From the IMG/VR virus record IMGVR_UViG_2671180676_000004, positions 2,122-66,121 of that record: a DNA stretch of 64,000 bases; one strand, 5' to 3'. Both the position numbers and the translations under genes were made by a program. Below, one piece after another: positions 1 through 64,000 of the stretch. The notes beneath the pieces are model-generated. The model saw nothing but the letters and a program-made list of their open reading frames with translations. It had not been told where the DNA came from and did no database searches. The DNA is from a virus (Duplodnaviria; Heunggongvirae; Uroviricota; Caudoviricetes). The first letter of the stretch is position 1. Each line of letters starts with the position of its first letter.

Positions 1-252
1 ATGGAAAATTTTCAAAGAAAGAGGCTGAAACCAATGGCCTACGTTCTCATTATAGTTTCACTGGCGACGGTAGCCGTTCCAGCCGGCCAGAGCCTTTTGA
101 TGCCGGGTTCATCCATCACCACACCTCCGTCGACGACAATTACCACCACTCCAGTAGAGCGTCCTGTCACTCTGGATGGGATGACGGTGGATGCGATACC
201 TCAAGTTCATCCAGTTACTCAGGATCATGCTGTGACTAAGGCGGTTGTATGA
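1..252 (+). CDS. hypothetical protein with Thr/Pro-rich tail; possibly truncated by window edge
   Basis: ORF begins at window base 1; hydrophobic N-terminal segment followed by TTPPSTTITTTP low-complexity stretch; no family recognised. Confidence 0.2.
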   Translation: MENFQRKRLKPMAYVLIIVSLATVAVPAGQSLLMPGSSITTPPSTTITTTPVERPVTLDGMTVDAIPQVHPVTQDHAVTKAVV

Positions 253-501
253 ACTGGTTTTCAAATCACTTTGGAAAAACTTGGCTGGCGATTCTGGCTT
301 TCATAGCTCTCATGGCCGCCGGTTGGGTATCGAACATTGTAAAACTCGTTTGCTCTGGTGATCTCCAGTTTCAGGCTGGTATGACCTTGGCTCGTGTTGT
401 TGGGATTTTTGTTTTTCCAGTCGGTTCGGTACTTGGTTATTTCTGACGGTTGTTAGTGCATATGCATTGACCGTCTTTTCGTAAGCAATTCATGTAACTA
501 G

Positions 502-516
502 AAAACAACTTGTTTT
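502..516. promoter_or_regulatory. palindromic operator-like site AAAACAA-C-TTGTTTT
   Basis: perfect 7-1-7 inverted repeat 24 bp upstream of ATG 540. Confidence 0.5.
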
Positions 517-539
517 AACAAATAACAAAAGGAAAGCAC

Positions 540-965
540 ATGTTAGGTTTATTCAAAAAGAAAACTCGTAAAGCTGTTATCGAGGTCAAAAAAATGGAGA
601 ACCGAGATGCGGTTGAAGCCACCGTGTGGGGCGCGTACATGATCTCCTATGCCGATGGCACATGCGACGCAAAGGAAATTTCCATTCTTGAGAAAACAAT
701 TGCAGCTCTGCCTGCGTTTTCTCCGTTTGCTGGTGAGATTGCCCAAATGAGCGCCAATATCCGTGCTCAATACGAAGCCTCACCGCGCCGCGCTAATGCC
801 CAGGCTTTACGTGAGCTGGCTGATGTGGCCGGGACTAATGATGCAGTAGATGTACTGTGTCTGTGCCTTGATATTGCCGACCAAGACGGTATTGGCGAAC
901 AAGAAGAGCTGGCCCTGAAAAAGATCGCACAGGCGCTTCAGTTGTCACTGGATGCTTATCTCTAA
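540..965 (+). CDS. TerB-like small acidic protein (tentative)
   Basis: 141-aa ORF; helical acidic protein resembling TerB-domain proteins; preceded by palindrome 502-516 and AGGAAAGCAC immediately before ATG. Confidence 0.35.
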   Translation: MLGLFKKKTRKAVIEVKKMENRDAVEATVWGAYMISYADGTCDAKEISILEKTIAALPAFSPFAGEIAQMSANIRAQYEASPRRANAQALRELADVAGTNDAVDVLCLCLDIADQDGIGEQEELALKKIAQALQLSLDAYL

Positions 966-1123
966 TGCTTGAGAGATTCCGGCTTGTGACCGTCATTGCT
1001 CTTCTGGTGATGGCGGTGTTGGTGGATTTTACGGGAAAGATGATGTCTGTCATTTCTGATGGCGTCCTCATTGGTCTGGCGATCTACTTCGCTTATCCGC
1101 TAGTCCGTAAAGCAACGTGTTAA
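965..1123 (+). CDS. small membrane protein (52 aa)
   Basis: ATG overlaps previous stop (TAATG); one hydrophobic helix (VTVIALLVMAVLV); followed by hairpin at 1128-1145; below the ORF-track length cutoff. Confidence 0.25.
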   Translation: MLERFRLVTVIALLVMAVLVDFTGKMMSVISDGVLIGLAIYFAYPLVRKATC

Positions 1124-1230
1124 TGACAAGGGCCAAATGGCCCTTGTGTTTCGTTGACCGAAATAGAGAGTTTGCACCTTTACGTTTAGCTTGCTCCCCT
1201 TTTATGCCACATCACAATAAAGCCAATAAG

Positions 1231-1245
1231 AAAACAACTTGTTTA
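1231..1245. promoter_or_regulatory. palindromic operator-like site
   Basis: AAAACAA-C-TTGTTTA 18 bp upstream of ATG 1263. Confidence 0.5.
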
Positions 1246-1262
1246 AGCATTAGGAAAAACAC

Positions 1263-1832
1263 ATGTGCAAGAAATGCAAAGCGATAGCTGATGAACAAAA
1301 CGCCTTATTCGAAGAAATGGATGCTAATGAACTGGTCAAAATGTTAGCCATTCTTCGAGGAATAGAAGACGTTTCCATATTTGAGAGAGTGGTTACAGCA
1401 CTTAATTTTGAGTCCACCTTTGAAGAGCCAACTCAGGTTGTAGCTTTAGCACATCATTTCGGTGTTCATTATCTTGCTGAAAAAGAGCGCGCTGATAAGT
1501 TGCAGGCGACTTTGGATATGGTGAGCGAGACTCAACGAACTGATGACACTAACAAGAGTGAGGCGATTATTGCCAGCAAAGATCGTGAAATTGCTGGGCT
1601 TAAATCCTCTCTAACGATGTTGATGTCTGCGTTCAATCTTATATCTTCTCAGGCGGGTTATAAAATGCCATCACTAAACAGCGATGATCCGATGGCCGTT
1701 CGTCAGCTTTTGGGAGCAATGGCCGACCAACTCGACGACACAAAGAGTCGGCTTGAAGACATGATGCGTGAGTTAAGCCATCGACATAACCTCGCAACAC
1801 AGCCACACAAAGCCTTTCAAAGCTCTAATTGA
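1263..1832 (+). CDS. hypothetical protein
   Basis: 189-aa ORF; palindrome 1231-1245 and AGGAAAAACAC before ATG, the same upstream module as at 540 and 62395. Confidence 0.4.
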   Translation: MCKKCKAIADEQNALFEEMDANELVKMLAILRGIEDVSIFERVVTALNFESTFEEPTQVVALAHHFGVHYLAEKERADKLQATLDMVSETQRTDDTNKSEAIIASKDREIAGLKSSLTMLMSAFNLISSQAGYKMPSLNSDDPMAVRQLLGAMADQLDDTKSRLEDMMRELSHRHNLATQPHKAFQSSN

Positions 1833-1887
1833 TCTGATATGGCCGCATGATCGGCCATATTGTGTTGATAAAAAACAAGGATGAAAA

Positions 1888-2169
1888 ATGGCATACGGTA
1901 CAGGGATTTACAACAATAAAGGAATTAACGTTACTGGCTTCCTTACTCCTATTTTTTTTCTTGATCGATTTACTGCGTCATCAGGCTCTAAGACGTACTC
2001 CAATCCGCCACCGGGTAAATCGCTACATGCCGTGTGGTCATTGATGCCTCTTAACAACGACAACTACATTAATTTACCTGTTCCAACAGTTACTATTAAT
2101 GGAAATACGGTTAGTTGGTCAAATTTATATACGGGGCTTGGTTCTTACATATACACATACTGGGGATAA
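1888..2169 (+). CDS. hypothetical protein (low-GC cassette)
   Basis: 93-aa ORF in visibly AT-rich segment; Gly/Asn/Thr-rich, beta-type composition. Confidence 0.3.
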   Translation: MAYGTGIYNNKGINVTGFLTPIFFLDRFTASSGSKTYSNPPPGKSLHAVWSLMPLNNDNYINLPVPTVTINGNTVSWSNLYTGLGSYIYTYWG

Positions 2170-2171
2170 TT

Positions 2172-2786
2172 ATGTTCGGGATGTCAATTACTCAATCAGA
2201 TGGAAGTTTGTGGATGAGTCCAGAATTTACTCCGCAAAATCTGATTAATAAAGGGACAATGTCTACATCTAAAGGTTCTGTTTTTCAAACATCAATCCCA
2301 TCAAACAAATCATGCTTTTTCTTCATAAAAAGCAGTAATAAGGCGAACATGATGTTTATTCATGAGCATAGTAACGGATACAATGCTCTCAGATTGCATC
2401 AGGTAAATGGTAGCCCCGGAACAATAACAGTTTATGCTTTTTCTGATATGGTGTTACCACATTCTGGCTATGGCATTGCCATGTATAACAGCGCAGGCGC
2501 AATGGTGTATCACGGTGAGATGATGCCCCTTGATGCGAAACTTATCACTATTTCTGACCCTCAATTTACAATAGATATGGGGTATCCATGTGCGGTAATG
2601 CCTGCTATGGTTGGGGTATATAACTATAGACGAACCGATTACGACAGACCTGTCTATGTAACAATGACAGGTGCAACTGAAAACCAAGTATATAACGGTC
2701 AATGGTATTCCGGTAATGTCACATGGGATATTAAGAAGATTTATACAAACAAAATTCTGGTGATAAATACCTCCAAGTATGATTAG
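2172..2786 (+). CDS. hypothetical protein (low-GC cassette)
   Basis: ATG at 2172 two bases after preceding stop; 204 aa; Asn/Gly/Tyr-rich; followed by 14-bp-stem hairpin at 2856-2893. Confidence 0.35.
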   Translation: MFGMSITQSDGSLWMSPEFTPQNLINKGTMSTSKGSVFQTSIPSNKSCFFFIKSSNKANMMFIHEHSNGYNALRLHQVNGSPGTITVYAFSDMVLPHSGYGIAMYNSAGAMVYHGEMMPLDAKLITISDPQFTIDMGYPCAVMPAMVGVYNYRRTDYDRPVYVTMTGATENQVYNGQWYSGNVTWDIKKIYTNKILVINTSKYD

Positions 2787-2889
2787 CCAATGCCTTTATT
2801 TGAAGGATTGCCTGTTTATTTCTATTTAGTACCTTTTCATTTTTGAAATAATTGCACCATTAAACAAATCACTTCTTAATGGTGCAATT

Positions 2890-3366
2890 ATGAATACAGC
2901 CCTTTCCATCATCGACGATGCCAACTCAAACACTGCTATCGACTATCGGCAGGAAATGAACGTCATCCACGAAATTGTGGCCGAGTGCGAGAAAGAGATC
3001 GCCTTCATGTATCAGGTACACGACTTCGTTTATGGCGACGAACGCCACAACATGATTAATCGCCTGCTGAGACTAAACCATCGACCAGATGAAGATCGCT
3101 CGCGTTTAAATCGAGGTTGGTTGGATAAAGTCGATCTGGAATGGGTGAAACAGAATATTTGGGCCGAGTACTGGAGGAAGGTCACGGACATGACTAACGT
3201 TTTGCTGATCATGCCAGCTTCCCGTCGTGACGAGTGGTATGAGCAATTTATCGAGGGCAAGCAGGAAGTCATCAAAACTGACAGAACCGGCTATCAGATG
3301 AAGGTTAAAGAGTTCGTTGGTGTACCTGAGTTCAAAGTGGATACAGACATCCCTACGATGGCTTGA
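2890..3366 (+). CDS. hypothetical protein
   Basis: 158-aa ORF; convergent with hsdR, only about 58 bp between the stops. Confidence 0.4.
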   Translation: MNTALSIIDDANSNTAIDYRQEMNVIHEIVAECEKEIAFMYQVHDFVYGDERHNMINRLLRLNHRPDEDRSRLNRGWLDKVDLEWVKQNIWAEYWRKVTDMTNVLLIMPASRRDEWYEQFIEGKQEVIKTDRTGYQMKVKEFVGVPEFKVDTDIPTMA

Positions 3367-3424
3367 TCTGACAGCTATCTGCAAATTGCACAGATATCTG
3401 CCAGATCTGGTTCAGATTAATACA

Positions 3425-6400
3425 CTATATCTGCCCACCTACTCCTTTGAACTTTTCAATAAACGTGACGATTTTCTGGAAAACCGTCTGTTTTTTCGTT
3501 TTATATTGCGGGTTTAACGGACTAAGTTTTGGTAATGTCTCGTTTAATTCTGTGCCATTTTCGGTGGCGTATTCGCGTTTTAAAGACGTGCGAATATAGC
3601 GTTTCGCCGCCTCTTCATTGAGATTTTCTTCTTTAATCAACGCTTCTGCTTCACGTAGCTGTTCGTGTTGAGCAAAGGTAAAGAACGCGTCAATGATGCT
3701 GGCTTTGTCTGGTAAATCATCCAGGTTCGTTTGCTGAATAAAATCGACCACCAGGCCCTCTTTAGCACGGTTCCCTAGGCTTGAACGAATTAAGCGTTTG
3801 ACCTCTTCGATCATTTCGCCCTTGCCTTTATTTTGTCTGTTGTGTTCGAAAATCAGTCCAAGGATATAATCCAGGTTTATTTCCTGAGACTTCAGCAAAT
3901 CGACCTCAAAAACTACGTCATCCCAGTCAGTGGTTGATTTCTCTTTTTTCTCAGCTTCTTTCTCACGGCGCTGCCAGTCGCGAATATCGTTATAGGCAGA
4001 ACGATAATCCTGAATCTTGCGATCAGCAGGGAGACGAATTGTTTGCAATTCAGCGAACTTTTCATCATCCACATAATGTTCTGCTTTGAATTTTTCTACC
4101 GCAACAGGATCGCTAAGATCGATTTGTTGCAGGGCTTTTAGCGTGGCAAATTCATCATAGTTTTGCAGGATGTTCTCGGCACGCAGGTATTCGCCAAACA
4201 GTTTAACGAAGTCTTTCTTCTCTTTTTCACTTTCAATACTGGCAGGGTCAGGGAACCGTTGTTCCAGTTCTGAAACTACTGCCATAAAGCCGCGTTTAGC
4301 TTCACCTGTAGCAGCATCAGTAAAGCCTTCCATATACTCTGCATAACTCTTTTCTAACACTACATTTTTGGTGTTTTTGTCACCAAACAGCGTTATGGCA
4401 TCGATGGTTGAGCGTTCCAGATCGCGGAAAGTGACGATATTACCGAAGGTTTTAGTCGCGTCATAAATGCGGTTGGTACGGGAAAATGCCTGCATCAGGC
4501 CGTGAAAACGCAAGTTTTTATCGACGAATAGCGTGTTTAATGTTGGAGCATCGAAGCCGGTTAAAAACATCCCCACGACGATTAACAAGTCAACATCCTG
4601 ATTTTTAACCCGCTGAGCCAGGTCCCGATAGTAGTTCTGAAAACCCTTGCTATCAGTGCTGAAATTCATTTGAAAATGGTCGTTATACTCACGAATTGCA
4701 GCGTCCAGAAACTCTTTAGCACTGCTGTCCATTGCACTGGTATCAAAAGATTCATCGGATATTTCACCAATGGCATTTTGTTCTTCATTAGCGGCAAAGG
4801 AGAAGATTGTCGCAACACGCAGTGGTTTATAGGTAGCAGATTTATTAGCTGCTTCCTCTTGTAACCGTTTAAACGTCGCGTAATAGGCTTTCGCGGCATC
4901 CACGCTGCTCACTGCCAACATAGCATTAAAACCTTTTGAGCCAGGGAAGGTACGGTGGGTTTTCTGGCGGAAATTATTCAGAATATATTGCGTGATTTCC
5001 TGAATACGCATGGGATGAAGAAACGCCTGCTGATTTTCAGCCGCACTCAGTTTTTTCTCGTCAGTTTCTGTCTCTAAAGACTTAAACTGTGGCCGCACAT
5101 CGTTGTAGTCCACCTTGAATTTGAGCACTTTTTCGTCACGAATCGCATCGGTAATTACATACGAATGCAATTCACGACCAAATACGCTGGCGGTTGTTTC
5201 TGAGCCTAAGGCGTTTTCCGGGAAAATAGGGGTGCCGGTAAAACCAAACTGATAATAACGTTTGAATTTCTTCTTCAGGTTTTTCTGCGCTTCTCCAAAC
5301 TGGCTGCGGTGGCATTCATCAAATATAAACACCACTTGCTGATTATATACAGGCAGGTCGCTTTCTGCTTTCATCAGGTTATTGAGTTTCTGAATAGTAG
5401 TGACGATAATTTTGTTATCGTCCTTATCCAGATTTCGTTTAAGGCCTGCGGTATTTTCCGAGCCGTTGACGCTGTCTGGCGAAAAACGCTGATATTCCTT
5501 CATGGTCTGGTAATCGAGGTCTTTCCTGTCGACCACAAAGAAGACTTTATCAATAAAGTCCAGCTCTGTTGCCAGACGCGCGGCTTTAAAGCTGGTGAGG
5601 GTTTTACCAGAACCGGTAGTGTGCCAGATATACCCACCGCTTTCCGGTTTTGACCAGTTCTTCGCTGTAAAGGAACTCTTAATTTTCCACAGAATGCGCT
5701 CGGTGGCGGCAATCTGGTACGGTCGCATCACCAGTAGCGTCTGACTACTGTCAAAAACGCTGTAGTTCACCAGAACATTCAGCAGAGTATGTTTCTGGAA
5801 AAAGGTAGCGGTAAAGTCTTTGAGGTCTTTAATCAGCGTGTTGTCTGATTTCGCCCAATTCATGGTGAAGTCAAAACTGTTTTTATCGCGCTTTGTGGTG
5901 TTGGCAAAATAACGGGTATCAGTGCCGTTGGAAATGACGAACAGCTGCAGATACTTAAACAGGGAATTTTCGCTGTTAAAACTCTCTTTACTGTAACGAT
6001 GTATCTGGTTGAAAGCCTCACGAATCGCCACCCCGCGTTTTTTTAGTTCGATTTGCACCAGCGGTAAACCATTAACCAGGATCGTGACGTCATAACGGTT
6101 AGCATGAGAACCCGTCTGTTCAAACTGCTGGATAATCTGCACCTTATTGCGCATGAGATTCTTTTTATCTATCAAATAGATGTTCTCAAGTCGCCCGTCG
6201 TCAAAAATAAAGTCGCAGATATAGTCGATATGGATTTTACGGGTTTTATCCAGAATACCATCGCTGGGGTTGTCCAGATACTGCTCCGTGAAGCGCCGCC
6301 ACTCGCTGTCATTAAACATCACACCATTGAGGCTCTGAAGCTGTTCCCGAACATTGGACAGCATTGCCGACTGTGATTTTACGGAAATAAATTCATAACC

Positions 6401-6541
6401 CTGATTCCGCAGGTCCTGAATCAGTTCACGTTCCAGGTCCGATTCGCTCTGGTAGCTGTCGCTTGTTTGCTCAGCTTTGATGTACTTATCAAGGACGATA
6501 AAGTTATTGGATTCAGCAATGGTGTGTGTTTGATGAGTCAT
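3425..6541 (-). CDS. hsdR: type I restriction enzyme R subunit (type IC, EcoR124I-like)
   Basis: 1038-aa ORF; SF2 helicase motifs (TGSGKT Walker A, DECH box); last gene of minus-strand M-S-R order; length typical of type IC HsdR. Confidence 0.9.
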
Positions 6542-6663
6542 AGCGCATCCTTTGTGCCGCCTGGCAAGAGCCGGAAGGGCGTTAAGAGTGACTTCCGGCG
6601 CGTAAAAAAATAGTCTATATACTGACCGGGTGTTAAGGTGGCCCGATCGGTAGCAATGGTCAA

Positions 6664-7902
6664 TTAATTACTGACAGTTTCAGGTTTCGGGAAACTGAAC
6701 AGTAAATCACGGTAGTATTCGTATTGTTTCTGGCGCAACTCGATTTCACGCGGGAGACCTTCGGTGATGGAGTTGGTCAGGGTGTCGAATTTATCGAGCA
6801 GAGCAGATATTCGCTCTTGTTTCTGTTTATCAGGCAATGGCACTGGTAATGTTTTTATAATATCTGCATTCAAGTTACTGACCGACCCGCTATTGATTTT
6901 ACTTTCCCAATAATTTTTCACCTTTTTTGATGAAAGATAGTGATACAGATAATCAGCATTTAATTTTTCACCAAAATTGCTGATTGATGCCCATCCATCA
7001 TGGATAGCTCCGGTTATCCTTAAAATATATGGTCTGCCAAAGCTCATAGAGTTAGAAATGACGAAATCACCGGGGTTCAAGATTCGCGATTTTTGGGCAC
7101 CCTCTGCAGTTATTTTTTGTAAGGTTTTGTCAATGTATTTAGAGCCGGGGATAGTATCTCCGATTTTAATCCATGGGATACCATTTCCTTGTTCAGTAAG
7201 ATAATTAACAATTGGCCTGGGGGATGCCCCACGTTGTATTTTGGCTACTTCTCCCAATGCCTTCCACTCAACCTCACCCTCTTTAAAACTCAGCAACTGG
7301 TCGCGATAGTAGTTGTACTGTTTTTTACGCATGTTAAGCTCAGCGGTAAGCTCAGCGGTAAGTGCAGTAAACTTATCCAGAATCCGAACAATTTCAGACT
7401 GGATGGCAAGGGATTTTCCCGGGGCGCTGGGACAAGGGATGGGTATTTGATAGTTTAAAATTGCATCTTTACTGCCTCGAGGCATCTTTGCCCCTTTAGC
7501 GTGCTGCATACTGTAAGAAAAAAATGAATCCGACGATAATGCATAGTAGAGATATTCTGGACTAATAATTTTTTTACAGTCTGCTAAAATGCGTATAGCA
7601 AGGACATCACCACTGCACCCGCCATTATTCTCCGCCATCCAAACTTTCTTTAAATATGGGCGAATATTACCTAAAAGAATATCACCTGGCTCATAGGCAG
7701 TTAAACGTGCCGTATTAGGCTGATAGGTGGCGTCAATGCGACCGCCTTTATCAGCAAGGAGATTATCAACGCCAACGAATGAAGTGGCATCAAGTTTATC
7801 AGCATCAACTTTGGTTGTTGAATACCCGGCGATATCGCCCACTGCTTTCCACTCAACCTCAACCCCATCCAGCAATTTTTCCAGATAACTCAACTCGCTC
7901 AT
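6664..7902 (-). CDS. hsdS: type I restriction-modification specificity subunit (type IC)
   Basis: 412 aa; two target-recognition domains separated by conserved central region containing TAELTAEL and followed by conserved C-terminal region ending [13 protein letters not shown]; start overlaps hsdM stop. Confidence 0.85.
7337..7360. repeat. 12-bp tandem duplication (2 copies) encoding TAEL-TAEL in hsdS central region
   Basis: AGCTCAGCGGTA repeated at 7337-7348 and 7349-7360. Confidence 0.85.
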
Positions 7903-9461
7903 TTCTGCACCTCGCAGCCTTCAATTTCAGCCACAATCGCATCAATATCTTTACGCAACTGGTCGATTTTGCTGACCGTGGTTTTCAGCTCTGCATTCAA
8001 CTCAGCGATATCGATAATTTCGCGAGTATCTTTCACTTCAACATAGCTGCTCACCGACAGGTTATAGTCATTAGCAACAACAGTCTCAAACGCAACAGAT
8101 TTCGCCAGATGAGCAACATCTTCCTTGCTGGCAAATACCTGCATAATTTTTTCTATATGGGCATCGGTCAGAATGTTGTTGTTAGTCTCTTTTTTGAACA
8201 GTTCGCTGGCATCAATAAACTGAACTTTGGTATCCGTTTTATGTTTAGACAGCACCAGAATATTGACGGCAATGGTGGTGCCAAAGAACAGGTTCGGTGC
8301 CAGTGAAATCACGGTTTCGACATAGTTATTGTCAACCAGATACTGACGGATTTTCTGCTCCGCGCCGCCACGGTAAAAAATGCCCGGGAAGCAGACAATC
8401 GCAGCACGACCTTTGGCAGAAAGATAGTTCAGCGCATGTAATACAAACGCAAAGTCAGCTTTGGATTTGGGGGCCAGAACGCCAGCCGGGGCAAAACGTT
8501 CATCGTTAATCAGCGTCGGGTCATCGCTGCCAATCCATTTCACCGAATACGGCGGGTTAGAAACGATGGCATCAAACGGTTTTTCATCTCTGAAGTGCGG
8601 CTCAGTCAGCGTATTGCCCAGCTTGATATCAAACTTGTCGTAGTTGATGTTGTGCAAAAACATGTTCATACGCGCCAGGTTATAGGTCGTATGGTTGATC
8701 TCCTGACCGAAAAAGCCTTCTTCGATGATGTGGTCATCGAACTGCTTTTTCGCCTGCAACAACAGCGAACCGGAACCTGCTGCCGGGTCGTAGATTTTGT
8801 TAACGTGGGTCTGGCCGTGCATTGCCAATTGTGCAATCAGCTTAGAGACGTGCTGCGGTGTAAAGAACTCGCCGCCTGACTTACCAGCATTCGCGGCATA
8901 GTTAGAAATCAGGAACTCATAGGCATCGCCGAACAGGTCAATCTGATGTTCGTTGAAGTCACCAAGTTTTAACCCTTCAACCCCTTTCAGAACCGCAGCC
9001 AGGCGGGCATTTTTATCTTTAACGGTGTTACCCAGGCGGTTACTGGTGGTATCGAAATCAGCAAACAAACCTTTGATGTCAGCTTCTGAAGGATAACCGT
9101 AAGCAGAACTTTCGATAGCAACGAAGATGCTGTTTAAATCTGCGTTCAGTCTGTCATTGGTATTTGCTTTCGCCGCTACGTTGCAGAAAAGCTGACTGGG
9201 GTAGATGAAGTAGCCTTTAGTTTTGATGGCATCGTCTTTAATGTCATCAGTAATTACGCTGTCATCCAGTTTCGCATAACAGATACTGTCATCACCGGCT
9301 TCAATATAGCTGGAAAAATTTTCGCTGATAAAACGGTAGAAAAGTGCGCCCAGAACGTATTGCTTAAAATCCCATCCATCGACCGAACCCCTGACATCGT
9401 TAGCAATTTGCCAGATTTGACGATGAAGCTCTGCACGTTGTTGAATACTTGTCATTTTCAT
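7899..9461 (-). CDS. hsdM: type I restriction-modification DNA methyltransferase subunit
   Basis: 520 aa; N6-adenine methyltransferase motifs (NPPY at the catalytic site, AdoMet-binding DPAAGSGS); first gene of operon. Confidence 0.9.
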
Positions 9462-10587
9462 CCACTTATTTCAGGCTTATGTAATTGGCGGTGATTCTAC
9501 AGCAACTTGGATGCTTTAGCAGTTCGGACATTAGGCAACGAATGACCTAATTAGAGCTTTTTGGAAAAGCGGTATTGTCGGTGCGATGATAGCTATGTTT
9601 GGGTGCGCGATGGTGCAATACAATGACGGTGAAAAGGTAAGCATCCAGTCTGATGGCTGGTATGGGCTGGATAGCCTGCAAAAAACCGCAGATAAAGCCT
9701 GTCAGCAATATGGAAAGTCTAAAGCCGTATATCAGCATAGCGCGAACGCTAATCCACATCTCGCGCCCGGCACGGGCGTTCAGAACACTATTTGGAAATG
9801 CGAACCATAACGCAGGTTGGCTTTTTACATCTTGGGCCGAATACTGATTCCGCGCTAAGTTGTTTGTGCGGAAGTGACACTGTGGAGCTTAGAAATAGTA
9901 AATACTGGTGGGCAACAAATTGAGCCTTCACACGCTCACCAGCACACACAAAAAATGGTTAAACAGCAAGGGAATTAATATCTCATCGCGACATTAAATA
10001 AGCCAGCGCACGCCTCTGTTTATCACTGACTTGAAAAACCATATCAGAACCACGATGAAGACAATCGCCAGCACTTGGCTAAGAACAGGCGCATTTAAAA
10101 ATGCACTTAGAAACTGAAAAAATACAATCATCAGGGTAATCCTCGTCTAATGTAAAGCTGTGTGCTCTCACGTTGACGTAGAAACCCAACCTCTATATAG
10201 TTGGATTCGGTGAAAGAAAGTCGTTAACGTGAACTTACGGCACATGTTTTCGGTATAAAAATCAGGGAACTGTGAATTCCTTGATGTAGTTGGGGCCTGT
10301 AATGCAGGCCCTATCTATTAATGTCATGATTACATCTCAAATTTTCTCCTTATCATTATTATTTAATAAAATTCAATTAATATAATATCCATTTCCTGTG
10401 TGTGCAAACACAGTATGAGGAAAATGGCCCCGTTGCAAGTGCATAACTTTGTGGATAACTCTGAAGGCGAATTTACATTTCGGCGCACCGCAAGCCAGAT
10501 AAGCTGTGCGCAAAAAGCAATGGGGTGAGAAAAAAACTTTGAAGATATTGCGGCGACTAAATAATAGCCGTTATTCAATTATTCTGG

Positions 10588-10851
10588 ATGGGATTTAATA
10601 TGAACGAATGGAACATAGCAGCCAAAAGCCAGGAAGAAAGGAATAAAGTTAACGTTGACCTGGCTGCCAGGGGGGTTGCCTACAAAGAGCGATTGAACAT
10701 ACCCGTCATAGCGGAACAGGTAGCCCGTGAGCAACCTGAGAACCTGCGCACCTATTTCATGGAACGGCTACGGCACTACCGGCAGTTAAGCCTCCTGCTG
10801 CCAAAAGGAAACGATCCGGTATATCAGAAAGAAGATATAGCCAAAAAATAA
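10588..10851 (+). CDS. hypothetical small protein
   Basis: 87-aa ORF (alternative ATG at 10600) directly upstream of UmuD'-like gene; no family recognised. Confidence 0.3.
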
Positions 10852-10949
10852 CGCGCCACCAGGCGAGCGCAAAGCATCGCGCTATTGCACACTTCAAGCA
10901 TCTTTAATGTATACTGTATGGATAAACAGTACTCTGAGGTGAAAACGCT

Positions 10950-11339
10950 ATGGGCTTCCCTTCTCCTGCGGCGGATTATGCTGAGAGTCGTATTTCTCTT
11001 GATCAGCAGATAATTAGACATCCTTCAGCGACCTACTTCTTGAGGGCAGCTGATAGTCATCATCGTGAGGGAATATTACAGGGTGCATTGCTGGTGGTCG
11101 ATTCCTCACTTACCCCGGTTGATGGTTCTCTGCTTGTATGCGCTCTGGATGGGGAATATCGCGTAAAAAGATACCGGAAGTATCCACGTCAGCATCTGGA
11201 GGATTTGAGAACCGGTAAGAAGGAAGCATTGCCAAAGGATGACGATGGATGCACGGGCAGCAATGCCGTGTTTGGTGTGATCACTCACATTATCAACGAC
11301 GCAAGAAGTGGCGAGTTTGATGATTGTCCCGTGATGTAG
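10950..11339 (+). CDS. UmuD'-like S24-family peptidase, naturally lacking the N-terminal cleavable segment
   Basis: 129 aa beginning M-GFPSPAADY, the sequence that follows the Cys24-Gly25 self-cleavage site in E. coli UmuD; candidate Ser (ADSH) and Lys (RVKRY) dyad positions retained; no umuC partner adjacent. Confidence 0.6.
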   Translation: MGFPSPAADYAESRISLDQQIIRHPSATYFLRAADSHHREGILQGALLVVDSSLTPVDGSLLVCALDGEYRVKRYRKYPRQHLEDLRTGKKEALPKDDDGCTGSNAVFGVITHIINDARSGEFDDCPVM

Positions 11340-11375
11340 GAGAACTGATTAGGCGGTGCAATGCACCGCCTTTTA

Positions 11376-12476
11376 TCACACTGCGCGGAATGCGATCTCG
11401 CCAGGTATTACTTCGCCTTGCCAATACATTTGGGCAGCAACGCGATCTGCGAGGTCACGATAAATAGCCGTAAATTCGCTATCTGGACGACTAATAACGG
11501 TTGGTGTTCCGTTATCCAGATCTTCACGAAGAGAGATATGAAGTGGCATTTGGCCTAACAACTGCGTGTTGTATTTCTCGGCCAGTTTCTGTGCGCCACC
11601 GGTGCCAAAAATTGGCTCGTGATGACCGCAGTTACTGCAAATATGCACACTCATGTTTTCGACGATACCCAGTACCGGCACTTCGACTTTTTCGAACATC
11701 ACAATGCCTTTCTTCGCATCGATCAGCGCGATGTCTTGCGGCGTAGTTACCACAACCGCACCAGTTACAGGAATGTTCTGCGCCAGCGTCAACTGAATAT
11801 CACCAGTGCCCGGCGGCATATCGAGAACGAGATAGTCCAGATCAGGCCATAGAGTTTCCTGCAACATCTGCATCAGCGCCTTGCTGGCCATCGGTCCACG
11901 CCACACCATTGCATTGTCGTCGGTGACCAGATAACCAATAGAGTTGGTTGCCAGGCCATGAGACATGATAGGTGCCATGTGAGTACCGTCCGGTGAGGTT
12001 GGACGTTGGTTTTCCGCGCCCAGCATGGTTGGAATTGATGGACCATAGATATCGGCATCCAAAATACCAACTTTCGCACCTTCAGCAGCCAACGCCAGTG
12101 CCAGGTTTACCGCCGTGGAGGATTTACCCACGCCGCCCTTGCCTGAGCTGACGGCGATAATGTTCTTAACGCCATTAATGCCTGGTTGGTTTTTGACGCG
12201 CTTAAGCGTGGCAATGTTGTACGACAGCTTCCAGTCAATAGCCTTTGCGCCAGTGATACGGAGCAGATCACCACTACATTGCTCTTTCAGGTCTTCAAAA
12301 GGCTTATTCCACACGAAAGGCATGATTAGTTCGACATGCAGTGTGTCATCCATCAACGCAACATGGTGTAACGCTTTAAGCGTAGTCAGGTTGTGTTTCA
12401 GGGTTGGGTGCTGAAAATTAGCCAGCGTACCGGCTACCATTGCTCTCAGGGCATCCGGCGATTTGGACTCGCTCAT
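11376..12476 (-). CDS. apbC: Fe-S cluster carrier ATPase ApbC/Mrp
   Basis: 366 aa; P-loop GKGGVGKS; CxxC pair; divergent from metG as in Escherichia chromosomes. Confidence 0.9.
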   Translation of the reverse strand: MSESKSPDALRAMVAGTLANFQHPTLKHNLTTLKALHHVALMDDTLHVELIMPFVWNKPFEDLKEQCSGDLLRITGAKAIDWKLSYNIATLKRVKNQPGINGVKNIIAVSSGKGGVGKSSTAVNLALALAAEGAKVGILDADIYGPSIPTMLGAENQRPTSPDGTHMAPIMSHGLATNSIGYLVTDDNAMVWRGPMASKALMQMLQETLWPDLDYLVLDMPPGTGDIQLTLAQNIPVTGAVVVTTPQDIALIDAKKGIVMFEKVEVPVLGIVENMSVHICSNCGHHEPIFGTGGAQKLAEKYNTQLLGQMPLHISLREDLDNGTPTVISRPDSEFTAIYRDLADRVAAQMYWQGEVIPGEIAFRAV

Positions 12477-12633
12477 CCCGTCTCCTTTATTTTAATTTGC
12501 GCAATTGTCGCCTTGTAGTGTACTCCAGCTACGACATTTAATCATTTATGAGAAATGCTGTTATCACATGGCAGACATAAGGCCATTTTGTTACTATCAA
12601 GCCCCTTTTCACTACAAAGAAGTAATGCCTACT

Positions 12634-14667
12634 ATGACCCAAGTCGCGAAGAAAATTCTGGTGACGTGCGCGCTGCCGTACGCTAACGGCTCAATCCACC
12701 TCGGCCATATGCTGGAGCACATCCAGGCTGATGTCTGGGTTCGTTACCAGCGAATGCGCGGCCACGAGGTTAATTTCATCTGTGCCGACGATGCCCACGG
12801 TACGCCGATCATGCTGAAAGCACAGCAGCTTGGTATCACACCGGAGCAGATGATTGGCGAAATGAGTCAGGAACACCAGACTGATTTCGCAGGCTTTAAC
12901 ATCAGCTATGACAACTATCACTCGACGCACAGCGAAGAGAACCGTCAGTTGTCTGAGCTTATCTATACTCGCCTGAAAGAGAACGGTTTTATTAAAAACC
13001 GCACTATCTCTCAGTTGTACGACCCGGAAAAAGGCATGTTCCTGCCGGATCGTTTTGTAAAAGGCACCTGCCCGAAATGTAAAGCGCCAGATCAATACGG
13101 CGATAACTGTGAAGTCTGCGGCGCAACATATAGCCCGACTGAATTGATCGAGCCGAAATCGGTGGTTTCTGGCGCTACCCCGGTAATGCGTGATTCCGAA
13201 CACTTCTTCTTTGATCTACCTTCTTTCAGCGAAATGTTGCAGGCATGGACCCGCAGCGGCGCGTTGCAGGAGCAGGTGGCGAACAAAATGCAGGAATGGT
13301 TTGAATCCGGCCTGCAACAGTGGGATATATCCCGCGATGCGCCTTACTTCGGTTTTGAAATTCCGAACGCGCCGGGCAAATATTTCTACGTCTGGCTGGA
13401 CGCGCCGATTGGCTACATGGGTTCCTTCAAGAATCTGTGCGACAAGCGCGGCGATACCACCAGCTTCGATGAATACTGGAAGAAAGACTCCACCGCCGAG
13501 CTGTACCACTTCATCGGTAAAGATATTGTTTACTTCCACAGCCTGTTCTGGCCTGCCATGCTGGAAGGCAGCAACTTCCGCAAGCCGACCAACCTGTTTG
13601 TTCATGGCTATGTGACGGTGAACGGCGCGAAGATGTCCAAGTCTCGCGGCACCTTTATTAAAGCCAGCACCTGGCTGAATCATTTTGACGCTGACAGCCT
13701 GCGTTACTACTACACTGCGAAACTCTCTTCGCGTATTGATGATATCGATCTCAACCTGGAGGATTTCGTTCAGCGTGTGAATGCCGATATCGTTAACAAA
13801 GTGGTTAACCTGGCGTCCCGTAACGCTGGCTTTATCAATAAGCGTTTTGACGGTGTGCTGGCAGGCGAACTGGCTGACCCGCAACTGTATAAAACCTTCA
13901 CTGATGCTGCTGAAGTGATTGGTGAAGCATGGGAAAGCCGCGAATTTGGTAAAGCTATCCGTGAAATCATGGCATTGGCTGACCTGGCTAACCGCTATGT
14001 CGATGAACAGGCTCCGTGGGTGGTGGCGAAGCAGGAAGGACGCGATGCCGATCTGCAGGCGATTTGCTCTATGGGCATTAACCTGTTCCGCGTGCTGATG
14101 ACGTACCTGAAGCCGGTACTGCCGAAACTGACTGAACGTGCAGAAGCATTCCTGAATACAGAACTGACCTGGGATGGTATCCAGCAACCGCTGCTGGGCC
14201 ATAAAGTGAATCCGTTCAAGGCACTGTATAACCGCATCGATATGAAGCAGGTTGAAGCACTGGTGGAAGCATCCAAAGAAGAAGTGAAAGCCACAGCCGC
14301 ACCGGTAACTGGCCCACTGGCTGACGACCCGATTCAGGAAACTATCACCTTTGACGACTTCGCCAAAGTTGACCTGCGCGTGGCGCTGATTGAAAACGCA
14401 GAGTTTGTAGAAGGTTCTGACAAACTGCTTCGCCTGACGCTGGATCTCGGTGGTGAAAAGCGTAATGTCTTCTCAGGCATCCGTTCCGCTTATCCAGATC
14501 CACAGGCACTGATTGGTCGTCACACCATTATGGTGGCTAACCTGGCACCACGTAAAATGCGCTTCGGTATCTCTGAAGGCATGGTGATGGCTGCTGGCCC
14601 CGGCGGGAAAGATATCTTCCTGTTAAGCCCGGATGCTGGTGCTAAACCTGGCCACCAGGTTAAGTAA
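12634..14667 (+). CDS. metG: methionine--tRNA ligase
   Basis: 677 aa from ATG 12634 ([26 protein letters not shown]); HIGH-type and KMSKS motifs; zinc knuckle CPKC...CEVC; C-terminal tRNA-binding domain; intrinsic terminator at 14690-14713. Confidence 0.95.
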
Positions 14668-14689
14668 TTAAACAACCTCTCTTCGCAAT

Positions 14690-14713
14690 GCCCGGCAACA
14701 CGCCGGGCATTTT
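14690..14713 (+). terminator. intrinsic terminator of metG
   Basis: GCCCGGC-aacac-GCCGGGC followed by ATTTT. Confidence 0.7.
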
Positions 14714-14750
14714 CATATAGACACAATCCCTTCTGATTTACACAGTACCT

Positions 14751-14765
14751 AAAACAATTTGTTTT
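14751..14765. promoter_or_regulatory. palindromic operator-like site
   Basis: AAAACAA-T-TTGTTTT, first of a tandem pair after metG terminator. Confidence 0.5.
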
Positions 14766-14801
14766 CTACCTTTTGTTGATGGAGATAATAAACCACATAA
14801 G

Positions 14802-14816
14802 AAAACAACTTGTTTT
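14802..14816. promoter_or_regulatory. palindromic operator-like site
   Basis: AAAACAA-C-TTGTTTT, 13 bp upstream of ATG 14829. Confidence 0.5.
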
Positions 14817-14828
14817 GGAGTGGTTGAA

Positions 14829-15128
14829 ATGTTGAACATTACCCAAGCCTACCAGGTGGCATTGATCAGCTCATCTCATACATCAGAGGAAGATGCTCGC
14901 CGATTCATGATCGCAAGCAATGAGCTGGATTGGGTTTCACAAATTGAGTACGGTTGCATTGTCCACGCCGGGTTACAGGACGATGACTGGAAAGATGAGT
15001 TGCGTCGATATGGTATATCCGAGGGCGCGATTGCGAACATTCAGAAAGTACTTGATGTAGGCTTTGACTCTGTACATTTTGATTGTGGTGCACCGGTCGT
15101 TGAAGGGCTAGAGTGCTGGCAATGGTAA
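14829..15128 (+). CDS. hypothetical protein (first gene after metG)
   Basis: ATG 14829 with GGAG 8 bp upstream; two palindromes (14751-14765, 14802-14816) immediately upstream. Confidence 0.35.
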   Translation: MLNITQAYQVALISSSHTSEEDARRFMIASNELDWVSQIEYGCIVHAGLQDDDWKDELRRYGISEGAIANIQKVLDVGFDSVHFDCGAPVVEGLECWQW

Positions 15129-15164
15129 TCCGGCAATCGCTTCATACTAGACAACGGAGAATTT

Positions 15165-15350
15165 ATGCTTAAAGAAGACTCATATCTACTAAAGGCGCTT
15201 GAAATGCGTGGCGTTGAACCTACAGTGAAAAACGCTCACGATATCTACCTTCAGTTTTCACCGGAGCTGAAACGGTTCATAAATCAATACGGGGTTAATG
15301 ACTCAAGTGTTAAAGCAATGATAGATGATGAATTAGACCATCTCATCTAA
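15165..15350 (+). CDS. hypothetical small protein
   Basis: 61-aa ORF with GGAG upstream. Confidence 0.3.
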   Translation: MLKEDSYLLKALEMRGVEPTVKNAHDIYLQFSPELKRFINQYGVNDSSVKAMIDDELDHLI

Positions 15351-15502
15351 TCGTTTCCTATGATAATGGTTTTCACTTTGAGATTGTTATTTTTCATAGC
15401 TAAAGCTGATGTTTGTGGAAGGTGGATTGATAAACGGATGCGTATTTAGGTTATACAAGTGAGAAAATTGATAATATATAAACGCGATTTTTATGTGATG
15501 GA

Positions 15503-16072
15503 ATGGATGTGATGGAAACCCAGAACCAACAAACAAAACCTCTGAATAACATTTATGCGTGGATTCTAGCGTTCATGCCTTTCTTCTTTGGAGTATCGCC
15601 GGAAGAGTATACCAATTACGCTATTATAATTGGGGGTGTAACTACCATCGGTTTGTTAGTAGCTGACAGAATGGCTCTATCGGAGTCTGGCTGTGAACCA
15701 CCTTCAATTCTATGGGGGGTATTCCTCCTGCCTGTCTATCTCTGGAAGCGCGCGACTATTACAAAAGGCAGCAGAGTGCCATTTATCATAATCGTTGCGT
15801 CGCTGGCTTGGGTTATCTTCATCGGCATCCCACACAAGGACGAGGTTGCTCTTGAAGAAGCAGCCTGCCCTCTCGTGACAACTATTCTGAAAGAGAATAA
15901 CGGTTCGACTGCACCAAAATGTATGAAGGTGACAATAGAGGACAAGGTGACGGATAAGTTCTATAGAGCAACGGCTACACTAGACAATGGTAATGACATT
16001 AACATTACTCTGGAACTTACCGGCGACAGGAACTTCTACGTCCGTGTTCCAAATGTTTATCTGAACAACTAA
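15503..16072 (+). CDS. integral membrane protein
   Basis: 189 aa with 3-4 predicted hydrophobic helices. Confidence 0.4.
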   Translation: MDVMETQNQQTKPLNNIYAWILAFMPFFFGVSPEEYTNYAIIIGGVTTIGLLVADRMALSESGCEPPSILWGVFLLPVYLWKRATITKGSRVPFIIIVASLAWVIFIGIPHKDEVALEEAACPLVTTILKENNGSTAPKCMKVTIEDKVTDKFYRATATLDNGNDINITLELTGDRNFYVRVPNVYLNN

Positions 16073-16189
16073 CGGTTGCAACTCATTGATAATGGCGGTC
16101 ACAATTTGATTCTTTTCTATAAGAATCCGTTGATCGCCACTACTCCCCTTCCATACCCGCAATCACATCCTTAAATATCAATAAGTTAT

Positions 16190-16990
16190 AGTTGTTTATA
16201 CAATCAAGAAAACAACTGAATAACAGATCAACGAAACATCAACGCTTTCACCCGATTTGGTCTAAAAAATTGACGTTTTCACACATCACTGCTTATACCC
16301 GTAATTCTACGCAGCAGACAGCGCCACAGCGTCCAATTTTCACCACAGACGACCCAACACACTACCAACAAAAACACACGCTCAAAATCGTTCCCGTTGC
16401 GTTACATAACCATATAAACAACTTATTTCAGGCATAACAAAACAACTAAATAACACATATGCCATTCCCAAAACAACCAACCTCTTTATGGCAGGCTACC
16501 GAAAAGACCCACCTCTTCTTCCCAGGCTACCGGACAACCAACCTAACTTTCACAGGCAATCCGAAAACATTCATACGCGCGATACCCACGACACGCCATT
16601 ACCCAAACAGCGAAGAAACATCAGAATCACTGAAACCCCAACGAAGCCTGTAACCGCAAGGTTTCTCTCAATCCCAAAAGACACGAAACATAACAATCAC
16701 GGGAAACGCCATTACCCAATACACGAATAACTACAAAAGCCCTTCACGCACTCCAGACAAACAACTCAAACACAATAACGAAAGGAATCGCCCACCTGCC
16801 ATTACTCCATACACGGAGAAGAACAATCACCAAAACGACGAGAACACCCCATAGAAGAACCACCGCAAAACGAACGAAACCATTTACACCGACAGAGAGA
16901 ACAACACGCCCAATTCACCAACAGAAATAGTCGCCGTATAGAACGTTCTGGAAGGAGTGAGCATTAACGCCTATAGAGAGGTTGAGACAG
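16190..16990. repeat. strand-asymmetric A/C-rich non-coding region with degenerate repeats
   Basis: Plus strand almost devoid of G/T runs; recurring units (GCCATTACCCAA..ACA at about 16596, 16709, 16798; CAGGCTACCG at about 16490, 16525); only low-complexity ORFs. Confidence 0.5.
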
Positions 16991-17141
16991 ATAAAACACG
17001 AAGAAAACACAACATGTATAGCGAAGAAGCCAGGTATGTATAAGTGGGGAGGGAAGGAGGGGTGTCGCCTCCTTTTTCGTATTTATTCAACTCCTGATTT
17101 TATCCCCCGTAACACCCCTACGGTCAGCCTTCGGTCCATAC

Positions 17142-17285
17142 AGGGAAAAGGTTGCATCCCGCTACAGAAACGGCTGGGTTGCCTTCGGGGAACGGCTGGA
17201 GGTTTTCAGGGAAACGGTCGAGTTGCCTGTGTGGATTTCGGGAAAAGGCTCGATGCCGGTTCAGGAACGGCGGCGTACCGGTATA
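17142..17285. repeat. iteron-like direct repeat array (about six units of 21-23 bp, core GGGAAACGG)
   Basis: cagGGAAAAGGttgc / cagAAACGGctgg / cgGGGAACGGctgg / cagGGAAACGGtcg / cgGGAAAAGGctcg / cAGGAACGGcgg in head-to-tail arrangement. Confidence 0.55.
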
Positions 17286-17608
17286 GCGTGAGGGAGAGTT
17301 GCGGCTACCCACCTGTAATGTGCGGGAAGAAGAGAGGCGCTCACGTGCAGGCGAACTTACTTACCGCTGGATTCCCTCTGAATGCCCAGCTACAGCGTAA
17401 TTGTGCCAGACAGCCAACGGGTCACAATCGATTTCAGTAGGTTTTCGGGGAGAGGATTATTCTGCCCACCAGCCACCTTCGGCCACTAAATCAGAATAAT
17501 GTAAAAAGTGTACTCGATACTGAACCTGAAAACTCACTGCCAAAACAACATTCACCGGAATAAAATCCTTTTTCGCCTGTGCGTTATTGCGATAATAACA
17601 CCAACGAG

Positions 17609-17623
17609 AAAACAATTTGTTTA
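17609..17623. promoter_or_regulatory. palindromic operator-like site
   Basis: AAAACAA-T-TTGTTTA upstream of ATG 17635. Confidence 0.5.
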
Positions 17624-17634
17624 AGGATTGCTTT

Positions 17635-17964
17635 ATGTTTGCAAATATCGACATCAACCAAATCAAGAAATTAACTCAAAAAGAGTTTGATCAGTTTTAT
17701 GAGTTAGAAGGTTGGTCTTCCACTCTGATCAATTCGCGGTGGGTGCTTGAGCTGATGACTCGTGATGACGCACCTGCTTTGATGATTTGCGACATGGGTG
17801 AAGATGCTGACTTTATGGATATGAGCGAATTTTGTGTGGACACATACAACCGCAGCCAGAAGTACTACTTCACATGCGATAGCGAAAATGACGTGATTTC
17901 TAAGGTCTATCTTCACCTCGTCCAGCATTGGGACGTTCAGGAGTTTCTTGAAGTATTCGAGTAA
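17635..17964 (+). CDS. small acidic protein (candidate DNA-mimic / anti-restriction type, speculative)
   Basis: 110 aa from ATG 17635; strongly acidic (DMGEDADFMDMSEF); palindrome 17609-17623 upstream. Confidence 0.4.
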   Translation: MFANIDINQIKKLTQKEFDQFYELEGWSSTLINSRWVLELMTRDDAPALMICDMGEDADFMDMSEFCVDTYNRSQKYYFTCDSENDVISKVYLHLVQHWDVQEFLEVFE

Positions 17965-18092
17965 CCCCAACCAAAGCCAGCAATGCTGGCTTAATTTCTC
18001 TATAGCCGCAGGGAGGAACCTGCATATCGATCATGCACCTGATCATTATGCTTTGTAGCCGTTTTCTTACTGGTATTATTTACGCCATTGAG

Positions 18093-18107
18093 AAAACAAG
18101 TTGTTTA
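18093..18107. promoter_or_regulatory. palindromic operator-like site
   Basis: AAAACAA-G-TTGTTTA upstream of ATG 18118. Confidence 0.5.
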
Positions 18108-18117
18108 CGGAGTTGTG

Positions 18118-18429
18118 ATGAAAAAATCATTGGTTCTTGGTCTGGACAAAGACCAGAAGAGAAAAGAGAAGCCTGCACTGGTTGCTCAATTAACTTTGCT
18201 AGACATCGTTGCCAATGGAACTTCTATTCGTCTGTTCCGTGAAACAGCGGTGTCTTTCGATAAAAACACCTTTACTCGTTATGTAATGAATGTTCGTCGC
18301 CAGCGTGGAAAAGGATGGGTGGCATTTCAAAGAATGTGGCCGGAACATCAGCTCGAACTGGCCTTGATGGAAGTTAACCGCGTGGCCCAGCAAGAAATTC
18401 AGAGAGCATCAGTGATGGCAATAGCCTGA
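18118..18429 (+). CDS. hypothetical protein
   Basis: ATG 18118; palindrome 18093-18107 upstream; terminator 18464-18492 downstream. Confidence 0.4.
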   Translation: MKKSLVLGLDKDQKRKEKPALVAQLTLLDIVANGTSIRLFRETAVSFDKNTFTRYVMNVRRQRGKGWVAFQRMWPEHQLELALMEVNRVAQQEIQRASVMAIA

Positions 18430-18463
18430 TAATGTGCAAGTGGTAATTAGTCGACAGTACGAC

Positions 18464-18492
18464 AGCCCCGCCATCCTTACGGGGCTTTTTTG
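18464..18492 (+). terminator. intrinsic terminator
   Basis: AGCCCCG..CGGGGCT stem followed by TTTTTTG. Confidence 0.65.
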
Positions 18493-18555
18493 TATTGTAA
18501 GTACATACTTACGATCATAGAATATAAAAATAACCAATACACTACGGAGAGTGAA

Positions 18556-18951
18556 ATGACCGTTAAACGCGAAAAACTGACAGTTGATGTTTACTATGCC
18601 TCTGAAACCGCCGAAGGTAAGAATGTGGCAAAAATCACCGTTGTTACGTACAACACCGAAACTGGTGCCGAAGTCCAGGCCAGTACGATCGTGCGTAAAG
18701 GTGACGCCTCCGGCGGCGAGTACGCGACTCAATACCAGTCCATTCTCGATGCAACTGACCCGCTGCTGCTGAAAATCGAGAACTACTTCCGCCAGGTTGA
18801 TGAAGAGGTGTTTGAAACCATGATGAATATGGTTAACACCGTATTCGCCTCCAGCCTGAACACCAGCACCACCTGGATTGGCCAGTACGGTCTGCGCATT
18901 ACCTCTGGCATTCCTGCCGACACCTTAATCCCTGAAAGCGTATTCGCTTAA
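18556..18951 (+). CDS. hypothetical protein
   Basis: ATG 18556 with GGAG upstream; terminator hairpin 18961-18988 downstream. Confidence 0.4.
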   Translation: MTVKREKLTVDVYYASETAEGKNVAKITVVTYNTETGAEVQASTIVRKGDASGGEYATQYQSILDATDPLLLKIENYFRQVDEEVFETMMNMVNTVFASSLNTSTTWIGQYGLRITSGIPADTLIPESVFA

Positions 18952-18960
18952 TCCTCTTTA

Positions 18961-18988
18961 AATGGCGCGTAAACCGCGCCATTTTATT
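18961..18988 (+). terminator. intrinsic terminator
   Basis: AATGGCGCG-taaac-CGCGCCATT followed by TTATTAT. Confidence 0.6.
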
Positions 18989-18995
18989 ATGCCCG

Positions 18996-19010
18996 ATAAC
19001 AATTTGTTTT
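18996..19010. promoter_or_regulatory. palindromic operator-like site (variant half-site)
   Basis: ATAACAA-T-TTGTTTT upstream of ATG 19069. Confidence 0.4.
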
Positions 19011-19068
19011 CTGCCTTATCAGATTTGTGAAAATGATTTCACTGAAGCAACTTAATAAGGAAACCATC

Positions 19069-19443
19069 ATGGGACTTGATATCTATATCGAGACACAGCC
19101 TAAAAACGATCTGAATAACGAGGCATCCAGAAAGCAGGTTGCTTACTTCCGTAAGTTCAATGCGCTCGTTGGGTGGATGGAGCGCAACGTAGGTGAAGTC
19201 GAAAATTGTGAGCTTTTAGAATTAACGATGAATGACATTTGTCTTCTGAAAGCTCATTTGATGCACATAAACGAAAGCAATTGCGAAGAGTACTTGCCTA
19301 CTCGGGAAGGTTTTTTCTTCGGCAGTCAGGAGTACGACGAAGGTTACTGGCATGACGTGGATAAGCTGAAAAAACTTGTGGAAGACCTGATCAGGAACCA
19401 CGACTTTCACAATAACAGACTGACCTTCTGCGCCTGGTGGTAA
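19069..19443 (+). CDS. hypothetical protein
   Basis: ATG 19069 with AAGGA 7 bp upstream; palindrome 18996-19010 upstream. Confidence 0.4.
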   Translation: MGLDIYIETQPKNDLNNEASRKQVAYFRKFNALVGWMERNVGEVENCELLELTMNDICLLKAHLMHINESNCEEYLPTREGFFFGSQEYDEGYWHDVDKLKKLVEDLIRNHDFHNNRLTFCAWW

Positions 19444-19445
19444 AT

Positions 19446-19589
19446 ATGGGCGATTTCAAGAAACGCCTGAAGGAAAGAGCCGAGATGGTCAGAAAGCAAA
19501 ACGCCTCTTCTGTCATCAGATACGCAAGGCAGTTTAGTCGCAACAACAAATCAGTTGAGGAAAAGATCCTTAGCGTAATCGGTCGATAA
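19446..19589 (+). CDS. small basic protein (47 aa)
   Basis: ATG 3 bp after previous stop; Lys/Arg-rich; followed by hairpin 19595-19618; below ORF-track cutoff. Confidence 0.2.
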   Translation: MGDFKKRLKERAEMVRKQNASSVIRYARQFSRNNKSVEEKILSVIGR

Positions 19590-19625
19590 TTATTAAGGCC
19601 ATCAGCATTGATGGCCTTAAATGAC

Positions 19626-19700
19626 CATCCTGTTTCCCGCAGGCTAAAAACACCAACCTCTTACCTCCAGGCAACCGACAAACCCACCTGTTCCCGTCCG
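19626..19700. repeat. inverted-orientation copies of the GGGAAAC iteron core plus CAGGC-ACCGA element
   Basis: cctGTTTCCCgcagg and cctGTTCCCgtccgg (reverse complement of iteron core); segment AACCAACCTCTT..CAGGC.ACCGA..CCCACCT shared with 16470-16510. Confidence 0.4.
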
Positions 19701-19759
19701 GCTACCGCAACTTTCCACTTTGACGCCTTATTCGTACAACGATAATTAACACCAATAAG

Positions 19760-19774
19760 AAAACAATTTGTTAT
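19760..19774. promoter_or_regulatory. palindromic operator-like site
   Basis: AAAACAA-T-TTGTTAT upstream of ATG 19794. Confidence 0.45.
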
Positions 19775-19793
19775 TTACGATAAGGAATTAATC

Positions 19794-20276
19794 ATGAATT
19801 TTATCGCTACTGTAAACGCACCCGCACATGGCAATATCGCTGTAACGTTCTCTGACATTGAAAAACGAGTACTTGGTGCATGGCGCGACAATGAGACGGT
19901 AGAACTGTCAGCACAAGAAAAATGCATTATTGCACGCGACATCATTGGCAATCGTCGTTACTCGCGGGTATTTGAGAAAGCGTATGTGGTAAATTCTGGA
20001 TTCGGAACGTTCGTCTTTCCGGTGCGCTCCGGGCGATTCTGCCAGTCCAAGCTGATTGAGTTCGCTACGCAGATTTCTGTCTGGATTAAAACTCAATCGT
20101 CGTTCAAATTTTCCGACGATGAAGCAGTATCGCAGGGGATGCGGATCGCCAACAATGCGATTAAATGCAAAAACATTACGTATACCGCTGGCGTTGACAC
20201 ATGGAAACTGTTTTGCGCTAACTTTATGCTGAATGTATACGCAAGCAACCGCATCCACATCCTTGATGGCGTGTAA
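19794..20276 (+). CDS. hypothetical protein
   Basis: 160 aa; palindrome 19760-19774 upstream; hairpin 20285-20302 downstream. Confidence 0.45.
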   Translation: MNFIATVNAPAHGNIAVTFSDIEKRVLGAWRDNETVELSAQEKCIIARDIIGNRRYSRVFEKAYVVNSGFGTFVFPVRSGRFCQSKLIEFATQISVWIKTQSSFKFSDDEAVSQGMRIANNAIKCKNITYTAGVDTWKLFCANFMLNVYASNRIHILDGV

Positions 20277-20324
20277 CTGAGAAGAGGGCCAGAAACGGCC
20301 CTTTATCTATAGCCACCAGCTGCC

Positions 20325-20412
20325 GCAGGGAAATTTTCAGAAACGGCGAGGAACGTATTCATGAGCCGACGGGGAACGGCCAGGATTTTTTCGGGAAACG
20401 GCTGCATTCGCC
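20325..20412. repeat. second iteron-like array (three to four units, core GGGAAACGG)
   Basis: cagGGAAAtttt / cagAAACGGcgagg / cgGGGAACGGccagg / cGGGAAACGGctgc. Confidence 0.5.
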
Positions 20413-20863
20413 TTTATGTAGAAAAAACATCGGGAAGCTGGTGGAATCCAACCAGCGGTTGTCGGACAGGTGAGCGGGGAAAATTATGATGACTTTCGTC
20501 ACCTGAGACATCCAGATTTCTTTCGTAGCATAATTACATACGTGATTAAGTGGTGTGATTATGTGAAAAATCACGCGCACATAATACGCGAGCGGATACG
20601 GAACAAAACAAAATGCCGATCCGCGCCGACAAATAAACGCGGATCATAAAGCAAGACTAAAAGCCAATGATTAACCATACTCTATAGCGCAATATAACGC
20701 GTTTTAAGCGCGTTAATGTGTTAAGTAATGGGTATGTACTGGTAAGGATATAAAAGCGCGTCTATGGCGTTATTTTGGCGCTTATTTTTATGTTGTTGGA
20801 GTGAGTTAAAGACAATAAAAAACGCGCTAATGATGGCGCGTTATGGTGGGAGTATTGGAAACG

Positions 20864-20897
20864 AAAAAAGCGCCCATAGTGGGCGCTCGATTTTATT
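20864..20897. terminator. bidirectional terminator-like hairpin
   Basis: AAAAAA-GCGCCCA-tag-TGGGCGC-tcga-TTTTATTT; same stem reappears inverted at 21364-21382. Confidence 0.55.
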
Positions 20898-21123
20898 TGT
20901 GTAAACTGATTTTAAATCCCATTTCTACAAACGCTTTTAACATTAAAAATATATCAGCGTCGTTCACGTCTGCTTTTTTTCGCTCCTGGTCGCTCAATAA
21001 GTCAATTTTGCGCGTCGTTTCATCTATAAGCTCGACTGCGCGCCCAGCGTAACCAGCGATCCCAGCGATGCGATTAACATAATATTCATTATGGACGTTA
21101 ACGCCAGCGATAAGAACAAACAT
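20893..21123 (-). CDS. hypothetical protein (low-GC cassette)
   Basis: 76 aa; AAGGAG upstream on minus strand; bidirectional terminator-like hairpin 20864-20897 downstream. Confidence 0.35.
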   Translation of the reverse strand: MFVLIAGVNVHNEYYVNRIAGIAGYAGRAVELIDETTRKIDLLSDQERKKADVNDADIFLMLKAFVEMGFKISLHK

Positions 21124-21142
21124 GATTAAGCTCCTTAAAAAA

Positions 21143-21346
21143 TTAAATAGAATTTTGAAGTTTTCCGATTAATGCGCTTAAACGTAAGTATTCACGTTTA
21201 CGCTTGCAATCTCGCTTGCTGTTAAGCAAATCAGAAAACGTAAAATTTAATTGGTCGCGTTGCGCGATCAAATCATCGATTAATTCCAGTTTATAAGCGC
21301 GATACTTTGCGCGATATTCCGCGCGGATCTTGTCATAGCTGACCAT
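21143..21346 (-). CDS. hypothetical basic coiled-coil protein (low-GC cassette)
   Basis: Start taken at ATG 21346 (AAGGAG 8 bp upstream) rather than ORF-track start 21391, which would overlap hairpin 21364-21382. Confidence 0.35.
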   Translation of the reverse strand: MVSYDKIRAEYRAKYRAYKLELIDDLIAQRDQLNFTFSDLLNSKRDCKRKREYLRLSALIGKLQNSI

Positions 21347-21363
21347 TTTTAAAGCTCCTTTAA

Positions 21364-21382
21364 AGCGCCCACTATGGGCGCT
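21364..21382. terminator. hairpin with same stem as 20869-20887
   Basis: GCGCCCA-cta-TGGGCGC, downstream of minus-strand gene 21395-22045. Confidence 0.4.
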
Positions 21383-21394
21383 TGATTCCATTAA

Positions 21395-22045
21395 TTACGC
21401 TTTGAAAGCATCAGCTAAATAATTGTAGAAATCATTTTTAATGAAGCGATATTGCTGAGTACCAGCTTTCGCACTCCCAGCTCCTTTGACTTTTTCAACA
21501 AGTCCAAGACGTTCGCAAAGATTGATCAACTGGTTGGCTTGAGTATAGCCAGCGTCCAATTTAATTTCACACGCTTTTTTAGCTTCATTCATTAAATCGA
21601 AAACAGCGCCATTGGTGAACGTGTCGATCTCGTCGTTAATCATATCGATTAAAGCGAATACACGAGATCCAGACATATCAGCGATGGAATAAACGCATTT
21701 ACCAGATTTAATTGATTTAACCAGATAAACCAGTTTTTCCAGAGAATAACTATTAGTCATTGCATCACGAAAAAATACTTCTGGCGCTTGTTTGCTTGCT
21801 TTAATCGCATAGTAGAAAACAGAGCATAATTTTTCGTCTTCTACTGCGTTTACGACGTTGTTGATGAAGTAAGCAAGTTTAGTGGTCGCAGCTTGCATAT
21901 TTGCTTTGTCTGCTTTAGTGTGCGTACCATTTTTATAATGTTCGTTATATGTTTGAGTTGCCAGATCTGCTTTTTCGCGCAGTTCATCGGATACAATGGA
22001 AGCAGCTTCAATGATGGATTTTTTAGAAATGATAATGTTAGCCAT
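21395..22045 (-). CDS. hypothetical protein with C-terminal winged-helix-like segment (possible DNA-binding / replication-initiator-like)
   Basis: 216 aa; AAGGA upstream; C-terminal LINLCERLGLVEKVKG resembles a winged-helix recognition element; low-GC segment. Confidence 0.35.
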   Translation of the reverse strand: MANIIISKKSIIEAASIVSDELREKADLATQTYNEHYKNGTHTKADKANMQAATTKLAYFINNVVNAVEDEKLCSVFYYAIKASKQAPEVFFRDAMTNSYSLEKLVYLVKSIKSGKCVYSIADMSGSRVFALIDMINDEIDTFTNGAVFDLMNEAKKACEIKLDAGYTQANQLINLCERLGLVEKVKGAGSAKAGTQQYRFIKNDFYNYLADAFKA

Positions 22046-22328
22046 GATAATTTTTCCTTATGTAAATTTAAAATTTATTGTCGTTAGCGTCTTCGCTTTC
22101 GACGAGTTCAATTATCGATACGCGAAAAAAGATTGCAAGTGTTTTTTTAAAATTTTTTGCAGGGATGAAAGTCCTAGAAATAAAAGCGAGATCGTCGAAG
22201 GTGTTCCCTAAATAAATAATCGATTCCGGCTTTCGACCTTATATATATTTAGATTATTTGATTTATAGATATAAAGAAGTGATGTGAAAAATAATAACCG
22301 GACTTAGCCGGTTATTAACCTTATAGAT

Positions 22329-22637
22329 TTATTGAACAGACTCTACAGCCTTACGATTGGTGTCAAATAGCGCATCAACGAACTGTGCCGATGACTCGCT
22401 AGATTCGCAATCCAACATTGCCCGTTCTTCATTTGCCACTTTCTTACACAGTTCCACATTCTCACCTATCGCTTTTCCTGCTTTTACGGCTGCCGAAAAT
22501 TGATACATGCAAACTGATACATTCTGAGACGTTGAGCACACGTCATTCATCAGCGACTGAATGACAGGCTTATAGTCCATTGCATTTGCCGCAACTGAGC
22601 AAAGTAAAAATAATGGTGGTAACAATATCGATTTCAT
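22329..22637 (-). CDS. secreted Cys-containing small protein
   Basis: 102 aa; N-terminal signal peptide (MKSILLPPLFLLCSVAANA); hairpin 22296-22320 downstream. Confidence 0.45.
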   Translation of the reverse strand: MKSILLPPLFLLCSVAANAMDYKPVIQSLMNDVCSTSQNVSVCMYQFSAAVKAGKAIGENVELCKKVANEERAMLDCESSESSAQFVDALFDTNRKAVESVQ

Positions 22638-22640
22638 AAC

Positions 22641-23165
22641 TCAAAAAGGCAAAATTCGTTCAACCCAATCGAACAAAACAACTATTTTTCTACCGTTCTC
22701 GACACGTAGTGTAACCTGACAAGCATCTGCGCCTGCTGACACCCCCTCAATTTCACGGCCATCCGCCATGTACACCCTTATAGATTTGTTTGCTTTGTAG
22801 GCTTGGTTGCAAATTGCAAAAAAATCGCGGCGTGATGGCCGATTATCGACATAATCAGGGTGAACTGTTAGTCGACCTTTGAAATCGTGAGCGATACTGT
22901 CAACCACACCTGATTCAATTGTACTAATGCGTTCAAGTGGGAGCCTTATACGATTTTCTTTGTCAAAAGGGGCTGGGCAAAGGTCAACTTTGTTACGAGA
23001 TGGCATGAGGCCATAAACGTACATGCAAAACGCCTGGCCATCTTCGAGAGTGACCCTTACAGGAATTTGTTCTCTGCGCCAGAACATCAGTAGTTTTTCA
23101 ACGTTAGTGTAATCTCGCGGCCAGAGTTCAGCTTGGATACCGTAGGTAATATCTTTGGTTGTCAT
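22641..23165 (-). CDS. hypothetical protein
   Basis: Start taken at ATG 23165 (MTTKDITYG), 4 bp after lipoprotein gene stop; ORF-track start 23243 would overlap the upstream gene. Confidence 0.4.
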   Translation of the reverse strand: MTTKDITYGIQAELWPRDYTNVEKLLMFWRREQIPVRVTLEDGQAFCMYVYGLMPSRNKVDLCPAPFDKENRIRLPLERISTIESGVVDSIAHDFKGRLTVHPDYVDNRPSRRDFFAICNQAYKANKSIRVYMADGREIEGVSAGADACQVTLRVENGRKIVVLFDWVERILPF

Positions 23166-23169
23166 GTCA

Positions 23170-23592
23170 TCACAGAGTTGTTGGCAGAATGTCGATGTCA
23201 CCAGAATTGCTGGTGAACACCCTGAACGCTTTTGTGTCTCCATTCTTCAGAGTCGTTTCTCGCTCTTGACGAGCGGGGTTTAGAGCACATAAACCTGCAC
23301 CTTCAAGAGATGCACCCACAATTAATTCTCCGGCATTTAAATGGAAAGTCGCTTTTTCGCCTGTAGCCAGTTTTGCGACAGTTTCGCCGTTGATGAAAAT
23401 GGAAGCATCACATCCAGCTCCTACAAAACCTGTGTCTCTCATTACCACCAACGTAGCTGGCGCTGCGCTTTGATACTTGAACACTTTGGCCTGCGGTGCT
23501 GGTTTGGCGTCATGGATTGATATTGGGCGTGATTGGCACGCGGTAAGCATCAACACTGGTAACGTTAGTAGAGGGAGAAGCGAGTATTTCAT
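23170..23592 (-). CDS. lipoprotein
   Basis: Start at ATG 23592: MKYSLLPLLTLPVLMLTAC with lipobox LTAC; 140 aa. Confidence 0.5.
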   Translation of the reverse strand: MKYSLLPLLTLPVLMLTACQSRPISIHDAKPAPQAKVFKYQSAAPATLVVMRDTGFVGAGCDASIFINGETVAKLATGEKATFHLNAGELIVGASLEGAGLCALNPARQERETTLKNGDTKAFRVFTSNSGDIDILPTTL

Positions 23593-23660
23593 GATAGTTT
23601 TAGAACAGAAAGTGAACAGTATGGGAGACTTCATCTTTGTCTCCCTAATTGATAGCGTGA

Positions 23661-23939
23661 TTATTTTAATCTGCTTAATAGCGTTTCGAGATCTTCCTTT
23701 GTCATATTAGAGTTCTCATAGATACGCATGATTTTCTCACGAGTCTTAGCGGAAGCCCCGACAGAAGATATAACCTTGTCAAAGTCGGCCATTGTCAATT
23801 GTTCCAGAATGGTATTTATGACTTCAGCCTTAGACATTTTGATATTTTTTTCTTTTAGTTTCACTTGAAACTTTCCAAGTTTGTCATTGGCCTTATCAGA
23901 CAATGCTACCTGACAATAAGTTGTTTTCTTTTCGCTCAT
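23661..23939 (-). CDS. hypothetical small protein
   Basis: 92 aa, Lys-rich, directly downstream of helicase gene on the same strand. Confidence 0.4.
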   Translation of the reverse strand: MSEKKTTYCQVALSDKANDKLGKFQVKLKEKNIKMSKAEVINTILEQLTMADFDKVISSVGASAKTREKIMRIYENSNMTKEDLETLLSRLK

Positions 23940-23941
23940 AA

Positions 23942-25501
23942 CTAATCTCGTTTCAGAACTCCAAAATCGAATGCTCCATCAATAGGCAATACACCTTCTG
24001 CAAAGCCAGGTGTGGTGTCGATGATGTGTTTTCGCTCATAAGAGTGAGACAACAGGTATTTGTTGCTAATGTCAATGAAATCAGTGATAAAACACACGTT
24101 TGCCTGATTTTTTTTGGCTCGTAAGCCACGACCGACACGCTGCCTCATTTCAACTTCTGCTTTCCCACCACCAGCAAGAATGACCGCACCAACGCTTGGC
24201 ACATCAACACCGACATCCAGAATAGTCGAGCCTATTAAAACATCTATTTCTCCAGACGCTAAACTGTTCAGCTTTGCTTGCCTTGTCGCCTGGTTAGATT
24301 CCCCATAGATGAAGTCAACTCTAAGGCCGGACTCTTTCATCATTTCCATCAGGATTTGCCCGTGGCGTTTAAGACGAACCAGAGTCATACAATTGAGAGA
24401 ATGTTGCTTATAGAGCAATGCTTCGCGAACAATGGCCTCGTTACGTCCCAAATTATACACGATCCCCAACTGATAAGCCTTTTGGTAGGCGGTGCTCATA
24501 CCAACTCTAAAATTGAGGTGTTTGTTGGCAAGTTCGGCCTTGATTCTGGCCTCGTCTGGCTTGTAGGCAACTTTATGATAAAGGAAGTACGGCTTTGCCA
24601 GAATGCCTCGATCAATCAGGTACTTTTCTGTGACTTTAATTTCAATTCGCCCGGCCACCGCCATCAGGCGCATGTTGGCTTCCGTCGAATCCTTCATGAA
24701 CGGCGTGGCTGTAAGCGCCAGACGATAGTCTGCGTTCACACATAATCTGGCGATGTCATAGAAATTTGAGCCTGAAGACTCATGCGCCTCTTCCAGAATA
24801 AGAAGAGAGACACTTGAAAGGAAGCGTTTCACCAACTCCCGACGTTTGAGGTGGTAGCTTTTCTTATCTGGTGTTGCATCGCGTGGTGGTTCTTCGAGGA
24901 AACTTGCAAGAGTTTGAACTGTAGCGACGTTGATATGTCGTGATACCTGGAACTCACCCGAGCCAATGACTCCAACCTTTTGGTCTTTTAACCACGGTTC
25001 GCCATTTTCGGCGCGGTAGTCGATGGATCTCTGGAAGTTTTCGGCCATTTGAAACATCAGAACAGAGCGGGTTGTTAAAAATAATGTCATTCGACCGATA
25101 CGTGCAGCTGCTTTGCAGGCAACGTTAGATTTCCCGCCACCAGTAGCGATCTGCGCAATCATCATTCCCTCTCGAACCAGTGTTTCCACAGTCTGATCCT
25201 GATACGCATAATCAGGATTGTATGGGAATGGGTTAACCGCAGGATTTGGTTTACCAAGCGCCGGGGCTTTGTCTTTGCGGATATGAACACATTTGATGCC
25301 CGCCTTGTTCAAGTTCGCCGCTACAGGCTTGGCAAAGCCAGCAGGGAACGAGTTTTTACTCCAGTTGAACATCGTGCTTGTGCCCTTCCAGTCGCCAGTC
25401 TCGACTTCGTAGCTCAACATCTGTTGCACCATTTGCTTTACCTTGTCATCTGCGCCAGAAATAAGCGCATTAACTGCGTTAGATACAATCCGAACAGTCA
25501 T
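23942..25501 (-). CDS. superfamily-2 DEAD/DEAH-type helicase
   Basis: 519 aa; motif I ATGGGKS, motif II LILEEAH, motif III LTATP, motif VI VGRGLR. Confidence 0.75.
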   Translation of the reverse strand: MTVRIVSNAVNALISGADDKVKQMVQQMLSYEVETGDWKGTSTMFNWSKNSFPAGFAKPVAANLNKAGIKCVHIRKDKAPALGKPNPAVNPFPYNPDYAYQDQTVETLVREGMMIAQIATGGGKSNVACKAAARIGRMTLFLTTRSVLMFQMAENFQRSIDYRAENGEPWLKDQKVGVIGSGEFQVSRHINVATVQTLASFLEEPPRDATPDKKSYHLKRRELVKRFLSSVSLLILEEAHESSGSNFYDIARLCVNADYRLALTATPFMKDSTEANMRLMAVAGRIEIKVTEKYLIDRGILAKPYFLYHKVAYKPDEARIKAELANKHLNFRVGMSTAYQKAYQLGIVYNLGRNEAIVREALLYKQHSLNCMTLVRLKRHGQILMEMMKESGLRVDFIYGESNQATRQAKLNSLASGEIDVLIGSTILDVGVDVPSVGAVILAGGGKAEVEMRQRVGRGLRAKKNQANVCFITDFIDISNKYLLSHSYERKHIIDTTPGFAEGVLPIDGAFDFGVLKRD

Positions 25502-25583
25502 AAACCTCTTTCCTTAGTGCCTTTTGTATGTTATTTGGCTATTATAATAAGTAAGTGATTACTTAGTGGATTGTAGCAATAAA

Positions 25584-26264
25584 ATGGATGTAAAAATCAC
25601 GATTTTGCAGGTTGATGTTGCCAACCTTCGCCCGAATACCTGGAACACCAATTCGGTTGGTGCGCAGAATTTTGAAAAACTGAAAGGTTCTATCGAAAAA
25701 TTGGGCTTTTTTAAGCCAATTTTGGCTCGTGAACTTGAAGATGGATTTTTTGAAATCCTCGGCGGCGAACATCGCTGGCGTGCTGCTATTGAGCAAGGAA
25801 TTTCAACGGTTCCGGTGCTTTCTGTGGGCAAAATTAGCGATGTCGTAGCTAAACAGATGTCACTGGTGGACAACGAGCGATACGGTGAAGACGACCAAAT
25901 CGCATTGCAACGCTTCATTGAAGAAATTCAGTCAGAACTTGACTATCAACTGTCTGAAATCGCCCCGTATGACGACGAAATCTCGATGGTTTTAGCAAAA
26001 GAGGCGGCAATCGACCTTGAAGCACTGGAGGCGTTGTCTCGTGGTAGTGATGAGCCTGTCGATACCGACAAACGAGAGAAAACCGAACGTGTGGGTGCGG
26101 AACATCAGACCATGCGCTTCAAAGTAACTTTCGATGCGTCAGATCGTGTTGCAGAAACCATAAAAAACATCATCAAAGAGCAGGCTATTAACACCGGTAA
26201 TGAAATGGAGAACGCTGGTGAGGCTCTGGTGTGGCTGGTCGACTACTACAAGGAGCGTATGTAA
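25584..26264 (+). CDS. ParB-like nuclease-domain protein 1
   Basis: ATG 25584; ILGGEHRWRAA matches the ParB/Srx arginine-rich box; no obvious HTH domain. Confidence 0.6.
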   Translation: MDVKITILQVDVANLRPNTWNTNSVGAQNFEKLKGSIEKLGFFKPILARELEDGFFEILGGEHRWRAAIEQGISTVPVLSVGKISDVVAKQMSLVDNERYGEDDQIALQRFIEEIQSELDYQLSEIAPYDDEISMVLAKEAAIDLEALEALSRGSDEPVDTDKREKTERVGAEHQTMRFKVTFDASDRVAETIKNIIKEQAINTGNEMENAGEALVWLVDYYKERM

Positions 26265-26932
26265 TGACCAAAAAGTTTGAAATCGTATATCGCGACCCGG
26301 CAGATCTTATTCCCTATGAGATGAATGCCAAAAAGCATGATGAACAGCAGATCCGAGATCTGGCCGCAGCCATTAAAAAGCGCGGATTTGACCAGCCAAT
26401 TACGGTCGATAAGAACGACGTAATTATTACTGGCCACGGCCGCCGTGAGGCTGCAATTTTTGCTGGACTTGAGCGCGTACCGGTTATTGTTCGCGATGAT
26501 CTCAGTGATGACGAGGTTCGTGCGAAGCGCCTTGAAGATAACCGACTTGCCAGCATTGATTACGATGCAATTAAGCTACAGAAAGAGCTTGAGTCGCTTG
26601 TTCTGGACGATATCGAGGTTTTCGGCTTTGAAGAGCGTGAGTTGAATGTTCTCGTTGGCAGTATGACAGAAGAAATGGACACCGACTCGCTAGTTATCGA
26701 TCTTGGCGAAGAAACTAAACGACAGAAGGATGAACACACCGAGATCAGTCGTGAAGTTGCAGCGGAAGAAGTACGTGTTGTCGACGTATTGGGCTTTAAA
26801 ACGCTCCCTGCTGGCTCTGCCATTGTTGTTGGTGATTTGCTTGCCCATATGGAAGAAATGACGGGAGAAAGCGGGGTAGACGCATTTGTGGCATATGCGG
26901 AGAAGATCTCTTCCGGGGAGATGGCTGCATGA
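26264..26932 (+). CDS. ParB-like nuclease-domain protein 2
   Basis: ATG overlaps previous stop (TAATG); ITGHGRREAA ParB-type box; acidic C-terminal half. Confidence 0.6.
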   Translation: MTKKFEIVYRDPADLIPYEMNAKKHDEQQIRDLAAAIKKRGFDQPITVDKNDVIITGHGRREAAIFAGLERVPVIVRDDLSDDEVRAKRLEDNRLASIDYDAIKLQKELESLVLDDIEVFGFEERELNVLVGSMTEEMDTDSLVIDLGEETKRQKDEHTEISREVAAEEVRVVDVLGFKTLPAGSAIVVGDLLAHMEEMTGESGVDAFVAYAEKISSGEMAA

Positions 26933-27594
26933 GCAAATACATCATCAACATATCGTTTCAGACACGCGTAAATAAAACCACGCGCACGTTGGAAATCGCT
27001 GAGTCGTTCGGGCTTGGCCTGGACGAAAAAGAGTGGACGCTTTACGACAATCTGGAGCTGGAAGTGAAGCAGGGCGATGTGGTGTACATCACCGGCCAAT
27101 CCGGTTCCGGCAAATCCGTTGTGCTGCGCGAGTTGCAACGACAGATGAAGGATGAAGGGCTGTCTGTAGCCTCCATCGATGATTTTACCTTCGATAATGA
27201 GGTTAACGTCATCGATCAGTTGGGCAAAACGACCAGTGATGCGCTTGGGTTGTTATCTATGGCTGGTCTGAACGATGCATATCTGTTTGTTCGCAAGCCT
27301 TCTGAAATGTCAGACGGCCAGAAATATCGTCTCAAGATTGCCAAACTGATTGAGTCAGGCGCTAAAGTGTGGGCTGCTGACGAGTTCGGCGCTGTTCTCG
27401 ACCGTGTAACCGCTCAGGTTGTGGCGTCTAACCTCCAGCGTGCCGCGCGAAAGGTTGGTGCGACGGTAATGGTGGCGACGACTCACGAAGACCTGAAGAA
27501 CGCGCTGCGCCCGGATATGCAGATCACCAAGCACTACAAAGAACGCGTGAAGGTGGAATATCACAATGGTAGTCATGATGAGGTCCATTCATGA
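26929..27594 (+). CDS. ABC-type ATPase (nucleotide-binding domain only)
   Basis: 221 aa; Walker A GQSGSGKS, signature-like SDGQKYR, Walker B VWAADEFG, H-loop TTHE; start overlaps previous stop (ATGA). Confidence 0.65.
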   Translation: MSKYIINISFQTRVNKTTRTLEIAESFGLGLDEKEWTLYDNLELEVKQGDVVYITGQSGSGKSVVLRELQRQMKDEGLSVASIDDFTFDNEVNVIDQLGKTTSDALGLLSMAGLNDAYLFVRKPSEMSDGQKYRLKIAKLIESGAKVWAADEFGAVLDRVTAQVVASNLQRAARKVGATVMVATTHEDLKNALRPDMQITKHYKERVKVEYHNGSHDEVHS

Positions 27595-28481
27595 CGGACA
27601 TCATCATTAAACGCTACCGCCCTGAAGAGTTTCCGCGTCATCTGGACTTTCTGGAGCGAATGACTGTTACAAAGGGAACTGTAGAGGACTGGCACGCTCT
27701 TAAGTCGCTTCACTACAAAACAGACGGCAAACCTTTCGCGCCAACTTACTATCGCTGCGAACTTGATGACCGTCTGGTGGGCGTCGTGGTTATGGCTTAC
27801 CCGAAACTACTGTTGGCACCTCGCCACCGCATGTTTCCTAAGTTGAAACCAACCACTAATACCACCGTGGCTAACCAGTACTGGGGTCGGTACGTGAATA
27901 ACAACTTTGCGGTGATCAGTCGCTCAGTTGTGGATACTCAGTATCGTGGCGTAGGCGTCTCTTATCGAATGATTAACCTGGTTAGCAGGATGCATGACCG
28001 GCCAATCATTGAGATCCAGTCCTCGATGAGCAAATACAATCCCTTCGCCATGAAAGCAGGGTTTAAGTTCATCCGCCCTGAGCGACCGAAGAGCTATGAA
28101 AGTGCACTGCGTGTATTCCAGCGCCATTTTCGTTCCGACCCGGGTGATAACGAGGCGATCGTCAAAGAGTTGTTCGCAATGAGCGAGTCTCGTCGTCGCC
28201 GTGCACTGCGTGATCTGGTGGCGGACTACCATAAGAACAGTTCCCTGGCAAAAGCTGGGCGGAATCGTGGCACGACGATTCAGGACATTGCCGACAGTCT
28301 GGTGGACGAGGCCAGCATTGTGAAGTTGCTCAAGGACATTCACAACCTGAGCTTTACGTCTCCGTTGTATGGGGTGTATCGAAACCCTGACTTTGGTCGT
28401 CGACTGCCTGACACGCTGCCACTGCTGGCATTCGACAAACAACCTTTGGATAAACCGTTAGAAATTGCTTTACCGGCATAA
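27591..28481 (+). CDS. GNAT-like acetyltransferase-domain protein with C-terminal extension
   Basis: 296 aa; start overlaps previous stop; QYRGVGVSYRMIN resembles the GNAT acetyl-CoA-binding Q/RxxGxG/A motif. Confidence 0.4.
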   Translation: MTDIIIKRYRPEEFPRHLDFLERMTVTKGTVEDWHALKSLHYKTDGKPFAPTYYRCELDDRLVGVVVMAYPKLLLAPRHRMFPKLKPTTNTTVANQYWGRYVNNNFAVISRSVVDTQYRGVGVSYRMINLVSRMHDRPIIEIQSSMSKYNPFAMKAGFKFIRPERPKSYESALRVFQRHFRSDPGDNEAIVKELFAMSESRRRRALRDLVADYHKNSSLAKAGRNRGTTIQDIADSLVDEASIVKLLKDIHNLSFTSPLYGVYRNPDFGRRLPDTLPLLAFDKQPLDKPLEIALPA

Positions 28482-28490
28482 GGATTTGCC

Positions 28491-28757
28491 ATGACGTTAA
28501 CCGATAAACAAAAGGACATCATCAAAACGCTCAATCTCGGTTATGAGCGAGGTCATCTACTTGATCTGGACGAATTGCTTGAAGTTTTGCCGTACAAGAC
28601 AACCAAGCAAAGTATCCAGTTCTCAATTCGCGCTCTGATAAAAAAGGGGCTTGTGGAGAAAGGGCATACGCGCCAACGCAGTGACAATCGCTATCACCGC
28701 CGAACTCTTGGGTTAACCACTTTAGGTCGAGCCAAAGCGAAGTTACTGGTGATGTAA
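28491..28757 (+). CDS. small putative DNA-binding protein
   Basis: 88 aa, basic C-terminus; followed by about 100-bp inverted repeat 28760-28858. Confidence 0.3.
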   Translation: MTLTDKQKDIIKTLNLGYERGHLLDLDELLEVLPYKTTKQSIQFSIRALIKKGLVEKGHTRQRSDNRYHRRTLGLTTLGRAKAKLLVM

Positions 28758-28759
28758 TC

Positions 28760-28858
28760 GGTCTGGGAGCTTATTTAAAGACCTGCTTCTGTATATATAA
28801 ATAATAAGTAACTTATTAAATATATACGGAAGCAGGCTTAATAAGACATGCCCAGACC
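28760..28858. repeat. about 100-bp imperfect palindrome (long hairpin element, copy 1)
   Basis: outer arms GGTCTGGG / CCCAGACC, inner arms CCTGCTTCTGTATATAT / ATATATACGGAAGCAGG, centre ATAAGTAACTTAT. Confidence 0.6.
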
Positions 28859-28874
28859 TAATTAAACAACCCAG

Positions 28875-28889
28875 AAAACAAGTTGGTTA
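28875..28889. promoter_or_regulatory. palindromic operator-like site (variant)
   Basis: AAAACAA-G-TTGGTTA, first of a tandem pair upstream of terminase genes. Confidence 0.4.
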
Positions 28890-28899
28890 GAAAATGCAG

Positions 28900-28914
28900 T
28901 AAACAAGTTGTTTT
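28900..28914. promoter_or_regulatory. palindromic operator-like site
   Basis: TAAACAA-G-TTGTTTT upstream of ATG 28954. Confidence 0.45.
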
Positions 28915-28953
28915 AGAGCGCATGGACGCGCTCTGTGTGTTTTAGAGGGATCT

Positions 28954-29586
28954 ATGACGGTCGAAAAAGACGAGGTAAAAACTCGCCTGACACCAGCGGA
29001 GTGGGCCGAAGCTGAAGCCAAATGGACGTCAGGCGAATATACACTCTCAAAGCTGGAGGAAGAGTACGGCATTCGTCGTGAAACACTCTCCAGACATTTC
29101 AAAAAGCGAGGATTAGAGAAAGGCGCGGACTCTGTTGGGAAGATGGTTCGTGAGTCTCTTAAATCTGACGCAGAGCTTCGCGCTAAAGCCCGTGCGGAAA
29201 AGATAGAAGAACGTCGTACACGTTATGACGGCTGGGCGTATGCGTTGGGGCAGATGGTGATGGTCGAAGTCACTACGGCCAAACGTGAGGGTAAGCCTTT
29301 AGGGGCGATTGAGGATTCTCTCAAGAGCTTACAGAGAGCCAGTAATACCCTTGCAAAATGCTTTGAAGTTTCGTCCAAAGCATTGGGCATGGATCATGCG
29401 GAAAATGACGAGGAAGAAATTCCGAACCTGGTATTTGGTGAGCTTACGCCTTCCCAGGTGGCGAAATTACGTCAGGAAGACGACGAGCCTGAAATCATCG
29501 ATGACGAATTGCTTGAGACGTTGGAAGAAGAAGCTCTAAGCGAATTTGATGCGACAGATGATGGAAGTGAAGGGGAGGACGAATAA
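28954..29586 (+). CDS. terminase small subunit (putative)
   Basis: 210 aa directly upstream of and overlapping terminase large subunit; acidic C-terminus; two palindromes (28875-28889, 28900-28914) upstream. Confidence 0.5.
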   Translation: MTVEKDEVKTRLTPAEWAEAEAKWTSGEYTLSKLEEEYGIRRETLSRHFKKRGLEKGADSVGKMVRESLKSDAELRAKARAEKIEERRTRYDGWAYALGQMVMVEVTTAKREGKPLGAIEDSLKSLQRASNTLAKCFEVSSKALGMDHAENDEEEIPNLVFGELTPSQVAKLRQEDDEPEIIDDELLETLEEEALSEFDATDDGSEGEDE

Positions 29587-30842
29587 TGGCAATCCCGTCC
29601 TCGCTCAGTCTTGTGCAACTGCATTCTGGACAGATGAAAGTCTTCCAGTCTCCGCATCGATTTAAAGTTGTTTGTGCTGGTCGACGCTGGGGAAAATCCC
29701 GGTTGTCGATCTCCACTATTATTCGTGCGGCGGCAAAGGAAAAAAAGCAAAGGGTCTGGTATGTCGCTCCTACTTACCAGATGGCTCGCCAGATTTTGTG
29801 GGACGATCTACAGGAAGTTCTGCCTCGTAAGTGGGTTAGGAAAAAGAACGACACCACGATGACAATCGTGTTGAAGAACGGTTCGGAGATCGCCCTCAAA
29901 GGTGCTGATAAGCCTGACACTCTGCGCGGCGTAGCGTTGCATTTTGTAGTGCTTGATGAATTTCAGGATATGAAGGCTGACACCTGGTACAAGGTGTTAC
30001 GACCTACTCTTTCATCGACACGCGGCGGTGCACTGATCATTGGTACGCCAAAAGGTTTCTCGGAATTTCACAAACTGTGGACTATAGGCCAGAACGTAGA
30101 GCTGCAAAGAAAGGGACAGTGGAAGAGCTGGCAGTTTGTAACTGCCGATTCTCCGTTTGTGCCTACGGCGGAAATTGAAGCTGCTAAGAACGATATGGAC
30201 CCGAAATCGTTCGCTCAGGAGTACCTGGCGAGCTTTGAGAACATGTCCGGGCGCGTTTACTACCCGTTCGATCGTAACGTGCATGTAAAACCGCTTCAGT
30301 TCAACCCTCGGTTGCCTATATGGGTAGGGCAGGACTTCAACATTGACCCGATGTCTTCAGTAATTTTGCAACCTCAGCCAAATGGTGAGCTATGGGCAAT
30401 TGATGAATTGGTGCTCTTTTCCTCTAACACGGCAGAGGTTTGTGATGAGCTTGAGAGACGCTTCTGGCGCTGGAAATCACAGATAACGGTATTTCCAGAT
30501 CCGGCAGGTGCTTATCGCCAACATGCTCGCGGGGAGTCTGACGTCGACATATTCAAAGAGAAGGGATTCTTACGTGTCGATTATTCGAAAAAGCACCCGC
30601 CAATTGCGGATCGTGTTAATGCTGTTAACCGAATGCTGATGACCGCATCTGGAGATATCCGGTTGTATATCGATCCGAAGTGCAAGCATTTGATTGATTC
30701 ACTGGAAAAAGTCATCTACAAGCCTGGAACACGAGATATGGATAAGACAGGTGGCATTGAGCATAGTGCAGACGCATTGGGCTATCCAGTACATCGTAGG
30801 TATCCAGTCAAAAACCGTGTTATTCTTGGTGGTTCTCGATAG
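29586..30842 (+). CDS. terminase large subunit
   Basis: 418 aa; Walker A-like CAGRRWGKS; Walker B-like VVLDEF; position before portal. Confidence 0.85.
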   Translation: MAIPSSLSLVQLHSGQMKVFQSPHRFKVVCAGRRWGKSRLSISTIIRAAAKEKKQRVWYVAPTYQMARQILWDDLQEVLPRKWVRKKNDTTMTIVLKNGSEIALKGADKPDTLRGVALHFVVLDEFQDMKADTWYKVLRPTLSSTRGGALIIGTPKGFSEFHKLWTIGQNVELQRKGQWKSWQFVTADSPFVPTAEIEAAKNDMDPKSFAQEYLASFENMSGRVYYPFDRNVHVKPLQFNPRLPIWVGQDFNIDPMSSVILQPQPNGELWAIDELVLFSSNTAEVCDELERRFWRWKSQITVFPDPAGAYRQHARGESDVDIFKEKGFLRVDYSKKHPPIADRVNAVNRMLMTASGDIRLYIDPKCKHLIDSLEKVIYKPGTRDMDKTGGIEHSADALGYPVHRRYPVKNRVILGGSR

Positions 30843-30868
30843 GTAAGTAATTATCTAAGGTTATTCAA

Positions 30869-32443
30869 ATGGAATTGAACGACAAACAAATTAAGGATCT
30901 GGTGGCGCGACGCCACCCGGAATACGAAAAGAAAAAAGAACATTGGGACTTCCTCGCCAGCACTTACGCTGGCGGGCGTGGTTGGTTTACAGACAATATC
31001 TTTCGTTACTTTAAAGAGGGAGATCAGGAGTTTAAGGAGCGAGTTGAACGTGCTTATCGCTTCAACCACACTCGTGAGGTGGTAAACCTCATCAACAAAT
31101 ATCTCTTTAAAGAAGACATTCATAGAAATATCGAAGAGGCACCAGAGCAGATCCGCAATTTCTGGAAACGTGCGACTCGCCAGAATGCCTCTATTGACTC
31201 ATTTATGGCCGCTATTGATTTGCAGTCGTCTATTTACGGTCGCATATGGGTTGTTGTCGATAGCACGATGAGTGGTGATGTTGAGTCAGTAGCTGACGAG
31301 AAAAAGAAAGATGCTCGCGCCTACGCCTACTGGATTTCACCTCAGCAAATGCTGGATGTGGCATGGGACGACGACGGGAATATGTTGTGGGCGTTAATTG
31401 TGGAAGTCGCTCGTGATGACGCAGATCCTTTTACTTCTACAGGTCAGGAATACCAACGTTATCGTCTGTGGACACAAAACGAGTGGTATCTGTTCCGTGA
31501 GGAAGTGAAGAAGGGCGCTGGTGGAGCAGGTCGCCGTCAGGCAAAAGTTATTTTAGAGGATAGCGGTGAGCATAATCTCGGCGTAGTTCCTGTGTTTCCT
31601 GTTGATTGTATTGGAGAAAGTGAATCACCGTATTTCAGCCCATCGTTGATCGATGATATCGCTTATCTTGATCGTGCGGTTGCAAACTATCTGTCAAACC
31701 TTGATGCCATTATTCAGGATCAGACATTTAGCCAGTTGGCTATACCGGTACAGTCGCTTTTACCTGGTGATGAAAACCACACTAAAGTGCTTGAAATGGG
31801 CACAAAGCGAGTCTTCACCTACGATTCTGAAGGTGGAAACCAGCCGTTTTATCTGTCACCAGACCCGAAACAAGCTCAGATGATCATCACTACGATTAAG
31901 ACGGTGATTAACGAAATCTACCATTCAGTTGGTGTAGCTGGTGAGCGAACGAAGCAGGACAACGCACAGGGAATCGATAATTCATCTGGTGCCGCAAAAA
32001 TGTATGACTTCCAGCGTGTAAATAGCTTGCTTGTCACAAAAGCAGAGCGTCTGGAAAGGGCTGAACGCCAAATCATGCTACTGGTTGCGAAATGGATGGG
32101 GGTAGATCTGGACGAAGACCACTCTTTAATTGCGTATCCAGAAAGTTTCGATATTCGTGGCCTTACTGATGAATTTTCTGTTGCCGAGAAACTGTCATTA
32201 CTTCAGGCACCGGACTCTGTACGTCGTCACCAGATGGAAATGCTTATTGAGAAGATTTTCCCGAACATTACTGAGGCGATGAAAAAGGAATTTGATAAAG
32301 ATCTCTTGAATTTTCCTCCAAAAAATGATCTAAATACCCTTGAAAATAAGTCAGTACTTACTTATGATCGTGGTGCAGCCCAAGAAAGCGGGCAAGATCA
32401 ACCCCGAGGGAATGGGGACTCATCTACTCAAGAGAACGAGTGA
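30869..32443 (+). CDS. portal protein
   Basis: 524 aa following terminase; size and position typical of siphovirus portal. Confidence 0.7.
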   Translation: MELNDKQIKDLVARRHPEYEKKKEHWDFLASTYAGGRGWFTDNIFRYFKEGDQEFKERVERAYRFNHTREVVNLINKYLFKEDIHRNIEEAPEQIRNFWKRATRQNASIDSFMAAIDLQSSIYGRIWVVVDSTMSGDVESVADEKKKDARAYAYWISPQQMLDVAWDDDGNMLWALIVEVARDDADPFTSTGQEYQRYRLWTQNEWYLFREEVKKGAGGAGRRQAKVILEDSGEHNLGVVPVFPVDCIGESESPYFSPSLIDDIAYLDRAVANYLSNLDAIIQDQTFSQLAIPVQSLLPGDENHTKVLEMGTKRVFTYDSEGGNQPFYLSPDPKQAQMIITTIKTVINEIYHSVGVAGERTKQDNAQGIDNSSGAAKMYDFQRVNSLLVTKAERLERAERQIMLLVAKWMGVDLDEDHSLIAYPESFDIRGLTDEFSVAEKLSLLQAPDSVRRHQMEMLIEKIFPNITEAMKKEFDKDLLNFPPKNDLNTLENKSVLTYDRGAAQESGQDQPRGNGDSSTQENE

Positions 32444-32464
32444 TAAGTAACAAAGGGAATTTTT

Positions 32465-33352
32465 ATGAAACTGTGGCAAATGCTTTTGGCCCGTCGTGGT
32501 CTGATGGATGTTGCTGAAGCGCATGAGCGTGGGGGCGCTGGCGGTGTAGCTGCTGATAATGAGCAGAGTACACAAGATCCTGACAAGCAGGGTGAACAAA
32601 AAGAGCAGCCGAAGGGTGATGACGAATACGCTGGCATGACTCATGAAGAGTTACTGGCCGAACTTCGCAAAACCAAGAAAGCTGGTGCTGAACTGCTGAA
32701 AGAGAACATGAAGCGCAAAGAGAAAGAGCGCACATTGGCCGATCAGCTTGCTCAGTACGGTGAAATCGACCCGGCGCGTGCTCGCCAGCTTTTAGAAGCT
32801 GAACAGGCCGCAGAAAACGCACGTCGTGAGGCGGAGCAAGCTGAACTGGAGCGTCGTGGTGAGTTCGATGCTGTTAAAAAACAGATGATCGAAGCACACC
32901 AGGCAGAGCTGGCACAGCGTGACGAACGTTATGCAGCACTGGAAAGTGAAAACGCATCACTGAAATCTCAATTAGTCGAGATGACCGTGGGCGCTTCCTT
33001 CAGTAACTCTCTCTTCCTACGTGACAAAGTTCTGATGACTCCGGCAAAAGCCCGCGTGATCTACGGTTCTCATTTTGAAGTGGGTGAAGACGGTAGCGTA
33101 GTGGGTTATGACAAACCGGCAGGTCATAAAGAACGAGCTGTTCTGGTTGACGGTGAAGGTAAGCCGTTGCCGTTTGAATCCGCGATTGAACGCATTGTGC
33201 GGGCAGATCCGGAAGCTGACGCATTGATGCGTAGCGAAGCCAAGCAGGGTGTAGGCTCACATTCCAAATCGACCTACACAATATCCCAACCGAAGAACAA
33301 GTCGACTATGGATAAGTTGGCCTCCGGTCTGGGGAAAATTGGACTTAAGTAA
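32465..33352 (+). CDS. scaffolding protein (putative)
   Basis: 295 aa, highly charged Ala/Glu/Lys/Arg-rich predicted coiled coil between portal and capsid genes. Confidence 0.5.
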   Translation: MKLWQMLLARRGLMDVAEAHERGGAGGVAADNEQSTQDPDKQGEQKEQPKGDDEYAGMTHEELLAELRKTKKAGAELLKENMKRKEKERTLADQLAQYGEIDPARARQLLEAEQAAENARREAEQAELERRGEFDAVKKQMIEAHQAELAQRDERYAALESENASLKSQLVEMTVGASFSNSLFLRDKVLMTPAKARVIYGSHFEVGEDGSVVGYDKPAGHKERAVLVDGEGKPLPFESAIERIVRADPEADALMRSEAKQGVGSHSKSTYTISQPKNKSTMDKLASGLGKIGLK

Positions 33353-33377
33353 CATCTAAATCAAAGGGAATTGATAG

Positions 33378-34253
33378 ATGCCATTACTGCGTGAAGAAGC
33401 TGAAAAGCTGTCTAACAACGAACTTGAACAGGGCGTGATTGAAACCATCATCGATCGCGATGACCTGTTTGCCATCCTGCCTTTTATGAAAATTACTTCA
33501 AAGGCATATCTGTACAACCGTGAAAAAACGCTGAGTGAAGCTACCTTCATCGACGTTAACGACACCATCCCGGAAGGTGCAGCAACCTTCGAAGAATGCG
33601 TTGCGAAACTGCGTATTCTGGCTGGTGACGTAGACGTTGATAAATTCCTGGCAACCACTATGGCCGACACCAATAACCAGTTGGCTATTCAGGTTCGTCA
33701 GAAAGTTAAAGGTCTGGCTCGTGCGTTCCGTCGCAATCTGATTTTGGGTGACTCCAGCACCAACAACAAAGCGTTTGACGGCATTCCACGCCTGATGCAC
33801 GCAGATCAGAAGATCGATATCGCCGGTGCATCTATGACTTTCTCTATGTTCGACGAACTGGTCGATGCGGTGAAAGATCTTGGTGCTGACTGCATCATGA
33901 TGCGTTCAGAGCACCTTCGTGCTTACCGTGCGCTGCTGCGTACAGTAAACGTAGGTCCGTCTGAAATCATGATGGAGAACTTCGGTCGTCCGATGCTGTG
34001 TCATAACGGCGTTCCGTTCATCATCAACGACTTCATCCCGACTGATTCTGGCAAAGCAAGCATCTACTGCTTGCATCTGTCAGAAGAGAACGGCGTTACT
34101 GGTCTGTATGGCGGCGATAACGCAGGTATCGTTGTTGAAAACATTGGTACTGTACAGAACAAAGACGCAGTACGTACCCGTGTGAAGTGGTACTGCTCTC
34201 TGGCGAATAAGCACGATAAGGCTATCGCTGCACTGACCAATGTAAAAATTTAA
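33378..34253 (+). CDS. major capsid protein
   Basis: 291 aa after scaffold; strong intrinsic terminator 34285-34313 downstream, as expected for a highly expressed capsid gene. Confidence 0.65.
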   Translation: MPLLREEAEKLSNNELEQGVIETIIDRDDLFAILPFMKITSKAYLYNREKTLSEATFIDVNDTIPEGAATFEECVAKLRILAGDVDVDKFLATTMADTNNQLAIQVRQKVKGLARAFRRNLILGDSSTNNKAFDGIPRLMHADQKIDIAGASMTFSMFDELVDAVKDLGADCIMMRSEHLRAYRALLRTVNVGPSEIMMENFGRPMLCHNGVPFIINDFIPTDSGKASIYCLHLSEENGVTGLYGGDNAGIVVENIGTVQNKDAVRTRVKWYCSLANKHDKAIAALTNVKI

Positions 34254-34284
34254 TCAGTGTAGTAGATAAGTAGTTATCTATGTT

Positions 34285-34313
34285 AAAGGGTGGGCTATAC
34301 GCCCACCCTTTTT
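34285..34313 (+). terminator. intrinsic terminator after major capsid gene
   Basis: AAAGGGTGGGC-tatac-GCCCACCCTTT followed by TTG. Confidence 0.7.
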
Positions 34314-34326
34314 GTAGGAGCGAGAA

Positions 34327-35247
34327 ATGCCAGAACAAAAGATGAAGATTACGGAAGAGGCATTTTCGGATTTTACGGGGCATATGTGCCGTGCCGGATT
34401 TACCAATTCTATCTCCGATGAACCTTTAACCGAGCGGCAACAAAGTCAGCTATCTGCTTGTTTGCAGGCGGTTCCCCTCTCCCAATCCGTAAACATAACC
34501 CCGGCTTCACCGTCAGTTTTGGTTGGGAAAACTGTTCAACTTAGTGCAGGTATTAGTATGGGTAAGAGTGCCAGTTCATTCACCTGGAAGTCAGCCAATG
34601 ACCAAATTGCAACCGTTAACGGCACTGGATTAGTAACTGGCGTAGCACCAGGCAAAGTAAAAATTACTGCAACTGATCAGGAAACCCAGCTTTCCGCTTC
34701 AGTGGAAGTCACCGTAAATCCGGTAGCCGTTCAATCCGTAACGGTAACGCCAGAATCAACGTCTGTTGAGAAAGGGAAATCAGTCAGTCTGAAAGCGAAT
34801 GTTCAGCCGTCAAATGCGACGAATAAGGCTGTTACCTGGTCTTCCAAAAATGAAGATAAGGCAACGGTAGACCAGAGCGGGAACGTTACTGGTGTAGAAG
34901 TTGGCACTGCGACGATTGAGATCGTTTCCCAAGATGGCAGCAAAAAGGCAACTGCAACGGTGGAAGTAACTGCGCCTGTTGTGGCTGTTACCGGCGTCGA
35001 AATCGACCCAAATAGCACAACCGTTGAGGCAAACAAAACTGTTCAGCTGACAGCAAATGTCGAGCCGGCAGGAGCCACAAATAAAACCGTTACTTGGGAA
35101 TCCAAAAATACCGAGTTTGCAACGGTTGACAGCGAAACCGGTGTTGTAACTGGTGTTGCGGCTGGTACTGCCACAATCGAGGTTACTACCCAAGATGGTA
35201 GCCACAAAGCGACAGCAACTGTAGAAGTTACTGCCGCACAGGAATAA
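34327..35247 (+). CDS. Ig-like (Big_2-type) domain protein, likely capsid decoration
   Basis: 306 aa with four tandem repeats of about 80 aa carrying the pattern VTGV..GTATIEV. Confidence 0.6.
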   Translation: MPEQKMKITEEAFSDFTGHMCRAGFTNSISDEPLTERQQSQLSACLQAVPLSQSVNITPASPSVLVGKTVQLSAGISMGKSASSFTWKSANDQIATVNGTGLVTGVAPGKVKITATDQETQLSASVEVTVNPVAVQSVTVTPESTSVEKGKSVSLKANVQPSNATNKAVTWSSKNEDKATVDQSGNVTGVEVGTATIEIVSQDGSKKATATVEVTAPVVAVTGVEIDPNSTTVEANKTVQLTANVEPAGATNKTVTWESKNTEFATVDSETGVVTGVAAGTATIEVTTQDGSHKATATVEVTAAQE

Positions 35248-35291
35248 CCGATATTGGGCGGCTTTCGCCGCCCAAGTGGAGAGAAAGCGTT

Positions 35292-35726
35292 ATGAAACCA
35301 GCAAAAATTGTTTTATTAGAACCGCAATTTTCCGGTTATTCGGGAATGCTGTGTGGCGTTCAGTTCGAGAACGGGGTATCCGTAGCGGAGTTGCCTTTTA
35401 TCGATCAGCAGAGGATTTGTGCTTCAATGCGAGCGTCAACAGTAGAGGGCAAAAATGTTTCTCCGTCTGCCGCATACAGTGATCGTGGTGAATTGACAGC
35501 AGACCTGATTACCGAGCCAGCAGCGCCTGACATTGTGCCAATGAAACGTGGGACACCAGATGAACCGGCCAAACAGATCCAGACTTTCACACGAGAAGAG
35601 CTGGAGTCAATTGCAGACAACGAAGGTATTGCCGGTCTACGAGTTATTGGTAATCAGGTTGGTGTCAAAGCGAAAGGAATTGTCGAAATGATTGACGGCA
35701 TCCTGAAAGCACAAGGCGGTGAGTAA
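35292..35726 (+). CDS. head-tail connector-region protein (hypothetical)
   Basis: position in morphogenesis operon only. Confidence 0.3.
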   Translation: MKPAKIVLLEPQFSGYSGMLCGVQFENGVSVAELPFIDQQRICASMRASTVEGKNVSPSAAYSDRGELTADLITEPAAPDIVPMKRGTPDEPAKQIQTFTREELESIADNEGIAGLRVIGNQVGVKAKGIVEMIDGILKAQGGE

Positions 35727-36559
35727 TGGCGCAGATCGACTCGTATCGTAGCGGTGAAGCTGTTTCTCTTTCATTTGCCTTCAACGTGCTGGATATCGAA
35801 TCTGCCACCTACACAGTAAAGGACAGCACCGGGGCTATTCTCGTTGATGGCGAGCCGCTAGAAATTACCATCGGTCAAATGTCGATTCCGGTTGTCGTGT
35901 CGGCTGAATATAACCAGCTCTCTGAGAAAGAGCGAGATCTGCGGTACGTCATTGTGAAGGCTGTTGCATCGGGTCTGACGCATGAAGAGCGGCAAATGTA
36001 TGTTCTGCTGAATAGTTTTGAACTGTCGATACCAGAACAGTCGTTTGCAACTGTCGCTGATGCTCAAATGCAGGCGATCGATATGCTGAATGGGGACACT
36101 TTGCTGTCGGATGGTGAAGGCTTAATGCGCAAGCGTCTCATTGAGGCTACCAGACGAATTAAAACTTTACCGTTCTCAATCCGCAAAATTCTACGTATCG
36201 ACTTTGACCGATACGATCGCCCTCAAAATATGCTGAATGTGTATGACATTCCGTGGGGAGCAGATGGAGCGTACCGGCATGATTTAGTCGATTGGGAAAA
36301 GATGACGCAGGAGAAGTTTGAAGAGTTCCCTGACTACTTCAAAGAAGCGTTGATGCTTGCCGTTGTCAACGAAGCGTGTGAGATCGCAAATGGCAATGAT
36401 GTAGCCGCAGCACGAGAGGATGGCATTTTGTCAGAGTCCATCGGTGAAACAACCAACATGTACCGTACCGGTAAAGCTGCAAACGTGCATGTGGCTCGTA
36501 GTACCTGGCGCTTGCTGGTCAGTTACATCAACAACCGTATGATTGTTCGCCGTGCGTAA
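35726..36559 (+). CDS. hypothetical structural protein
   Basis: 277 aa, start overlaps previous stop; position only. Confidence 0.3.
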   Translation: MAQIDSYRSGEAVSLSFAFNVLDIESATYTVKDSTGAILVDGEPLEITIGQMSIPVVVSAEYNQLSEKERDLRYVIVKAVASGLTHEERQMYVLLNSFELSIPEQSFATVADAQMQAIDMLNGDTLLSDGEGLMRKRLIEATRRIKTLPFSIRKILRIDFDRYDRPQNMLNVYDIPWGADGAYRHDLVDWEKMTQEKFEEFPDYFKEALMLAVVNEACEIANGNDVAAAREDGILSESIGETTNMYRTGKAANVHVARSTWRLLVSYINNRMIVRRA

Positions 36560-36638
36560 CGCCAGTCGCATTATTTACTTTTGGTCGAAAGGTTTTTTGG
36601 CCAGTAATGAGAGCGACCGACAACAACAGGGAGAGAGC

Positions 36639-36983
36639 ATGAATATTTCATGGCAAACAGAAATTGCGATCTACCGCTTTGGCGCAAAGAACGTTTACGG
36701 TGAGGCGCAATTACAATTCGTCAGGAAGACGAATGTCGGCGTGGTTAAGTTCGAACAGAGTAATGAGAAATCGTCAGTTCGTGCTGATAGCTCTGGTAGT
36801 CGTGGTAAGGCGAGTCTGGAGCTGTTTGATGCTGTGTTAGTTGTCCCTTTAGAAGCGGCTGTACAACTTGATGATGTACTGATCCTTGAAGGTCAAAAAT
36901 TAAAGGTGTCCAGTGTTCATCGCCGCTGGGGGCTACGAGGAAGACCTGGGCATCTTGAAGTAGGGGCGAATATATGGGTCTGA
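36639..36983 (+). CDS. head-tail joining protein (hypothetical)
   Basis: ATG 36639 with AGGGAGAG upstream; position only. Confidence 0.3.
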   Translation: MNISWQTEIAIYRFGAKNVYGEAQLQFVRKTNVGVVKFEQSNEKSSVRADSSGSRGKASLELFDAVLVVPLEAAVQLDDVLILEGQKLKVSSVHRRWGLRGRPGHLEVGANIWV

Positions 36984-37447
36984 AATACGATGCGCATCAG
37001 TTCAAACGTGCGGGGAATAGACTCAACAACAGCCAGAAAGCATTTAAGCGATATCTTATTCGGGACATGGAAAAGCTGGCGCGTTTGGTTGAGCGCCTCA
37101 GCCGTGCAATGGCCCCGCTGGAAACCGGATCTCTGGAGACAGCCATCTTTGCCAGGGTGATTAAAGAAGGTTATTCAGGGCTGCGTATTGAGCTTTCTGT
37201 GTCTGGAGCAAAACCACGTCAGGGGCATCCGGGCGTAGAAGTAGGTGACTATGCTAAGTACATGGAGCTGGGTAAATACCGACTCGGTTATCTTTCTCGA
37301 ATGAAGAACGTGACAAACCCACCAATTGCCGGTGTTAAACCCCGTGTTGGGCCACACTTTCTGGAAAGAGCGGTGGAAATTAGCGAGAAGCAGTTCTCAG
37401 AAGCGATTCTTGAGGCTGCCAGAAAAGCCGGATTTACGAGAGGTTAA
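36974..37447 (+). CDS. head-tail / tail completion protein (hypothetical)
   Basis: 157 aa, overlapping starts typical of the late operon. Confidence 0.3.
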   Translation: MGLKYDAHQFKRAGNRLNNSQKAFKRYLIRDMEKLARLVERLSRAMAPLETGSLETAIFARVIKEGYSGLRIELSVSGAKPRQGHPGVEVGDYAKYMELGKYRLGYLSRMKNVTNPPIAGVKPRVGPHFLERAVEISEKQFSEAILEAARKAGFTRG

Positions 37448-37448
37448 T

Positions 37449-37832
37449 GTGTTTATTGAAGCGTTTGCAAGTTTGATGCAGAAGGCAAAGATTGGCACGG
37501 TCGGGACTGACATTTTCTGTCACTACTTGCCTGCCAATGTGAAATCTGGCGTCCTGCTTATTAACCCAAATACCGGTATCAGCATCGATCATGAGCTACA
37601 GGGCTTTTATCACGAATCATTCACAATCATTGTGCGTGGTTCGTCAATTACTACGACGGTTGAGAAAGCCAATAAAATCATTGAGATGTTTCCAGTAGAG
37701 GAAACGGAATCTGGTGGTGTTTATTTTCGACTTGTACGACCGATGGCGATGCCAATCATTTATCCCAAAAATGATGGGGCATTAATAGAAGCAGGCATTC
37801 CTGTTGAATTTGCTGGCTATTTATTGAATTAA
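37449..37832 (+). CDS. tail completion-type protein (hypothetical)
   Basis: GTG 37449 directly after previous stop; position only. Confidence 0.25.
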   Translation: MFIEAFASLMQKAKIGTVGTDIFCHYLPANVKSGVLLINPNTGISIDHELQGFYHESFTIIVRGSSITTTVEKANKIIEMFPVEETESGGVYFRLVRPMAMPIIYPKNDGALIEAGIPVEFAGYLLN

Positions 37833-37906
37833 CTCAATTGGTAAGTATATACTTACTATTAGCGCAATGAATGCGTAGAATTAACGGAAAAAGGAGTTTT
37901 CCATCA

Positions 37907-38653
37907 ATGTCTAATACCCATGTAAAAAACATCAAACTTGGTGCCTGTAAGGTGTCGTTTGGTGGTGTGGATTTGGGTTACACCAAAGGTGGTGTTCAGG
38001 TTGAAGTAGCCACTGAAACGCTGAAAGTCACCGTCGATCAGTTGGGGCAGACCGTAATTTCCGAATTAGTTCAGGGGCGCAACATTACCATCACCGCGCC
38101 TCTGGCTGAGTCTGTACTCCAAAACATGGTTGACCTGATGCCTGGTTCTACTCTGAGCGAAGATGACAACTCTGTCACGATCACATCTGCACAGGGCGTT
38201 AACCTGATTGATGTGGCGAAGGAGCTGGTTCTGACTCCGCAGGACACCACCGACTATGTGTTGACCATCCCGAAAGCGGCAACCGCGGGCAACTTCACTA
38301 TGACCTACCAGTCTGATGATGTTCGTGTGTTCTCTGTTCAGTTCAGCGCATACCCGGATGATGAAGGCGTTCTGGGCAAAATGAGCGGTCCTAAACCGGT
38401 AAAAACTGTGTCGATCTCACCGGAATCTCCAACCGTAAAAGCTGGAGAAACTGTGCAACTGACAGCCGAAATCACTCCAGCTGATGCCGCAGACAAAACC
38501 GGTGTTTGGGAATCCGAAGACCAGGAAAAGGCCACGGTAGATCAAACGGGTCTTGTGCGCGGTGTGGCGCAGGGTACTGCAAACATCTCCTTCACCAGCA
38601 ATAGCGGTTCTAAGAAGGCTACTAAGTCAGTAACGATTAACTCCGCAGATTAA
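37907..38653 (+). CDS. major tail protein with C-terminal Ig-like domain
   Basis: ATG 37907 with AAGGAG 9 bp upstream; C-terminal Big_2-like repeat (VTGV..GTA.I); terminator 38666-38693 downstream. Confidence 0.65.
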   Translation: MSNTHVKNIKLGACKVSFGGVDLGYTKGGVQVEVATETLKVTVDQLGQTVISELVQGRNITITAPLAESVLQNMVDLMPGSTLSEDDNSVTITSAQGVNLIDVAKELVLTPQDTTDYVLTIPKAATAGNFTMTYQSDDVRVFSVQFSAYPDDEGVLGKMSGPKPVKTVSISPESPTVKAGETVQLTAEITPADAADKTGVWESEDQEKATVDQTGLVRGVAQGTANISFTSNSGSKKATKSVTINSAD

Positions 38654-38665
38654 TCAGTAATTAAG

Positions 38666-38693
38666 CAGAGGCTCAGGATGAGCCTCTCTTTTA
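38666..38693 (+). terminator. intrinsic terminator after major tail gene
   Basis: AGAGGCTCA-gga-TGAGCCTCT followed by CTTTT. Confidence 0.6.
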
Positions 38694-38708
38694 AAAGGAT
38701 TTTAACCA

Positions 38709-39026
38709 ATGACCAAATTACTCGATCTCGATTCCATTCTGCCTCCGAAGAAAAGCATCAAATTTGGCGGTCAGGAATATCCCATCGTTGAAATGACGGT
38801 AGGTCTGTTCGTTTCCATCAAGCAGATGGAAGGCAAAGATCTCATGAACATGTCTCCTGTTGAGCAAGTGACAGCTTATGCAGATCTGGTTCGTAAGGTT
38901 ATCCCTTCAGTACCTGACGAAGTTCTTGAAAAACTGACTGTTCCGCAACTCCAGCAGATCTTCACCTTCGCTATGGAAGTGATTGATGAAGAAAACGAAA
39001 AAGCGGCTGGCGAAGGGGCAAAGTAA
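38709..39026 (+). CDS. tail assembly chaperone (gpG-like)
   Basis: 105-aa acidic protein immediately upstream of tape measure gene. Confidence 0.55.
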   Translation: MTKLLDLDSILPPKKSIKFGGQEYPIVEMTVGLFVSIKQMEGKDLMNMSPVEQVTAYADLVRKVIPSVPDEVLEKLTVPQLQQIFTFAMEVIDEENEKAAGEGAK

Positions 39027-39106
39027 TTTCCCGCGATGAATCCGGGACAAGGACCGTCTCAATAGATCTCGGATTCTATTTCAGTCGTGTAGTTGCTCAC
39101 TACGCC

Positions 39107-39376
39107 GTGTCGCCATTAGAGCTACTGAACGTTCCTCTCACGATGTTCTGGATGCTCAGTCGCAATATAGACCGTCTGCGTGCGGAAGAGGATGTCCGCA
39201 ACTTACAAGTCGCTCGTGCGTCCCAGGCGGATGGCGAGGCTGTGAAGGCGTTCATGGAGGGTTTGCAACTCAGGATTGGAAGACCAGTCGTAACAGATAA
39301 AGTCTACGATCCAAGCCAGGATAAGGCAGACCCTGACGCCAAAGAGCAACTGATGCAAATATTTGGCAGAGGATGA
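39107..39376 (+). CDS. tail assembly chaperone extension (gpT-like; probable frameshift product with 38709-39026)
   Basis: -1 frame relative to upstream ORF; this frame is open from 38990; likely expressed as a G-T fusion rather than from its own start. Confidence 0.35.
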   Translation: MSPLELLNVPLTMFWMLSRNIDRLRAEEDVRNLQVARASQADGEAVKAFMEGLQLRIGRPVVTDKVYDPSQDKADPDAKEQLMQIFGRG

Positions 39377-42300
39377 CAAGGGAATGTCACAAAACGTAGA
39401 GTTTATCCTGTCGCTGGAAGACAAACAGTTTACAGCGTCAATCGATCGTGCGGGGAAACTGCTTACTCGATTTGGTGAGCAGGTAACAAAGCCTGCTCAA
39501 AAAATCCAAACCTTTGAACGCTCTTTGGGTTCGGTCGCCCGTATCATGGGCGTTCTGGAAAGCAAGCTCGATTCTACGGCAGATAAACTACAGGATGTAG
39601 CTGCCGGTTTTGAGCTTGCTTCAGATGCTACGCGTAAAATGCGTGGCAACATCACCAGCCTCAATTCTGGTCTTAAAGCCCTGATTGAGCGCGTCGATAC
39701 GACAACTTCTTCAGTAGATAAACTCACCGCGTCATTACGTAAAGTGCAATCAGAGCTAAATGATTTCTCTGATTGGGCGACCTATGCAAGCAAAAGCGCA
39801 AGCCGCTTTGGTACGGAGGTCAAAGAAGCCTCTGCGTCCGTGAGTGGCATGAATACGCGCCTTAATACCACGACGAAGCGACTCAGTAATTGGGGTGTCA
39901 CAACGAGTCAGGCTGCCGAGGGACTGAAAAAGGTTCGTGAGCAGATGGACGAAGTTATCGGACGTCAGCAACTGATTAGCAAGCCGGTACGCGTTCGTAC
40001 ATCTGGAAGTGGCGATGGTGGTAGCGGGCGGCGTAGCGGCGCTTCTGGCCATAGCGGTAAAAGTAACGAAGGAGGTATGTTCTCTGGCCTTCGTGGCAAC
40101 ATTTTCCTGCTTGGCGAGATCGGAGATGCAGCCAGAACGGTTACTGACATAATGTTTGGGTGGCAGAAGCCTATTGTTGAAGCTGCGGCCGAAATGGAAC
40201 GTATGCGGGTGATGCTTCGAGGGTTGAATAAGGAGAAGTCCAACCCGGGCCAGGCTGCCGCTGATGATATGAAGTACATCGTAGACATGGCGCAAAATGC
40301 GCCGTTCGCGATGCAGGCGTTAACAGATTCCTTCGTGAAGTTTCGTTCTGCTGGCTTAGATCCAACCGATGGTTCTCTGAAGGCGCTGGTGGACTCCGTT
40401 GCTCGTTTTGGTGGTGATAGTGAGCTGTTGAAACGTGCGGCTGTGGCCGTTCAGCAGATGTCCGGTAAGGGCGTTGTGTCAATGGAAGAGCTACGTCAGC
40501 AATTAGGTGAAGCCGTTCCTAACGCGATGCAGGCAATGGCAGACGCCGCAGGCATCACTATGGGGGAACTGACTAAAGCCGTTGCCAGCGGTACGGTTGA
40601 GGCAAAACAGGCGTTGTCTCTGATGTTTGTTGGTCTGCGTGCGGAGAATGAGAACGCAGCGAAAGACATGATGCAAACCTACACAGGTGCGCTGGCACAA
40701 CTTCAGACCTCATTTACGCTATTTGCAGATCGTGTTGGTCAGGCCGGATATCTGGATTCTCTATCAAAGGGGATGAAAGAACTGGCTTCAATCATGAATA
40801 GCGCGGAAGGGATTTCGTTTGCCAATTCTTTAGGTTCGGGGTTAACGACGGCAATCGATGGGTTGCGTCAGCTTGCTCAATGGTTAGCAAAGAACCAAGA
40901 GTTGGTAATTAATCTCGGTAAGGTTGTGGCCGCGATGGTTGCGTTCAAACTGATGCGAGCAGGGGTCATGGGGGTAGTTGGCGCTGGCAGCCAGATGGTT
41001 AGCACCTTTGCCACGATGGCGACCGCTATACAGACTCCATTTAACCTCGGCGCTACAGCAGTAACTCGATTCAATCGTGCGGCACGTATGGGGCTGGCTC
41101 CGATCCCCTCTCTTATTTTCGCCATCCGTGGGGCGATTACGGGGCTTAAAGGCGCTTTTGCAGGATTAACGGCGTTCATTGCGGCAAACCCTATAGGGGC
41201 AGCATTTACAGTCGCCACTGTAGCTGTTGCTGGCCTAATCACGTACATGACCATGCTCCGCAGCGAAACTTCAAAGGTCGTTGACGAGATTAGGAAAATA
41301 CCAGAGGCGATGACGGCGGCCAAACGTGCACAAATGGCCGACCGCGCAGAAAAGCTCGAAAAGCAGATTCTTGCTGATCAACGAGCATTAAAAACTGGTG
41401 AGGGTGTTAATTACGTATCTAACTCTGCCGGTGTTATTACTCACAAAGAGTCGAAGGCTGACATCGAAGCACGCCTGAAAAAAAATCAGGAGGAGTATCA
41501 AAAGATAACCGGCACGATAGCTCTTGGTGACGGCGCTGTAGCAAAGCGTTTGGCTAAAGAGGCTGCCGAATCTCAGATTGAGAAAATTCGAGCGGAAAAC
41601 CAGATTTTCGCGGCAACATTCGTGAAAGCCCGGCAAGAGGCTCTGGATAAGATCCAGAAAATCAATGATGACGGTTCACTTTCAGATGACGAAAAGAACA
41701 AGCTATTGGCACCGTTACGTGAAACGGTAAACAAAAGCTATCTGGAGCCTGCGCAAAAACTGGTTGATTCACTTTCTTCTCGTAAGAATGCGACCGAGAA
41801 GCAAATTGCGACTCTTAATGATCAGCTTGAAAAAGCCAAAAAGGATGGAAATACCGAGCAGATCCAGAAACTGCAAGGCAGTATTCGTGGTTATCAGGAG
41901 CATTTGGAAGCCGTTGCTCAGGAGCTGACTCAGGCAGAGTTCGAGAGAGATAACGCGGCCAAAACTGGTAAGGGCGTAATGTCAAACCAGGGGACTGTTC
42001 TTGGGTTAGGTACAACTGATAAAGCTGCTCAGAAGGCGCTGGCGCAATATATGCGAAACCAGATGGATTCTGCGACTTATCAACGTACTTTGCCTGACGG
42101 CACTCCGATGATGGACTTCGAAGGTAAGCCGATTATTGGGCCTAAACAACTCAAGACGCAGCTTAATTTGCAGAAAGCATCCAGTGCCAGCTCTCTGGAG
42201 AAAATGAGCGATGAAGAGCGTGCCGCAGCCATTGCCGCACTTACTAAAGCTCGTGAACAGGATGCCGCAGCCGCCGAGAAAGCAGCCCAACGATCAGCTA

Positions 42301-43955
42301 ATGCCTCGCAGCGTGCGGCCAAGAAAGAACAGGCAGCGCAACAGAAACTGGCGGCCGGATATCAGAAGGCTCTGGATAAAGCCGATCAGCTTATGGGGCA
42401 AATGGGTGAAAGCTCTAAGGCTACGGTATCGTTTGATCAGTCTCTTCGCGATACAACAAAATCGCTAACTGATTTGGCTAATGCGATTCCTAACGAGTTC
42501 ATCACTCAAGAGATGATCGACAAGGCGAAAAAACGTCTTGAAGACCTCAAAAATGCGACACCTGAATATCGCGAGATGTTTAATCGCCGCAATGTTGAGC
42601 AGATGATCTCCACTTGGGCACCGGAGGCGGATTCCATTATTAGTGCTGGCTATACGCCATCTCGCGAAGAGAAAGTTGCTGATTTCGAAGACACCTACAA
42701 CCGCAATCTCAAAGCGTTGATAGAACTTCGTGATAAGGCGTCTGATCCTAAAGTTGTGGCGCTTTATACAAAGAAAATCAATCAACTGATTGCTGCTGGC
42801 AATACCGCGCTTATTAAAGAGACGGGGACTGCGACGCAGAAGTTGGCACTGGAATACGAAAACCTGGCAGAGCAGGTCGAAAGCACCTGGACTGATTTGT
42901 TTAGTGGCTTAACTGATGTCCTGACTGATTTCGTTATTAACGGGAAGATGAGCTTCTCCAGCCTATCTCAGTCCATTTTGAAAGATATCACCAATATGGT
43001 CGTGAAGTCGCAGATCACGCTGCCTCTAATGAACATGTTGGGGATGGGAACCACCGCAGCTGGTAGTTCACAGAGTGGCAATTTGCTGACCGGGGTTGCT
43101 TCTGCCGTTGCCAATCAAGGTGTACGAATGGGCAACACTGTTAATGGCGACAAGTCGGTAGGAGAAGCCACGAAGGAGACGTCCAGTTCGGTAACTGGAT
43201 TGGGGCAAACAACACAGCAGACCACCAGCGCAATTGGCACAGCAACAAATGCGATTGGTAGCTGGGTATCGGGGCTATTTGATAGCACCGAAGCCAAAGA
43301 TGCTGAGACAAAAGCAGTGAAGGACTCCATCTTCTCGATGCAGAATCTCAGCTCTGTTACCGGCGCTCTGTCAGCCGCGTTTGCAATGCTTGGAGCTAAT
43401 GCTTCCGGCTCTGGTAATAAGTGGTTGAATTTCGGCGCGACAGTTGCATCTGGTTTGGTTTCAGTATGGGCTGGTGGTGGATTCGATGGATTGATGTCCG
43501 GTTCTTCTGGCTCAACTTCCGGGTTCAACAATCTGACCAGTTCTGCTGCCGATGGCACGAATGGTATTCCTGCAATTCCGAAGTTTGCAAATGGTGGCAT
43601 ATTCGGAAAAGACGGCGTGATCCCGCTCCGGGCATACCAGAAAGGCGGTATCGCCAACTCACCTCAATTGGCGTTGTTTGGGGAAGGCGATATGAATGAG
43701 GCGTATGTTCCATTGCCTGATGGTCGAACAATCCCTGTAACGCTCAGTACCGATGGTATGAGTGGAGGAGGAAATGTTCTTTCTCCGGTATCAATTGAGA
43801 TCAACGTCCATAGTGACGGTAGCACAACTGAATCCGGCGATACAGAAAGCATATGGAACAATGCCGCTCAACGGATGAAAGCAATCGCGCTTGAGACTAT
43901 CGCTCAAGAGAAACGCCCTGGCGGATCACTCAACCCAAACACTCAACGTAACTAA
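39363..43955 (+). CDS. tape measure protein
   Basis: 1530 aa, helical N-terminal half, Gly/Ser-rich C-terminal region; position after G/T chaperones. Confidence 0.85.
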   Translation: MAEDDKGMSQNVEFILSLEDKQFTASIDRAGKLLTRFGEQVTKPAQKIQTFERSLGSVARIMGVLESKLDSTADKLQDVAAGFELASDATRKMRGNITSLNSGLKALIERVDTTTSSVDKLTASLRKVQSELNDFSDWATYASKSASRFGTEVKEASASVSGMNTRLNTTTKRLSNWGVTTSQAAEGLKKVREQMDEVIGRQQLISKPVRVRTSGSGDGGSGRRSGASGHSGKSNEGGMFSGLRGNIFLLGEIGDAARTVTDIMFGWQKPIVEAAAEMERMRVMLRGLNKEKSNPGQAAADDMKYIVDMAQNAPFAMQALTDSFVKFRSAGLDPTDGSLKALVDSVARFGGDSELLKRAAVAVQQMSGKGVVSMEELRQQLGEAVPNAMQAMADAAGITMGELTKAVASGTVEAKQALSLMFVGLRAENENAAKDMMQTYTGALAQLQTSFTLFADRVGQAGYLDSLSKGMKELASIMNSAEGISFANSLGSGLTTAIDGLRQLAQWLAKNQELVINLGKVVAAMVAFKLMRAGVMGVVGAGSQMVSTFATMATAIQTPFNLGATAVTRFNRAARMGLAPIPSLIFAIRGAITGLKGAFAGLTAFIAANPIGAAFTVATVAVAGLITYMTMLRSETSKVVDEIRKIPEAMTAAKRAQMADRAEKLEKQILADQRALKTGEGVNYVSNSAGVITHKESKADIEARLKKNQEEYQKITGTIALGDGAVAKRLAKEAAESQIEKIRAENQIFAATFVKARQEALDKIQKINDDGSLSDDEKNKLLAPLRETVNKSYLEPAQKLVDSLSSRKNATEKQIATLNDQLEKAKKDGNTEQIQKLQGSIRGYQEHLEAVAQELTQAEFERDNAAKTGKGVMSNQGTVLGLGTTDKAAQKALAQYMRNQMDSATYQRTLPDGTPMMDFEGKPIIGPKQLKTQLNLQKASSASSLEKMSDEERAAAIAALTKAREQDAAAAEKAAQRSANASQRAAKKEQAAQQKLAAGYQKALDKADQLMGQMGESSKATVSFDQSLRDTTKSLTDLANAIPNEFITQEMIDKAKKRLEDLKNATPEYREMFNRRNVEQMISTWAPEADSIISAGYTPSREEKVADFEDTYNRNLKALIELRDKASDPKVVALYTKKINQLIAAGNTALIKETGTATQKLALEYENLAEQVESTWTDLFSGLTDVLTDFVINGKMSFSSLSQSILKDITNMVVKSQITLPLMNMLGMGTTAAGSSQSGNLLTGVASAVANQGVRMGNTVNGDKSVGEATKETSSSVTGLGQTTQQTTSAIGTATNAIGSWVSGLFDSTEAKDAETKAVKDSIFSMQNLSSVTGALSAAFAMLGANASGSGNKWLNFGATVASGLVSVWAGGGFDGLMSGSSGSTSGFNNLTSSAADGTNGIPAIPKFANGGIFGKDGVIPLRAYQKGGIANSPQLALFGEGDMNEAYVPLPDGRTIPVTLSTDGMSGGGNVLSPVSIEINVHSDGSTTESGDTESIWNNAAQRMKAIALETIAQEKRPGGSLNPNTQRN

Positions 43956-43997
43956 CTATCGACTGCCCCGACCGGGGCAGTCTCACAAGGATGTGAG

Positions 43998-44333
43998 ATG
44001 GAAAGACAAACGTTTAATTGGTATCCAGATTACGAATCTGAAAAAAGCGTAAAACCGAATGTAACGGTACTTAATTTTGGTGATGACTACGAGCAGCGAC
44101 AGGCTCAAGGTCTTAATCGTATTAAAGAAGAATGGTCGTTAACCTTTACCAGATCATACAACGAAATTAATGCAATCGATGACTTCCTGACTGAGCGATC
44201 AGGCGTTGAATCGTTCTATTGGGTTAATCCAAGAGGCAAGCAGATTGTAGTTGTATGTGACAGTCATACGGTCAAGCGATATCAGGGGCACTGTGTCTTA
44301 ACTGCTACATTCAGACAAGTATTTGAGGCTTAA
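43998..44333 (+). CDS. minor tail protein (gpM-like)
   Basis: 111 aa; position and size in lambda-like M-L-K-I-J order. Confidence 0.65.
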   Translation: MERQTFNWYPDYESEKSVKPNVTVLNFGDDYEQRQAQGLNRIKEEWSLTFTRSYNEINAIDDFLTERSGVESFYWVNPRGKQIVVVCDSHTVKRYQGHCVLTATFRQVFEA

Positions 44334-44415
44334 GTATCTGGATAAGTAAGTACTAATCTACTATCATTGTGGCGCTGACAGGATGTTAGCGCCTACTTAT
44401 TTCAAGGATGAAACA

Positions 44416-45114
44416 ATGGGAATTAAAGCTGATATTCAGAGCTTATCTCCCTCTGCACTCATTGAGTTGTTCGTACTGGATATGTCGAACACAACTTCAG
44501 GGGGGAAGCTATTCTTCCACGCCGGAACAAACGAACTGATGCAACCGGTCGTCTGGCAAGGGGTGACATACGAGCCGTGGCCAATCAAAGCATCAGGCTT
44601 TGACAAAACGGGCCAGGGAACGTTGCCACGTCCAAAAATTCAGGTATCGAACTTTGCCGGAACCGTCTCTGCGGAAGTTCAGGCGAACGACGATCTTGTT
44701 GGCTGCCGCATTATTCGCAAGATGACGCTGGCTCGCTTCCTCGATGCCGTTAATTTTAAAGACGGCAACCCAACAGCAGATCCAAACCAACATTTCCCGG
44801 ATGAAATGTGGTTTATCGAACAGAAAACTCTCGAAACTCATCAGGTTGTCGAGTTTGAATTGTCCAGTGTGTTCGATTTGATGGGGGTGCAACTGCCGTA
44901 TCGTCAGATCATTAAAAACACCTGCCCGTGGAAATACCGAGGGCCAGAATGCGGCTATACCGGTCCATATTTCGACAAAAATAACCAGCAGACGTCTATG
45001 TCTGGTGCGGATTACTGCACAAAACGTTATGACGCCTGTAATGCGCGTCGGAATTATTTTGCCGACGGTGTGATCCATTTTGGCGGATTTATTGGAGCTA
45101 CGCGGTATGGGTAA
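44416..45114 (+). CDS. minor tail protein (gpL-like)
   Basis: ATG 44416 with AAGGA upstream; conserved Cys cluster near C-terminus. Confidence 0.65.
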   Translation: MGIKADIQSLSPSALIELFVLDMSNTTSGGKLFFHAGTNELMQPVVWQGVTYEPWPIKASGFDKTGQGTLPRPKIQVSNFAGTVSAEVQANDDLVGCRIIRKMTLARFLDAVNFKDGNPTADPNQHFPDEMWFIEQKTLETHQVVEFELSSVFDLMGVQLPYRQIIKNTCPWKYRGPECGYTGPYFDKNNQQTSMSGADYCTKRYDACNARRNYFADGVIHFGGFIGATRYG

Positions 45115-45904
45115 TAAAGCAATCCCTGAGCTTGGCTCTGACGTTATGCAGCAAATCTATCTCTGCGCCATAAATCGCTACCCTAATGAAGCGTGTGGCT
45201 TTCTGGTTAGAACTAATGGCGACAAATATCGCTTTATGGAAGCGCGGAATGTTTCGGAGAACCCGCAGAACACTTTTGTAATGCACGTTGACGACATTAT
45301 GGCGGCAGAGGATGCGGGTGATGTTATCGCAATCTGGCATTCACATACTGATGAATCAGCAGAAGCATCTGATGCCGATCGTGCAGGCTGCGAAGCGACG
45401 GAAGTTCCGTGGATGATTCTGGCTATTCGCAAGAATGTTGAGGGAGATGCCCCTTTCCATTTTAGCGAGATGAATGTGATCACACCTGATGGTTTCGAAA
45501 TGCCATACCTGGGTAGACCGTATGTATTTGGCGTATTCGATTGCTGGATGTTGTGTCGGGACTATTTGAAGCGTGAGTTTAACGTCGAGCTTAACCCGAA
45601 CGCACACCTGCATATTCCATCGTGGTACACCGGCGATAACGACATTCTCGACCAGAACTACCGAAACGAAGGGTTGGTACGGCTTGCGCCTGGAACAGAG
45701 CCTCAACGTGGGGACGTCTTCTTTATTCAATACGGGAAAATGCCAGATCACTGCGCGGTTTATATCGGTGATGGAATGATTCTTCATCACCAGATCGACC
45801 GTCTTAGTTGTCGTGCTTATTACGGCGGAATGTATCAGAAACATACGACGCATCACTTGCGTCACAGAGACTTGCTCAAGGGAGATGAGACGTGTCTGAG
45901 TTAG
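45107..45904 (+). CDS. tail assembly protein (gpK-like; MPN/JAMM plus NlpC/P60-type domains)
   Basis: ATG 45107 overlapping previous stop; HSHTDESAEASDADR JAMM-like motif; Cys/His pair (FDCW...HH) in C-terminal half. Confidence 0.65.
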   Translation: MGNKAIPELGSDVMQQIYLCAINRYPNEACGFLVRTNGDKYRFMEARNVSENPQNTFVMHVDDIMAAEDAGDVIAIWHSHTDESAEASDADRAGCEATEVPWMILAIRKNVEGDAPFHFSEMNVITPDGFEMPYLGRPYVFGVFDCWMLCRDYLKREFNVELNPNAHLHIPSWYTGDNDILDQNYRNEGLVRLAPGTEPQRGDVFFIQYGKMPDHCAVYIGDGMILHHQIDRLSCRAYYGGMYQKHTTHHLRHRDLLKGDETCLS

Positions 45905-46485
45905 TTCATGTGCAGCTTGGCGGACCTATGGCTAAACATTTTGGTCGCCACTGGCATCTAAAGGTGCGCAATACAAAACAGGCTCTGGATTTAATTGAAG
46001 CCAACAAGCCTGGGTTTAAAGCATGGATGAAGCGCAATATCAAAACCTATGACAGTTACCACATCCAGATCACCAATAAACAGGGCCACAAGTGGTCTGT
46101 TGACGAAAGTGAATATCAGATGATGGGGCAGTCTGACAACATTGCCAAAATCCGCATTACACCTGTTCCGCGAGGAAGCGGTGGATCTGCTTTTGGGTGG
46201 TTTCAGACGGTAGTAGGGGCCGCTTTGTTGGTTGTATCGGCGGTAGTGATGCCTGCTTTAGCACCTCTCGGTTTGTCACTGATGATGGGCGGCATATCAC
46301 AAATCATATCGCCGCAAGCCACTAACGAAAGTGTGAGACAGGCAGATAACTCGAACTCTTATTATTTCGACGGCCCTCAAAATACAGAAAACCAGGGCAA
46401 CCCAGTACAACTTATCTATGGCGAGGAAATTCTGGTTGGCTCACAGGTTGTGAGTTCTTCAATCACGATTGACCAGCTAATGTAA
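45892..46485 (+). CDS. tail assembly protein (gpI-like)
   Basis: 197 aa with hydrophobic C-terminal half; position before J. Confidence 0.6.
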   Translation: MSELVHVQLGGPMAKHFGRHWHLKVRNTKQALDLIEANKPGFKAWMKRNIKTYDSYHIQITNKQGHKWSVDESEYQMMGQSDNIAKIRITPVPRGSGGSAFGWFQTVVGAALLVVSAVVMPALAPLGLSLMMGGISQIISPQATNESVRQADNSNSYYFDGPQNTENQGNPVQLIYGEEILVGSQVVSSSITIDQLM

Positions 46486-46496
46486 ACAAGGATTTT

Positions 46497-49400
46497 TTGA
46501 ACATGGAACAGTTCAAGAAGAAAAAGCTACCGCTGTTTATTGCCGGTGCGGGTGGTAAAAAAAGCAGCAAAAGCTCCAGCCGTACACCGGTTGAAGCCGA
46601 CGATACCGTAAATTCTCGTGCAATGGCCGCTATCCTCGATCTTCTTGGGGAAGGGGTAATTGGCGGCTTAGTAAATGGCGCAAGATCTATTTTTATCGAC
46701 GATCTGCCGATTGTAAATGAAGACGGTTCCTCCAACTTCAGCGGAATCACATGGGATTTTCGCGACGGTTCACAAGACCAGACTCCAATGTCTGGCTTTG
46801 ATTTCGTTGAAACGCCTAAATCCGTCAATATCCAGTTAAAAAAAACACATTATGTAACGGTTTCAATCGATAACGATGAAGCTGATCGGGTTCGTGTCAT
46901 CATGAAGTTTCCTTCTTTGCGAAGCATAGATAAAAAAACTGGTGACACGAACGGTACGACTGTTGAGTACAAGTTCCAGATAGCAAATGGCGACTCAACA
47001 TTTGTAGATGTGGTCGCGGAAGGTGAAAAAAGCGTTGGCATTAAGCTAACAGCAAAGAAGACCGGCGTTTATTACCGTAGCTACGAGCTGAAGCTGCCTA
47101 AGCCTGGACGCGCATACAAGGTTCGTGTAGTCCGTATTACCGATGATAACAGTAGCCAGTATCTCTATAACGATACATGGGTGGATTCAATCGGGGAAAT
47201 TGTCGATACACCGATGAACTATCCAAACTCTGTTTTGGTTGGATTGAAGGTAAACTCTGAGCAATTCGGCAGCACCATGCCATCTCGCTCTTATCTGGTG
47301 CGTGGCCTAAAAATTCGAGTACCTTCAAACTATAACGAGTCCAGTAACACTTACGCTGGGGTATGGGATGGTACTTTTAAGCTGTTGTCTTCTTCGAACC
47401 CCGCGTGGATTCTCTTTGATTTGCTGACCAATGCTCGATATGGCCTTGGTCAGTATGTGTCGGAATCTATGATTGACCTTGGCCAGTTGTACCAGATTGG
47501 TCGATATTGTGACGAAGAGGTCGATGATGGCTTTGGTGGCAAAGAGAAACGCTTTGCAATCAATACGCAGATCACCAGTCGACAGGACGCATACCGGCTA
47601 ATTCAGGATATTGCTGGAGCATTCCGCGGCATGGTGTTTTGGGCTGGTGGGATGGTTAACATCATGCAGGATAGCCCATCAGATCCGGTAATGATGTTTA
47701 CCAACTCCAACGTCAAAGATGGATTGTTTACCTATAAAGGTTCTGCGCGTAAAGATCGCCCATCCGTTGCGCTCGTAACCTACAACAACAAGGAGGACGG
47801 TTATAAGCAAAACATCGAGTACGTCGAAGATCAGGACGCAATGCGCCGTTATGGTGAGCGTAAAACAGAAGTCGTAGCATTTGGCTGTACAAGCCGAGGG
47901 CAGGCTCACCGAGTTGGTTTGTGGCTTTTATATACCGCCAGAATGGAGTCGGATGTAATTACATTTACTGCCGGCTTAGACGCGTCATTTCTGATGCCTG
48001 GTGAAACCGTTCTGATTCAGAACAAATATCGCGCAGGCAAACGTAACTCAGGTCGAATTGTGGCGTTTACCAAAAACAGCGTCACACTCGATGCGCCTGT
48101 GTCGTTAGCCAAAGGCGGCTGCTTTATTCGAATACTGAATAAGGAAGGCAAAATCGTTGAACGCGATGTTCTTGAAACTGGCGAAAATATAACAAAAGTT
48201 ACGTTTTCAAAAGCCCTGTCTTCGGCTGAAACGCCTGTTTTGAACGGCGTCTGGACTATTACAGAACCAGACCTCGAACCTATGCGCGTTCGCATCGTTA
48301 ACATCGCGCAGGGGGAAACGCCGGGTAGCTTTGACATCACCGCTGTTGAGAACAATCCGTCTAAATATGAGGCGATCGACAATGGTGCAACGCTTATCCC
48401 TCAAAATACGACGGTATTGGACCCGACTTACTCCAAGCCGTCTAATTTGCAAATCACCGAAGGGACTTATCTCTCAAGCCCTGGCAACCTGTCAGTAAAA
48501 CTGACTGCAACATGGGAAGGGAAATCTCCAGAGTATTGGATCAGTTGGCGACGTTCTGATGAAAACAATGTATCGAACTGGCAATCGGCGCGTGTAACCG
48601 AAGAGCAATACGAAATCGTTAATGTTGCGGAGAATGGACGCTACGACTTCCAGCTGTATGCGGTTTCATTCAACGGTAAAAAAACAGAGATTATCAGTAC
48701 CGTTTATCAGGTGCTGGGCACAATGACACCGCCAGATGCCCCAACGTCATTAACGGCCGTTGGAGACTATCGTAATGTGATACTGAATTGGGTTAATCCA
48801 GATTCGGTAGACCTTGATCACATTAATGTTTACGCATCCCAGACCAACAATCTGGATACGGCGAAACTGATCGCAGAGTCTGCAAGCACCACCTTTACAC
48901 ATGCTGGTCTTGGGGATAGCGAAACGTGGTATTACTGGGTTCGAGCATCGAACAAGCGAGGTATGTTAAGTCCTCCGAACTCAAACTTGGGTACAGAGGC
49001 GACAACTCGCGATGTACTGTCGTTCCTGACTGGCAAAATTACATCTTCCGAGCTTGGTCAGGCTCTGCTTGAGGACATCAACAGCAAAGTCTCTCAAGAA
49101 GCAGTTGACGAGTTAAATGAGCATATCAACCAGAGCGTCGAATCTTTGGAGGGGTCGGTAAACGACGTTAAGGAAGATATAGCTGAATTAGATAAGCAGT
49201 TCAGCGATAACCTCGCGGATTTTGAAATAAAATTCAACGAGCGTAGCGATGCTTTGGAGAACGCACAAACCGAGCTTAAAGGTGAGGTTTCGGCAACGAT
49301 CGACAAGGTCAATGAAGCGTTTGAAAAAATTGATGCTACTGATGCTGCAATTGTTGAAATCGAAAACACCGTATCTGAACACGATAAAGCTCTCGCTAAT

Positions 49401-51230
49401 ACAGTCGAGGCAATAAAGGCTGCAAGAGATGAAGCGGCGGCTCTTATTGCTAAGGAAAGCGAGGCTCGTGTTGAAGGCGATGCTGCAAACGCTAAACAAT
49501 TGGAAGTGTTGCAGTCAACGGTAGAGGAAAGCTCCGCTGCCGTTGAAGAAATGAAAAAGACGGTTGCAGAGGTCGATCGTGCAAGTGCAGAACTGACTAC
49601 GAACATTGAGGCTTTGGCCAAAACAAATATTGACCTGGCTCTTCGTCAAGATGAAGACCAGCACAAGCAGATGGTCAATAACGCGAAGATCGCAACAACA
49701 CAGAAAACCTTTGCTGATGATATGTCTGCAATGGCCACGAAGGTTGAGGAAATTCGCGTAGAAATTGGCGAAGACATTAAGGCCAGTATTCTGGAAGAGT
49801 CCACCGCTCGTGCCGATGGCGATGAAGCGTTGGCAAAGCGTGTCACTCAGCTGCAATCTAAGTTTGAAGGAGATATCAGCGCGGCGATTAGTACAGAGCA
49901 GGAGGCTCGTACATCTGCCGATGAAGCTCTGACGACACAGATCACTCAGCTTGAGTCGAAAGTAAGCAACGATATCGTCGCAGCTATTAAGGAAGAGCAA
50001 GAAGCCCGAGCAACGGAAGATTCGGCTCTGGCAAGCCAGATCACCCAACTTCAGGCAAAGGTTGATGATGATATTTCTGCTGCAATACGTAGTGAGCAGG
50101 AGGCCCGAGCAAGCGGGGACTCTGCGTTAGCCAAACAAATAAACCAGCTTCAGTCAAAGGTTGACGGTGATATATCCGCGGCCATCACTCAGGAGCAGGA
50201 GGCCAGAGCAAGTGCTGACCAGGCGCTCTCACGAGAAATTAACAGCCTGCGAGCACAAACCGGAACTGATATTGCCGCAGCGGTTGCTGTAGAGACAAAA
50301 GCAAGGACTGATGCCGATAGTGCATTGTCTACCCAGATTACGTCTCTTACAGCAAAAGCTAATGATCTCGAGGCGTCTCTTGCCAGAGAAACAACGGCTC
50401 GTGCAGATGGTGATACCGCTTTAACAAAAGAGGTTTCAAGTTTAAAAGCACAGACAGCGAAAGATATTAGTGCGGCCGTTGCAGTTGAAACGCAGGCTCG
50501 AACTGATGCTGACTCGGCGTTGTCGTCTCAGATCACCAAGCTGACCTCTCAATACAAAGAGGATATTAAAGCGGCTGTAGCAACCGAAACGAAAACGCGT
50601 ACAGAGCAAGATGCTGCATTGGCGACTCAAATCACAAACTTAGAGTCTCAAACGGCAGCCAACATTTCCGCGGCGGTCACAACTGAAACGACAGCGAGAA
50701 CGCAGGCAGATAATGCTCTGAGTGGGCGAATCGATACTCTGAAAGCAGAGGTGAATGGAAATACCGCGACAATTCAACAGCAGGCAACAGCTATTGCTGA
50801 TACCAACAAAAAAGTGTCAACCGCGTGGACGTTGAAAATGGAGACTTCAACGAGCGGAGGGCAGAAGTATATTGCCGGTATTGCGCTTGGTATTGACACC
50901 ACTGGGCTATCTCAGTTTTTGGTTCAGGCGGACAGGTTTGGTTTGGTCAACTCTGTTAACGGGAAGATCACAACGCCATTTGTTATCGAAAACAGTATCG
51001 CCTATATGAATGGAGCGTATATCAAGGATGGCACAATCACCAATGCAAAAGTAGGCGATCTGCAATCTACCAATTTTGTTAGCGGTAGATCTGGATGGCG
51101 GTTCGGCAAAAATGGAACGCTTGAGATCAACGGTAATAGCGGCGGCAATGGGCGATTGGTTATAAATGGTCAGCGGATTGACGTTTATGACGATAACAAC
51201 GTCCTACGAGTAAGAATTGGCCGTCTGTGA
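46497..51230 (+). CDS. host specificity / central tail fibre protein (gpJ-like)
   Basis: 1577 aa; position after I; internal array of about ten 33-aa repeats; C-terminal distal domain. Confidence 0.85.
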   Translation: MNMEQFKKKKLPLFIAGAGGKKSSKSSSRTPVEADDTVNSRAMAAILDLLGEGVIGGLVNGARSIFIDDLPIVNEDGSSNFSGITWDFRDGSQDQTPMSGFDFVETPKSVNIQLKKTHYVTVSIDNDEADRVRVIMKFPSLRSIDKKTGDTNGTTVEYKFQIANGDSTFVDVVAEGEKSVGIKLTAKKTGVYYRSYELKLPKPGRAYKVRVVRITDDNSSQYLYNDTWVDSIGEIVDTPMNYPNSVLVGLKVNSEQFGSTMPSRSYLVRGLKIRVPSNYNESSNTYAGVWDGTFKLLSSSNPAWILFDLLTNARYGLGQYVSESMIDLGQLYQIGRYCDEEVDDGFGGKEKRFAINTQITSRQDAYRLIQDIAGAFRGMVFWAGGMVNIMQDSPSDPVMMFTNSNVKDGLFTYKGSARKDRPSVALVTYNNKEDGYKQNIEYVEDQDAMRRYGERKTEVVAFGCTSRGQAHRVGLWLLYTARMESDVITFTAGLDASFLMPGETVLIQNKYRAGKRNSGRIVAFTKNSVTLDAPVSLAKGGCFIRILNKEGKIVERDVLETGENITKVTFSKALSSAETPVLNGVWTITEPDLEPMRVRIVNIAQGETPGSFDITAVENNPSKYEAIDNGATLIPQNTTVLDPTYSKPSNLQITEGTYLSSPGNLSVKLTATWEGKSPEYWISWRRSDENNVSNWQSARVTEEQYEIVNVAENGRYDFQLYAVSFNGKKTEIISTVYQVLGTMTPPDAPTSLTAVGDYRNVILNWVNPDSVDLDHINVYASQTNNLDTAKLIAESASTTFTHAGLGDSETWYYWVRASNKRGMLSPPNSNLGTEATTRDVLSFLTGKITSSELGQALLEDINSKVSQEAVDELNEHINQSVESLEGSVNDVKEDIAELDKQFSDNLADFEIKFNERSDALENAQTELKGEVSATIDKVNEAFEKIDATDAAIVEIENTVSEHDKALANTVEAIKAARDEAAALIAKESEARVEGDAANAKQLEVLQSTVEESSAAVEEMKKTVAEVDRASAELTTNIEALAKTNIDLALRQDEDQHKQMVNNAKIATTQKTFADDMSAMATKVEEIRVEIGEDIKASILEESTARADGDEALAKRVTQLQSKFEGDISAAISTEQEARTSADEALTTQITQLESKVSNDIVAAIKEEQEARATEDSALASQITQLQAKVDDDISAAIRSEQEARASGDSALAKQINQLQSKVDGDISAAITQEQEARASADQALSREINSLRAQTGTDIAAAVAVETKARTDADSALSTQITSLTAKANDLEASLARETTARADGDTALTKEVSSLKAQTAKDISAAVAVETQARTDADSALSSQITKLTSQYKEDIKAAVATETKTRTEQDAALATQITNLESQTAANISAAVTTETTARTQADNALSGRIDTLKAEVNGNTATIQQQATAIADTNKKVSTAWTLKMETSTSGGQKYIAGIALGIDTTGLSQFLVQADRFGLVNSVNGKITTPFVIENSIAYMNGAYIKDGTITNAKVGDLQSTNFVSGRSGWRFGKNGTLEINGNSGGNGRLVINGQRIDVYDDNNVLRVRIGRL
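49780..50750. repeat. tandem 99-bp (33-aa) coding repeats inside gpJ-like gene
   Basis: about ten units of the form E(Q/T)(E/K)AR(A/T)..D.AL..QIT.L..K...DI.AA(I/V), mostly exactly 33 aa long. Confidence 0.75.
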
Positions 51231-51323
51231 TGGTGGAAAAAAAATTTTATATCGGTAAAAATAGGTAAGTATTTACTTAATGGCGGACAAGGATAACCCG
51301 CCAAATCAAGGAGCATATTCAAC

Positions 51324-54300
51324 ATGTGGTACAGGGAAGGTACTATCACATTTACACAGGGTAGCAATACTCTGGTTGGGGCAGGGACAGCCTGGAACGT
51401 AACAGCTAATGGTGTGTTGCCGGGGATGATCGTCATTGGCCCCGACAATAAGCTGTATGAGATCAAGCGCGTAATAAGCGATACGAATATTGTTCTCTCA
51501 GAACCTTATACCGGCGAAACTCAGTCTGAGGTTCCGTGCCGAATCATTACGACCTATGAAGGCGACTTAACACAGTTTAGCGCGCGCTTTACAGCACTAA
51601 TGTCGCGTATGTCGGCTGATTCCAAGTCTATGCGCAGTTGGTTGACTGCTCTGGATGAGGTGACAATCGAGCGTGAAGACGGTACAGAAGTAACCGTTAA
51701 GCCGCTAATGCAGATCGTCAACGAGCACAACGAAAACGTTGAGTGGTATAAAAATAACACTGACGCGATTGATGCTGCTGGCGACAAAGCTCGTGAGGCG
51801 GCGGCCAGTGCTGCCGCAGCAGCAGAAAGCGCCAATACCGCTGGAGAAAAAGCCTCTCAAGCGTCTCAAAGTGCATCCGCTGCGGCATCCTCACAAAGTG
51901 CCGCAAGTGCGAGTGCAACTGCTGCGAAAAAATCTGAAACGAATGCCGCAGCGTCACAACAATCAGCAGCCACTTCTGCATCCACCGCGACCACGAAAGC
52001 GTCAGAAGCTGCCACCTCAGCCCGGGATGCGGCGGCCTCAAAAGAGGCAGCGAAATCATCAGAAACGAGCGCAGCCTCGAGCGCCAGTAATGCCGCTTCC
52101 TCGGCAACGGCGGCAGGAAATTCCGCGAAGGCGGCAAAAACGTCCGAGACGAACGCCAGGTCTTCTGAAACGGCAGCGGGACAGAGCGCCTCGGCTGCGG
52201 CAGGCTCAAAAACAGCGGCTGCGTCGTCTGCCAGTGCCGCGTCAACAAGTGCCGGGCAGGCCTCAGCCAGTGCCACCGCCGCCGGAAAATCGGCAGAAAG
52301 TGCCGCATCGTCTGCTTCAACAGCCACAACGAAGGCTGGCGAAGCCACTGAACAGGCCAGCGCAGCAGCGAGGTCTGCTTCCGCAGCGAAGACATCCGAA
52401 ACGAACGCGAAAGCGTCGGAAACCCGTGCAGAATCCTCAAAAACGGCAGCCGCATCGTCCGCCAGTTCGGCAGCGTCATCGGCATCATCGGCGTCTGCTT
52501 CAAAAGATGAGGCGACCAGACAAGCGTCCGCAGCGAAGGGCAGCGCCACGACAGCATCCACGAAAGCAACAGAGGCGGCAGGCAGTGCGACGGCAGCATC
52601 TCAGAGCAAAACTGCTGCTGAATCCGCTGCGACCCGTGCGGAAGCTGCTGCTGATCGTGCTGAAGAGATTGCCGGTGCAGTTGCGATGGAAGATGCAAGC
52701 CTTACCACCAAAGGTGTTGTGAAACTTAGCAGTGCTGTCGACAGCACCAGTGAATCTTTAGCCGCGACACCAAAAGCAGTTAAGACCGCATATGATAATG
52801 CTGAAAAACGACTACAGAAGGATCAGAATGGTGCTGATATCCCCGACAAGGGCCGCTTCCTGAATAACATTAATGTTTACAGCAAAGGTGAAGTGGATCA
52901 GAAAAAGGGGATGCGATACGTTGTGGTCAATGCCCCGGCGGGTGTCCAGGAAGGTAAATATTATCCGTTAGTGATAAAAAGGAATGACAGCCATCGGGCA
53001 TCCCGCGTTGTCATTTCAACGCCAAGTCGCACAGCTAATCACAGAATGAATAACTGTGAGTTTAATGGTTTTGTTTGCGCAGGCGGCTGGACGGACCGGG
53101 GTAGCTATGCCTGTGGTATGTTCTGGGCTTATTCATCATCGGAACGCGCTATTCATTCCATTCTGATGAGTAATAAAGGCGATACCGTAGACAGCGTATT
53201 CTATATAGAAGGTGGGGCATTTCCCGTAGAGGTCTTTTTAGAAGAAGGACTTTCTGTTACTGCTCCTGCTTCTGATTATGTTGTTGCTGAAACGACTTAT
53301 AAATTTGGCGCAACTGATCCTTATTCTGAATCAGTTGCGGTAAATTTAATTTTAGATTTTAAACAAGGTAATGGATTTTATAGTTCGTATCCTGTTTTGA
53401 GTAAGTCAGACATTAGCGGTAATAAGGTTTACGCTAATGATGAAGTTATTGTCCGTAGTCAGAATGCGTTAAGGATGATTGCTGGCGATTACGGTGTCAT
53501 ATGGCGAAATGATGGAGCAAATACTTACTTGCTCATGACTGATAAAGGCGACCAGTACGGTGGCTGGAACGGTCTTCGACCATTTGCAGTAAATAACGCA
53601 ACAGGTGAAGTGACGATCAATACACCACTTAATTCTCCAAAAGGGGTTAAGGGGAACTCTGATACAGCTACGAAACTTCAGACTGCAAGAAAAATATCCG
53701 GTGTTCCATTTGATGGCTCTACTGATATCACTTTAACCGCCGCGCATGTTGCCGCTTTCGCAAGAAGAGCAACAGGGTCATATGCTGATGCTGATGGCGG
53801 CGTGCCGTGGAATGCTGAATCTGGTGCTTATAATGTAACTAGAACGGGCGACAGTTATATTCTTGCCAACTTTTATACTGGTGTAGGTAGTTGCCGTACG
53901 CTTCAAATTAAGGCTCACTATAAAAATGGTGGGTTGTTTTATCGTTCATCTCGCGATGGAAGTGGTTTTGAAAGTGGTTGGGAGCAGGTTTACACGACTG
54001 GATTTAGACCTCAGCCGGCTGATATAAACGCACCAACCGCTGCCGCCGGATGGTTAAATAGTGGTAACGGAACAGCATTTACGACTGCTCAGTTTATAAC
54101 GTGGCTAAATAATCAGGGTGCATTTTCAAACAAATATTGGATTGCACGGTGCTCATGGACTTACGCCAACAATAATTATATAGACGACACTGGATGTGGC
54201 AGGATCGATCTATCTGGTTCCGTGATTGAGGTGTTTAGTAATAAGTCAACAAGCCACTACACTATTCGTGTTACAACGACAACAACATCGGGCCATGGTG

Positions 54301-55613
54301 GTGTTAATAATGCGGAGTTTATTTATGTGTACAATGGCAGTGATTACTCGCCAGGCTGGCGTCGTTCTTATAATACTAGAAACAAACCAACAGCTTCTGA
54401 TGTAGGAGCATTATCGCTTTCTGGAGGAGCGTTAACTGGCGGATTAACTGCTGCTGGCGAGATTATTTCAAAATCGGCGAATGGTCTGCGCATTGCCTAC
54501 GGAAACTACGGATTCTTTATCCGAAACGATGGTTCAAGCACATACTTCATGTTGACCGATTCGGGTAACAGCCTGGGAACCTATAATAGTTTAAGGCCGC
54601 TTATCATTAACAATGCCAATGGTGCTGTTAGGATCGGTAATGGACTCAATGTTACTGGCGGCATCAATGGTAGTTTGGACGGTAATGCTTCAACAGCTAC
54701 GAAGTTGCAAACAGCGAGAAACATCAATGGTGTTAAGTTTGATGGTTCAGGCGATATCAATATTAATACATTGGTATCTCGTGGCCGAGTTACGGCGTTA
54801 AGCGGCTCTACTCAAGGCACTGCTGGCATTCAAATGTATGAGGCGTACAACAATAGCTACCCGACCATGTATGGCAACGTATTGCACATGAAAGGTGCGA
54901 GTGCTGCTGGTGAGGGAGAGTTGCTTATTGGCTGGAGTGGTACGAGCGGTGCACATGCGCCAGTTTTCATTCGCTCACGAAGAGATAACACAGGTGCGGC
55001 ATGGTCAGCGTGGGCGCAGGTATATACCGCTAAGGATTCAATCCCTGGTGTGAATACAACTGGTAATCAGAACACTACTGGTAATGCCGCAACCGCCACA
55101 AAATTGCAGACAGCAAGGAAAATTGCTGGTGTGGCATTTGATGGCTCTGCCGATATAACTTTGACTGCGGCTAACCTTAATGCTTACACGAAAACAGAGG
55201 TAACAAACCTTCTAAGTTCCTATGTGAAGAGCAGTGCTCTTCCAAGCATGACTGTGCGAACTTCCTCTGTTTCAGGTGGGGATATGGGCATGAGCTTGTC
55301 CGCATTCATTAGCCACCTAAAATCAAATGGGGCGTTTAGCAAAAGTTATTGGATTGGCTTTGGCGATGCTATGGGATTCAATGCTGGCAGTATCAACAAT
55401 ATAACGGGATTTGGTGCTGTAGAATTAGCAGAATCTATAATCGAAGTTTTTAATCTACCTAACGGTGATTATACAATTCGTTTAACAACGTCACATAAAG
55501 CTGACTACGGTGGAGTTACAAACGCAATCCTCGTTTATCACTACCGTAGTAATAGAAGTCCGTCAGGTCAATGGCTGAAATTTGCAGGTACTGTTGGGGC
55601 AACAAGTAACTGA
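51324..55613 (+). CDS. side tail fibre protein
   Basis: 1429 aa; 300-aa Ala/Ser-rich low-complexity region; three copies of ATKLQTARxIxGVxFDGSxDI motif in C-terminal half. Confidence 0.8.
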   Translation: MWYREGTITFTQGSNTLVGAGTAWNVTANGVLPGMIVIGPDNKLYEIKRVISDTNIVLSEPYTGETQSEVPCRIITTYEGDLTQFSARFTALMSRMSADSKSMRSWLTALDEVTIEREDGTEVTVKPLMQIVNEHNENVEWYKNNTDAIDAAGDKAREAAASAAAAAESANTAGEKASQASQSASAAASSQSAASASATAAKKSETNAAASQQSAATSASTATTKASEAATSARDAAASKEAAKSSETSAASSASNAASSATAAGNSAKAAKTSETNARSSETAAGQSASAAAGSKTAAASSASAASTSAGQASASATAAGKSAESAASSASTATTKAGEATEQASAAARSASAAKTSETNAKASETRAESSKTAAASSASSAASSASSASASKDEATRQASAAKGSATTASTKATEAAGSATAASQSKTAAESAATRAEAAADRAEEIAGAVAMEDASLTTKGVVKLSSAVDSTSESLAATPKAVKTAYDNAEKRLQKDQNGADIPDKGRFLNNINVYSKGEVDQKKGMRYVVVNAPAGVQEGKYYPLVIKRNDSHRASRVVISTPSRTANHRMNNCEFNGFVCAGGWTDRGSYACGMFWAYSSSERAIHSILMSNKGDTVDSVFYIEGGAFPVEVFLEEGLSVTAPASDYVVAETTYKFGATDPYSESVAVNLILDFKQGNGFYSSYPVLSKSDISGNKVYANDEVIVRSQNALRMIAGDYGVIWRNDGANTYLLMTDKGDQYGGWNGLRPFAVNNATGEVTINTPLNSPKGVKGNSDTATKLQTARKISGVPFDGSTDITLTAAHVAAFARRATGSYADADGGVPWNAESGAYNVTRTGDSYILANFYTGVGSCRTLQIKAHYKNGGLFYRSSRDGSGFESGWEQVYTTGFRPQPADINAPTAAAGWLNSGNGTAFTTAQFITWLNNQGAFSNKYWIARCSWTYANNNYIDDTGCGRIDLSGSVIEVFSNKSTSHYTIRVTTTTTSGHGGVNNAEFIYVYNGSDYSPGWRRSYNTRNKPTASDVGALSLSGGALTGGLTAAGEIISKSANGLRIAYGNYGFFIRNDGSSTYFMLTDSGNSLGTYNSLRPLIINNANGAVRIGNGLNVTGGINGSLDGNASTATKLQTARNINGVKFDGSGDININTLVSRGRVTALSGSTQGTAGIQMYEAYNNSYPTMYGNVLHMKGASAAGEGELLIGWSGTSGAHAPVFIRSRRDNTGAAWSAWAQVYTAKDSIPGVNTTGNQNTTGNAATATKLQTARKIAGVAFDGSADITLTAANLNAYTKTEVTNLLSSYVKSSALPSMTVRTSSVSGGDMGMSLSAFISHLKSNGAFSKSYWIGFGDAMGFNAGSINNITGFGAVELAESIIEVFNLPNGDYTIRLTTSHKADYGGVTNAILVYHYRSNRSPSGQWLKFAGTVGATSN
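51780..52700. repeat. Ala/Ser-rich low-complexity coding region of side tail fibre
   Basis: recurrent KTSETNA / SASAAA units; generates spurious long ORFs in other frames and on the opposite strand. Confidence 0.7.
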
Positions 55614-55803
55614 TTTAGACATTATTTATATGGCTGTGAGGTTTAAAATGCGATCTCACAGCCGCAATCATAGGGATATATTAGTGAGTTACTAGATACG
55701 AATTTGAACAGCCGTTAAACGGTATATACATAGATAGGTAAGTATATACCTATAATTGAAAGGAGAAGTGTGATATAAATCCGCCATCCCGATTTGACTT
55801 TTC

Positions 55804-56139
55804 ATGGAGGAAAACATGTCGAACGAGATGGCGGGCGTTACAACAGAGCAAGTTGAGCGTATAGCCGCGATCGTTGCTCGGGAGGTTGTTGGCAAATTAG
55901 GTAAAGAGCTACGTGAAGAAATTGGCCAGGAGGTCAATGATCAGCTGAAAACCTACTTTGGTGATATGACCCCGGCGCAACATAGTATTCAACACTCCAA
56001 TCTGGACAAACTCCTTAACCGGTTAGATTCCATCTCAAGTGGGTTCTTTGGCGGCATTGTTTCTAAAATAACGTCGTTCATTATTACCGCACTGCTTTTG
56101 GGGTTAGCCGCGTATGGCGTAAAAAGTGGACTGCAATAA
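55804..56139 (+). CDS. membrane protein, holin candidate
   Basis: 111 aa with single C-terminal transmembrane helix; first gene of lysis-type cassette. Confidence 0.3.
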   Translation: MEENMSNEMAGVTTEQVERIAAIVAREVVGKLGKELREEIGQEVNDQLKTYFGDMTPAQHSIQHSNLDKLLNRLDSISSGFFGGIVSKITSFIITALLLGLAAYGVKSGLQ

Positions 56140-56152
56140 CAGGAGATCAAGG

Positions 56153-56845
56153 ATGAAGACTCCGAGAGGCATTCGTAATAATAACCCCGGTAATCTTGAT
56201 AAAGGATCACCGTGGCAAGGTCTGGTTGCGAATCCAGACGAACCGCGCTTTTGCACGTTTAAAGACCCTGTTTGGGGGATTCGTGCGCTGGCGGTGACTC
56301 TAATTACCTACCACGATAAACGTCGCGCAAAAGACGGCACAAGTATCGATACCATTCGTGAAGTTATTGAACGCTGGGCACCGCCGAATGAAAACAATAC
56401 TGACGCCTACATTAATGAGGTGTCTAAAGCCGTTGGTGTAACCGCAGACATGATCATCGATCTGCATGATTACGACATCCTTCGACCTTTGGTTGAGGCA
56501 ATCATTCGCCACGAGAATGGCCGAGGCCCGCTAAAAACGCTGAACACCTGGTATGCGGCAGAAGTTATTGAGGAAGGTCTGCGTCGAGCTGGCGTTGTTA
56601 AGCCGGTGAAAACCGTGAAGGCTGTTCCTGTAACTAAAGAAACCGCAGGCGCAACTGTTACAGCAGGTATTGGTCTGGCGCAGCTGGCCGATGTTATGCC
56701 GCAGGTTTCCGCTGCTATGGATAAAGCACAAGGTCATATCTCTAGCGGGGATACAGTACGCATCATCTTCGGTATTGCCACTATTGTTGTGGCAGGATTC
56801 ATTGCCTGGTCGCAGGTAAGAAAACATCAGAAAGGGATGGTCTAA
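56153..56845 (+). CDS. putative endolysin / cell-wall-active protein with C-terminal membrane anchor
   Basis: ATG 56153 with AGGAG upstream; conserved-looking N-terminal motif GIRNNNPGNL; C-terminal hydrophobic helix; sits between holin candidate and spanins. Confidence 0.35.
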   Translation: MKTPRGIRNNNPGNLDKGSPWQGLVANPDEPRFCTFKDPVWGIRALAVTLITYHDKRRAKDGTSIDTIREVIERWAPPNENNTDAYINEVSKAVGVTADMIIDLHDYDILRPLVEAIIRHENGRGPLKTLNTWYAAEVIEEGLRRAGVVKPVKTVKAVPVTKETAGATVTAGIGLAQLADVMPQVSAAMDKAQGHISSGDTVRIIFGIATIVVAGFIAWSQVRKHQKGMV

Positions 56846-56846
56846 T

Positions 56847-57098
56847 ATGCTAGGCAGCCTGATGACAAAGCTAAAAGTTGCTTTGATTACGCTGGCTGCC
56901 GTTCTTTTCGTTCTTGTCGGCGCTTACACGATGGGCGGGAATGCGGCGCGACGAGCAATGGAAGAGAAGGCAAAACAGGAAGACAGAAAACGACTTCAAA
57001 GCACAGTGGAAGTGGTGAATGAGACGAGCAATAAAATACGTCAGAAAGATGCTTCTGCCGTTCATCGTGAGTTGTATGATAAGTGGGTGCGTCATTAA
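56847..57098 (+). CDS. i-spanin (Rz-like)
   Basis: 83 aa, N-terminal transmembrane helix then charged helical region; overlaps lipoprotein gene in another frame. Confidence 0.5.
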   Translation: MLGSLMTKLKVALITLAAVLFVLVGAYTMGGNAARRAMEEKAKQEDRKRLQSTVEVVNETSNKIRQKDASAVHRELYDKWVRH

Positions 57099-57234
57099 AC
57101 CACAAACCGCCAGCGTATTGTTCTGCGATGGAGCTGGGCCTATCTATATCAGCAATAATGATGTGATGACCGAAGAAACCGAACGCCAAATCCTTTTTCA
57201 CAATACGATGGGAGAGAGAGTTTGCGGTTGGTGA
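57019..57234 (+). CDS. o-spanin (Rz1-like lipoprotein)
   Basis: 71 aa in a different frame overlapping Rz-like gene; signal peptide with lipobox ISGC. Confidence 0.5.
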   Translation: MRRAIKYVRKMLLPFIVSCMISGCVIKPQTASVLFCDGAGPIYISNNDVMTEETERQILFHNTMGERVCGW

Positions 57235-57265
57235 TGCGAAGTTCCCCTCACTTGAGGGGAGTACA

Positions 57266-57787
57266 TTATTCTTCGAACAATTTTTCGATAGATTTTGTAG
57301 GATAGAACAAAGAACGCTCGTTGTTACCAACCAGCTGGATAAAGCCTAAACTTTTATAAAACGCCTTGGCTTTGTCATTTAACGCCTCAACGAAAAGTCC
57401 ATGAATGCCTACAGCAAGAGATGCATTGTACACAACGCGCATTGCATGTGTTACAAGCATTGAGCCAAATCCTTGACCTTGAAGGGACTTGTCCAAAGCC
57501 AGCCTACCCAAAGTAACACTTGGAACATTCCGATAAGGTACCTTCTTTTGCTGGCTTCTTGAAGGTAAGGACTCCTTTTCAAAGCAGCTGCCTGACAAAG
57601 TGTAATACCCTAACACTTTTGGTCTGTCTTCTTTCGTGAAAAGCACATAAGCGCGAAGAATTTTTCCCTCATGCTGCCTTTTTAAGTGGTTGGTTAAAAA
57701 GGCATTTAGTGATTCTTCACCGCAATCAAAACCATTCAAATCATAATCTTTCTCTCCAGAGAAAATTTCTATCTTTATATTATCCAC
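57266..57787 (-). CDS. GNAT-family toxin (TacT/AtaT-type aminoacyl-tRNA acetyltransferase)
   Basis: 173 aa; GNAT motif QGQGFGSMLV; immediately downstream of DUF1778-type antitoxin gene. Confidence 0.75.
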   Translation of the reverse strand: MDNIKIEIFSGEKDYDLNGFDCGEESLNAFLTNHLKRQHEGKILRAYVLFTKEDRPKVLGYYTLSGSCFEKESLPSRSQQKKVPYRNVPSVTLGRLALDKSLQGQGFGSMLVTHAMRVVYNASLAVGIHGLFVEALNDKAKAFYKSLGFIQLVGNNERSLFYPTKSIEKLFEE

Positions 57788-57794
57788 GAGTAAA

Positions 57795-58103
57795 CTACTC
57801 CATGCTTTTCAGACGATCAGCAGCTCGTTTCAGCTTGTCGTTCGGTGCCGGAGGATTGCTTATAGCGTCCATAACCAGATTCCAGGATTCTTCATTCAGA
57901 ACTAGTCTACGGTGTTGCTCTATAACTTTCACGGCACGTTCAGATGCACTGCTAACCATAAACTGAGTAATGCTCTGGTTAGACATTGCGGCAGCTTCCT
58001 CGATGATGCTTTTATCGTCATCGGTTAATCTCAAATCGATGCGCTGCTTTTTTAGTGCTGACATGTATTCCTCCTGATGGCCGTGATGTAGGAAGGCCAT
58101 CAA
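57795..58103 (-). CDS. DUF1778-type (TacA-like) antitoxin
   Basis: About 90-100 aa (real start may be internal ATG at 58064); RHH-like N-terminus KKQRIDLRLTDDDK; classic partner of GNAT toxins. Confidence 0.7.
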   Translation of the reverse strand: MMAFLHHGHQEEYMSALKKQRIDLRLTDDDKSIIEEAAAMSNQSITQFMVSSASERAVKVIEQHRRLVLNEESWNLVMDAISNPPAPNDKLKRAADRLKSME

Positions 58104-58333
58104 TCTCCTCTGTTCAAACTGAGTTTTCGACTCAAAAATTACTTTAAAAGGCTATAGCCCATTACGTGTGCATTATCAAATTGTGTACGGCATATCACCG
58201 TACTTGTAATATAGAGGTCATTGTTACTTTTTTCAACAGACAAATACAAGCTATGATTGCCAATTGTTAATCACAACCTACCATTTAACCTTTACACCGC
58301 AGCCGTAGGCATTTAGGCTATATCACATATAAG

Positions 58334-58348
58334 AAAACAAGTTGTTTC
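58334..58348. promoter_or_regulatory. palindromic operator-like site
   Basis: AAAACAA-G-TTGTTTC upstream of parA ATG 58383. Confidence 0.5.
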
Positions 58349-58382
58349 AGACGATAATTATATACGCAAAGGGAACTCTCCA

Positions 58383-59051
58383 ATGACCAAGATCTTTGTG
58401 GTTGGCGGCACAAAGGGCGGGCCTGGCAAATCCACCGTTGCCCAGCAAATTGCCGTTTGCCTGAAAGTCAAAAAGAAGAAGAAGGTTTATATTACCGATA
58501 TAGATATTCAGCGCACGACAACGAGCTGGTGTGAAGACCGTCGACAGAACGAAGACCTTGAGCTGATTCCTTTTGCATACGTTCAGGATGACATCATTAA
58601 GCACCTAAAATCGCTTCAGGGTAGAGCTGAGTTTGTAGTGGTAGATGCTGGTGGCTTCGACTCCGAAATTCAGCGACAAGCGATGCTGATGGCTGACGTT
58701 ATCATTATCCCGCTGCGTCCTAAGCGTCGTGATTTGAAATCTTTACGTGACATCGATCCTATTATCGACAATGTTCGCAATGTAAACGATAAAGTGAAGG
58801 TCCGCGCGGTCATGAACCAGTGCCCGGCTTTGCCATCACAAGTGTCTCGCATTCTGGCGGCTAAAGAGATTGTCGAGACGTTTGGCATCGAGTCTGCGCC
58901 AGTCAATCTATATAACCGCAACGTCTACGATGATGCGGAAGAGTCTGGTCGTTCTATCTTCGAAATGACCGGTAGCGAGCGCGACAAAAAGGCGGAAGCC
59001 GAGTTTGAAGAATTTGTAGATTATCTGTTGAGTCTGGAGGAAGAAGAATAA
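58383..59051 (+). CDS. parA: ParA-family partition ATPase (small, type Ib)
   Basis: 222 aa; deviant Walker A GGTKGGPGKST; palindrome 58334-58348 upstream. Confidence 0.8.
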   Translation: MTKIFVVGGTKGGPGKSTVAQQIAVCLKVKKKKKVYITDIDIQRTTTSWCEDRRQNEDLELIPFAYVQDDIIKHLKSLQGRAEFVVVDAGGFDSEIQRQAMLMADVIIIPLRPKRRDLKSLRDIDPIIDNVRNVNDKVKVRAVMNQCPALPSQVSRILAAKEIVETFGIESAPVNLYNRNVYDDAEESGRSIFEMTGSERDKKAEAEFEEFVDYLLSLEEEE

Positions 59052-59410
59052 TGTCCATGAAAATGGGTGACCTAGCAAAGCGCAAAGAGCCTGATGCACC
59101 GGCTAAGAACACAACTCCTTTGCGCCAACCAGTCAGACCACAAGGACGCCCGACTCGTGGCAAAGAGAAAATTAAAAGCCGCACCATGTCACTGGAAGAC
59201 GAATACTTCGAGCTTCTGGAAATGATGAAGTTTATCCCTCGTTTCGAGAAGTTCACCCGCTCTGATGTGATTCGTGCTGCTATTTTCCATCTGGCAGAGA
59301 AGTCGCCGCAGGAAATCGAGGATATCGTGAAACTTAACGAGGCGATCACTGCTGCCGACGTCACGATGCGTACCGATGAAATCAAACGCGAGTTGATGAA
59401 GAAAGGTTAA
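59051..59410 (+). CDS. small partition partner protein (ParG/RHH-like, tentative)
   Basis: 119 aa, basic disordered N-terminus, start overlaps parA stop; terminator 59418-59442 downstream. Confidence 0.45.
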   Translation: MSMKMGDLAKRKEPDAPAKNTTPLRQPVRPQGRPTRGKEKIKSRTMSLEDEYFELLEMMKFIPRFEKFTRSDVIRAAIFHLAEKSPQEIEDIVKLNEAITAADVTMRTDEIKRELMKKG

Positions 59411-59417
59411 TTTTATT

Positions 59418-59442
59418 GAGGTGCTGCTTGGCACCTCTTTCT
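59418..59442 (+). terminator. intrinsic terminator after partition operon
   Basis: GAGGTGC-tgcttg-GCACCTC followed by TTTCT. Confidence 0.5.
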
Positions 59443-59454
59443 ATAGGTTCCCTA

Positions 59455-60174
59455 ATGCTCTACAAATATATTGGAAGTGAAGATTCGCAAAAAGTGTTAC
59501 GTAACCTCAAACGGTTTGTAGAGGACGGCACTATCTCTGCTAGCGCACCTTCTTCATTCAACGACCCATCAGAGTTCAAAGTTTCGATAACGATGGGAGG
59601 TACAGAAGTGGAGCGCCGGAAACACTTTGAAGACAATGGATGTAAGGATTTTTCCTTTGAAGACTGGGATGCTGTAGCTCCTGAAGCTGCAAAATCGTTG
59701 GCTGTGGATTTGCGGAAAGAATCATTAGGGGCTTTTGGTGTGGTGTGCTTGTCACCAAACGAAGATAACATCTTGATGTGGTCACATTACTCAGTGTCGC
59801 ATAAAGGTTTCTGCATAGGCTTTGATGATGATTTTGTTACCTCTATTGAGGGGTATCACAGCTTTGATAATGTGAAATATATACCTTCTGTTCCCGTGTT
59901 CGATGAAGTTACAGATGAGTTTAAGGTACTTTTTGATAAGCTCTTTTTCTACAAGCACGAATGCTGGAAATATGAGGAAGAACAAAGGGTTATTACTAAA
60001 AAAATAGGCGCTCAGGCATTTGATAAGAAATATATTAGAGAGATCATTCTTGGACATAACGTTTCTCCTGAAGTAGAAGAATATGCCCGGACACAGCTAG
60101 ACACGAGCATCGAGGTTTACAAAATGAGTACACCTGATGATGGTTATCTTCTTGTCAAAGAAAAGCTGAAGTAG
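59455..60174 (+). CDS. hypothetical protein (low-GC cargo gene 1)
   Basis: ATG 59455 after terminator hairpin; motifs FNDPSEF and MWSHYSVSHKGFCIGF; family not confidently recognised (possibly DUF2971-like). Confidence 0.4.
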   Translation: MLYKYIGSEDSQKVLRNLKRFVEDGTISASAPSSFNDPSEFKVSITMGGTEVERRKHFEDNGCKDFSFEDWDAVAPEAAKSLAVDLRKESLGAFGVVCLSPNEDNILMWSHYSVSHKGFCIGFDDDFVTSIEGYHSFDNVKYIPSVPVFDEVTDEFKVLFDKLFFYKHECWKYEEEQRVITKKIGAQAFDKKYIREIILGHNVSPEVEEYARTQLDTSIEVYKMSTPDDGYLLVKEKLK

Positions 60175-60240
60175 CTCCAGACTTTCCTCAAATGATTATG
60201 TTGGGCGCTTTTCTTATTGAACTGGTTAGTGAGGCTAATA

Positions 60241-61413
60241 ATGGATTTGTTCTCAACCAAAATAGCAAAAAACAAGCTGCACGAATCTTTTAAACAGATT
60301 TATCAAGATAATACATATGCTCCAGTAAGAGAAGTGATACAGTCGTGGGGGCGTGGGTTACTGGAGCGTAGCGGTGAGCAGACTAAATTCGTTAAAGAGT
60401 TTCAGACAACCTTCAATTCCGCCTTATGGGAATTGTATCTGAACGAAATGTTTATTCGTCTCGATTATTCTGTCGACTACACAAAAGACAGTCCCGATTT
60501 CTGTGTTACTACACCGTCAGGCTACCAGTTTAACGTCGAAGCTGTGATATCAGATCGGCCACATAATCCACCTGCAGGTGCTCTTTTTAGCGAATTAAAA
60601 TTCAAACATCAATCAACGCTAAAATTAATCGGAAAAATCAAAGACAAACATGATCTTTTTACAGGAGTTAATGGCAAAAAATTCCCGTACTCTACGATGT
60701 CTCATGTAGTTAATAAGCCGTTTGTTCTGGCGCTTGCACCCTTTGACTCCGATTTATCATTGTCTCAAAATAACACAATCATCAATCGAGTGTTGTTTGG
60801 CATTGAGGAACCTACCACCAGAAATTTGGTGACTGGCAGCCAAACTAAAGTTACCTCAATCAAAAAGAATGAAGACGTTGAAATTCCATTAGGTATATTT
60901 ACTAACGACTCATATAAAGAAATAAGTGCGGTTATTTTCTCCACCACCGGCACTTTTGGAAAAGCCGTGGTTCAAAGCGGTATCGGTAGATATGTAAGGT
61001 CAACACGATATCGAGCCATTGATGTGAATGATTTCATCGCCAATGAAGGGATGAAAAACGAGGGAAAGCACACACAAAGGATAGGACCTGATCATTTCAT
61101 CACTACATATCGGCATTTTTTAAATAACGAAGTCACTGGTGCGGATATTGTAGTTTGTCATTCCACTGCTCATGAAGAGACGCACTTTGACGGCCTTCAT
61201 ATTTACTACAATCCTTTTGCGACAGTGCCACTGGACAGAAATATTTTCTTCCCCCCAGAGATAACTCATAATTTTTACGATATGGAAAAAGAACAGTCTG
61301 TTCAGAATCATCCTGATGGAGCGCTGGTATCTAGACAGGTTTTTGAACCAACTAGAGCACATTTTAGGTATATCATGAAACATTGGTTTCCAGGCTTTCT
61401 AAAAGATGTTTAA
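60241..61413 (+). CDS. hypothetical protein (low-GC cargo gene 2)
   Basis: ATG 60241 with GAGG upstream; 390 aa; followed by long hairpin 61439-61492 plus T-run. Confidence 0.4.
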   Translation: MDLFSTKIAKNKLHESFKQIYQDNTYAPVREVIQSWGRGLLERSGEQTKFVKEFQTTFNSALWELYLNEMFIRLDYSVDYTKDSPDFCVTTPSGYQFNVEAVISDRPHNPPAGALFSELKFKHQSTLKLIGKIKDKHDLFTGVNGKKFPYSTMSHVVNKPFVLALAPFDSDLSLSQNNTIINRVLFGIEEPTTRNLVTGSQTKVTSIKKNEDVEIPLGIFTNDSYKEISAVIFSTTGTFGKAVVQSGIGRYVRSTRYRAIDVNDFIANEGMKNEGKHTQRIGPDHFITTYRHFLNNEVTGADIVVCHSTAHEETHFDGLHIYYNPFATVPLDRNIFFPPEITHNFYDMEKEQSVQNHPDGALVSRQVFEPTRAHFRYIMKHWFPGFLKDV

Positions 61414-61438
61414 GCATCCTGCTGGTTGAATTTGGAAC

Positions 61439-61492
61439 CTGCTTCTGTATATAAATACTAAGTTACTTATTATTATTTATACGGAAGCAGGT
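61439..61492. repeat. long hairpin element, copy 2 (same arms as 28782-28836)
   Basis: CCTGCTTCTGTATATA ... TATACGGAAGCAGG with centre TAAGTTACTTA, followed by TCTTTTTCT. Confidence 0.6.
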
Positions 61493-61601
61493 CTTTTTCT
61501 ATGCCAACTTCCCAGACACATTCCCTTCCGTTTCCACTTCCAAAAACTGCCACCAGTCGCTATCATCCGCTCATTGCAATAAGTAAGTAACTACCTATCT
61601 G

Positions 61602-62351
61602 GTGAGCCACATGAGCCAAATCTTTTTTGATACCATTGACAACGACCAGTACGACTTCATGACAGAGTGGAATACCGCTGTTATGGACAAGTGGGTCGCT
61701 GAAAACATTGGTTTGTCGCGCTGCAAAGACGAGGCTGAACTCTTCGAGACGAAGTGGTTTGATTACCGCGATATGCATCCTCTCATGGCCACCTGTCTGT
61801 TTACGGAGGCGTACAAACGTCAGTACTCAAATATCATGCTGACGCACGGTCGCGAACACTTTGAAACAGCTCCGTTCACCACCGGGTTAAAACGCCTGCC
61901 TTATCAGGAGTTGTCGACTGCCAATAAAACGTCGCTATGGAAAGCACGCCAGTTTGCTGATCGCTATTGCTGTTCATACGACTACTTTATCTCCACGGTT
62001 CTTTCCGCAGCTGCACGGCGTCTGTGGGACAAGTTGCCGCGCCCACAGCATTTATGGCAGCCAGAACTGATTGAGATATTCGAAGAGAAATTATCCAGAC
62101 GCGCAACAACCCGTCTGGATGACTCTCTGGTTAGCTTTAAGCATATGGGAGACATGCAGTTCAACCCGATTCAGGAAAGCTATTTTGAGTGGATTCTGGA
62201 GCGTTTGCGCATCATCCCCCGCAGCAAGCGCATACGCGCAATTTTCTCTGCTATCTGGCTAATGGAAATCGTTCCAGAGCGCCTTATTTCCGCCCACTTT
62301 CCAGAAGAACTGGAAGAAGCACGGCGGTTTATTGATCCCCTATCTAATTAA
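61602..62351 (+). CDS. hypothetical protein (replication-region)
   Basis: 249 aa directly upstream of DnaB-like helicase. Confidence 0.4.
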   Translation: MSHMSQIFFDTIDNDQYDFMTEWNTAVMDKWVAENIGLSRCKDEAELFETKWFDYRDMHPLMATCLFTEAYKRQYSNIMLTHGREHFETAPFTTGLKRLPYQELSTANKTSLWKARQFADRYCCSYDYFISTVLSAAARRLWDKLPRPQHLWQPELIEIFEEKLSRRATTRLDDSLVSFKHMGDMQFNPIQESYFEWILERLRIIPRSKRIRAIFSAIWLMEIVPERLISAHFPEELEEARRFIDPLSN

Positions 62352-62361
62352 CTAATACTAG

Positions 62362-62376
62362 AAAACAATTTGTTTA
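62362..62376. promoter_or_regulatory. palindromic operator-like site
   Basis: AAAACAA-T-TTGTTTA; the surrounding 40 bp is near-identical to the region upstream of ATG 540. Confidence 0.5.
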
Positions 62377-62394
62377 AAAAACAAAGGAAAGCAC

Positions 62395-63735
62395 ATGACC
62401 GAACTTTGCCATACAGGACGCGGGCTGTCCGAAGAGTTTGATGAAGATTTCCAGAACAGACTGACGGCATATTTTTGTCGTGATCACGAGTTTCTTACTC
62501 GTGCGGGAGATCTGGTTGTGCCTAGCCAATTTGCCAATGCGGCCAATGCCATATTGGTTAATATGGTTTCGGGCTATTACCGTATGTACAAGAGCGCGCC
62601 TTCTTCATCTGCGATTCTGGATATGCTTAAGCGCGCGAAACGCGATAAGACCATCCGTGAGGAACTCTTCCCGGATGTTGTTGCTGCGTTTAAGCGCATC
62701 CTTGCAGAAAAATTGTCTGATACCTCGTACATGGTTGACCAGGTATCCACATTCGCAAAAAGTGTAGCGTTTGATGATGCTCTGATTAAAGCTGCTGAAC
62801 TGAAAGAGAAGGGCGACTTTCAGGGGGCGATGGCAATCATGGCCAAGGTTCAGCAGATAGGCTCGAACGAAGCGACCGGAATCTATGACTACTACACCTC
62901 CGCAAGTGAGCGATTGAAAGCGCGTGAATATGAGGCTTCAGAGGAGTATGTGCCAAACAGCATTACAACTGGACTCCCTCTGCTCGATAGGTTGCTGTAC
63001 CAAAAAGGCTGGGCGAAGCGTGAAATGGTGCTCTTCATGGGGTTCGCTAAATCCGGCAAATCGACCGCAATGGGTGAGTTTTCCATAAACGCAACGCTTG
63101 CTGGCTACAATGTTCTGTATCTCTCGCTGGAGGTTCACACCACCATTTTATCCGACCGTTTTGATGCAAGATTGTCGGAGACAGAAATGTCCAAGCTGGT
63201 GGAACGGCGCGATGAGGTTCATCGTAAGTTGGCAGAGTTGGGAGCCACGAAGGGGATTGGTAGTTTGTGGGTGGTTGAGCGTCCGTCAGGAAGTATGTCA
63301 CCGGCAGATCTGGACCGTATGCTTAACAGCATGAAAGCCAACGGCATGGTGCCTGACATGGTTGTTGTCGACTACGCAGATTTGATGCGTGCCAGTTATG
63401 ACCTTCGTGATGATCGCGCCAACATTCGTAGTATCTACACCGATTTACGTGCTCTTTATGACAAGCATAACGTTGCTGGGATCACGGCATCGCAGACAAA
63501 CCGTGAAGGTGGCGCGTCAGAAGTTGCCACAATGATGCACGCTGCCGACAACATCGAAAAAGTACGTATTGCTGACCTGGTAATAACGATCAACAAAACC
63601 GAAGAAGAAGAAGCGAAAGGAGAGGCTCGTCTCTACTTTGCTGGTTCACGTAACCAGCAGGGAGGGATCAGCATTCGCGTTAAACAAAACCTCGAACAAA
63701 TGCGCTTCATTGAGCGAATCTTAGACGTTACCTAA
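62395..63735 (+). CDS. DnaB-like replicative helicase
   Basis: 446 aa; Walker A GFAKSGKST, Walker B VVVDYADLM; palindrome 62362-62376 and AGGAAAGCAC before ATG; terminator 63742-63764 downstream. Confidence 0.6.
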   Translation: MTELCHTGRGLSEEFDEDFQNRLTAYFCRDHEFLTRAGDLVVPSQFANAANAILVNMVSGYYRMYKSAPSSSAILDMLKRAKRDKTIREELFPDVVAAFKRILAEKLSDTSYMVDQVSTFAKSVAFDDALIKAAELKEKGDFQGAMAIMAKVQQIGSNEATGIYDYYTSASERLKAREYEASEEYVPNSITTGLPLLDRLLYQKGWAKREMVLFMGFAKSGKSTAMGEFSINATLAGYNVLYLSLEVHTTILSDRFDARLSETEMSKLVERRDEVHRKLAELGATKGIGSLWVVERPSGSMSPADLDRMLNSMKANGMVPDMVVVDYADLMRASYDLRDDRANIRSIYTDLRALYDKHNVAGITASQTNREGGASEVATMMHAADNIEKVRIADLVITINKTEEEEAKGEARLYFAGSRNQQGGISIRVKQNLEQMRFIERILDVT

Positions 63736-63741
63736 AAAATA

Positions 63742-63764
63742 AGCGTGGAGAACGCCTCCACGCT
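63742..63764 (+). terminator. terminator-like hairpin after DnaB-like gene
   Basis: AGCGTGGAG-aacg-CCTCCACGCT. Confidence 0.45.
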
Positions 63765-64000
63765 TGATTCATTGGTGAAACAACTTTTCTTTTGCCAAAC
63801 CACAAAAGAAAACACATGAGCCTTTATGTTATATCAACATTTAGGTTGGTCACAATATTGCCTGTTAAAAGTGGAATTATCGTGAGCGAGCTGAAAGAGC
63901 TAATTACCGAATTAGATTTTGAACAATGGTTGGACACTGAAGGTATCATTTATCGGCGCGGAGGCGTGAGTGCTCGCGGTTGTCACGAACGGTGCAATAG

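Follow-up and report, generated by a model that had tools for sequence, protein, structure and literature searches.

In phage P1, more than 12 dispersed operators keep lytic functions off, including the DnaB-type helicase gene ban. KorB of the IncP plasmids RK2/RP4 is a partition DNA-binding protein that represses many operons from a short palindrome, OB, present in about a dozen copies. The Sop partition system of N15 also affects phage late-gene expression. N15 is a phage-plasmid whose partition protein SopB binds four scattered, single inverted-repeat centromeres rather than a tandem array (PMC7205306). In the omega (ω2)/parS system of pSM19035, a small protein that partners a small ParA binds repeats overlapping several promoters, among them the promoter of the parA homologue, and these sites double as centromeres (PMC3074150). 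Such partners have a type-Ib layout in which a disordered N-terminal tail, which contacts the ATPase, precedes a C-terminal DNA-binding domain (PMC5016525). At the RNA level, the PF03614 family that includes Salmonella FljA acts on the 5′-UTR just upstream of the SD, where it binds the fliC mRNA operator region and blocks translation (PMC4122451, PMC2652032).

We analysed a window of 64,000 nucleotides from an SSU5/Cyrano-type E. coli phage-plasmid. An annotated comparator is phage Cyrano (97% identical), which is the source of the gene identities; SSU5-group relatives include Salmonella Typhi pHCM2-type plasmids and Yersinia pestis pMT1, and pKqq_SB1124_3 is a divergent comparator (DnaB 69%, ParA 68% and ParA partner 49% identical to the window's). 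A preliminary description of the window had listed twelve copies of a 15-bp palindrome, 13–60 bp upstream of start codons. We found that 12/12 match AAAACAANTTGTTTT, three exactly, eight with one mismatch and one (28875) with two, and that all lie in gaps between ORFs. The palindromes end 10–64 nt before an SD-preceded ATG, close to the range first given. The motif greatly exceeds its expectation in shuffled sequence (3 exact copies versus 0.00; 14 copies with at most two mismatches versus 0.92 ± 1.01, with 5 in the largest shuffle), and AAACAA-N-TTGTTT is the commonest 6-N-6 palindrome of the window (9 copies; runner-up, 3). The full motif is longer than originally noted and asymmetric (AG-AAAACAA-N-TTGTTTa). 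Two additional two-mismatch matches, at 22675 and 23913, fall within minus-strand coding sequence and look like chance.

The motif occupies two fixed positions on predicted promoters, centred at about +14 (class A) or about −38 (class B). Class A palindromes lie 12–14 nt downstream of the −10 hexamer (12–13 nt for every −10 with a score of 5/6; 14 nt for parA), while their distance to the ATG varies from 10 to 39 nt. Class B palindromes precede an extended −10 by exactly 18 nt in 9 cases from three genomes. In every case the promoter-proximal side is the one with the extended half-site (AG / CT); some promoters have both positions occupied, 51 bp apart, and the centre spacings of paired sites (51 bp and 25 bp) are kept across lineages. 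Many motif-bearing promoters are without a −35, and a generic promoter scan of the window made no call at the predicted, motif-associated promoters. This fixed geometry differs from that of the OB sites of KorB, which stand at variable promoter distances, and from that of the N15 sites, which have no fixed register on promoters.

All sites are given on the plus strand. An exact class A site at 502..516, with a 5′ AG flank, lies 23 nt before ATG 540 of the TciA-like gene, and a one-mismatch class A site at 1231..1245 lies 12 nt downstream of a −10-like CACAAT (1213–1218) and 17 nt before ATG 1263. Two exact sites, 14751..14765 (class B, 3′ flank CT, centre near −38) and 14802..14816 (class A), enclose a predicted −10 hexamer, GATAAT (14784..14789), exactly 18 nt after the first and 12 nt before the second, which is itself 12 nt from ATG 14829 of a gene for a DUF5983 protein; this pair, with centres 51 bp apart, is also present in Cyrano (93113/93164) and pKqq (77333/77384). 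The one-mismatch class A sites at 17609..17623 and 18093..18107 are 11 and 10 nt from their ATGs, and extended −10 elements TGCGATAAT and TGGTATTAT end 12 and 13 nt upstream of them, respectively. At 18996..19010, a one-mismatch class B site is preceded by a terminator-like hairpin and followed after 18 nt by the extended −10 TGTGAAAAT (hexamer 19029–19034), 58 nt separating the site from the ATG, whereas the one-mismatch class A site at 19760..19774 has GATAAT 13 nt upstream and ATG 19794 19 nt downstream. The terS leader/promoter contains a pair, 28875..28889 (two mismatches) and 28900..28914 (one mismatch), with centres 25 bp apart and 39 nt between the second site and ATG 28954 of the small terminase gene; this 25-bp pair is kept in Cyrano, pMT1 and pKqq, in the last at a dnaE-like gene. 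The predicted parA promoter (58291..58319; TTTACA, 17-nt spacer, TAGGCT; TTGTCA-17-TAGGCT in the pKqq orthologue) has a one-mismatch class A site at about +8 to +22 (58334..58348). The final one-mismatch class A site, 62362..62376, is 18 nt from ATG 62395 of the DnaB-like helicase gene and is kept in pKqq. According to the Cyrano annotation, the targets had been named correctly at the outset: TciA-like and other small early genes, terS, parA and the DnaB-like helicase.

A 40-bp duplicated module had also been proposed for ATG 540 and ATG 62395. The two regions do have in common a stretch of about 20 nt, made up of ACTAG and the palindrome, and the 17-nt ACAAAGGAAAGCACATG, but a 5-nt indel splits the shared parts and there is little likeness further upstream. 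Copies of the motif are alike beyond the palindrome, with a CA-rich AACACCAAYAAG spacer among the class A copies and CTRCCTTWTC among those of class B, as would be expected if a promoter/leader cassette had been duplicated with the palindrome as a passive part and no trans-acting factor. We find this barely credible, as the palindrome is far better conserved than the flanks among copies, stays invariant at orthologous promoters amid diverged surroundings, and is found in two orientations, and at two positions, with respect to the −10.

An earlier suggestion that the palindrome may act as a 5′ UTR hairpin in RNA found no support. Its predicted hairpin contributes only −0.6 kcal/mol and is unused in native leader folds, changes in the arms are one-sided and pairing-breaking in 54 cases and compensated in 2, the predicted transcripts do not include the −38 class, and comparison of the motif with Rfam gave no match. 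The one-sided changes, the low folding energy, the floating distance to the ATG and the location of the −38 sites upstream of promoters point to a duplex-DNA operator rather than an RNA hairpin; we consider it probable that the palindrome is a protein-bound DNA operator. Class A sites, which lie within predicted 5′-UTRs, may still have a role at the RNA level.

One protein suited to such a role is encoded at 22641..23162 on the minus strand. It is a full-length PF03614 member (E = 2.5e-84) that is confidently modelled (pLDDT 84.8) as a tandem Hfq/Sm-like fold, each half superposing on Hfq (rmsd ~1.1 Å, probability 1.0). If this FljA-family protein bound 5′-AAG AAAACAA N UUGUUUW in mRNA leaders, translation would be blocked and the mRNAs destabilised, as with Salmonella FljA on fliC mRNA. 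In the element, a U-rich tract follows an A-rich one, and sequences of this kind are bound by Hfq faces; class A places the element 10–39 nt from the ATG. The gene is core in about 835 enterobacterial SSU5-type plasmids, including those of the typically non-flagellate or non-motile Klebsiella (345) and Y. pestis (62), is missing from the motif-less Acinetobacter group, and is on in the lysogen (log2 7–8 in several conditions). The Salmonella fliC leader and the element also share CAAGTTGT. However, a ring-shaped binder of single-stranded RNA gives no reason for exact reverse-complement symmetry that includes the C/G pair; class B sites stand upstream of predicted promoters at an exact 18-nt spacing to the −10; and the distance of the element to the SD or ATG is unconstrained, so that its geometry tracks the promoter and not the SD. 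The protein is among the fastest-evolving core gene products (41–83% identity, dozens of alleles), whereas the motif is invariant. Salmonella FljA has a single chromosomal target, and its known target leaders are without the motif. FljA-type proteins are active on E. coli, yet the fliC leader of that species does not contain the 8-mer, so the Salmonella match is probably chance (roughly p = 0.01–0.05). An RNA-bound FljA-family protein is an unlikely explanation of the motif.

The preliminary description had tied its proposal to conservation in homologous elements. We found the motif unchanged in every enterobacterial SSU5-group element examined and in 45 IMG/VR loci, even beside neighbouring proteins of only 41–69% identity. 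There are 19 sites in Cyrano, 19 in pKqq_SB1124_3 (at most two mismatches) and 8 in pMT1, and multi-copy occurrence is confined to the SSU5 group, in elements from Escherichia, Klebsiella, Salmonella, Yersinia, Enterobacter, Citrobacter and Cronobacter. The Acinetobacter relatives yielded no AAACAA-type sites; they have 11 dispersed AGTAAG-N2-CTTACT sites, and the parA promoter of the Acinetobacter relative compared carries a different tandem palindrome. Invariance across these host genera while plasmid proteins diverge, together with the absence from Acinetobacter relatives, would also suit a host factor shared by Enterobacterales, either a transcription factor or a nucleoid protein, that the phage-plasmid has recruited. 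Yet about 20 sites per element would freeze the motif equally for a plasmid-encoded factor, we know of no E. coli operator consensus that matches it, and its 13-mer core was not found in the literature searched; we consider a host factor very unlikely.

Target activity was assessed from published RNA-seq of the Cyrano lysogen (PMC9928086, S1 Table). Motif-bearing first genes are expressed at 5.7–25 versus a median of 9.8, with parA and its partner as the exception (50–89), and every strongly expressed gene of this lysogen is without the motif. The fixed positions relative to −10 hexamers, the conserved footprints and the silence of the target genes in the lysogen bear out the dispersed-operator regulon first proposed; its attribution to a single repressor is better kept as a proposal.

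Such a repressor might be the cI-like master repressor (CYRAN_45 homologue, encoded outside the window), acting in the style of P1 C1. It is a classical lysogeny regulator, well expressed in the lysogen (96), the motif is present at silent lytic genes, and in Cyrano the cro-like gene is followed 100 nt downstream by a site (43104). The repressor's divergent control region in Cyrano and pKqq nevertheless contains GGTAAGTGCTTACC and GTAAG repeats in place of an AAACAA-type site, and the repressor family is present in Acinetobacter relatives with AGTAAG-N2-CTTACT and zero AAACAA sites. We consider this repressor a highly improbable binder, and the analogy drawn earlier to P1 C1 is probably wrong in detail: in P1 the operators are 17-mers without symmetry to which the immunity repressor itself binds, whereas here the motif has dyad symmetry and the immunity repressor appears to recognise a different one.

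Another plasmid-encoded DNA-binding protein, mainly lytic, could instead serve as a temporal repressor or, from −38, as an activator. The candidates are an 88-aa winged-helix-like protein encoded upstream of terS (28491–28757), which has weak wHTH matches (Sta1/Lrs14), is conserved (78% in pKqq, 89% in pMT1) and adjoins the double site, and the KorB-like ParB-family proteins (25566–26932). ParB-family proteins classically bind palindromes, and KorB, an HTH protein of that family, is the standard example of such a global regulator. Activators can work from −38, and many motif promoters have no −35, but a +14-centred site is no activator position. All three genes are at lysogen background (5.0–9.5 versus the median of 9.8) and are kept (33–42% identity) in a motif-less Acinetobacter relative, and the lysogen pattern, with targets silent and the parA operon on, argues against a lytic binder. 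We judge these candidates unlikely; among the three binders put forward in the preliminary description, the ParA partner is the best supported.

We propose that the palindrome is the duplex-DNA operator of one dimeric regulator encoded by the phage-plasmid, not the cI-like immunity repressor and most likely the ParA partner, and give this overall explanation a probability of roughly 55%. At sigma-70 promoters, many predicted to be of the extended −10 type, the bound protein would sit just past the start point (~+14) or cover the −35 region (~−38), and would thus block RNA polymerase and hold about 15–20 transcription units low in the plasmid-prophage state. These would include early small genes, the DnaB-like helicase, nrdB, a cobT-like gene and the terminase/late operon, and the parA operon would be autoregulated through the same operator. 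If the ParA partner binds, the sites would be both operator and dispersed centromere, as in omega/parS (pSM19035), KorB/OB (RK2) and SopB/IR1–4 (N15), although N15 is type Ia, with a large SopA, a ParB-family SopB and four GC-rich 16-bp sites.

The small Walker-type ParA (58383..59051, plus strand, 222 aa; families MipZ, AAA_31, CbiA and ParA) is without an N-terminal DNA-binding extension and appears type-Ib-like by sequence. Its partner (59051..59410, plus strand, 119 aa), the leading though tentative candidate for the operator-binding protein, would be a type-Ib-style centromere-binding protein, and its layout agrees with the type-Ib description (PMC5016525). It gave a sub-threshold match to NCBIfam, no match to Pfam and negative hhalign comparisons with ParG and omega, and its monomer model, of low confidence, matched no fold; a ribbon-helix-helix fold was not confirmed. 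Known type-Ib centromeres are contiguous repeat arrays, not single palindromes (PMC3074150, PMC5016525). The six parS sites bound by omega, at three promoter regions that each occur twice, are arrays of 7–10 contiguous 7-bp heptads, whereas here single, sometimes paired, 15-bp palindromes stand at ~19 promoters of a phage-plasmid, the targets include lytic and late genes, and the partner has no detectable sequence similarity to omega. Also against the partner, pMT1 is without ParA and partner yet has 8 intact sites; it is probably too young for site decay to show.

The partner is expressed at 89 in the Cyrano lysogen and is 91–100% conserved where the FljA-like protein is 65–83%. In the Acinetobacter relative, the partner and the motif are both missing, an absence shared by the FljA-like and DUF5983 genes. 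At the partner operon's own promoter, upstream of parA, the palindrome and the −10 are the sole invariant block across four lineages. Within the protein, the invariant parts are the MGDLAKR tail, the basic arm RPQGRPTRGK, the IKSRTMS segment and the helix FTRSDVIRAAI, and the basic arm, IKSRTMS segment and helix B are unchanged even at 48% overall identity.

We counted the palindrome AAAACAA-N-TTGTTTT across the window and compared its frequency to that of shuffled sequence. Exact copies numbered 3 against an expectation of 0.00, and 14 matches with at most two mismatches were found against 0.92 ± 1.01 expected. The preliminary description had placed twelve copies upstream of otherwise unrelated genes, and the twelve coordinates all hold: three of the sites match exactly, eight carry one mismatch and one carries two. 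Each of these 12 sites lies between open reading frames, with the palindrome ending 10 to 64 nt upstream of an ATG that is preceded by a Shine-Dalgarno sequence (SD). The extra two-mismatch matches, at 22675 and 23913, fall within minus-strand coding sequence and look like chance. When all palindromes of the form 6-N(0-4)-6 in the window were counted de novo, AAACAA-N-TTGTTT was a clear outlier with 9 copies, compared to 3 for the runner-up. According to the site alignment, the conserved element is longer than the palindrome and asymmetric (AG-AAAACAA-N-TTGTTTa).

Two of the leaders, one of them that of dnaB (ATG 62395), had been described as sharing a duplicated module of about 40 bp. Both indeed contain ACTAG followed by the palindrome, as well as ACAAAGGAAAGCACATG, but a 5-nt indel separates these blocks and the length was overstated. 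A ribosome-binding context, AGGAAA(G/A)CAC-ATG, is present three times in the window (530-542, 62385-62397 and 63806-63818; 0.16 copies expected) and also precedes many genes of Cyrano and pKqq, two related phage-plasmids.

The first 20 kb of the window are 97% identical to Escherichia phage Cyrano (pLF82) and to phage CMS-2020a, and its large terminase is 99.5-100% identical to theirs and 95-96% identical to those of Salmonella phage SSU5 and Klebsiella phage-plasmids. The window thus covers 64 kb of an SSU5-type phage-plasmid of ~108 kb. Aligned with the Cyrano annotation, it begins with a region of small 'early' genes and a minus-strand cluster containing a UvsW-like helicase and an FljA-like gene, continues through a ParB-like/ABC cluster and the entire terminase-to-lysis late operon, and ends with a KacT toxin-antitoxin pair, the parA operon and the DnaB-like helicase. 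Beyond its limits lie the cI-like repressor, the integrase, RepA and most genes for replication and recombination. The opposite (minus) strand carries an inserted type I restriction-modification cassette (R, S, M) at 3425-9461; it is ~96% identical to those of the P1-like phages phi456 and vB_EcoM-673R5, Cyrano has none at this position, and it looks like an exchangeable accessory module. The segment 9937-11338 has ~83% identity to the lxr-humD (UmuD-like) region of phage P1, and its homologue in Cyrano reaches 148 in the lysogen, a high value next to the median of 9.8; 12505-14667 holds a full-length methionyl-tRNA synthetase-like gene, annotated as MetRS in Cyrano.

The candidate regulon of the preliminary description is in part supported by the conservation of its sites, the motif being unchanged across the enterobacterial SSU5 group examined (IMG/VR loci, Cyrano, pKqq and the Y. 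pestis plasmid pMT1). In 45 IMG/VR loci that encode FljA-like proteins (67-100% identity), the motif is unchanged, and a site is missing only where the locus is short or truncated. The whole of Cyrano contains 19 sites at up to two mismatches, 17 of which are intergenic or directly 5′ of an SD-ATG; those beyond the window's span include the ones ahead of the cobT-like gene, nrdB and others. The divergent Klebsiella quasipneumoniae plasmid pKqq_SB1124_3 (pKqq) also has 19 sites at this threshold with an identical consensus, at protein identities of 91% for TerL, 69% for DnaB, 68% for ParA, 49% for the ParA partner and 41% for the FljA-like protein. At the orthologous parA and dnaB promoters, the palindrome is invariant and its flanks have diverged. 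Acinetobacter baumannii relatives (TerL 59.6% identical) have 0 sites and carry instead 11 copies of another palindrome, AGTAAG-N2-CTTACT. An exact scan of viral contigs confined the multi-copy element to SSU5-like contigs; single matches elsewhere lie in AT-rich DNA, and the three inspected (L072, L060 and L106) were dismissed as chance. The 13-mer core was not found in the literature searched. The motif is a genuine, selectively maintained regulatory element that is specific to the enterobacterial SSU5 group.

The sites take one of two positions at predicted promoters. In class A, the palindrome, the SD and the ATG come after a -10-like hexamer (GATAAT, TATTAT, CACAAT or TAGGCT) that often has a TG extension, and the distance from hexamer to palindrome is 12-13 nt, or 14 nt at parA. 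Class B palindromes have the extension in reverse complement (TTGTTTT-CT), and exactly 18 nt separate them from a downstream extended -10 (TGTGATAAT or TGTGAAAAT). All 9 cases in the window, Cyrano and the divergent Klebsiella plasmid keep this spacing. Assuming the usual ~7 nt between the -10 and the start point, class A sites are predicted to be centred near +14 and class B sites near -38, where the TTGTTT arm would cover the -35 position. In every case the extended half-site is the one that faces the promoter. Sites of both classes flank the promoter with its -10 at 14784-14789, their centres 51 bp apart, an arrangement that Cyrano and pKqq share; the 25-bp spacing of the pair ahead of terS (ATG 28954) is likewise conserved. 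A generic sigma-70 -35/-10 scan of the window did not call the predicted motif promoters because they have no -35 there, which fits extended -10 promoters.

The preliminary description had also considered that the palindrome could act as a 5′ UTR hairpin, a role that the data speak against. We compared 39 distinct variants of the site: 54 of the changes in their arms affect one side only and disrupt complementarity, 2 form G-U pairs and only 2 are compensated, both at the outermost pair. The motif hairpin itself is worth -0.6 kcal/mol and goes unused in the predicted folds of the native leaders (z-scores +0.43 to -0.73), and an Rfam search of the window returned no match. The spacing to the -10 is fixed and that to the start codon floats (10-39 nt from palindrome to ATG in class A), and class B sites lie upstream of their own predicted promoters. 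Any fixed spacing from the -10 also fixes the spacing from the mRNA's 5′ end, which means that class A, taken by itself, is compatible with a role in RNA. Taken together, the uncompensated arms, the weak hairpin, the fixed -10 spacing and the class B positions favour duplex DNA, and we put the probability that the palindrome is a protein-bound DNA operator at roughly 0.7.

A rival candidate would bind the same element in RNA instead. The FljA-like gene (22641-23162, minus strand) encodes a full-length member of PF03614, the family named 'repressor of phase-1 flagellin' (E = 2.5e-84), for which an AF2 model is confident (pLDDT 84.8, pTM 0.82) and predicts two tandem units of a helix plus five strands; each modelled unit superposes on Hfq at ~1.1 Å rmsd, and the top Foldseek matches are all Hfq. 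No solved structure was found for the family. The FljA-like gene belongs to the core set of ~835 enterobacterial SSU5-type plasmids, 345 of them from Klebsiella and 62 from Y. pestis. As these hosts are typically non-flagellate or non-motile, its role probably extends beyond repression of host flagellin. Class A sites lie within leaders, and in its RNA form (AAGAAAACAAGUUGUUUA) the element presents an A-tract and then a U-tract, which suits Hfq-like surfaces. However, binding to RNA leaves the dyad symmetry and the class B sites unexplained, and the FljA-like protein evolves fast (41-100% identity, dozens of alleles) while the motif is frozen. Its identity to true Salmonella FljA is only 34%. 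The Salmonella fliC leader, confirmed from published primers, has the 8-mer CAAGTTGT in common with the motif, but the E. coli fliC leader, likewise repressed by FljA-type proteins, lacks it, and we therefore treat the match as coincidence. A constrained placement next to the SD and AUG, as in FljA/fliC-type control, is also missing, since the distance to the ATG spans 10-39 nt in class A and class B sites lie upstream of the predicted -10. We consider it improbable that the FljA-family protein binds the element in RNA, and quite improbable that the element is its target at the 5′ ends of ~20 mRNAs, with FljA, the phase-variation repressor of Salmonella, as a domesticated, single-target descendant of a mobile-element regulator of this sort. 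If the FljA-like protein did bind the element, the case would be far more out of the ordinary, as the lytic programme of a phage-plasmid would be under global, sequence-specific translational repression by a ring-forming, Sm-like protein.

RNA structure of another kind is predicted in the terS leader (28870-28960), where the two palindromes are able to pair together in RNA and are followed by a GC-rich hairpin (AGAGCGC-ATGGAC-GCGCTCT) and then UGUGUGUUUU (MFE -25.3 kcal/mol, z = -2.5). This hairpin is a candidate terminator-like attenuator just 5′ of terS. Its stem is retained in pMT1 with a different loop, and the pKqq hairpin has no U-run.

We compared the sites to the Cyrano lysogen transcriptome of the LF82 study (PMC9928086, S1 Table). 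First genes behind the motif are expressed at 5.7-25, around the prophage median of 9.8 (terS 7.1, helicase 21, cobT-like 7.8, nrdB 12.9, TciA-like 7.0 and CYRAN_101 7.5, among others). The parA operon is the exception (parA 50, its partner 89 and the next gene 55). The strongly expressed genes all lack the motif, namely the toxin-antitoxin pairs, the cI-like repressor (96), RepA (133), the HumD-like gene (148) and CYRAN_43 (7084). This pattern agrees with the targets being repressed in the carrier state and the parA operon regulating itself, and its support for repression is only moderate because most lytic genes are silent in a lysogen anyway. A DNA-binding signal was looked for in the other lysogen-expressed proteins of unassigned function, and none was seen. 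CYRAN_43 (Cyrano 40268-40822, outside the window) is a hypothetical protein of 184 aa expressed ~700-fold over the prophage median; a Pfam search found no match, and the locus may conceal a non-coding RNA or encode an important factor of lysogeny.

The leading candidate for a protein that would bind the operator is the ParA partner, the 119-aa product of 59051-59410 (plus strand), an assignment that we hold tentatively and at somewhat less than even odds. Its gene overlaps the stop codon of parA (58383-59051, plus strand). From residue 2 on, ParA itself (222 aa) matches the MipZ, AAA_31, CbiA and ParA families, and is thus a small Walker-type ATPase with no N-terminal DNA-binding domain, as in type Ib systems. 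The partner is well expressed in the lysogen. Its segments are, in order, the invariant tail MGDLAKR, a linker that varies, a basic arm and IKSRTMS, both invariant, and helices at residues 48-60 and 70-84, an order that matches the published type-Ib partner layout (PMC5016525). The basic arm, IKSRTMS and the helices are invariant even where overall identity is only 48%, as would suit a target that is itself invariant. The partner keeps 91-100% identity in elements whose FljA-like proteins show 65-83%. Across four lineages, the -10 plus palindrome is the sole invariant non-coding block upstream of parA, and in both deep branches the predicted promoter (TTTACA-17-TAGGCT or TTGTCA-17-TAGGCT) is good and puts the palindrome at roughly +8 to +22.

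The partner model also has clear weak points. A possible ribbon-helix-helix fold is indicated only by a single sub-threshold NCBIfam match; a PDB sequence search, Pfam searches on all alignment members and Foldseek were negative, and the AF2 monomer has low confidence. An hhalign comparison to ParG and omega was also negative, with approximate query sequences for both. Known type-Ib centromeres, such as omega-parS and ParG-parH, are repeat arrays (PMC3074150), whereas the parA promoter has one palindrome and no contiguous array of iterons within several hundred bp on either side. In pMT1, a natural knock-out, ParA and its partner are both gone and 8 intact sites are kept, which counts as a weakness of the partner model, yet pMT1 is probably too young for this to be telling. 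Covariation was set aside as a guide to the binder, since the motif is identical in divergent pKqq, where the FljA-like protein is 41% and the partner 49% identical. Three genes accompany the motif and are not present in the Acinetobacter element, namely those of the partner, the FljA-like protein and a DUF5983 protein, the last of them silent in the lysogen. That sister element, A. baumannii p5768, has the tandem palindrome ATCTATATAGA in two copies at its parA promoter (12035-12058), which is the expected type-Ib pattern in a different sequence and counts in favour of the partner, and a second ATCTATATAGA cluster near 66 kb (65910-66102), a possible centromere. In addition, p5768 codes for a sigma factor of the sigma-70 family (18089-18754), which Cyrano does not have. 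Between the divergent KacT-antitoxin and parA promoters of the window lies an imperfect 20-bp palindrome, TGATTGCCAATTGTTAATCA (58254-58273), which may be a toxin-antitoxin operator.

Dispersed-operator networks are known from KorB/OB of RK2 and from the C1 operators of P1, to which the preliminary description had likened the element. The likeness holds for dispersed operators at unrelated promoters, but the features that mark membership of the KorB and C1 systems are absent. Like KorB/OB, the element is a short palindrome in about a dozen dispersed copies (12 in the window and 19 each in Cyrano and pKqq). Unlike KorB, the two ParB_N proteins (25566-26932 region), which together with the 88-aa wHTH-like protein (28491-28757) are candidates for its binder, are at background in the lysogen and kept in the motif-less Acinetobacter relative, and the same is true of the 88-aa protein. 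A P1 C1 or lambdoid cI regulon includes the repressor's own control region, whereas no AAACAA-type site is present in that of the cI-like repressor in either Cyrano or pKqq. The divergent CYRAN_45/46 intergenic region of Cyrano contains GGTAAGTGCTTACC plus further GGTAAG/CTTACC copies, the pKqq region contains TTTTAGTAAGTAAGTAA repeats, and the repressor's family is present in the Acinetobacter relatives with dispersed AGTAAG-N2-CTTACT. From these sequences, the cI-like repressor appears an unlikely binder of the motif.

Further dispersed-operator networks are omega/parS on pSM19035 (PMC3074150) and the SopB IR1-4 sites of N15 (PMC7205306). The element is not demonstrably a member of the KorB, C1, omega or N15-SopB systems. 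Because the defining features of KorB, immunity-repressor and type-Ib-array systems were not found, we file it as a single-regulator operator network on a mobile element, notable for the rigid register of its sites at two promoter positions and for being probably linked to the partition operon. No description of how the lysis/lysogeny and maintenance circuits of SSU5-type elements are wired was found in the literature searched. These phage-plasmids are very common in clinical Enterobacteriaceae (~800 of roughly 1,000 TerL-matching plasmids in PLSDB are enterobacterial), and the group includes S. Typhi pHCM2-type plasmids, Y. pestis pMT1 and AMR-carrying Klebsiella elements. The motif provides a map of ~20 predicted co-regulated promoters plus a short list of candidate regulators, which makes the regulon directly testable. 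If the ParA partner is the binder, partition and lytic silencing would be coupled via one protein and one set of sites, extending the omega/KorB/N15-SopB theme to a large phage-plasmid family and suggesting copy-number titration as a route to derepression. The regulon is new, widespread and clinically relevant, and its kind is familiar unless the FljA-like or the partition-coupling reading is true.

A second, rarer dispersed palindrome, (G)TAAGTA-N2-TACTTA(C), occurs in the window at 18498, 37842 and 51266, where it is intergenic and just past stop codons, including in the late operon. It is also found at 9023, 22453, 38253, 72600 and 96691 of Cyrano and in five copies in pKqq. GTAAG-type sites, these included, probably belong to the cI-like repressor, and the second palindrome may mark the master repressor's own dispersed regulon.

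Follow-up and report, generated by a model that had tools for sequence, protein, structure and literature searches.

Here, we describe a two-gene cassette in an SSU5-like phage-plasmid of E. coli that probably encodes a two-protein receptor-binding tip for the central tail fiber of this element. The window, by which we mean the whole 64,000-nucleotide stretch of DNA that was analyzed, matches pUTAK-6-1 at 100%, and its element carries the resistance gene dfrA51. The cassette lies approximately 44 kb away from the gene of the central tail fiber protein J. The features on which the analysis draws are the following:

1812 to 2875, no strand assigned: segment absent at the same site of SSU5 and carrying the cassette (blastn versus SSU5)
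1836 to 1861, plus strand: 10-bp hairpin ATATGGCCG.. / ..CGGCCATAT, downstream of the preceding 189-aa gene, with a weak T-tract
1888 to 2169, plus strand: ORF1, 93 aa, SD-like AAGGA at 1877-1881
2172 to 2786, plus strand: ORF2, 204 aa counted from ATG, SD-like GGGGA ahead of 2172
2848 to 2891, plus strand: perfect 16-bp stem with a 12-nt loop, located at the right-hand junction of the insert
46497 to 51230, plus strand: ORF of the central tail fiber/tip protein J, 1577 aa (Pfam PF09327, E 7e-42)

The two adjacent ORFs of the original prediction, said to lie only 2 bp apart, are real: they are separated by 2 nt, both are intact, and each is preceded by an SD-like sequence, giving good ribosome-binding sites. 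Sliding-window GC and codon calculations likewise bore out the low GC and revealed atypical codon usage, with a moderate drop in GC (38.8% for the cassette and 37.9% for segment 1840-2890, versus 46.3% for the window). The respective z values are -2.1 and -2.5, which places them in the lowest 2.4% and 1.2% among same-size windows, and two further spots, at about 20.9-22.0 kb and 59.7-60.6 kb, are equally GC-poor. GC3 amounts to 0.376 in ORF1 and 0.368 in ORF2 versus 0.480 +/- 0.065 for 39 reference ORFs, and the codon-usage divergence (JS) of the cassette is 0.087 versus 0.048 +/- 0.013, a value reached by none of 14 same-length reference gene pieces. The richness in Gly, Asn, and Tyr ascribed to both proteins is evident in ORF1 (10.8, 11.8, and 8.6%, respectively) and mild in ORF2 (7.8, 7.4, and 6.9%).

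The homology to SSU5 stops at about window position 1811 and resumes at 2876 (blastn), and in SSU5 itself SSU5_094 is directly followed by the methyltransferase gene SSU5_095, with no cassette between them. This empty site, the atypical GC, GC3, and codons, and the occurrence of the genes in JenP1 and Stx phages support the horizontal acquisition that had been proposed. The qualifier "recent" is not apt for the replicon, because the cassette, found intact in 119 PLSDB plasmids (Escherichia/Shigella phage-plasmids), is at least 97% identical in 112 of them. The whole 111-kb plasmid holds no second copy, and a sigma-70 promoter scan gave nothing useful near the cassette. The surrounding genes are of accessory or early type, encoding TerB/TciA-like proteins, DUF3927, a methyltransferase, and a type I R-M system. 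Such a setting, about 44 kb from J, fits a moron better than a structural gene.

Two hairpins were considered. The one at 1836-1861 (RNA fold, -15.7 kcal/mol; z = -2.9) is not called by the terminator scan and is possibly a leaky terminator. The junction hairpin, predicted as a 14-bp stem at 2856-2893, exists at slightly different coordinates: its 14-nt arms occupy 2850-2863 and 2876-2889, and the RNA stem reaches 16 bp (2848-2863 / 2876-2891) with an energy of -19.1 kcal/mol (z = -6.1). The right arm consists of the methyltransferase leader of the backbone and includes the first two letters (A and U) of the start codon AUG at 2890. Window positions 2851-2869 are the exact reverse complement of positions 3761-3779 of the SSU5 comparison sequence, so that the left arm duplicates the methyltransferase leader in inverted orientation. 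The same hairpin is present in Cyrano and two further sequences and was not found at the JenP1, Stx, and Bas loci; SSU5 has the right arm only. We rejected the junction hairpin as an intrinsic terminator, as its stem is AT-rich, a T-tract is lacking, GAATACAG comes next inside the following ORF, and the scan makes no call. The statement that the cassette is closed by this hairpin thus stands in the positional sense of a right junction and not in the sense of a closing element or terminator, because the hairpin overlaps the AUG of the next gene and its right arm is also found in the cassette-less SSU5.

Contrary to the initial view that neither protein belongs to a recognizable family, ORF1 matches phrog_557 (E 4.7e-29) and ORF2 matches phrog_425 (E 5.7e-72), though neither falls into a Pfam or NCBIfam family. 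Searches of both proteins against Pfam, NCBIfam, PADLOC, and PDB sequences returned nothing above threshold. PHROG 557 is named "outer membrane protein" and PHROG 425 "membrane associated protein", while PGAP names the ORF2-type protein "C39 peptidase domain" in some plasmid records (WP_000467662.1). These three names are misleading.

At the nucleotide level, the cassette is 76% identical to a stretch of the unrelated virulent Nonagvirus JenP1, in a match that spans only window positions 1882-2786, and about 65% identical to Stx podoviruses. ORF1 shares 76% identity with JenP1 gp22, 65% with its Stx-phage homolog, and 52-57% with Bas04_0024/Bas06_0025; ORF2 shares 82% with JenP1 gp21 and 61-62% with 933W p65. 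Profile searches with ORF2 (Z = 1.84e9) recover 933W p65 (E 2e-105), Bas04_0023 (E 5e-68), and Bas06_0024 (E 5e-67), and the ORF1 profile recovers the small partners in Bas04 and Bas06 (E 1e-32 to 1e-35). The pairing of ORF1 and ORF2 is kept in all contexts examined, namely, JenP1, the Stx phages, Bas04/06, and two further loci.

The position of these relatives is informative. In Bas04 and Bas06, the pair and a lipoprotein with the lipobox LTGC (Bas04_0025 in Bas04) sit directly 3' of the gene for J and point toward it. The JenP1 pair occupies the same place downstream of gpJ, and in 933W the pair comes after the needle gene p63. One natural ORF1-ORF2 fusion gene is found directly after a Phage_Tail_Tip gene and before a Cor-like lipoprotein. 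The locus downstream of gpJ is described as the "bona fide RBP locus" (PMC8594841; preprint 10.64898/2026.04.02.716166), and its alleles correlate without exception with the terminal receptor in BASEL (PMC8594841) and among 64 T1-like phages (preprint 10.64898/2026.04.02.716166). Bas04 and Bas06 are BtuB dependent by experiment (BASEL S5 Table), and different alleles occupy the locus in the genus-matched FhuA phages Bas05 and Bas07, the YncD phage Bas10, and the LptD phage Bas01. In addition, phi24B gp54, a 204-aa homolog of ORF2, was detected in the structural proteome of that phage, the needle tip shows additional density in negative stain, and the BamA binder was proposed to be a gp54/gp55 heterodimer (bioRxiv 10.64898/2026.04.10.717836). 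A small Ig-like and a "hand-like" beta protein, which correspond to PHROG 557 and PHROG 425, respectively, have recently been proposed as the receptor-binding tip on Phage_Tail_Tip fibers (Matusiak et al. 2025, PMC12309495); AF2-Multimer modeling there positions the hand-like protein on the knife-like tip and against FhuA or BamA. For the family as a whole, receptor binding is a putative role that draws on correlation, proteomics, low-resolution density, and structure prediction.

The membrane-related names would instead suggest a moron or lysogenic-conversion cassette, that is, membrane-associated accessory factors from a plasmid prophage (e.g., for superinfection exclusion or envelope modification) and not virion parts. 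In PHROG, phrog_425 is classed under "moron, auxiliary metabolic gene and host takeover"; the cassette combines low GC with a variable accessory region beside TerB-like genes and an R-M insertion. The JenP1 pair, encoded on the opposite strand to the tail genes, comes with an AT-rich promoter region and a terminator of its own, and a T7-like phage without J has a related pair in its early region. However, direct reading of the sequences reveals no signal peptide, lipobox, or transmembrane/hydrophobic helix in ORF1 or ORF2, whereas the genuine exclusion proteins Bas04_0025, SSU5 Cor, and Rtp45 have them. The membrane affinity computed for the homologs is low (PMC12309495 Table 1), PADLOC gives no match, the phi24B homolog is part of the virion proteome, and receptor specificity is tracked by allele type. 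We therefore regard an accessory membrane function as unlikely.

J ends in a C-terminal Phage_Tail_Tip ("knife-like") domain (about 50769-51227) at its extreme C terminus, without a receptor-binding extension, and shares the C-terminal motif ...GWRFGKNG...VYDDNNVLRVRIGRL with the J proteins of JenP1 and Bas04/06 and with 933W p63. Downstream of J in the window, there is no ORF1/ORF2-like gene; a tail fiber gene at 51324-55613 is followed by a holin gene at 55804. An annotated 227-aa gene convergent with J was considered as the RBP locus and discarded, being an antisense artifact inside the tail fiber ORF. At its canonical site, after the tail fiber genes, SSU5 carries a divergent module, SSU5_023/SSU5_024 together with SSU5_025 (Cor), while the canonical site of the window has neither module nor Cor. 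Within the phage collection, SSU5_023/SSU5_024 were found only in SSU5 itself. The last 80 aa of J differ at four positions between the window and SSU5, and we see no co-variation of the J tip with module type between the two; as their modules are only about 25-30% identical, some co-variation would be expected if docking were specific. Adjacency to J is customary for such modules but is not needed for their function.

The near-identical J tips of SSU5 and the window, carried despite differing modules, also fit a purely structural role, in which ORF2 caps or stabilizes the J tip, ORF1 acts as a chaperone, and the receptor is read by J or by the 1429-aa side fiber. A similar point could be made from predictive k-mers of RBP models, which mapped to core domains and not to interfaces (preprint 10.64898/2026.04.02.716166). 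Against this, the locus alleles follow the terminal receptor in both phage sets named above, and an analogous protein of the LptD type binds LptD directly by cryo-EM (PDB 9RPT). Moreover, ORF2 keeps its N-terminal two thirds across clades but has its C-terminal third exchanged between them: residues 1-142 are 48-52% identical to the BtuB-associated proteins and residues 143-204 only 19%, the latter residues being 63% identical to 933W p65 and 84% to JenP1 gp21. Such a pattern is expected for a specificity determinant, and tip proteins devoid of specificity seem improbable to us.

We consider it highly improbable that the cassette is a non-functional hitchhiker, picked up as a piece of the RBP locus of another phage and idle in this element. 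Its displaced position, the absence of an exclusion lipoprotein gene beside it, and the disrupted state of the adjoining methyltransferase gene in the window would agree with such an origin, but the intact ORFs with their good ribosome-binding sites and the near-uniform sequence across the 112 plasmids do not, and the cassette is the sole such module in an element whose J has no receptor-binding domain.

A tip function is also compatible with the predicted fold. The AF2 model of ORF2 is confidently all beta (pLDDT 94, pTM 0.88), which, together with membership in a gpJ-locus family and the presence of the Stx-phage homolog in virions, upholds the receptor-binding or adhesin-like beta fold first suggested from composition. 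The modeled fold recurs in 20 uncharacterized phage proteins and appears to be phage specific, since a Foldseek search of the ORF2 model against PDB gave no significant match; the PCSK9 matches that it listed were dismissed as meaningless (TM < 0.3). A single-chain model of ORF1 and ORF2 (20-sequence alignment; pLDDT 61, pTM 0.46) is too poor for reading an interface, and the ORF1 part of this low-confidence model consists of beta strands only. About 10 natural proteins are fusions that carry ORF1 and an ORF2-like domain in one chain (hhalign 90.8%, P 1.2e-6). The N termini of ORF1 and ORF2 share a motif of about 27 residues (hhalign 84%). We did not retain the reading of ORF2 as a duplicated ORF1-like module, as its support is limited to this motif, to hhalign values of 16-56% between ORF1 and the ORF2 halves, and to MAFFT alignments, which persistently stack the ~85 N-terminal residues of ORF2 onto ORF1.

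A papain-like alpha+beta fold is established for C39 peptidases, and the notion that ORF2 is such a cysteine peptidase, which draws on the PGAP product name of WP_000467662.1 and on residues C48, H114, and C140 being invariant in close homologs, can be set aside as next to impossible given the confident all-beta model, the failure of Pfam and NCBIfam to return a C39 or other peptidase match at a cut-off as loose as E <= 1, and the loss of C48 and H114 conservation in the wider ORF2 family.

Returning to the cassette as a receptor-binding tip, we propose the following mechanism. The monomeric, all-beta, "hand-like" ORF2 would cap the trimeric Phage_Tail_Tip C-terminal domain of J, which we infer to be the docking site for ORF1/ORF2. 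ORF1, a small Ig-like beta-sandwich made just upstream, may serve as the partner or adaptor of ORF2; this division of roles, like the timing of expression, is inferred. The complex would assemble in the cytoplasm, because both proteins lack a signal peptide. On the virion, it would then bind a host outer-membrane protein, setting terminal receptor specificity and triggering irreversible adsorption. As a portable unit, the module could act in trans on the conserved J tip, so that placement beside J would not be required. In the Escherichia/Shigella SSU5-like lineage, it was probably gained horizontally at the variable accessory site between the SSU5_094 and SSU5_095 homologs, where it would take the role of the ancestral-type module (SSU5_023/024 and Cor), which SSU5 retained after its tail fiber genes.

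Two receptors come into question by analogy. BamA is a candidate through the 61%-identical Stx-phage protein, which has the same C-terminal third, and BtuB is a candidate through the 39-42%-identical Bas04/Bas06 proteins. ORF2 aligns with Bas04_0023 at 39% and with Bas06_0024 at 42% identity over 204/204 residues, within the range that defines the BtuB-specific RBP family of T1-like phages (>30% identity, >99% coverage; preprint 10.64898/2026.04.02.716166). The conservation does not extend to the variable C-terminal third (residues 143-204, 19%), and the receptor of the BtuB-associated proteins thus cannot be transferred. From this sequence comparison, BtuB specificity of the cassette is doubtful.

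More tentatively, the module could be a free-standing, trans-acting host-range cassette that may be inserted anywhere and arm any Phage_Tail_Tip fiber, an extension of our proposal in which we place rather less confidence than in the tip function itself. Such a cassette would explain how one type of J tip serves the two ~25-30%-identical modules of SSU5 and the window, why the same cassette type is common to virulent Nonagviruses, Stx podoviruses, and phage-plasmids, and why related pairs occur in non-tail regions. Our observations suggest homology between the BtuB and FhuA types of RBP, whose families have been reported as unrelated. If the free-standing reading is true, the BtuB-, FhuA-, and possibly LptD/DUF6453- and YncD-associated RBPs would form one superfamily with split and fused architectures, and if the Stx-type C-terminal third sets specificity, E. 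coli phage-plasmids carrying AMR would use the essential BamA as a receptor. Phage-plasmids of the SSU5-like type occur commonly in E. coli and Shigella, often with resistance genes, and their host range sets the spread of these genes. Recognizing a misannotated pair as the likely tip RBP therefore offers a concrete host-range determinant. That RBP genes can sit far from the tail operon also bears on genome-based receptor prediction and host-range engineering.

Among known systems, T5 pb5/Llp resembles the cassette in having a separate RBP on the central fiber tip and a cognate exclusion lipoprotein, yet pb5 is unrelated in sequence, has about 640 aa, and is encoded at another locus. Closer in locus logic is the LptD-specific Rtp44/Oekolampad RBP (DUF6453, PDB 9RPT), encoded with the Rtp45 lipoprotein, all beta, and non-covalently placed on the J tip, although it is a single protein of ~311-327 aa. 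It has a weak motif in common with ORF2 (ORF2 77-138 versus DUF6453 187-247), and a broad ORF2-family profile scores 24 bits against residues 177-243 of Bas01_0028. ORF2 reaches 15.4 bits (E 0.012) with the DUF6453 Pfam model, below the cut-off of 25 and against 379 bits for the positive control Bas01_0028, while ORF1 has no match; hhalign gives a probability of 12% over 42 columns, and Foldseek pairs the ORF2 model with 9rpt_C at a probability of 0.96 but a TM of 0.32. With these values, homology of DUF6453 to ORF2 is not established.

SSU5_023/024/025 (Cor) represents a module of this kind from a phage-plasmid of the same type with a near-identical J tip, and differs in its identity to ORF2/ORF1 (~25-30%), its place after the tail fiber and adhesin genes, and the Cor gene alongside. 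The BtuB allele of the RBP locus in Bas04 FritzSarasin and Bas06 KarlJaspers (PMC8594841) has full-length homologs of both the small (52-57%) and the large protein (39-42%), and the cassette is likewise horizontally mobile between phage groups; the window cassette differs by having no adjoining exclusion lipoprotein, by lying away from J, and by its divergent ORF2 residues 143-204 (19% identity). A further close counterpart is the tail-spike tip module of Dhillonvirus JLBYU60, Traversvirus phi24B (gp55/gp54), and Littlefixvirus (PMC12309495), which, like the cassette, comprises a small Ig-like and a "hand-like" ~23-kDa protein, with the same gene order, close spacing, Phage_Tail_Tip/knife-like partner, and misleading names. 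There, the pair comes right after the gene for the spike or needle, within the late operon, whereas the cassette is found ~44 kb off in an accessory region and belongs with a long siphovirus-type J, and BamA as the phi24B receptor is not simply transferable to the element of the window. Most likely, then, the cassette joins a module type that had already been predicted, and what is unusual is its place, about 44 kb from the tail genes.

The 2.2 kb around the cassette (the ORF1-ORF2 pair at 1888-2786, plus strand) are 100% identical to the 111-kb E. coli plasmid pUTAK-6-1 and matched 238 E. coli records; of 246 matching places, 244 are on plasmids of about 107-116 kb. Among phage records, CMS-2020a, Cyrano, and PhiR41_1 (all Escherichia phages) come closest, with Salmonella phage SSU5 more distant. 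These plasmid and phage matches indicate that the window is an SSU5-like phage-plasmid. Its siphovirus morphogenesis module is complete and includes the following genes:

46497-51230, J-like tail tip protein (J), 1577 aa
51324-55613, tail fibre, 1429 aa

The tail-fibre ORF contains a long Ala/Ser-rich repeat. RefSeq also annotates a separate 975-aa tail protein, and the region reads as a single 1429-aa ORF in the window; a RefSeq 227-aa “hypothetical protein” convergent with J (~51866-52561, minus) is an antisense artefact inside it.

As originally predicted, the cassette comprises two adjacent genes, ORF1 (1888-2169, 93 aa) and ORF2 (2172-2786, 204 aa from its ATG), which are separated by 2 nt and each preceded by a Shine-Dalgarno-like sequence. 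The marked AT-richness ascribed to them is a real but only moderate dip (38.8% GC, against a window value of 46.3%; z = -2.1, within the lowest 2.4% of windows), and GC is equally low in two other regions. These lie at ~20900-22000 and ~59700-60600, match the cassette in AT-richness, and may hold additional accessory genes gained by horizontal transfer; GC3 is lowest in the window for the ORFs at 21395-22045 (minus) and 60241-61413 (plus). The codon-level signal is clearer than the GC dip, with a GC3 of 0.37-0.38 in the cassette versus 0.48 +/- 0.065, and a codon-usage distance from the window average (JS 0.087 versus 0.048 +/- 0.013) that exceeds all 14 reference gene pieces of equal length. 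The cassette is intact in 119 Escherichia/Shigella plasmids, mostly at an identity of at least 97%.

Both proteins had been thought to lack a recognizable family, but PHROGs assigns ORF1 to phrog_557 (E 5e-29, “outer membrane protein”) and ORF2 to phrog_425 (E 6e-72, “membrane associated protein,” category moron). Sequence searches of Pfam, NCBIfam, PADLOC, and the PDB with both proteins gave nothing but a sub-threshold DUF6453 match for ORF2. Structure prediction bears out the proposed beta fold, with ORF2 confidently modeled as all-beta (pLDDT 94, pTM 0.88); the model has no significant match among solved structures and significantly matches 20 uncharacterised phage proteins in BFVD. The name “C39 peptidase domain,” given to ORF2 by PGAP in some plasmids, is unsupported, as Pfam and NCBIfam give no C39 match and the model is all-beta. 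HMMER, run exhaustively against 1.84 billion representatives, returned only 114 clusters, ~10 of which are 307-325-aa proteins with an ORF1-like N terminus (~95 residues) and an ORF2-like remainder (hhalign 90.8%, P 1.2e-6). In addition, the pairing of a ~90-aa with a ~205-aa gene is invariable across all contexts examined. Natural fusion and invariable pairing indicate that the two products act together.

Nucleotide matches to other phages are limited to the two ORFs (1882-2786), at 76% in JenP1, JenP2, and BRET, which are virulent Nonagviruses, and about 65% in Stx-converting podoviruses. In JenP1, the pair sits on the other strand immediately after J, the gene for the central tail fibre; the DNA upstream of the pair is AT-rich, and the pair has a terminator hairpin of its own. 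In 933W it lies between the 422-aa tail protein p63 and lom. Many T1-like phages hold ORF2 relatives (~40% identity). The BASEL phages Bas04 (FritzSarasin) and Bas06 (KarlJaspers) are the sole BtuB-dependent small siphoviruses among Bas01-22 (S5 Table, PMC8594841). Their locus directly downstream of, and convergent with, J encodes three proteins: an 89-aa lipoprotein (lipobox LTGC), an ORF1-like protein of 91/92 aa, and an ORF2-like one of 204 aa. The genus-matched FhuA phages Bas05 and Bas07, the YncD phage Bas10, and the LptD phage Bas01 carry other alleles there. The A1 profile, built from close ORF2 relatives only, detects the large proteins at E 5e-68 and 5e-67 (Z = 1.84e9; 39-42% identity to ORF2, full length), and for the small partners the ORF1 profile gives E 1e-32 to 1e-35. 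Variation at the locus after gpJ goes along with the terminal receptor specificity of the phage; the locus's main product is termed the bona fide receptor-binding protein (RBP), non-covalently carried on the J tip and accompanied by accessory proteins and exclusion lipoproteins (PMC8594841; preprint 10.64898/2026.04.02.716166).

A metagenomic contig (L007, 1-1477) has the same locus in compact, fused form: a Phage_Tail_Tip gene ends immediately before a natural 316-aa ORF1-ORF2 fusion, next comes a Cor-like lipoprotein in convergent orientation, and then a 597-aa fibre together with a Caudo_TAP assembly protein. The annotated length of the ORF1 homologue in Stx phages (933W p64, phi24B gp55) is 75 aa; alignment of the family favors 92 aa with a TTG start, which would regain the conserved N-terminal YG.aIYN motif. 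This revision may be relevant to the absence of gp55 from the detected phi24B proteome (bioRxiv 10.64898/2026.04.10.717836). The true start of SSU5_024 is probably also earlier than annotated. The genes with these proposed starts lie in the following comparison loci:

L003, 5000-5278
L011, 6768-6995
L018, 6572-7216

The C terminus of the window's J is a Pfam Phage_Tail_Tip domain (E 7e-42), which is also terminal in JenP1 J, in 933W p63, and in the gene just ahead of a natural ORF1-ORF2 fusion, and all of these end in “...GWR..K.G...V.D.NG.LRV.IGRL.” Over the last 80 residues of J, SSU5 and the window differ at only 4 positions. SSU5 lacks the cassette at the window's site, where SSU5_094 is directly followed by the methyltransferase gene, and has a divergent module of its own at the canonical position, behind the tail fibre and adhesin genes: SSU5_023 (ORF1-like, E 2e-9), SSU5_024 (ORF2-like, E 4e-36, ~25% identity), and a Cor lipoprotein. 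The window has no module there, between the fibre gene's end at 55613 and the holin gene's start at 55804, and six-frame profile searches, which detected the SSU5 module as positive control, found no second ORF1- or ORF2-like gene in the whole 111-kb plasmid. Near-identical J tips, a divergent SSU5 module, and no second copy suggest that one conserved tip is served by different modules, the cassette being the sole module in the window's lineage, and that a module can act on this tip from a distance. We consider it likely that ORF1/ORF2 form the receptor-binding tip on J, the phage-plasmid's central tail fibre, gained by horizontal transfer and encoded ~44 kb from J. The horizontal acquisition originally predicted is supported, with SSU5 lacking the cassette at the site and codon usage being atypical.

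Just upstream of the cassette region, 540-1123 encodes a TerB-family protein (P1 TciA-like) and a DUF3927 protein (P1 TciB-like), where SSU5 has an ORF6N antirepressor instead; the stretch is therefore a variable accessory region. This setting, the PHROG moron label, and a related pair in the early region of a T7-like phage favor a conversion function, but neither ORF has any export signal, whereas true exclusion proteins at such loci are lipoproteins, and a homologue of a cassette protein is found in virions. As regards the receptor of the putative tip, ORF2 falls within the BtuB family by a preprint's sequence criterion. Its identity to BtuB-associated proteins falls from 48-52% over residues 1-142 to 19% over residues 143-204; in the latter segment, identity reaches 63% with the Stx-phage protein and 84% with that of JenP1. 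BamA is the genetically defined phi24B receptor. If residues 143-204 carry specificity, BamA would be a better guess than BtuB, both being candidates that we infer.

The hairpin said to close the cassette is real, with arms at 2850-2863 and 2876-2889 instead of spanning 2856-2893; as RNA, it forms a 16-bp stem (2848-2891, -19.1 kcal/mol, z = -6.1). SSU5 homology stops at ~1811 and restarts exactly at 2876, the first base of the right arm, and 2851-2869 is the perfect reverse complement of the SSU5 methyltransferase leader ATTTGTTTAATGGTGCAAT. The full hairpin occurs in all three cassette-bearing SSU5-like loci examined, while SSU5 has the right arm only, and it was not found in JenP1, Stx, or Bas phages. 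It has no T-tract and received no call in a terminator scan. This leader match, distribution, and lack of terminator features mark the hairpin as backbone sequence duplicated in inverted orientation where the insertion joins it, neither a terminator nor part of the mobile module. The stem pairs A and U of the downstream AUG, and most plausibly the hairpin keeps translation of the methyltransferase gene from starting or insulates that gene.

This DUF4942 DNA methyltransferase gene measures 1686 bp in SSU5 and Cyrano and is reduced to a 158-aa N-terminal remnant in the window (2890-3366), because a complete type I restriction-modification system (hsdR, hsdS, hsdM; 3425-~9500, minus) has inserted. 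Host-like housekeeping genes, apbC (iron-sulfur carrier) and full-length metG (methionyl-tRNA ligase), occupy ~11376-14667 and adjoin a Pol III theta homologue and an S24 peptidase. Outside the window, the same plasmid carries a tRNA cluster and the trimethoprim-resistance gene dfrA51 (NZ_CP157149.1 34762-35319 and 427-903); the tRNAs are Ser, Thr, Tyr, and Asn, amino acids abundant in tip and fibre proteins. A palindromic motif, GAAAACAA-N-TTGTTT(TA), occurs ~13 times in the window (26 strand matches versus 1.3 expected), usually 20-35 nt upstream of early/accessory gene start codons, and also precedes the methyltransferase gene in SSU5; none lies directly upstream of ORF1. The motif probably serves the phage-plasmid as a repressor operator or as a promoter element.

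Motif sites: 501, 1230, 14750, 14801, 17608, 18092, 18995, 19759, 23912, 28874/28899, 58333, 62361

FhuA-type and BtuB-type RBP-locus proteins have been described as unrelated families (2026 preprint); profile comparison suggests that they are detectably homologous. The BtuB type is represented here by Bas04/Bas06 (L010, L013). The A1 profile matches the large FhuA-type proteins of Bas05/Bas07 (L014 5051-5956, L015 4510-5488) at E 2e-4 and 2e-3 (Z = 1.84e9), a broad ORF2-family profile does so at 2e-36 and 5e-28, and the small proteins of the two types match at E 3e-5. For the LptD allele (Rtp44/Oekolampad RBP), direct LptD binding is known by cryo-EM (PMC12685063). Bas01_0028 belongs to DUF6453 (E 2e-113) and is homologous to PDB 9rpt_C (E 4e-44), a family to which ORF2 may be linked (15.4 bits in Pfam, 12% in hhalign, and a Foldseek probability of 0.96 at TM 0.32).

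Exactly the two families of ORF1 and ORF2 were described by Matusiak et al. 2025 (PMC12309495) in a Dhillonvirus, phi24B, and a Littlefixvirus, showing the names “outer membrane” and “membrane associated” to be wrong. There, the small protein is Ig-like, and in models the larger, “hand-like” beta protein caps the “knife-like” C-terminal domain of the spike and contacts FhuA or BamA. In phi24B, gp54 (ORF2 homologue) was detected among the virion proteins, the needle tip shows extra density, and a heterodimer of gp54 and gp55 is proposed to bind BamA (bioRxiv 10.64898/2026.04.10.717836). The kind of module is already known, if only recently and mostly by prediction; new here are the host element and the unusual genomic position for a module member.

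Follow-up and report, generated by a model that had tools for sequence, protein, structure and literature searches.

This locus raises the question of whether the three genes lying together on the minus strand of the window (the whole stretch of 64,000 nucleotides that was analysed) form a complete type IC restriction-modification (R-M) system, what kind of element carries them, and whether their specificity is new. In our study, the answer that fits best, with a probability of about 0.9, is that the sequence represents an intact type IC R-M cassette of the EcoR124 family, that forms accessory cargo of an SSU5-like phage-plasmid from E. coli. The cassette was found to contain three uninterrupted genes, read in the order hsdM-hsdS-hsdR (Table 1), and no internal stop was found in the translations of all three. 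The hsdM and hsdS genes overlapped by 4 bp (..AAATGAGC..). The coordinates and lengths of the genes, the M-S-R order, the M/S overlap and the 122-bp S-R gap had been given correctly by an earlier reading of the DNA (the sequence-only reading). The HsdM contained the intact motifs DPAAGSG at residue 225 and NPPY at residue 302, and the catalytic residues D151, E165, K167, K220, K313 and DECH at 408 were intact in HsdR. A putative hsdM promoter, CTGCTA-17-TAGAAT, was picked by eye in the upstream region. Searches with PADLOC, Pfam and NCBIfam found no further defence genes near the cassette (flanking ORFs 1263–1832, 2115–2786, 2890–3366, 9586–9810 and others).

Table 1. Features of the cassette and its surroundings, with positions counted from the first nucleotide of the window.
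Feature	Position	Strand	Remarks
Truncated DUF4942 backbone gene (putative DNA methylase), 5' part of 158 aa left out of 561 aa	2890–3366	+	pseudogene without C-terminus in the pUTAK-6-1 annotation
Junction of truncated backbone gene and hsdR stop codon, 54 bp	3371–3424	.	Cyrano homology stops at 3370, cassette homology starts at 3425
hsdR, type IC restriction/translocase subunit, 1038 aa	3425–6541	-	TIGR00348, 764.7 bits; PF04313, PF18766, PF22679, PF12008
hsdS-hsdR spacer, 122 bp; hsdR leader and candidate sigma-70 promoter	6542–6663	-	no gene inside
Stem-loop, 8-bp stem GCCGGAAG/CTTCCGGC, 14-nt loop	6570–6599	-	ends about 28 nt upstream of the hsdR ATG
hsdS, specificity subunit, 412 aa; EcoR124-type framework with two exchanged TRDs	6664–7902	-	two PF01420 stretches
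TRD2 (aa 213–360), expected 3' half-site	6823–7266	-	100% identical to TRD2 of many HsdS
TAELTAEL (aa 182–189), two tetra-amino-acid repeats of the central conserved region, predicted to set half-site spacing	7336–7359	-	from translation
TRD1 (aa 20–158), expected 5' half-site	7429–7845	-	100% identical to TRD1 of dozens of type IC HsdS
hsdM, type IC N6-adenine methyltransferase subunit, 520 aa	7899–9461	-	TIGR00497, 651.6 bits; PF02384 and PF12161
hsdM upstream region, moves with the cassette; presumed hsdM-hsdS promoter region	9462–9560	-	homology to hundreds of unrelated plasmids and P1-like phages ends at 9546–9548 or 9560
hot, DNA polymerase III theta homologue, between cassette and apbC	10588–10851		
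humD, between cassette and apbC	10950–11339		

Previous studies reported that the similarity of HsdM and HsdR exceeds about 70% within a family and falls below about 30% between families (PMC10030836). In our study, 515 of the 520 HsdM residues were identical to EcoR124 HsdM (PDB 7bst_D; 99%, full length), and HsdR was about 98% identical to EcoR124I HsdR (PDB 2w00) across all 1038 residues, which places both subunits within the type IC family of the EcoR124 prototype. The HsdM gave only 66 bits against the type IA EcoKI HsdM. The EcoR124-type C-terminal domain (PF12008, EcoR124_C) was found on HsdR residues 728–1031 with 241 bits, and the gene order was that of type IC systems, with hsdR set apart from hsdMS by the spacer. 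Type IC HsdS subunits have both ends within a conserved dimerisation region and a central region with tandem, TAEL-like tetra-amino-acid repeats (PMC3874165, PMC10030836). The present HsdS contained N-terminal, central and C-terminal conserved regions identical to those of EcoR124 HsdS (7bst_A), together with TAELTAEL. The earlier claim of a complete type IC system with plasmid-type architecture is supported by these EcoR124 identities and the identical HsdS framework. From identities of 98–99%, subunit complementation and antibody cross-reactivity with EcoR124I, the original family criteria, would be expected. Members of the family also recognise a bipartite asymmetric sequence, which carries m6A on both strands, and cleave at other positions with the use of ATP.

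The cassette region was 100% identical to the circular 111,466-bp plasmid pUTAK-6-1. The backbone of the window was 95–98% identical to the SSU5-like phages CMS-2020a and Cyrano, and its flanks were collinear with Cyrano. Positions 20000–44000 were 98.5% identical to CMS-2020a, and the terminase-tail region was 81% identical to SSU5. Backbone synteny and DNA identity, structural genes included, were those of the SSU5 supergroup, and on sequence grounds the whole window is an SSU5-like phage-plasmid of E. coli, with the cassette as accessory cargo. R-M systems were previously reported in SSU5 clade J phage-plasmids (bioRxiv 10.1101/2025.09.12.675607). The window contained 13 copies of the backbone palindrome AAACAAnTTGTTT, where 0.5 would be expected. 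Two of its sites, at 503 and 1232, lay upstream of left-flank genes, in agreement with the sequence-only reading, which had placed genes with an element palindrome on the left of the cassette; none was found between 1245 and 14751. A perfect 16-nt inverted repeat at 2848–2891 was rejected as the element palindrome as it did not recur in the window.

The DUF4942 gene was found intact in phage Cyrano at the position of the cassette, and the remnant in the window was 95.5% identical to it over 157 aa, with no Pfam match for the 158-aa remnant itself. A convergent gene within 60 bp had been described here; it does end 58 bp from the hsdR stop, but it is a truncated pseudogene. At least 80% of a query that spans the junction at 3371–3424 was covered by 48 PLSDB plasmids. 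Homology to the cassette spanned 3425 to 9546–9560 in hundreds of plasmids and P1-like phages, so that its ends are the hsdR stop codon and a point about 85–100 bp upstream of hsdM. No mobility genes or repeats were found at these ends, and IS elements flanked only some of the chromosomal copies. The cassette replaced backbone DNA and truncated the DUF4942 gene. According to the P1 genome annotation, the hsd loci of EcoDXXI and R124/3 are bordered by P1 sequences, which fits the presence of the cassette in P1-like phages with the same boundaries.

Both TRDs of the HsdS were unrelated to those of 7bst_A. Previous studies reported that type IC specificity changes by TRD exchange between conserved framework segments, and that two TAEL repeats give the EcoR124I-type half-site spacing (PMC3874165). 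Two repeats were also present in 106 of 120 HsdS relatives. Among the best 120 HsdS matches, 68 had only TRD1 in common with the present protein and 30 only TRD2. The present pair of TRD1 and TRD2 was also found, at 99% overall HsdS identity, in islands of the E. coli chromosome. The sibling plasmids NZ_OW849379 and NZ_CP017847 contained both junctions as found here and two different TRDs, the DNA homology being interrupted at 7447–7842 (TRD1) and 6799–7248 (TRD2). This pattern points to specificity that was re-assorted in place by TRD swapping. A new specificity had been proposed because the TRDs look divergent; both do diverge from EcoR124I, but the exact matches of each domain elsewhere and the occurrence of the pair in chromosomal islands weaken the claim. 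As judged from the matches, neither TRD is novel, and at most the pairing of existing modules is rare. The literature on E. coli type IC methylomes contained no half-site assignment for the present TRDs. The EcoR124 HsdS was the sole PDB structure from this HsdS family, with TRDs that differ from the present ones, and the names of the HsdS relatives in the protein collection were all generic ("restriction endonuclease subunit S"), none giving a target. The type I systems of EC958 belong to other families.

The spacer between hsdS and hsdR contained a candidate promoter, TTAACA-18-TATTTT (6636–6607), which matched the consensus at 9 of 12 positions; such matches were no commoner in the region than in shuffles. 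The EcoR124I hsdR reportedly has its own promoter, a two-promoter organisation said to have been described by Kulik and Bickle in 1996. The hairpin noticed earlier in the gap does exist, as GCCGGAAG-N14-CTTCCGGC at 6599–6570 on the coding strand. In a set of 25 distinct leaders, pairing in the stem was 94%, and G-U wobble changes, two pairs altered on both sides and a variable loop were seen. None of 500 shuffles reached the observed values, and slid controls were 26–57% paired. The fold of the whole spacer was no better than that of shuffles (z = -0.98), and no Rfam match was found in 3300–11400 at E-values up to 1. An intrinsic terminator was rejected, as the hairpin has a 14-nt loop and no T-run and was absent from the terminator scan. 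The stem-loop was conserved in relatives without prrC. The hsdR leader, with a Shine-Dalgarno-like AGGA and the stem-loop, was conserved across genera, an argument that expression of hsdR is maintained by selection. It is possible, though doubtful, that the stem-loop is a sense-strand RNA element specific to prrC-less type IC systems, through which the proportion of HsdR to HsdM and HsdS, or its timing, would be set. On the hsdMS transcript it could stabilise the 3' end or act as a partial terminator, or else it could form a structured leader on the hsdR mRNA; either way, it would help the system to become established safely in a new host. Control of EcoR124I establishment has so far been ascribed to control of enzyme assembly (PMC12707154). 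The conserved stem-loop of the hsdR leader is one of two modest leads from this locus.

From the homology to EcoR124I, the methyltransferase is expected to be an M2S1 complex of two HsdM and one HsdS. Within a bipartite target it would methylate a single adenine per strand, with TRD1 specifying the 5' half-site, TRD2 the 3' half-site, and the two repeats giving the EcoR124I-type spacing. With HsdR added, the complex would become an endonuclease that translocates DNA at the expense of ATP and cleaves it, if unmodified, at a long distance from the target. The hsdM and hsdS genes are predicted to be translationally coupled through their overlap, and hsdR is probably transcribed from its own promoter after the stem-loop spacer. 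The cassette would shield the lysogen, and hence the phage-plasmid, from phages and plasmids that arrive unmodified. It entered the backbone by DNA replacement with truncation of the DUF4942 gene, and TRD swaps between framework segments later changed its specificity.

Of 5426 complete E. coli genomes, 1672 had a match to the cassette, and 1144 of these had a place covering at least 80% of it. Carriers of the EcoR124-type cassette were conjugative plasmids, P1-like and SSU5-like phage-plasmids and chromosomal islands, and among E. coli defence modules the cassette is one of the most widely shared. This spread over many kinds of mobile element, the low-copy carrier and the phd-doc addiction module that adjoins the cassette in P1-like carriers would all suit a system selected mainly for stabilising the phage-plasmid (post-segregational killing) or for competition among mobile elements, rather than for host defence against lytic phages. 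We consider this rather unlikely, as the same cassette is also stably chromosomal, and type I systems, which undergo restriction alleviation, make poorer addiction modules than those of type II. Stabilisation and defence are not mutually exclusive roles. It is quite improbable that the cassette, despite its intact sequence, is functionally silent or does no more than methylate, for example through poor expression of hsdR or poor assembly, and so is an epigenetic marker and not a restriction barrier. For this, no strong hsdR promoter was found, and EcoR124I restriction is limited at the assembly step through an R1M2S intermediate (PMC12707154). In the P1-like vB_EcoM-673R5, the annotation of the same cassette splits hsdR and hsdM into several pieces, and copies may decay if these breaks are not sequencing errors. 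Against it stand the three full-length ORFs, the identity of every catalytic motif checked to that of the active prototype, and the leader conserved across genera.

The title of the sequence-only reading placed the cassette between element-type cargo genes and apbC. The hot and humD genes intervene, so that apbC is not adjacent, and it belongs to the phage-plasmid backbone and is not a host gene. The apbC and metG genes are normally chromosomal housekeeping genes, and the window ApbC matched the NCBIfam equivalog with 759 bits; an edge of an element integrated beside a chromosomal apbC-metG locus is nevertheless hardly credible, since the identical sequence occurs on the circular 111-kb plasmid, the same apbC-metG pair was found in the genome of phage Cyrano, and the window apbC was only 82–83% identical to chromosomal apbC (all 5426 complete E. 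coli genomes), against 220 matching plasmid places, essentially all with at least 95% identity. By these comparisons, the window apbC and metG are plasmid paralogues in the phage-plasmid backbone. A locus of the prr type (hsdM-hsdS-prrC-hsdR), in which a type IC system is paired with the anticodon nuclease PrrC to bring about abortive infection, has practically no chance of being the right reading, although PrrC was reported in SSU5 and P1 phage-plasmids (bioRxiv 10.1101/2025.09.12.675607) and most species-level HsdR relatives retrieved (51 of 66, against 22 of 73 viral-contig relatives) contained a spacer of more than 900 bp, because the 122-bp S-R spacer of the present window has no ORF and hence no prrC between hsdS and hsdR.

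The intact EcoR124-family cassette on a phage-plasmid is a known, ordinary system that matters little beyond correct annotation. For users of strain UTAK-6 or similar phage-plasmids, it would mean an extra restriction barrier and an extra predicted m6A motif. The prototype EcoR124I/EcoR124II (plasmids R124 and R124/3) has HsdR (1038 aa) and HsdM (520 aa) of equal length, and EcoR124I shares the M-S-R order, a short S-R spacer and two TAEL repeats with the present cassette, whereas its TRDs are unrelated to both present TRDs, so that a target other than GAA N6 RTCG is expected; the carrier of EcoR124 is a conjugative IncF plasmid instead of an SSU5-like phage-plasmid. EcoDXXI (type IC, TCA N7 RTTC) belongs to the same family but contains three TAEL repeats instead of two, and engineered EcoR124I/EcoDXXI TRD hybrids follow the same exchange principle (PMC3874165). 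The EcoprrI/prr locus encodes homologous HsdM, HsdS and HsdR with an embedded prrC, in contrast to the gene-free spacer with its conserved stem-loop found here. In four loci examined with spacers of more than 900 bp, each contained a PrrC-like P-loop ORF of about 380–400 aa, whose stop overlapped the hsdR start. The Klebsiella SSU5-like phage vB_KpnS_p4727 contained a type IC cassette at the same backbone position, after a TerB-like gene and a homologue of orf1263. Its HsdR and HsdM were 91% and 93% identical to the present proteins, and the arms of the spacer stem-loop were identical, whereas the HsdS was only about 40% identical, the DNA about 80%, and the spacer shorter. The Klebsiella cassette directly abuts a DUF4942 remnant of 62 aa, compared with 158 aa here. 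The second modest lead is the DUF4942 locus of SSU5-like elements, where type IC cassettes have arrived in the lineages of E. coli and Klebsiella alike.

The hsdM, hsdS and hsdR genes were found in the M-S-R order on the minus strand, and the ORF list confirmed the lengths and coordinates that the sequence-only reading had given for them. None of the three translations contained an internal stop, which establishes the integrity of the genes. The hsdM and hsdS genes overlapped by 4 bp, hsdS and hsdR were separated by a spacer of 122 bp containing a hairpin, and a convergent ORF ended 58 bp from the hsdR stop; the overlap, the gap with its hairpin and a convergent gene within 60 bp of the cassette had all been noted correctly before. 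Pfam, NCBIfam and PADLOC alike called a type I system. HsdM matched TIGR00497 (652 bits), HsdR matched TIGR00348 (765 bits) and contained the EcoR124_C domain (PF12008), and HsdS contained two Methylase_S stretches. The catalytic residues of HsdR (D151, E165, K167, K220, the Walker A lysine K313 and DECH at 408) and the NPPY motif of HsdM at 302 were conserved.

Coordinates of the cassette genes and of the features around them in the window
Feature	Position	Strand	Remark
hsdM	9461-7899	minus	520 aa
hsdS	7902-6664	minus	412 aa
hsdR	6541-3425	minus	1038 aa
Convergent ORF (DUF4942 remnant)	2890-3366		158 codons
Hairpin of the S-R spacer	6599-6570	coding strand	GCCGGAAG-N14-CTTCCGGC
Sigma-70-like site	6636-6607		TTAACA-18-TATTTT
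Inverted repeat	2848-2891		ATAATTGCACCATTAA-N12-TTAATGGTGCAATTAT
ORF past the hsdM-side end	9586-9810		74 aa
P1-like segment	9811-10836		upfM to hot
Segment with humD	10901-11338
apbC and metG	11376-14667		divergent
AAACAAnTTGTTT sites	503, 1232, 14752, 14803, 16416, 17610, 18094, 18997, 19761, 28876, 28901, 58335, 62363		one mismatch allowed

Hundreds of unrelated plasmids, and also P1-like phages, shared homology with the window that started precisely with the hsdR stop codon (3425) and ended at 9546-9548 or 9560, about 85-100 bp upstream of hsdM; in one chromosomal copy of the cassette the homology ended at 9467. The cassette matched 1156 PLSDB plasmids and 1672 of 5426 complete E. coli genomes, 1144 of which contained a place covering at least 80%. 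In comparison with the SSU5-like phage Cyrano, nucleotides 3371-10901 of the window stood in place of 5.85 kb of backbone. The convergent ORF was found to correspond to the 5' end (158 codons) of a DUF4942 gene of 561 aa; Cyrano has this gene intact, and the annotation of the plasmid pUTAK-6-1 lists it as a pseudogene. In a retrieved locus (L002), the gene lies at nucleotides 3380-5065, and one plasmid record names its product a putative DNA modification methylase. Acquisition of the R-M system was at the expense of the DUF4942 gene of the element. By an estimate from the spread listing, the gene is kept intact in roughly 150 PLSDB plasmids. A query spanning the left junction was at least 80% covered in 48 PLSDB plasmids.

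Two of these 48, the sibling plasmids NZ_OW849379 and NZ_CP017847, shared both junctions with the window, yet both target-recognition domains (TRDs) of their HsdS differed from those of the window, and their DNA homology to the window was interrupted only at 6799-7248 and 7447-7842. Since the siblings share both junctions and differ in both TRDs, the alignment shows that the TRDs were exchanged in place after the insertion. The Klebsiella SSU5-like phage vB_KpnS_p4727 contained a diverged type IC cassette (L005, 3714-9935) at the same backbone position, with HsdR 91% and HsdM 93% identical to the proteins of the window; it abuts a DUF4942 remnant of 62 aa, whereas that of the window has 158 aa. 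The locus in Klebsiella and E. coli may have received repeated insertions, or an old insertion may have been followed by further deletion.

The P1 genome annotation describes the hsd loci of EcoDXXI and R124/3 as flanked by P1 sequences, and in the P1-like phage vB_EcoM-673R5 the cassette was present between pmgS and phd-doc. The hsdR and hsdM genes of this phage (L003, 5001-11145) were annotated in several pieces, and tblastn found frame breaks, which reflect either a decayed copy or sequencing errors of the record. In the window, the P1-like segment was 81% identical to P1 and was adjoined by humD (85% identical); the P1 gene lxr, which lies between hot and humD in P1, was absent. Nucleotides 9811-10593 were missing from sibling plasmids otherwise sharing both cassette junctions. 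The position of the P1-like segment beside the cassette, together with its partial absence from the siblings, shows that P1-like and SSU5-like phage-plasmids exchanged DNA there. The 74-aa ORF just past the hsdM-side end of the cassette matched no family in profile searches, and the segment 9552-9810 recurred with 88% identity in plasmids of about 90-98 kb, where hsdM did not accompany it.

The circular E. coli plasmid pUTAK-6-1 (111,466 bp) contained the cassette at 100% identity. Over nucleotides 20000-44000, the window had 98.5% identity with Escherichia phage CMS-2020a and, over the structural genes, 81% with SSU5; by this similarity, the rest of the window is an SSU5-like phage-plasmid. 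The context implied by the earlier placement of the cassette between element cargo and apbC was not upheld, as apbC and metG are backbone paralogues which are also present in Cyrano. The chromosomal apbC of all 5426 complete E. coli genomes was only 82-83% identical to that of the window, which matched at 220 plasmid places, virtually all with at least 95% identity. As apbC and metG belong to the phage-plasmid backbone, the R-M system does not lie at a boundary between element and chromosome. The two genes, encoding an Fe-S carrier and a methionyl-tRNA synthetase, were arranged divergently as in the chromosome. R-M and PrrC systems were reported earlier in SSU5 clade J and P1 phage-plasmids (bioRxiv 10.1101/2025.09.12.675607), and it is already published that SSU5-like phage-plasmids carry R-M systems.

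The left-flank genes do carry an element palindrome, as had been stated, and this is most likely AAACAAnTTGTTT. It was found at 13 sites of the window against 0.5 expected, mostly directly upstream of backbone genes; the sites at 503 and 1232 were upstream of the left-flank genes. No site was found in 1245-14751, and the R-M cassette, the P1-like segment and apbC/metG contained none. AAACAAnTTGTTT probably serves the SSU5-like backbone as an operator or promoter element. A 16-nt inverted repeat without mismatches had its end at the start codon of the truncated DUF4942 gene and did not recur elsewhere in the window; the DUF4942 gene may have in it an operator of its own.

The N-terminal, central and C-terminal conserved regions of HsdS were identical to those of EcoR124, and the central region contained two TAEL repeats as in EcoR124I, whereas both TRDs were unrelated to those of EcoR124I. 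The specificity had been thought possibly new. The exact HsdS (WP_061358308.1) was rare, a collection of 5.8 billion proteins containing a single exact cluster and two more at 99%. However, TRD1 (aa 20-158) was 100% identical in many type IC HsdS with a different TRD2, and was the only TRD shared by the window HsdS and 68 of the 120 top matches; TRD2 (aa 213-360) was 98-100% identical in 30 of the 120, those with a different TRD1. The same pairing was found in P0002, a related HsdS (99% identical overall) of E. coli chromosomal islands, which adjoins an Ag43-type autotransporter and IS66. P0004, on a 111.6-kb K. pneumoniae contig, was 99% identical in TRD1 and 80% in TRD2. Since both TRDs and their pairing occur elsewhere, the specificity is a re-assortment of existing modules, neither TRD being new. 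No mapping of recognition half-sites to these TRDs was found in the literature. Type IC systems classically change their specificity by such re-assortment of TRDs (PMC3874165).

The distance between hsdS and hsdR was measured in relatives of the HsdR N-terminus. Among 66 evaluable loci of species-representative genomes (L011-L086), the spacer was at most 200 bp in 8 and more than 900 bp in 51; among 73 evaluable loci of viral contigs (L095-L174), the numbers were 51 and 22, respectively. The short form, to which the window belongs and which is without prrC, predominated in viral contigs only, a contrast that may be a sampling effect because both samples were biased to the best 80 matches by similarity to the window HsdR. 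Each of the four long-spacer loci examined encoded, within the spacer, a PrrC-like P-loop protein of about 380-400 aa; the stop of this ORF overlapped the hsdR start, which is the prr arrangement.

The 8-bp stem of the hairpin was 94% paired across 25 distinct leaders of the short-spacer form (Escherichia, Klebsiella, Enterobacter, Erwinia and others). The loop varied freely and was deleted in one leader. Several stem changes gave G-U pairs on the sense strand, and two pairs were altered on both sides. The observed pairing and covariation was reached by none of 500 shuffles, and slid controls were 26-57% paired. As the leaders are related by descent, this evidence is suggestive of a sense-strand RNA stem-loop and not proof of it. 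The hairpin was rejected as a canonical terminator because of its 14-nt loop and the lack of a T-run, and no Rfam family matched it. A weak sigma-70-like site was present upstream. The hsdR gene of EcoR124I has a separate promoter. A role of the stem-loop in the hsdR leader is conjectural; the only two leads, both modest, are the conservation of the stem-loop and the recurrence of type IC cassettes at the DUF4942 locus.

If the system is expressed and active, M2S1 would methylate a bipartite target and R2M2S1 would translocate and cut unmodified DNA, by homology to EcoR124I. Each TRD would read one half-site of a predicted target, and the two TAEL repeats would give the EcoR124I-type spacing of the half-sites (PMC3874165). 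On a phage-plasmid, such a system would modify the DNA of the element and act by restriction on unmodified phages and plasmids that enter the cell. Type IC systems are recognized by more than 70% similarity of HsdM and HsdR, the M-S-R order and tetra-amino-acid repeats (PMC3874165, PMC10030836). The HsdR of the window aligned over all 1038 residues with EcoR124I HsdR (2w00) at about 98% identity, with about 22 differences counted over part of the alignment, and HsdM was identical to EcoR124 HsdM at 515 of 520 positions. With intact ORFs, family models and this identity of 98-99%, the complete type IC system of the sequence-only reading was real and correctly identified, but its TRDs are recycled modules and it is a known system, whose sequence RefSeq already contains under the same annotation. 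Judged by the usual criteria of the family, the cassette is a type IC member and, in practice, an allele of the EcoR124 prototype, the most-studied type IC enzyme.
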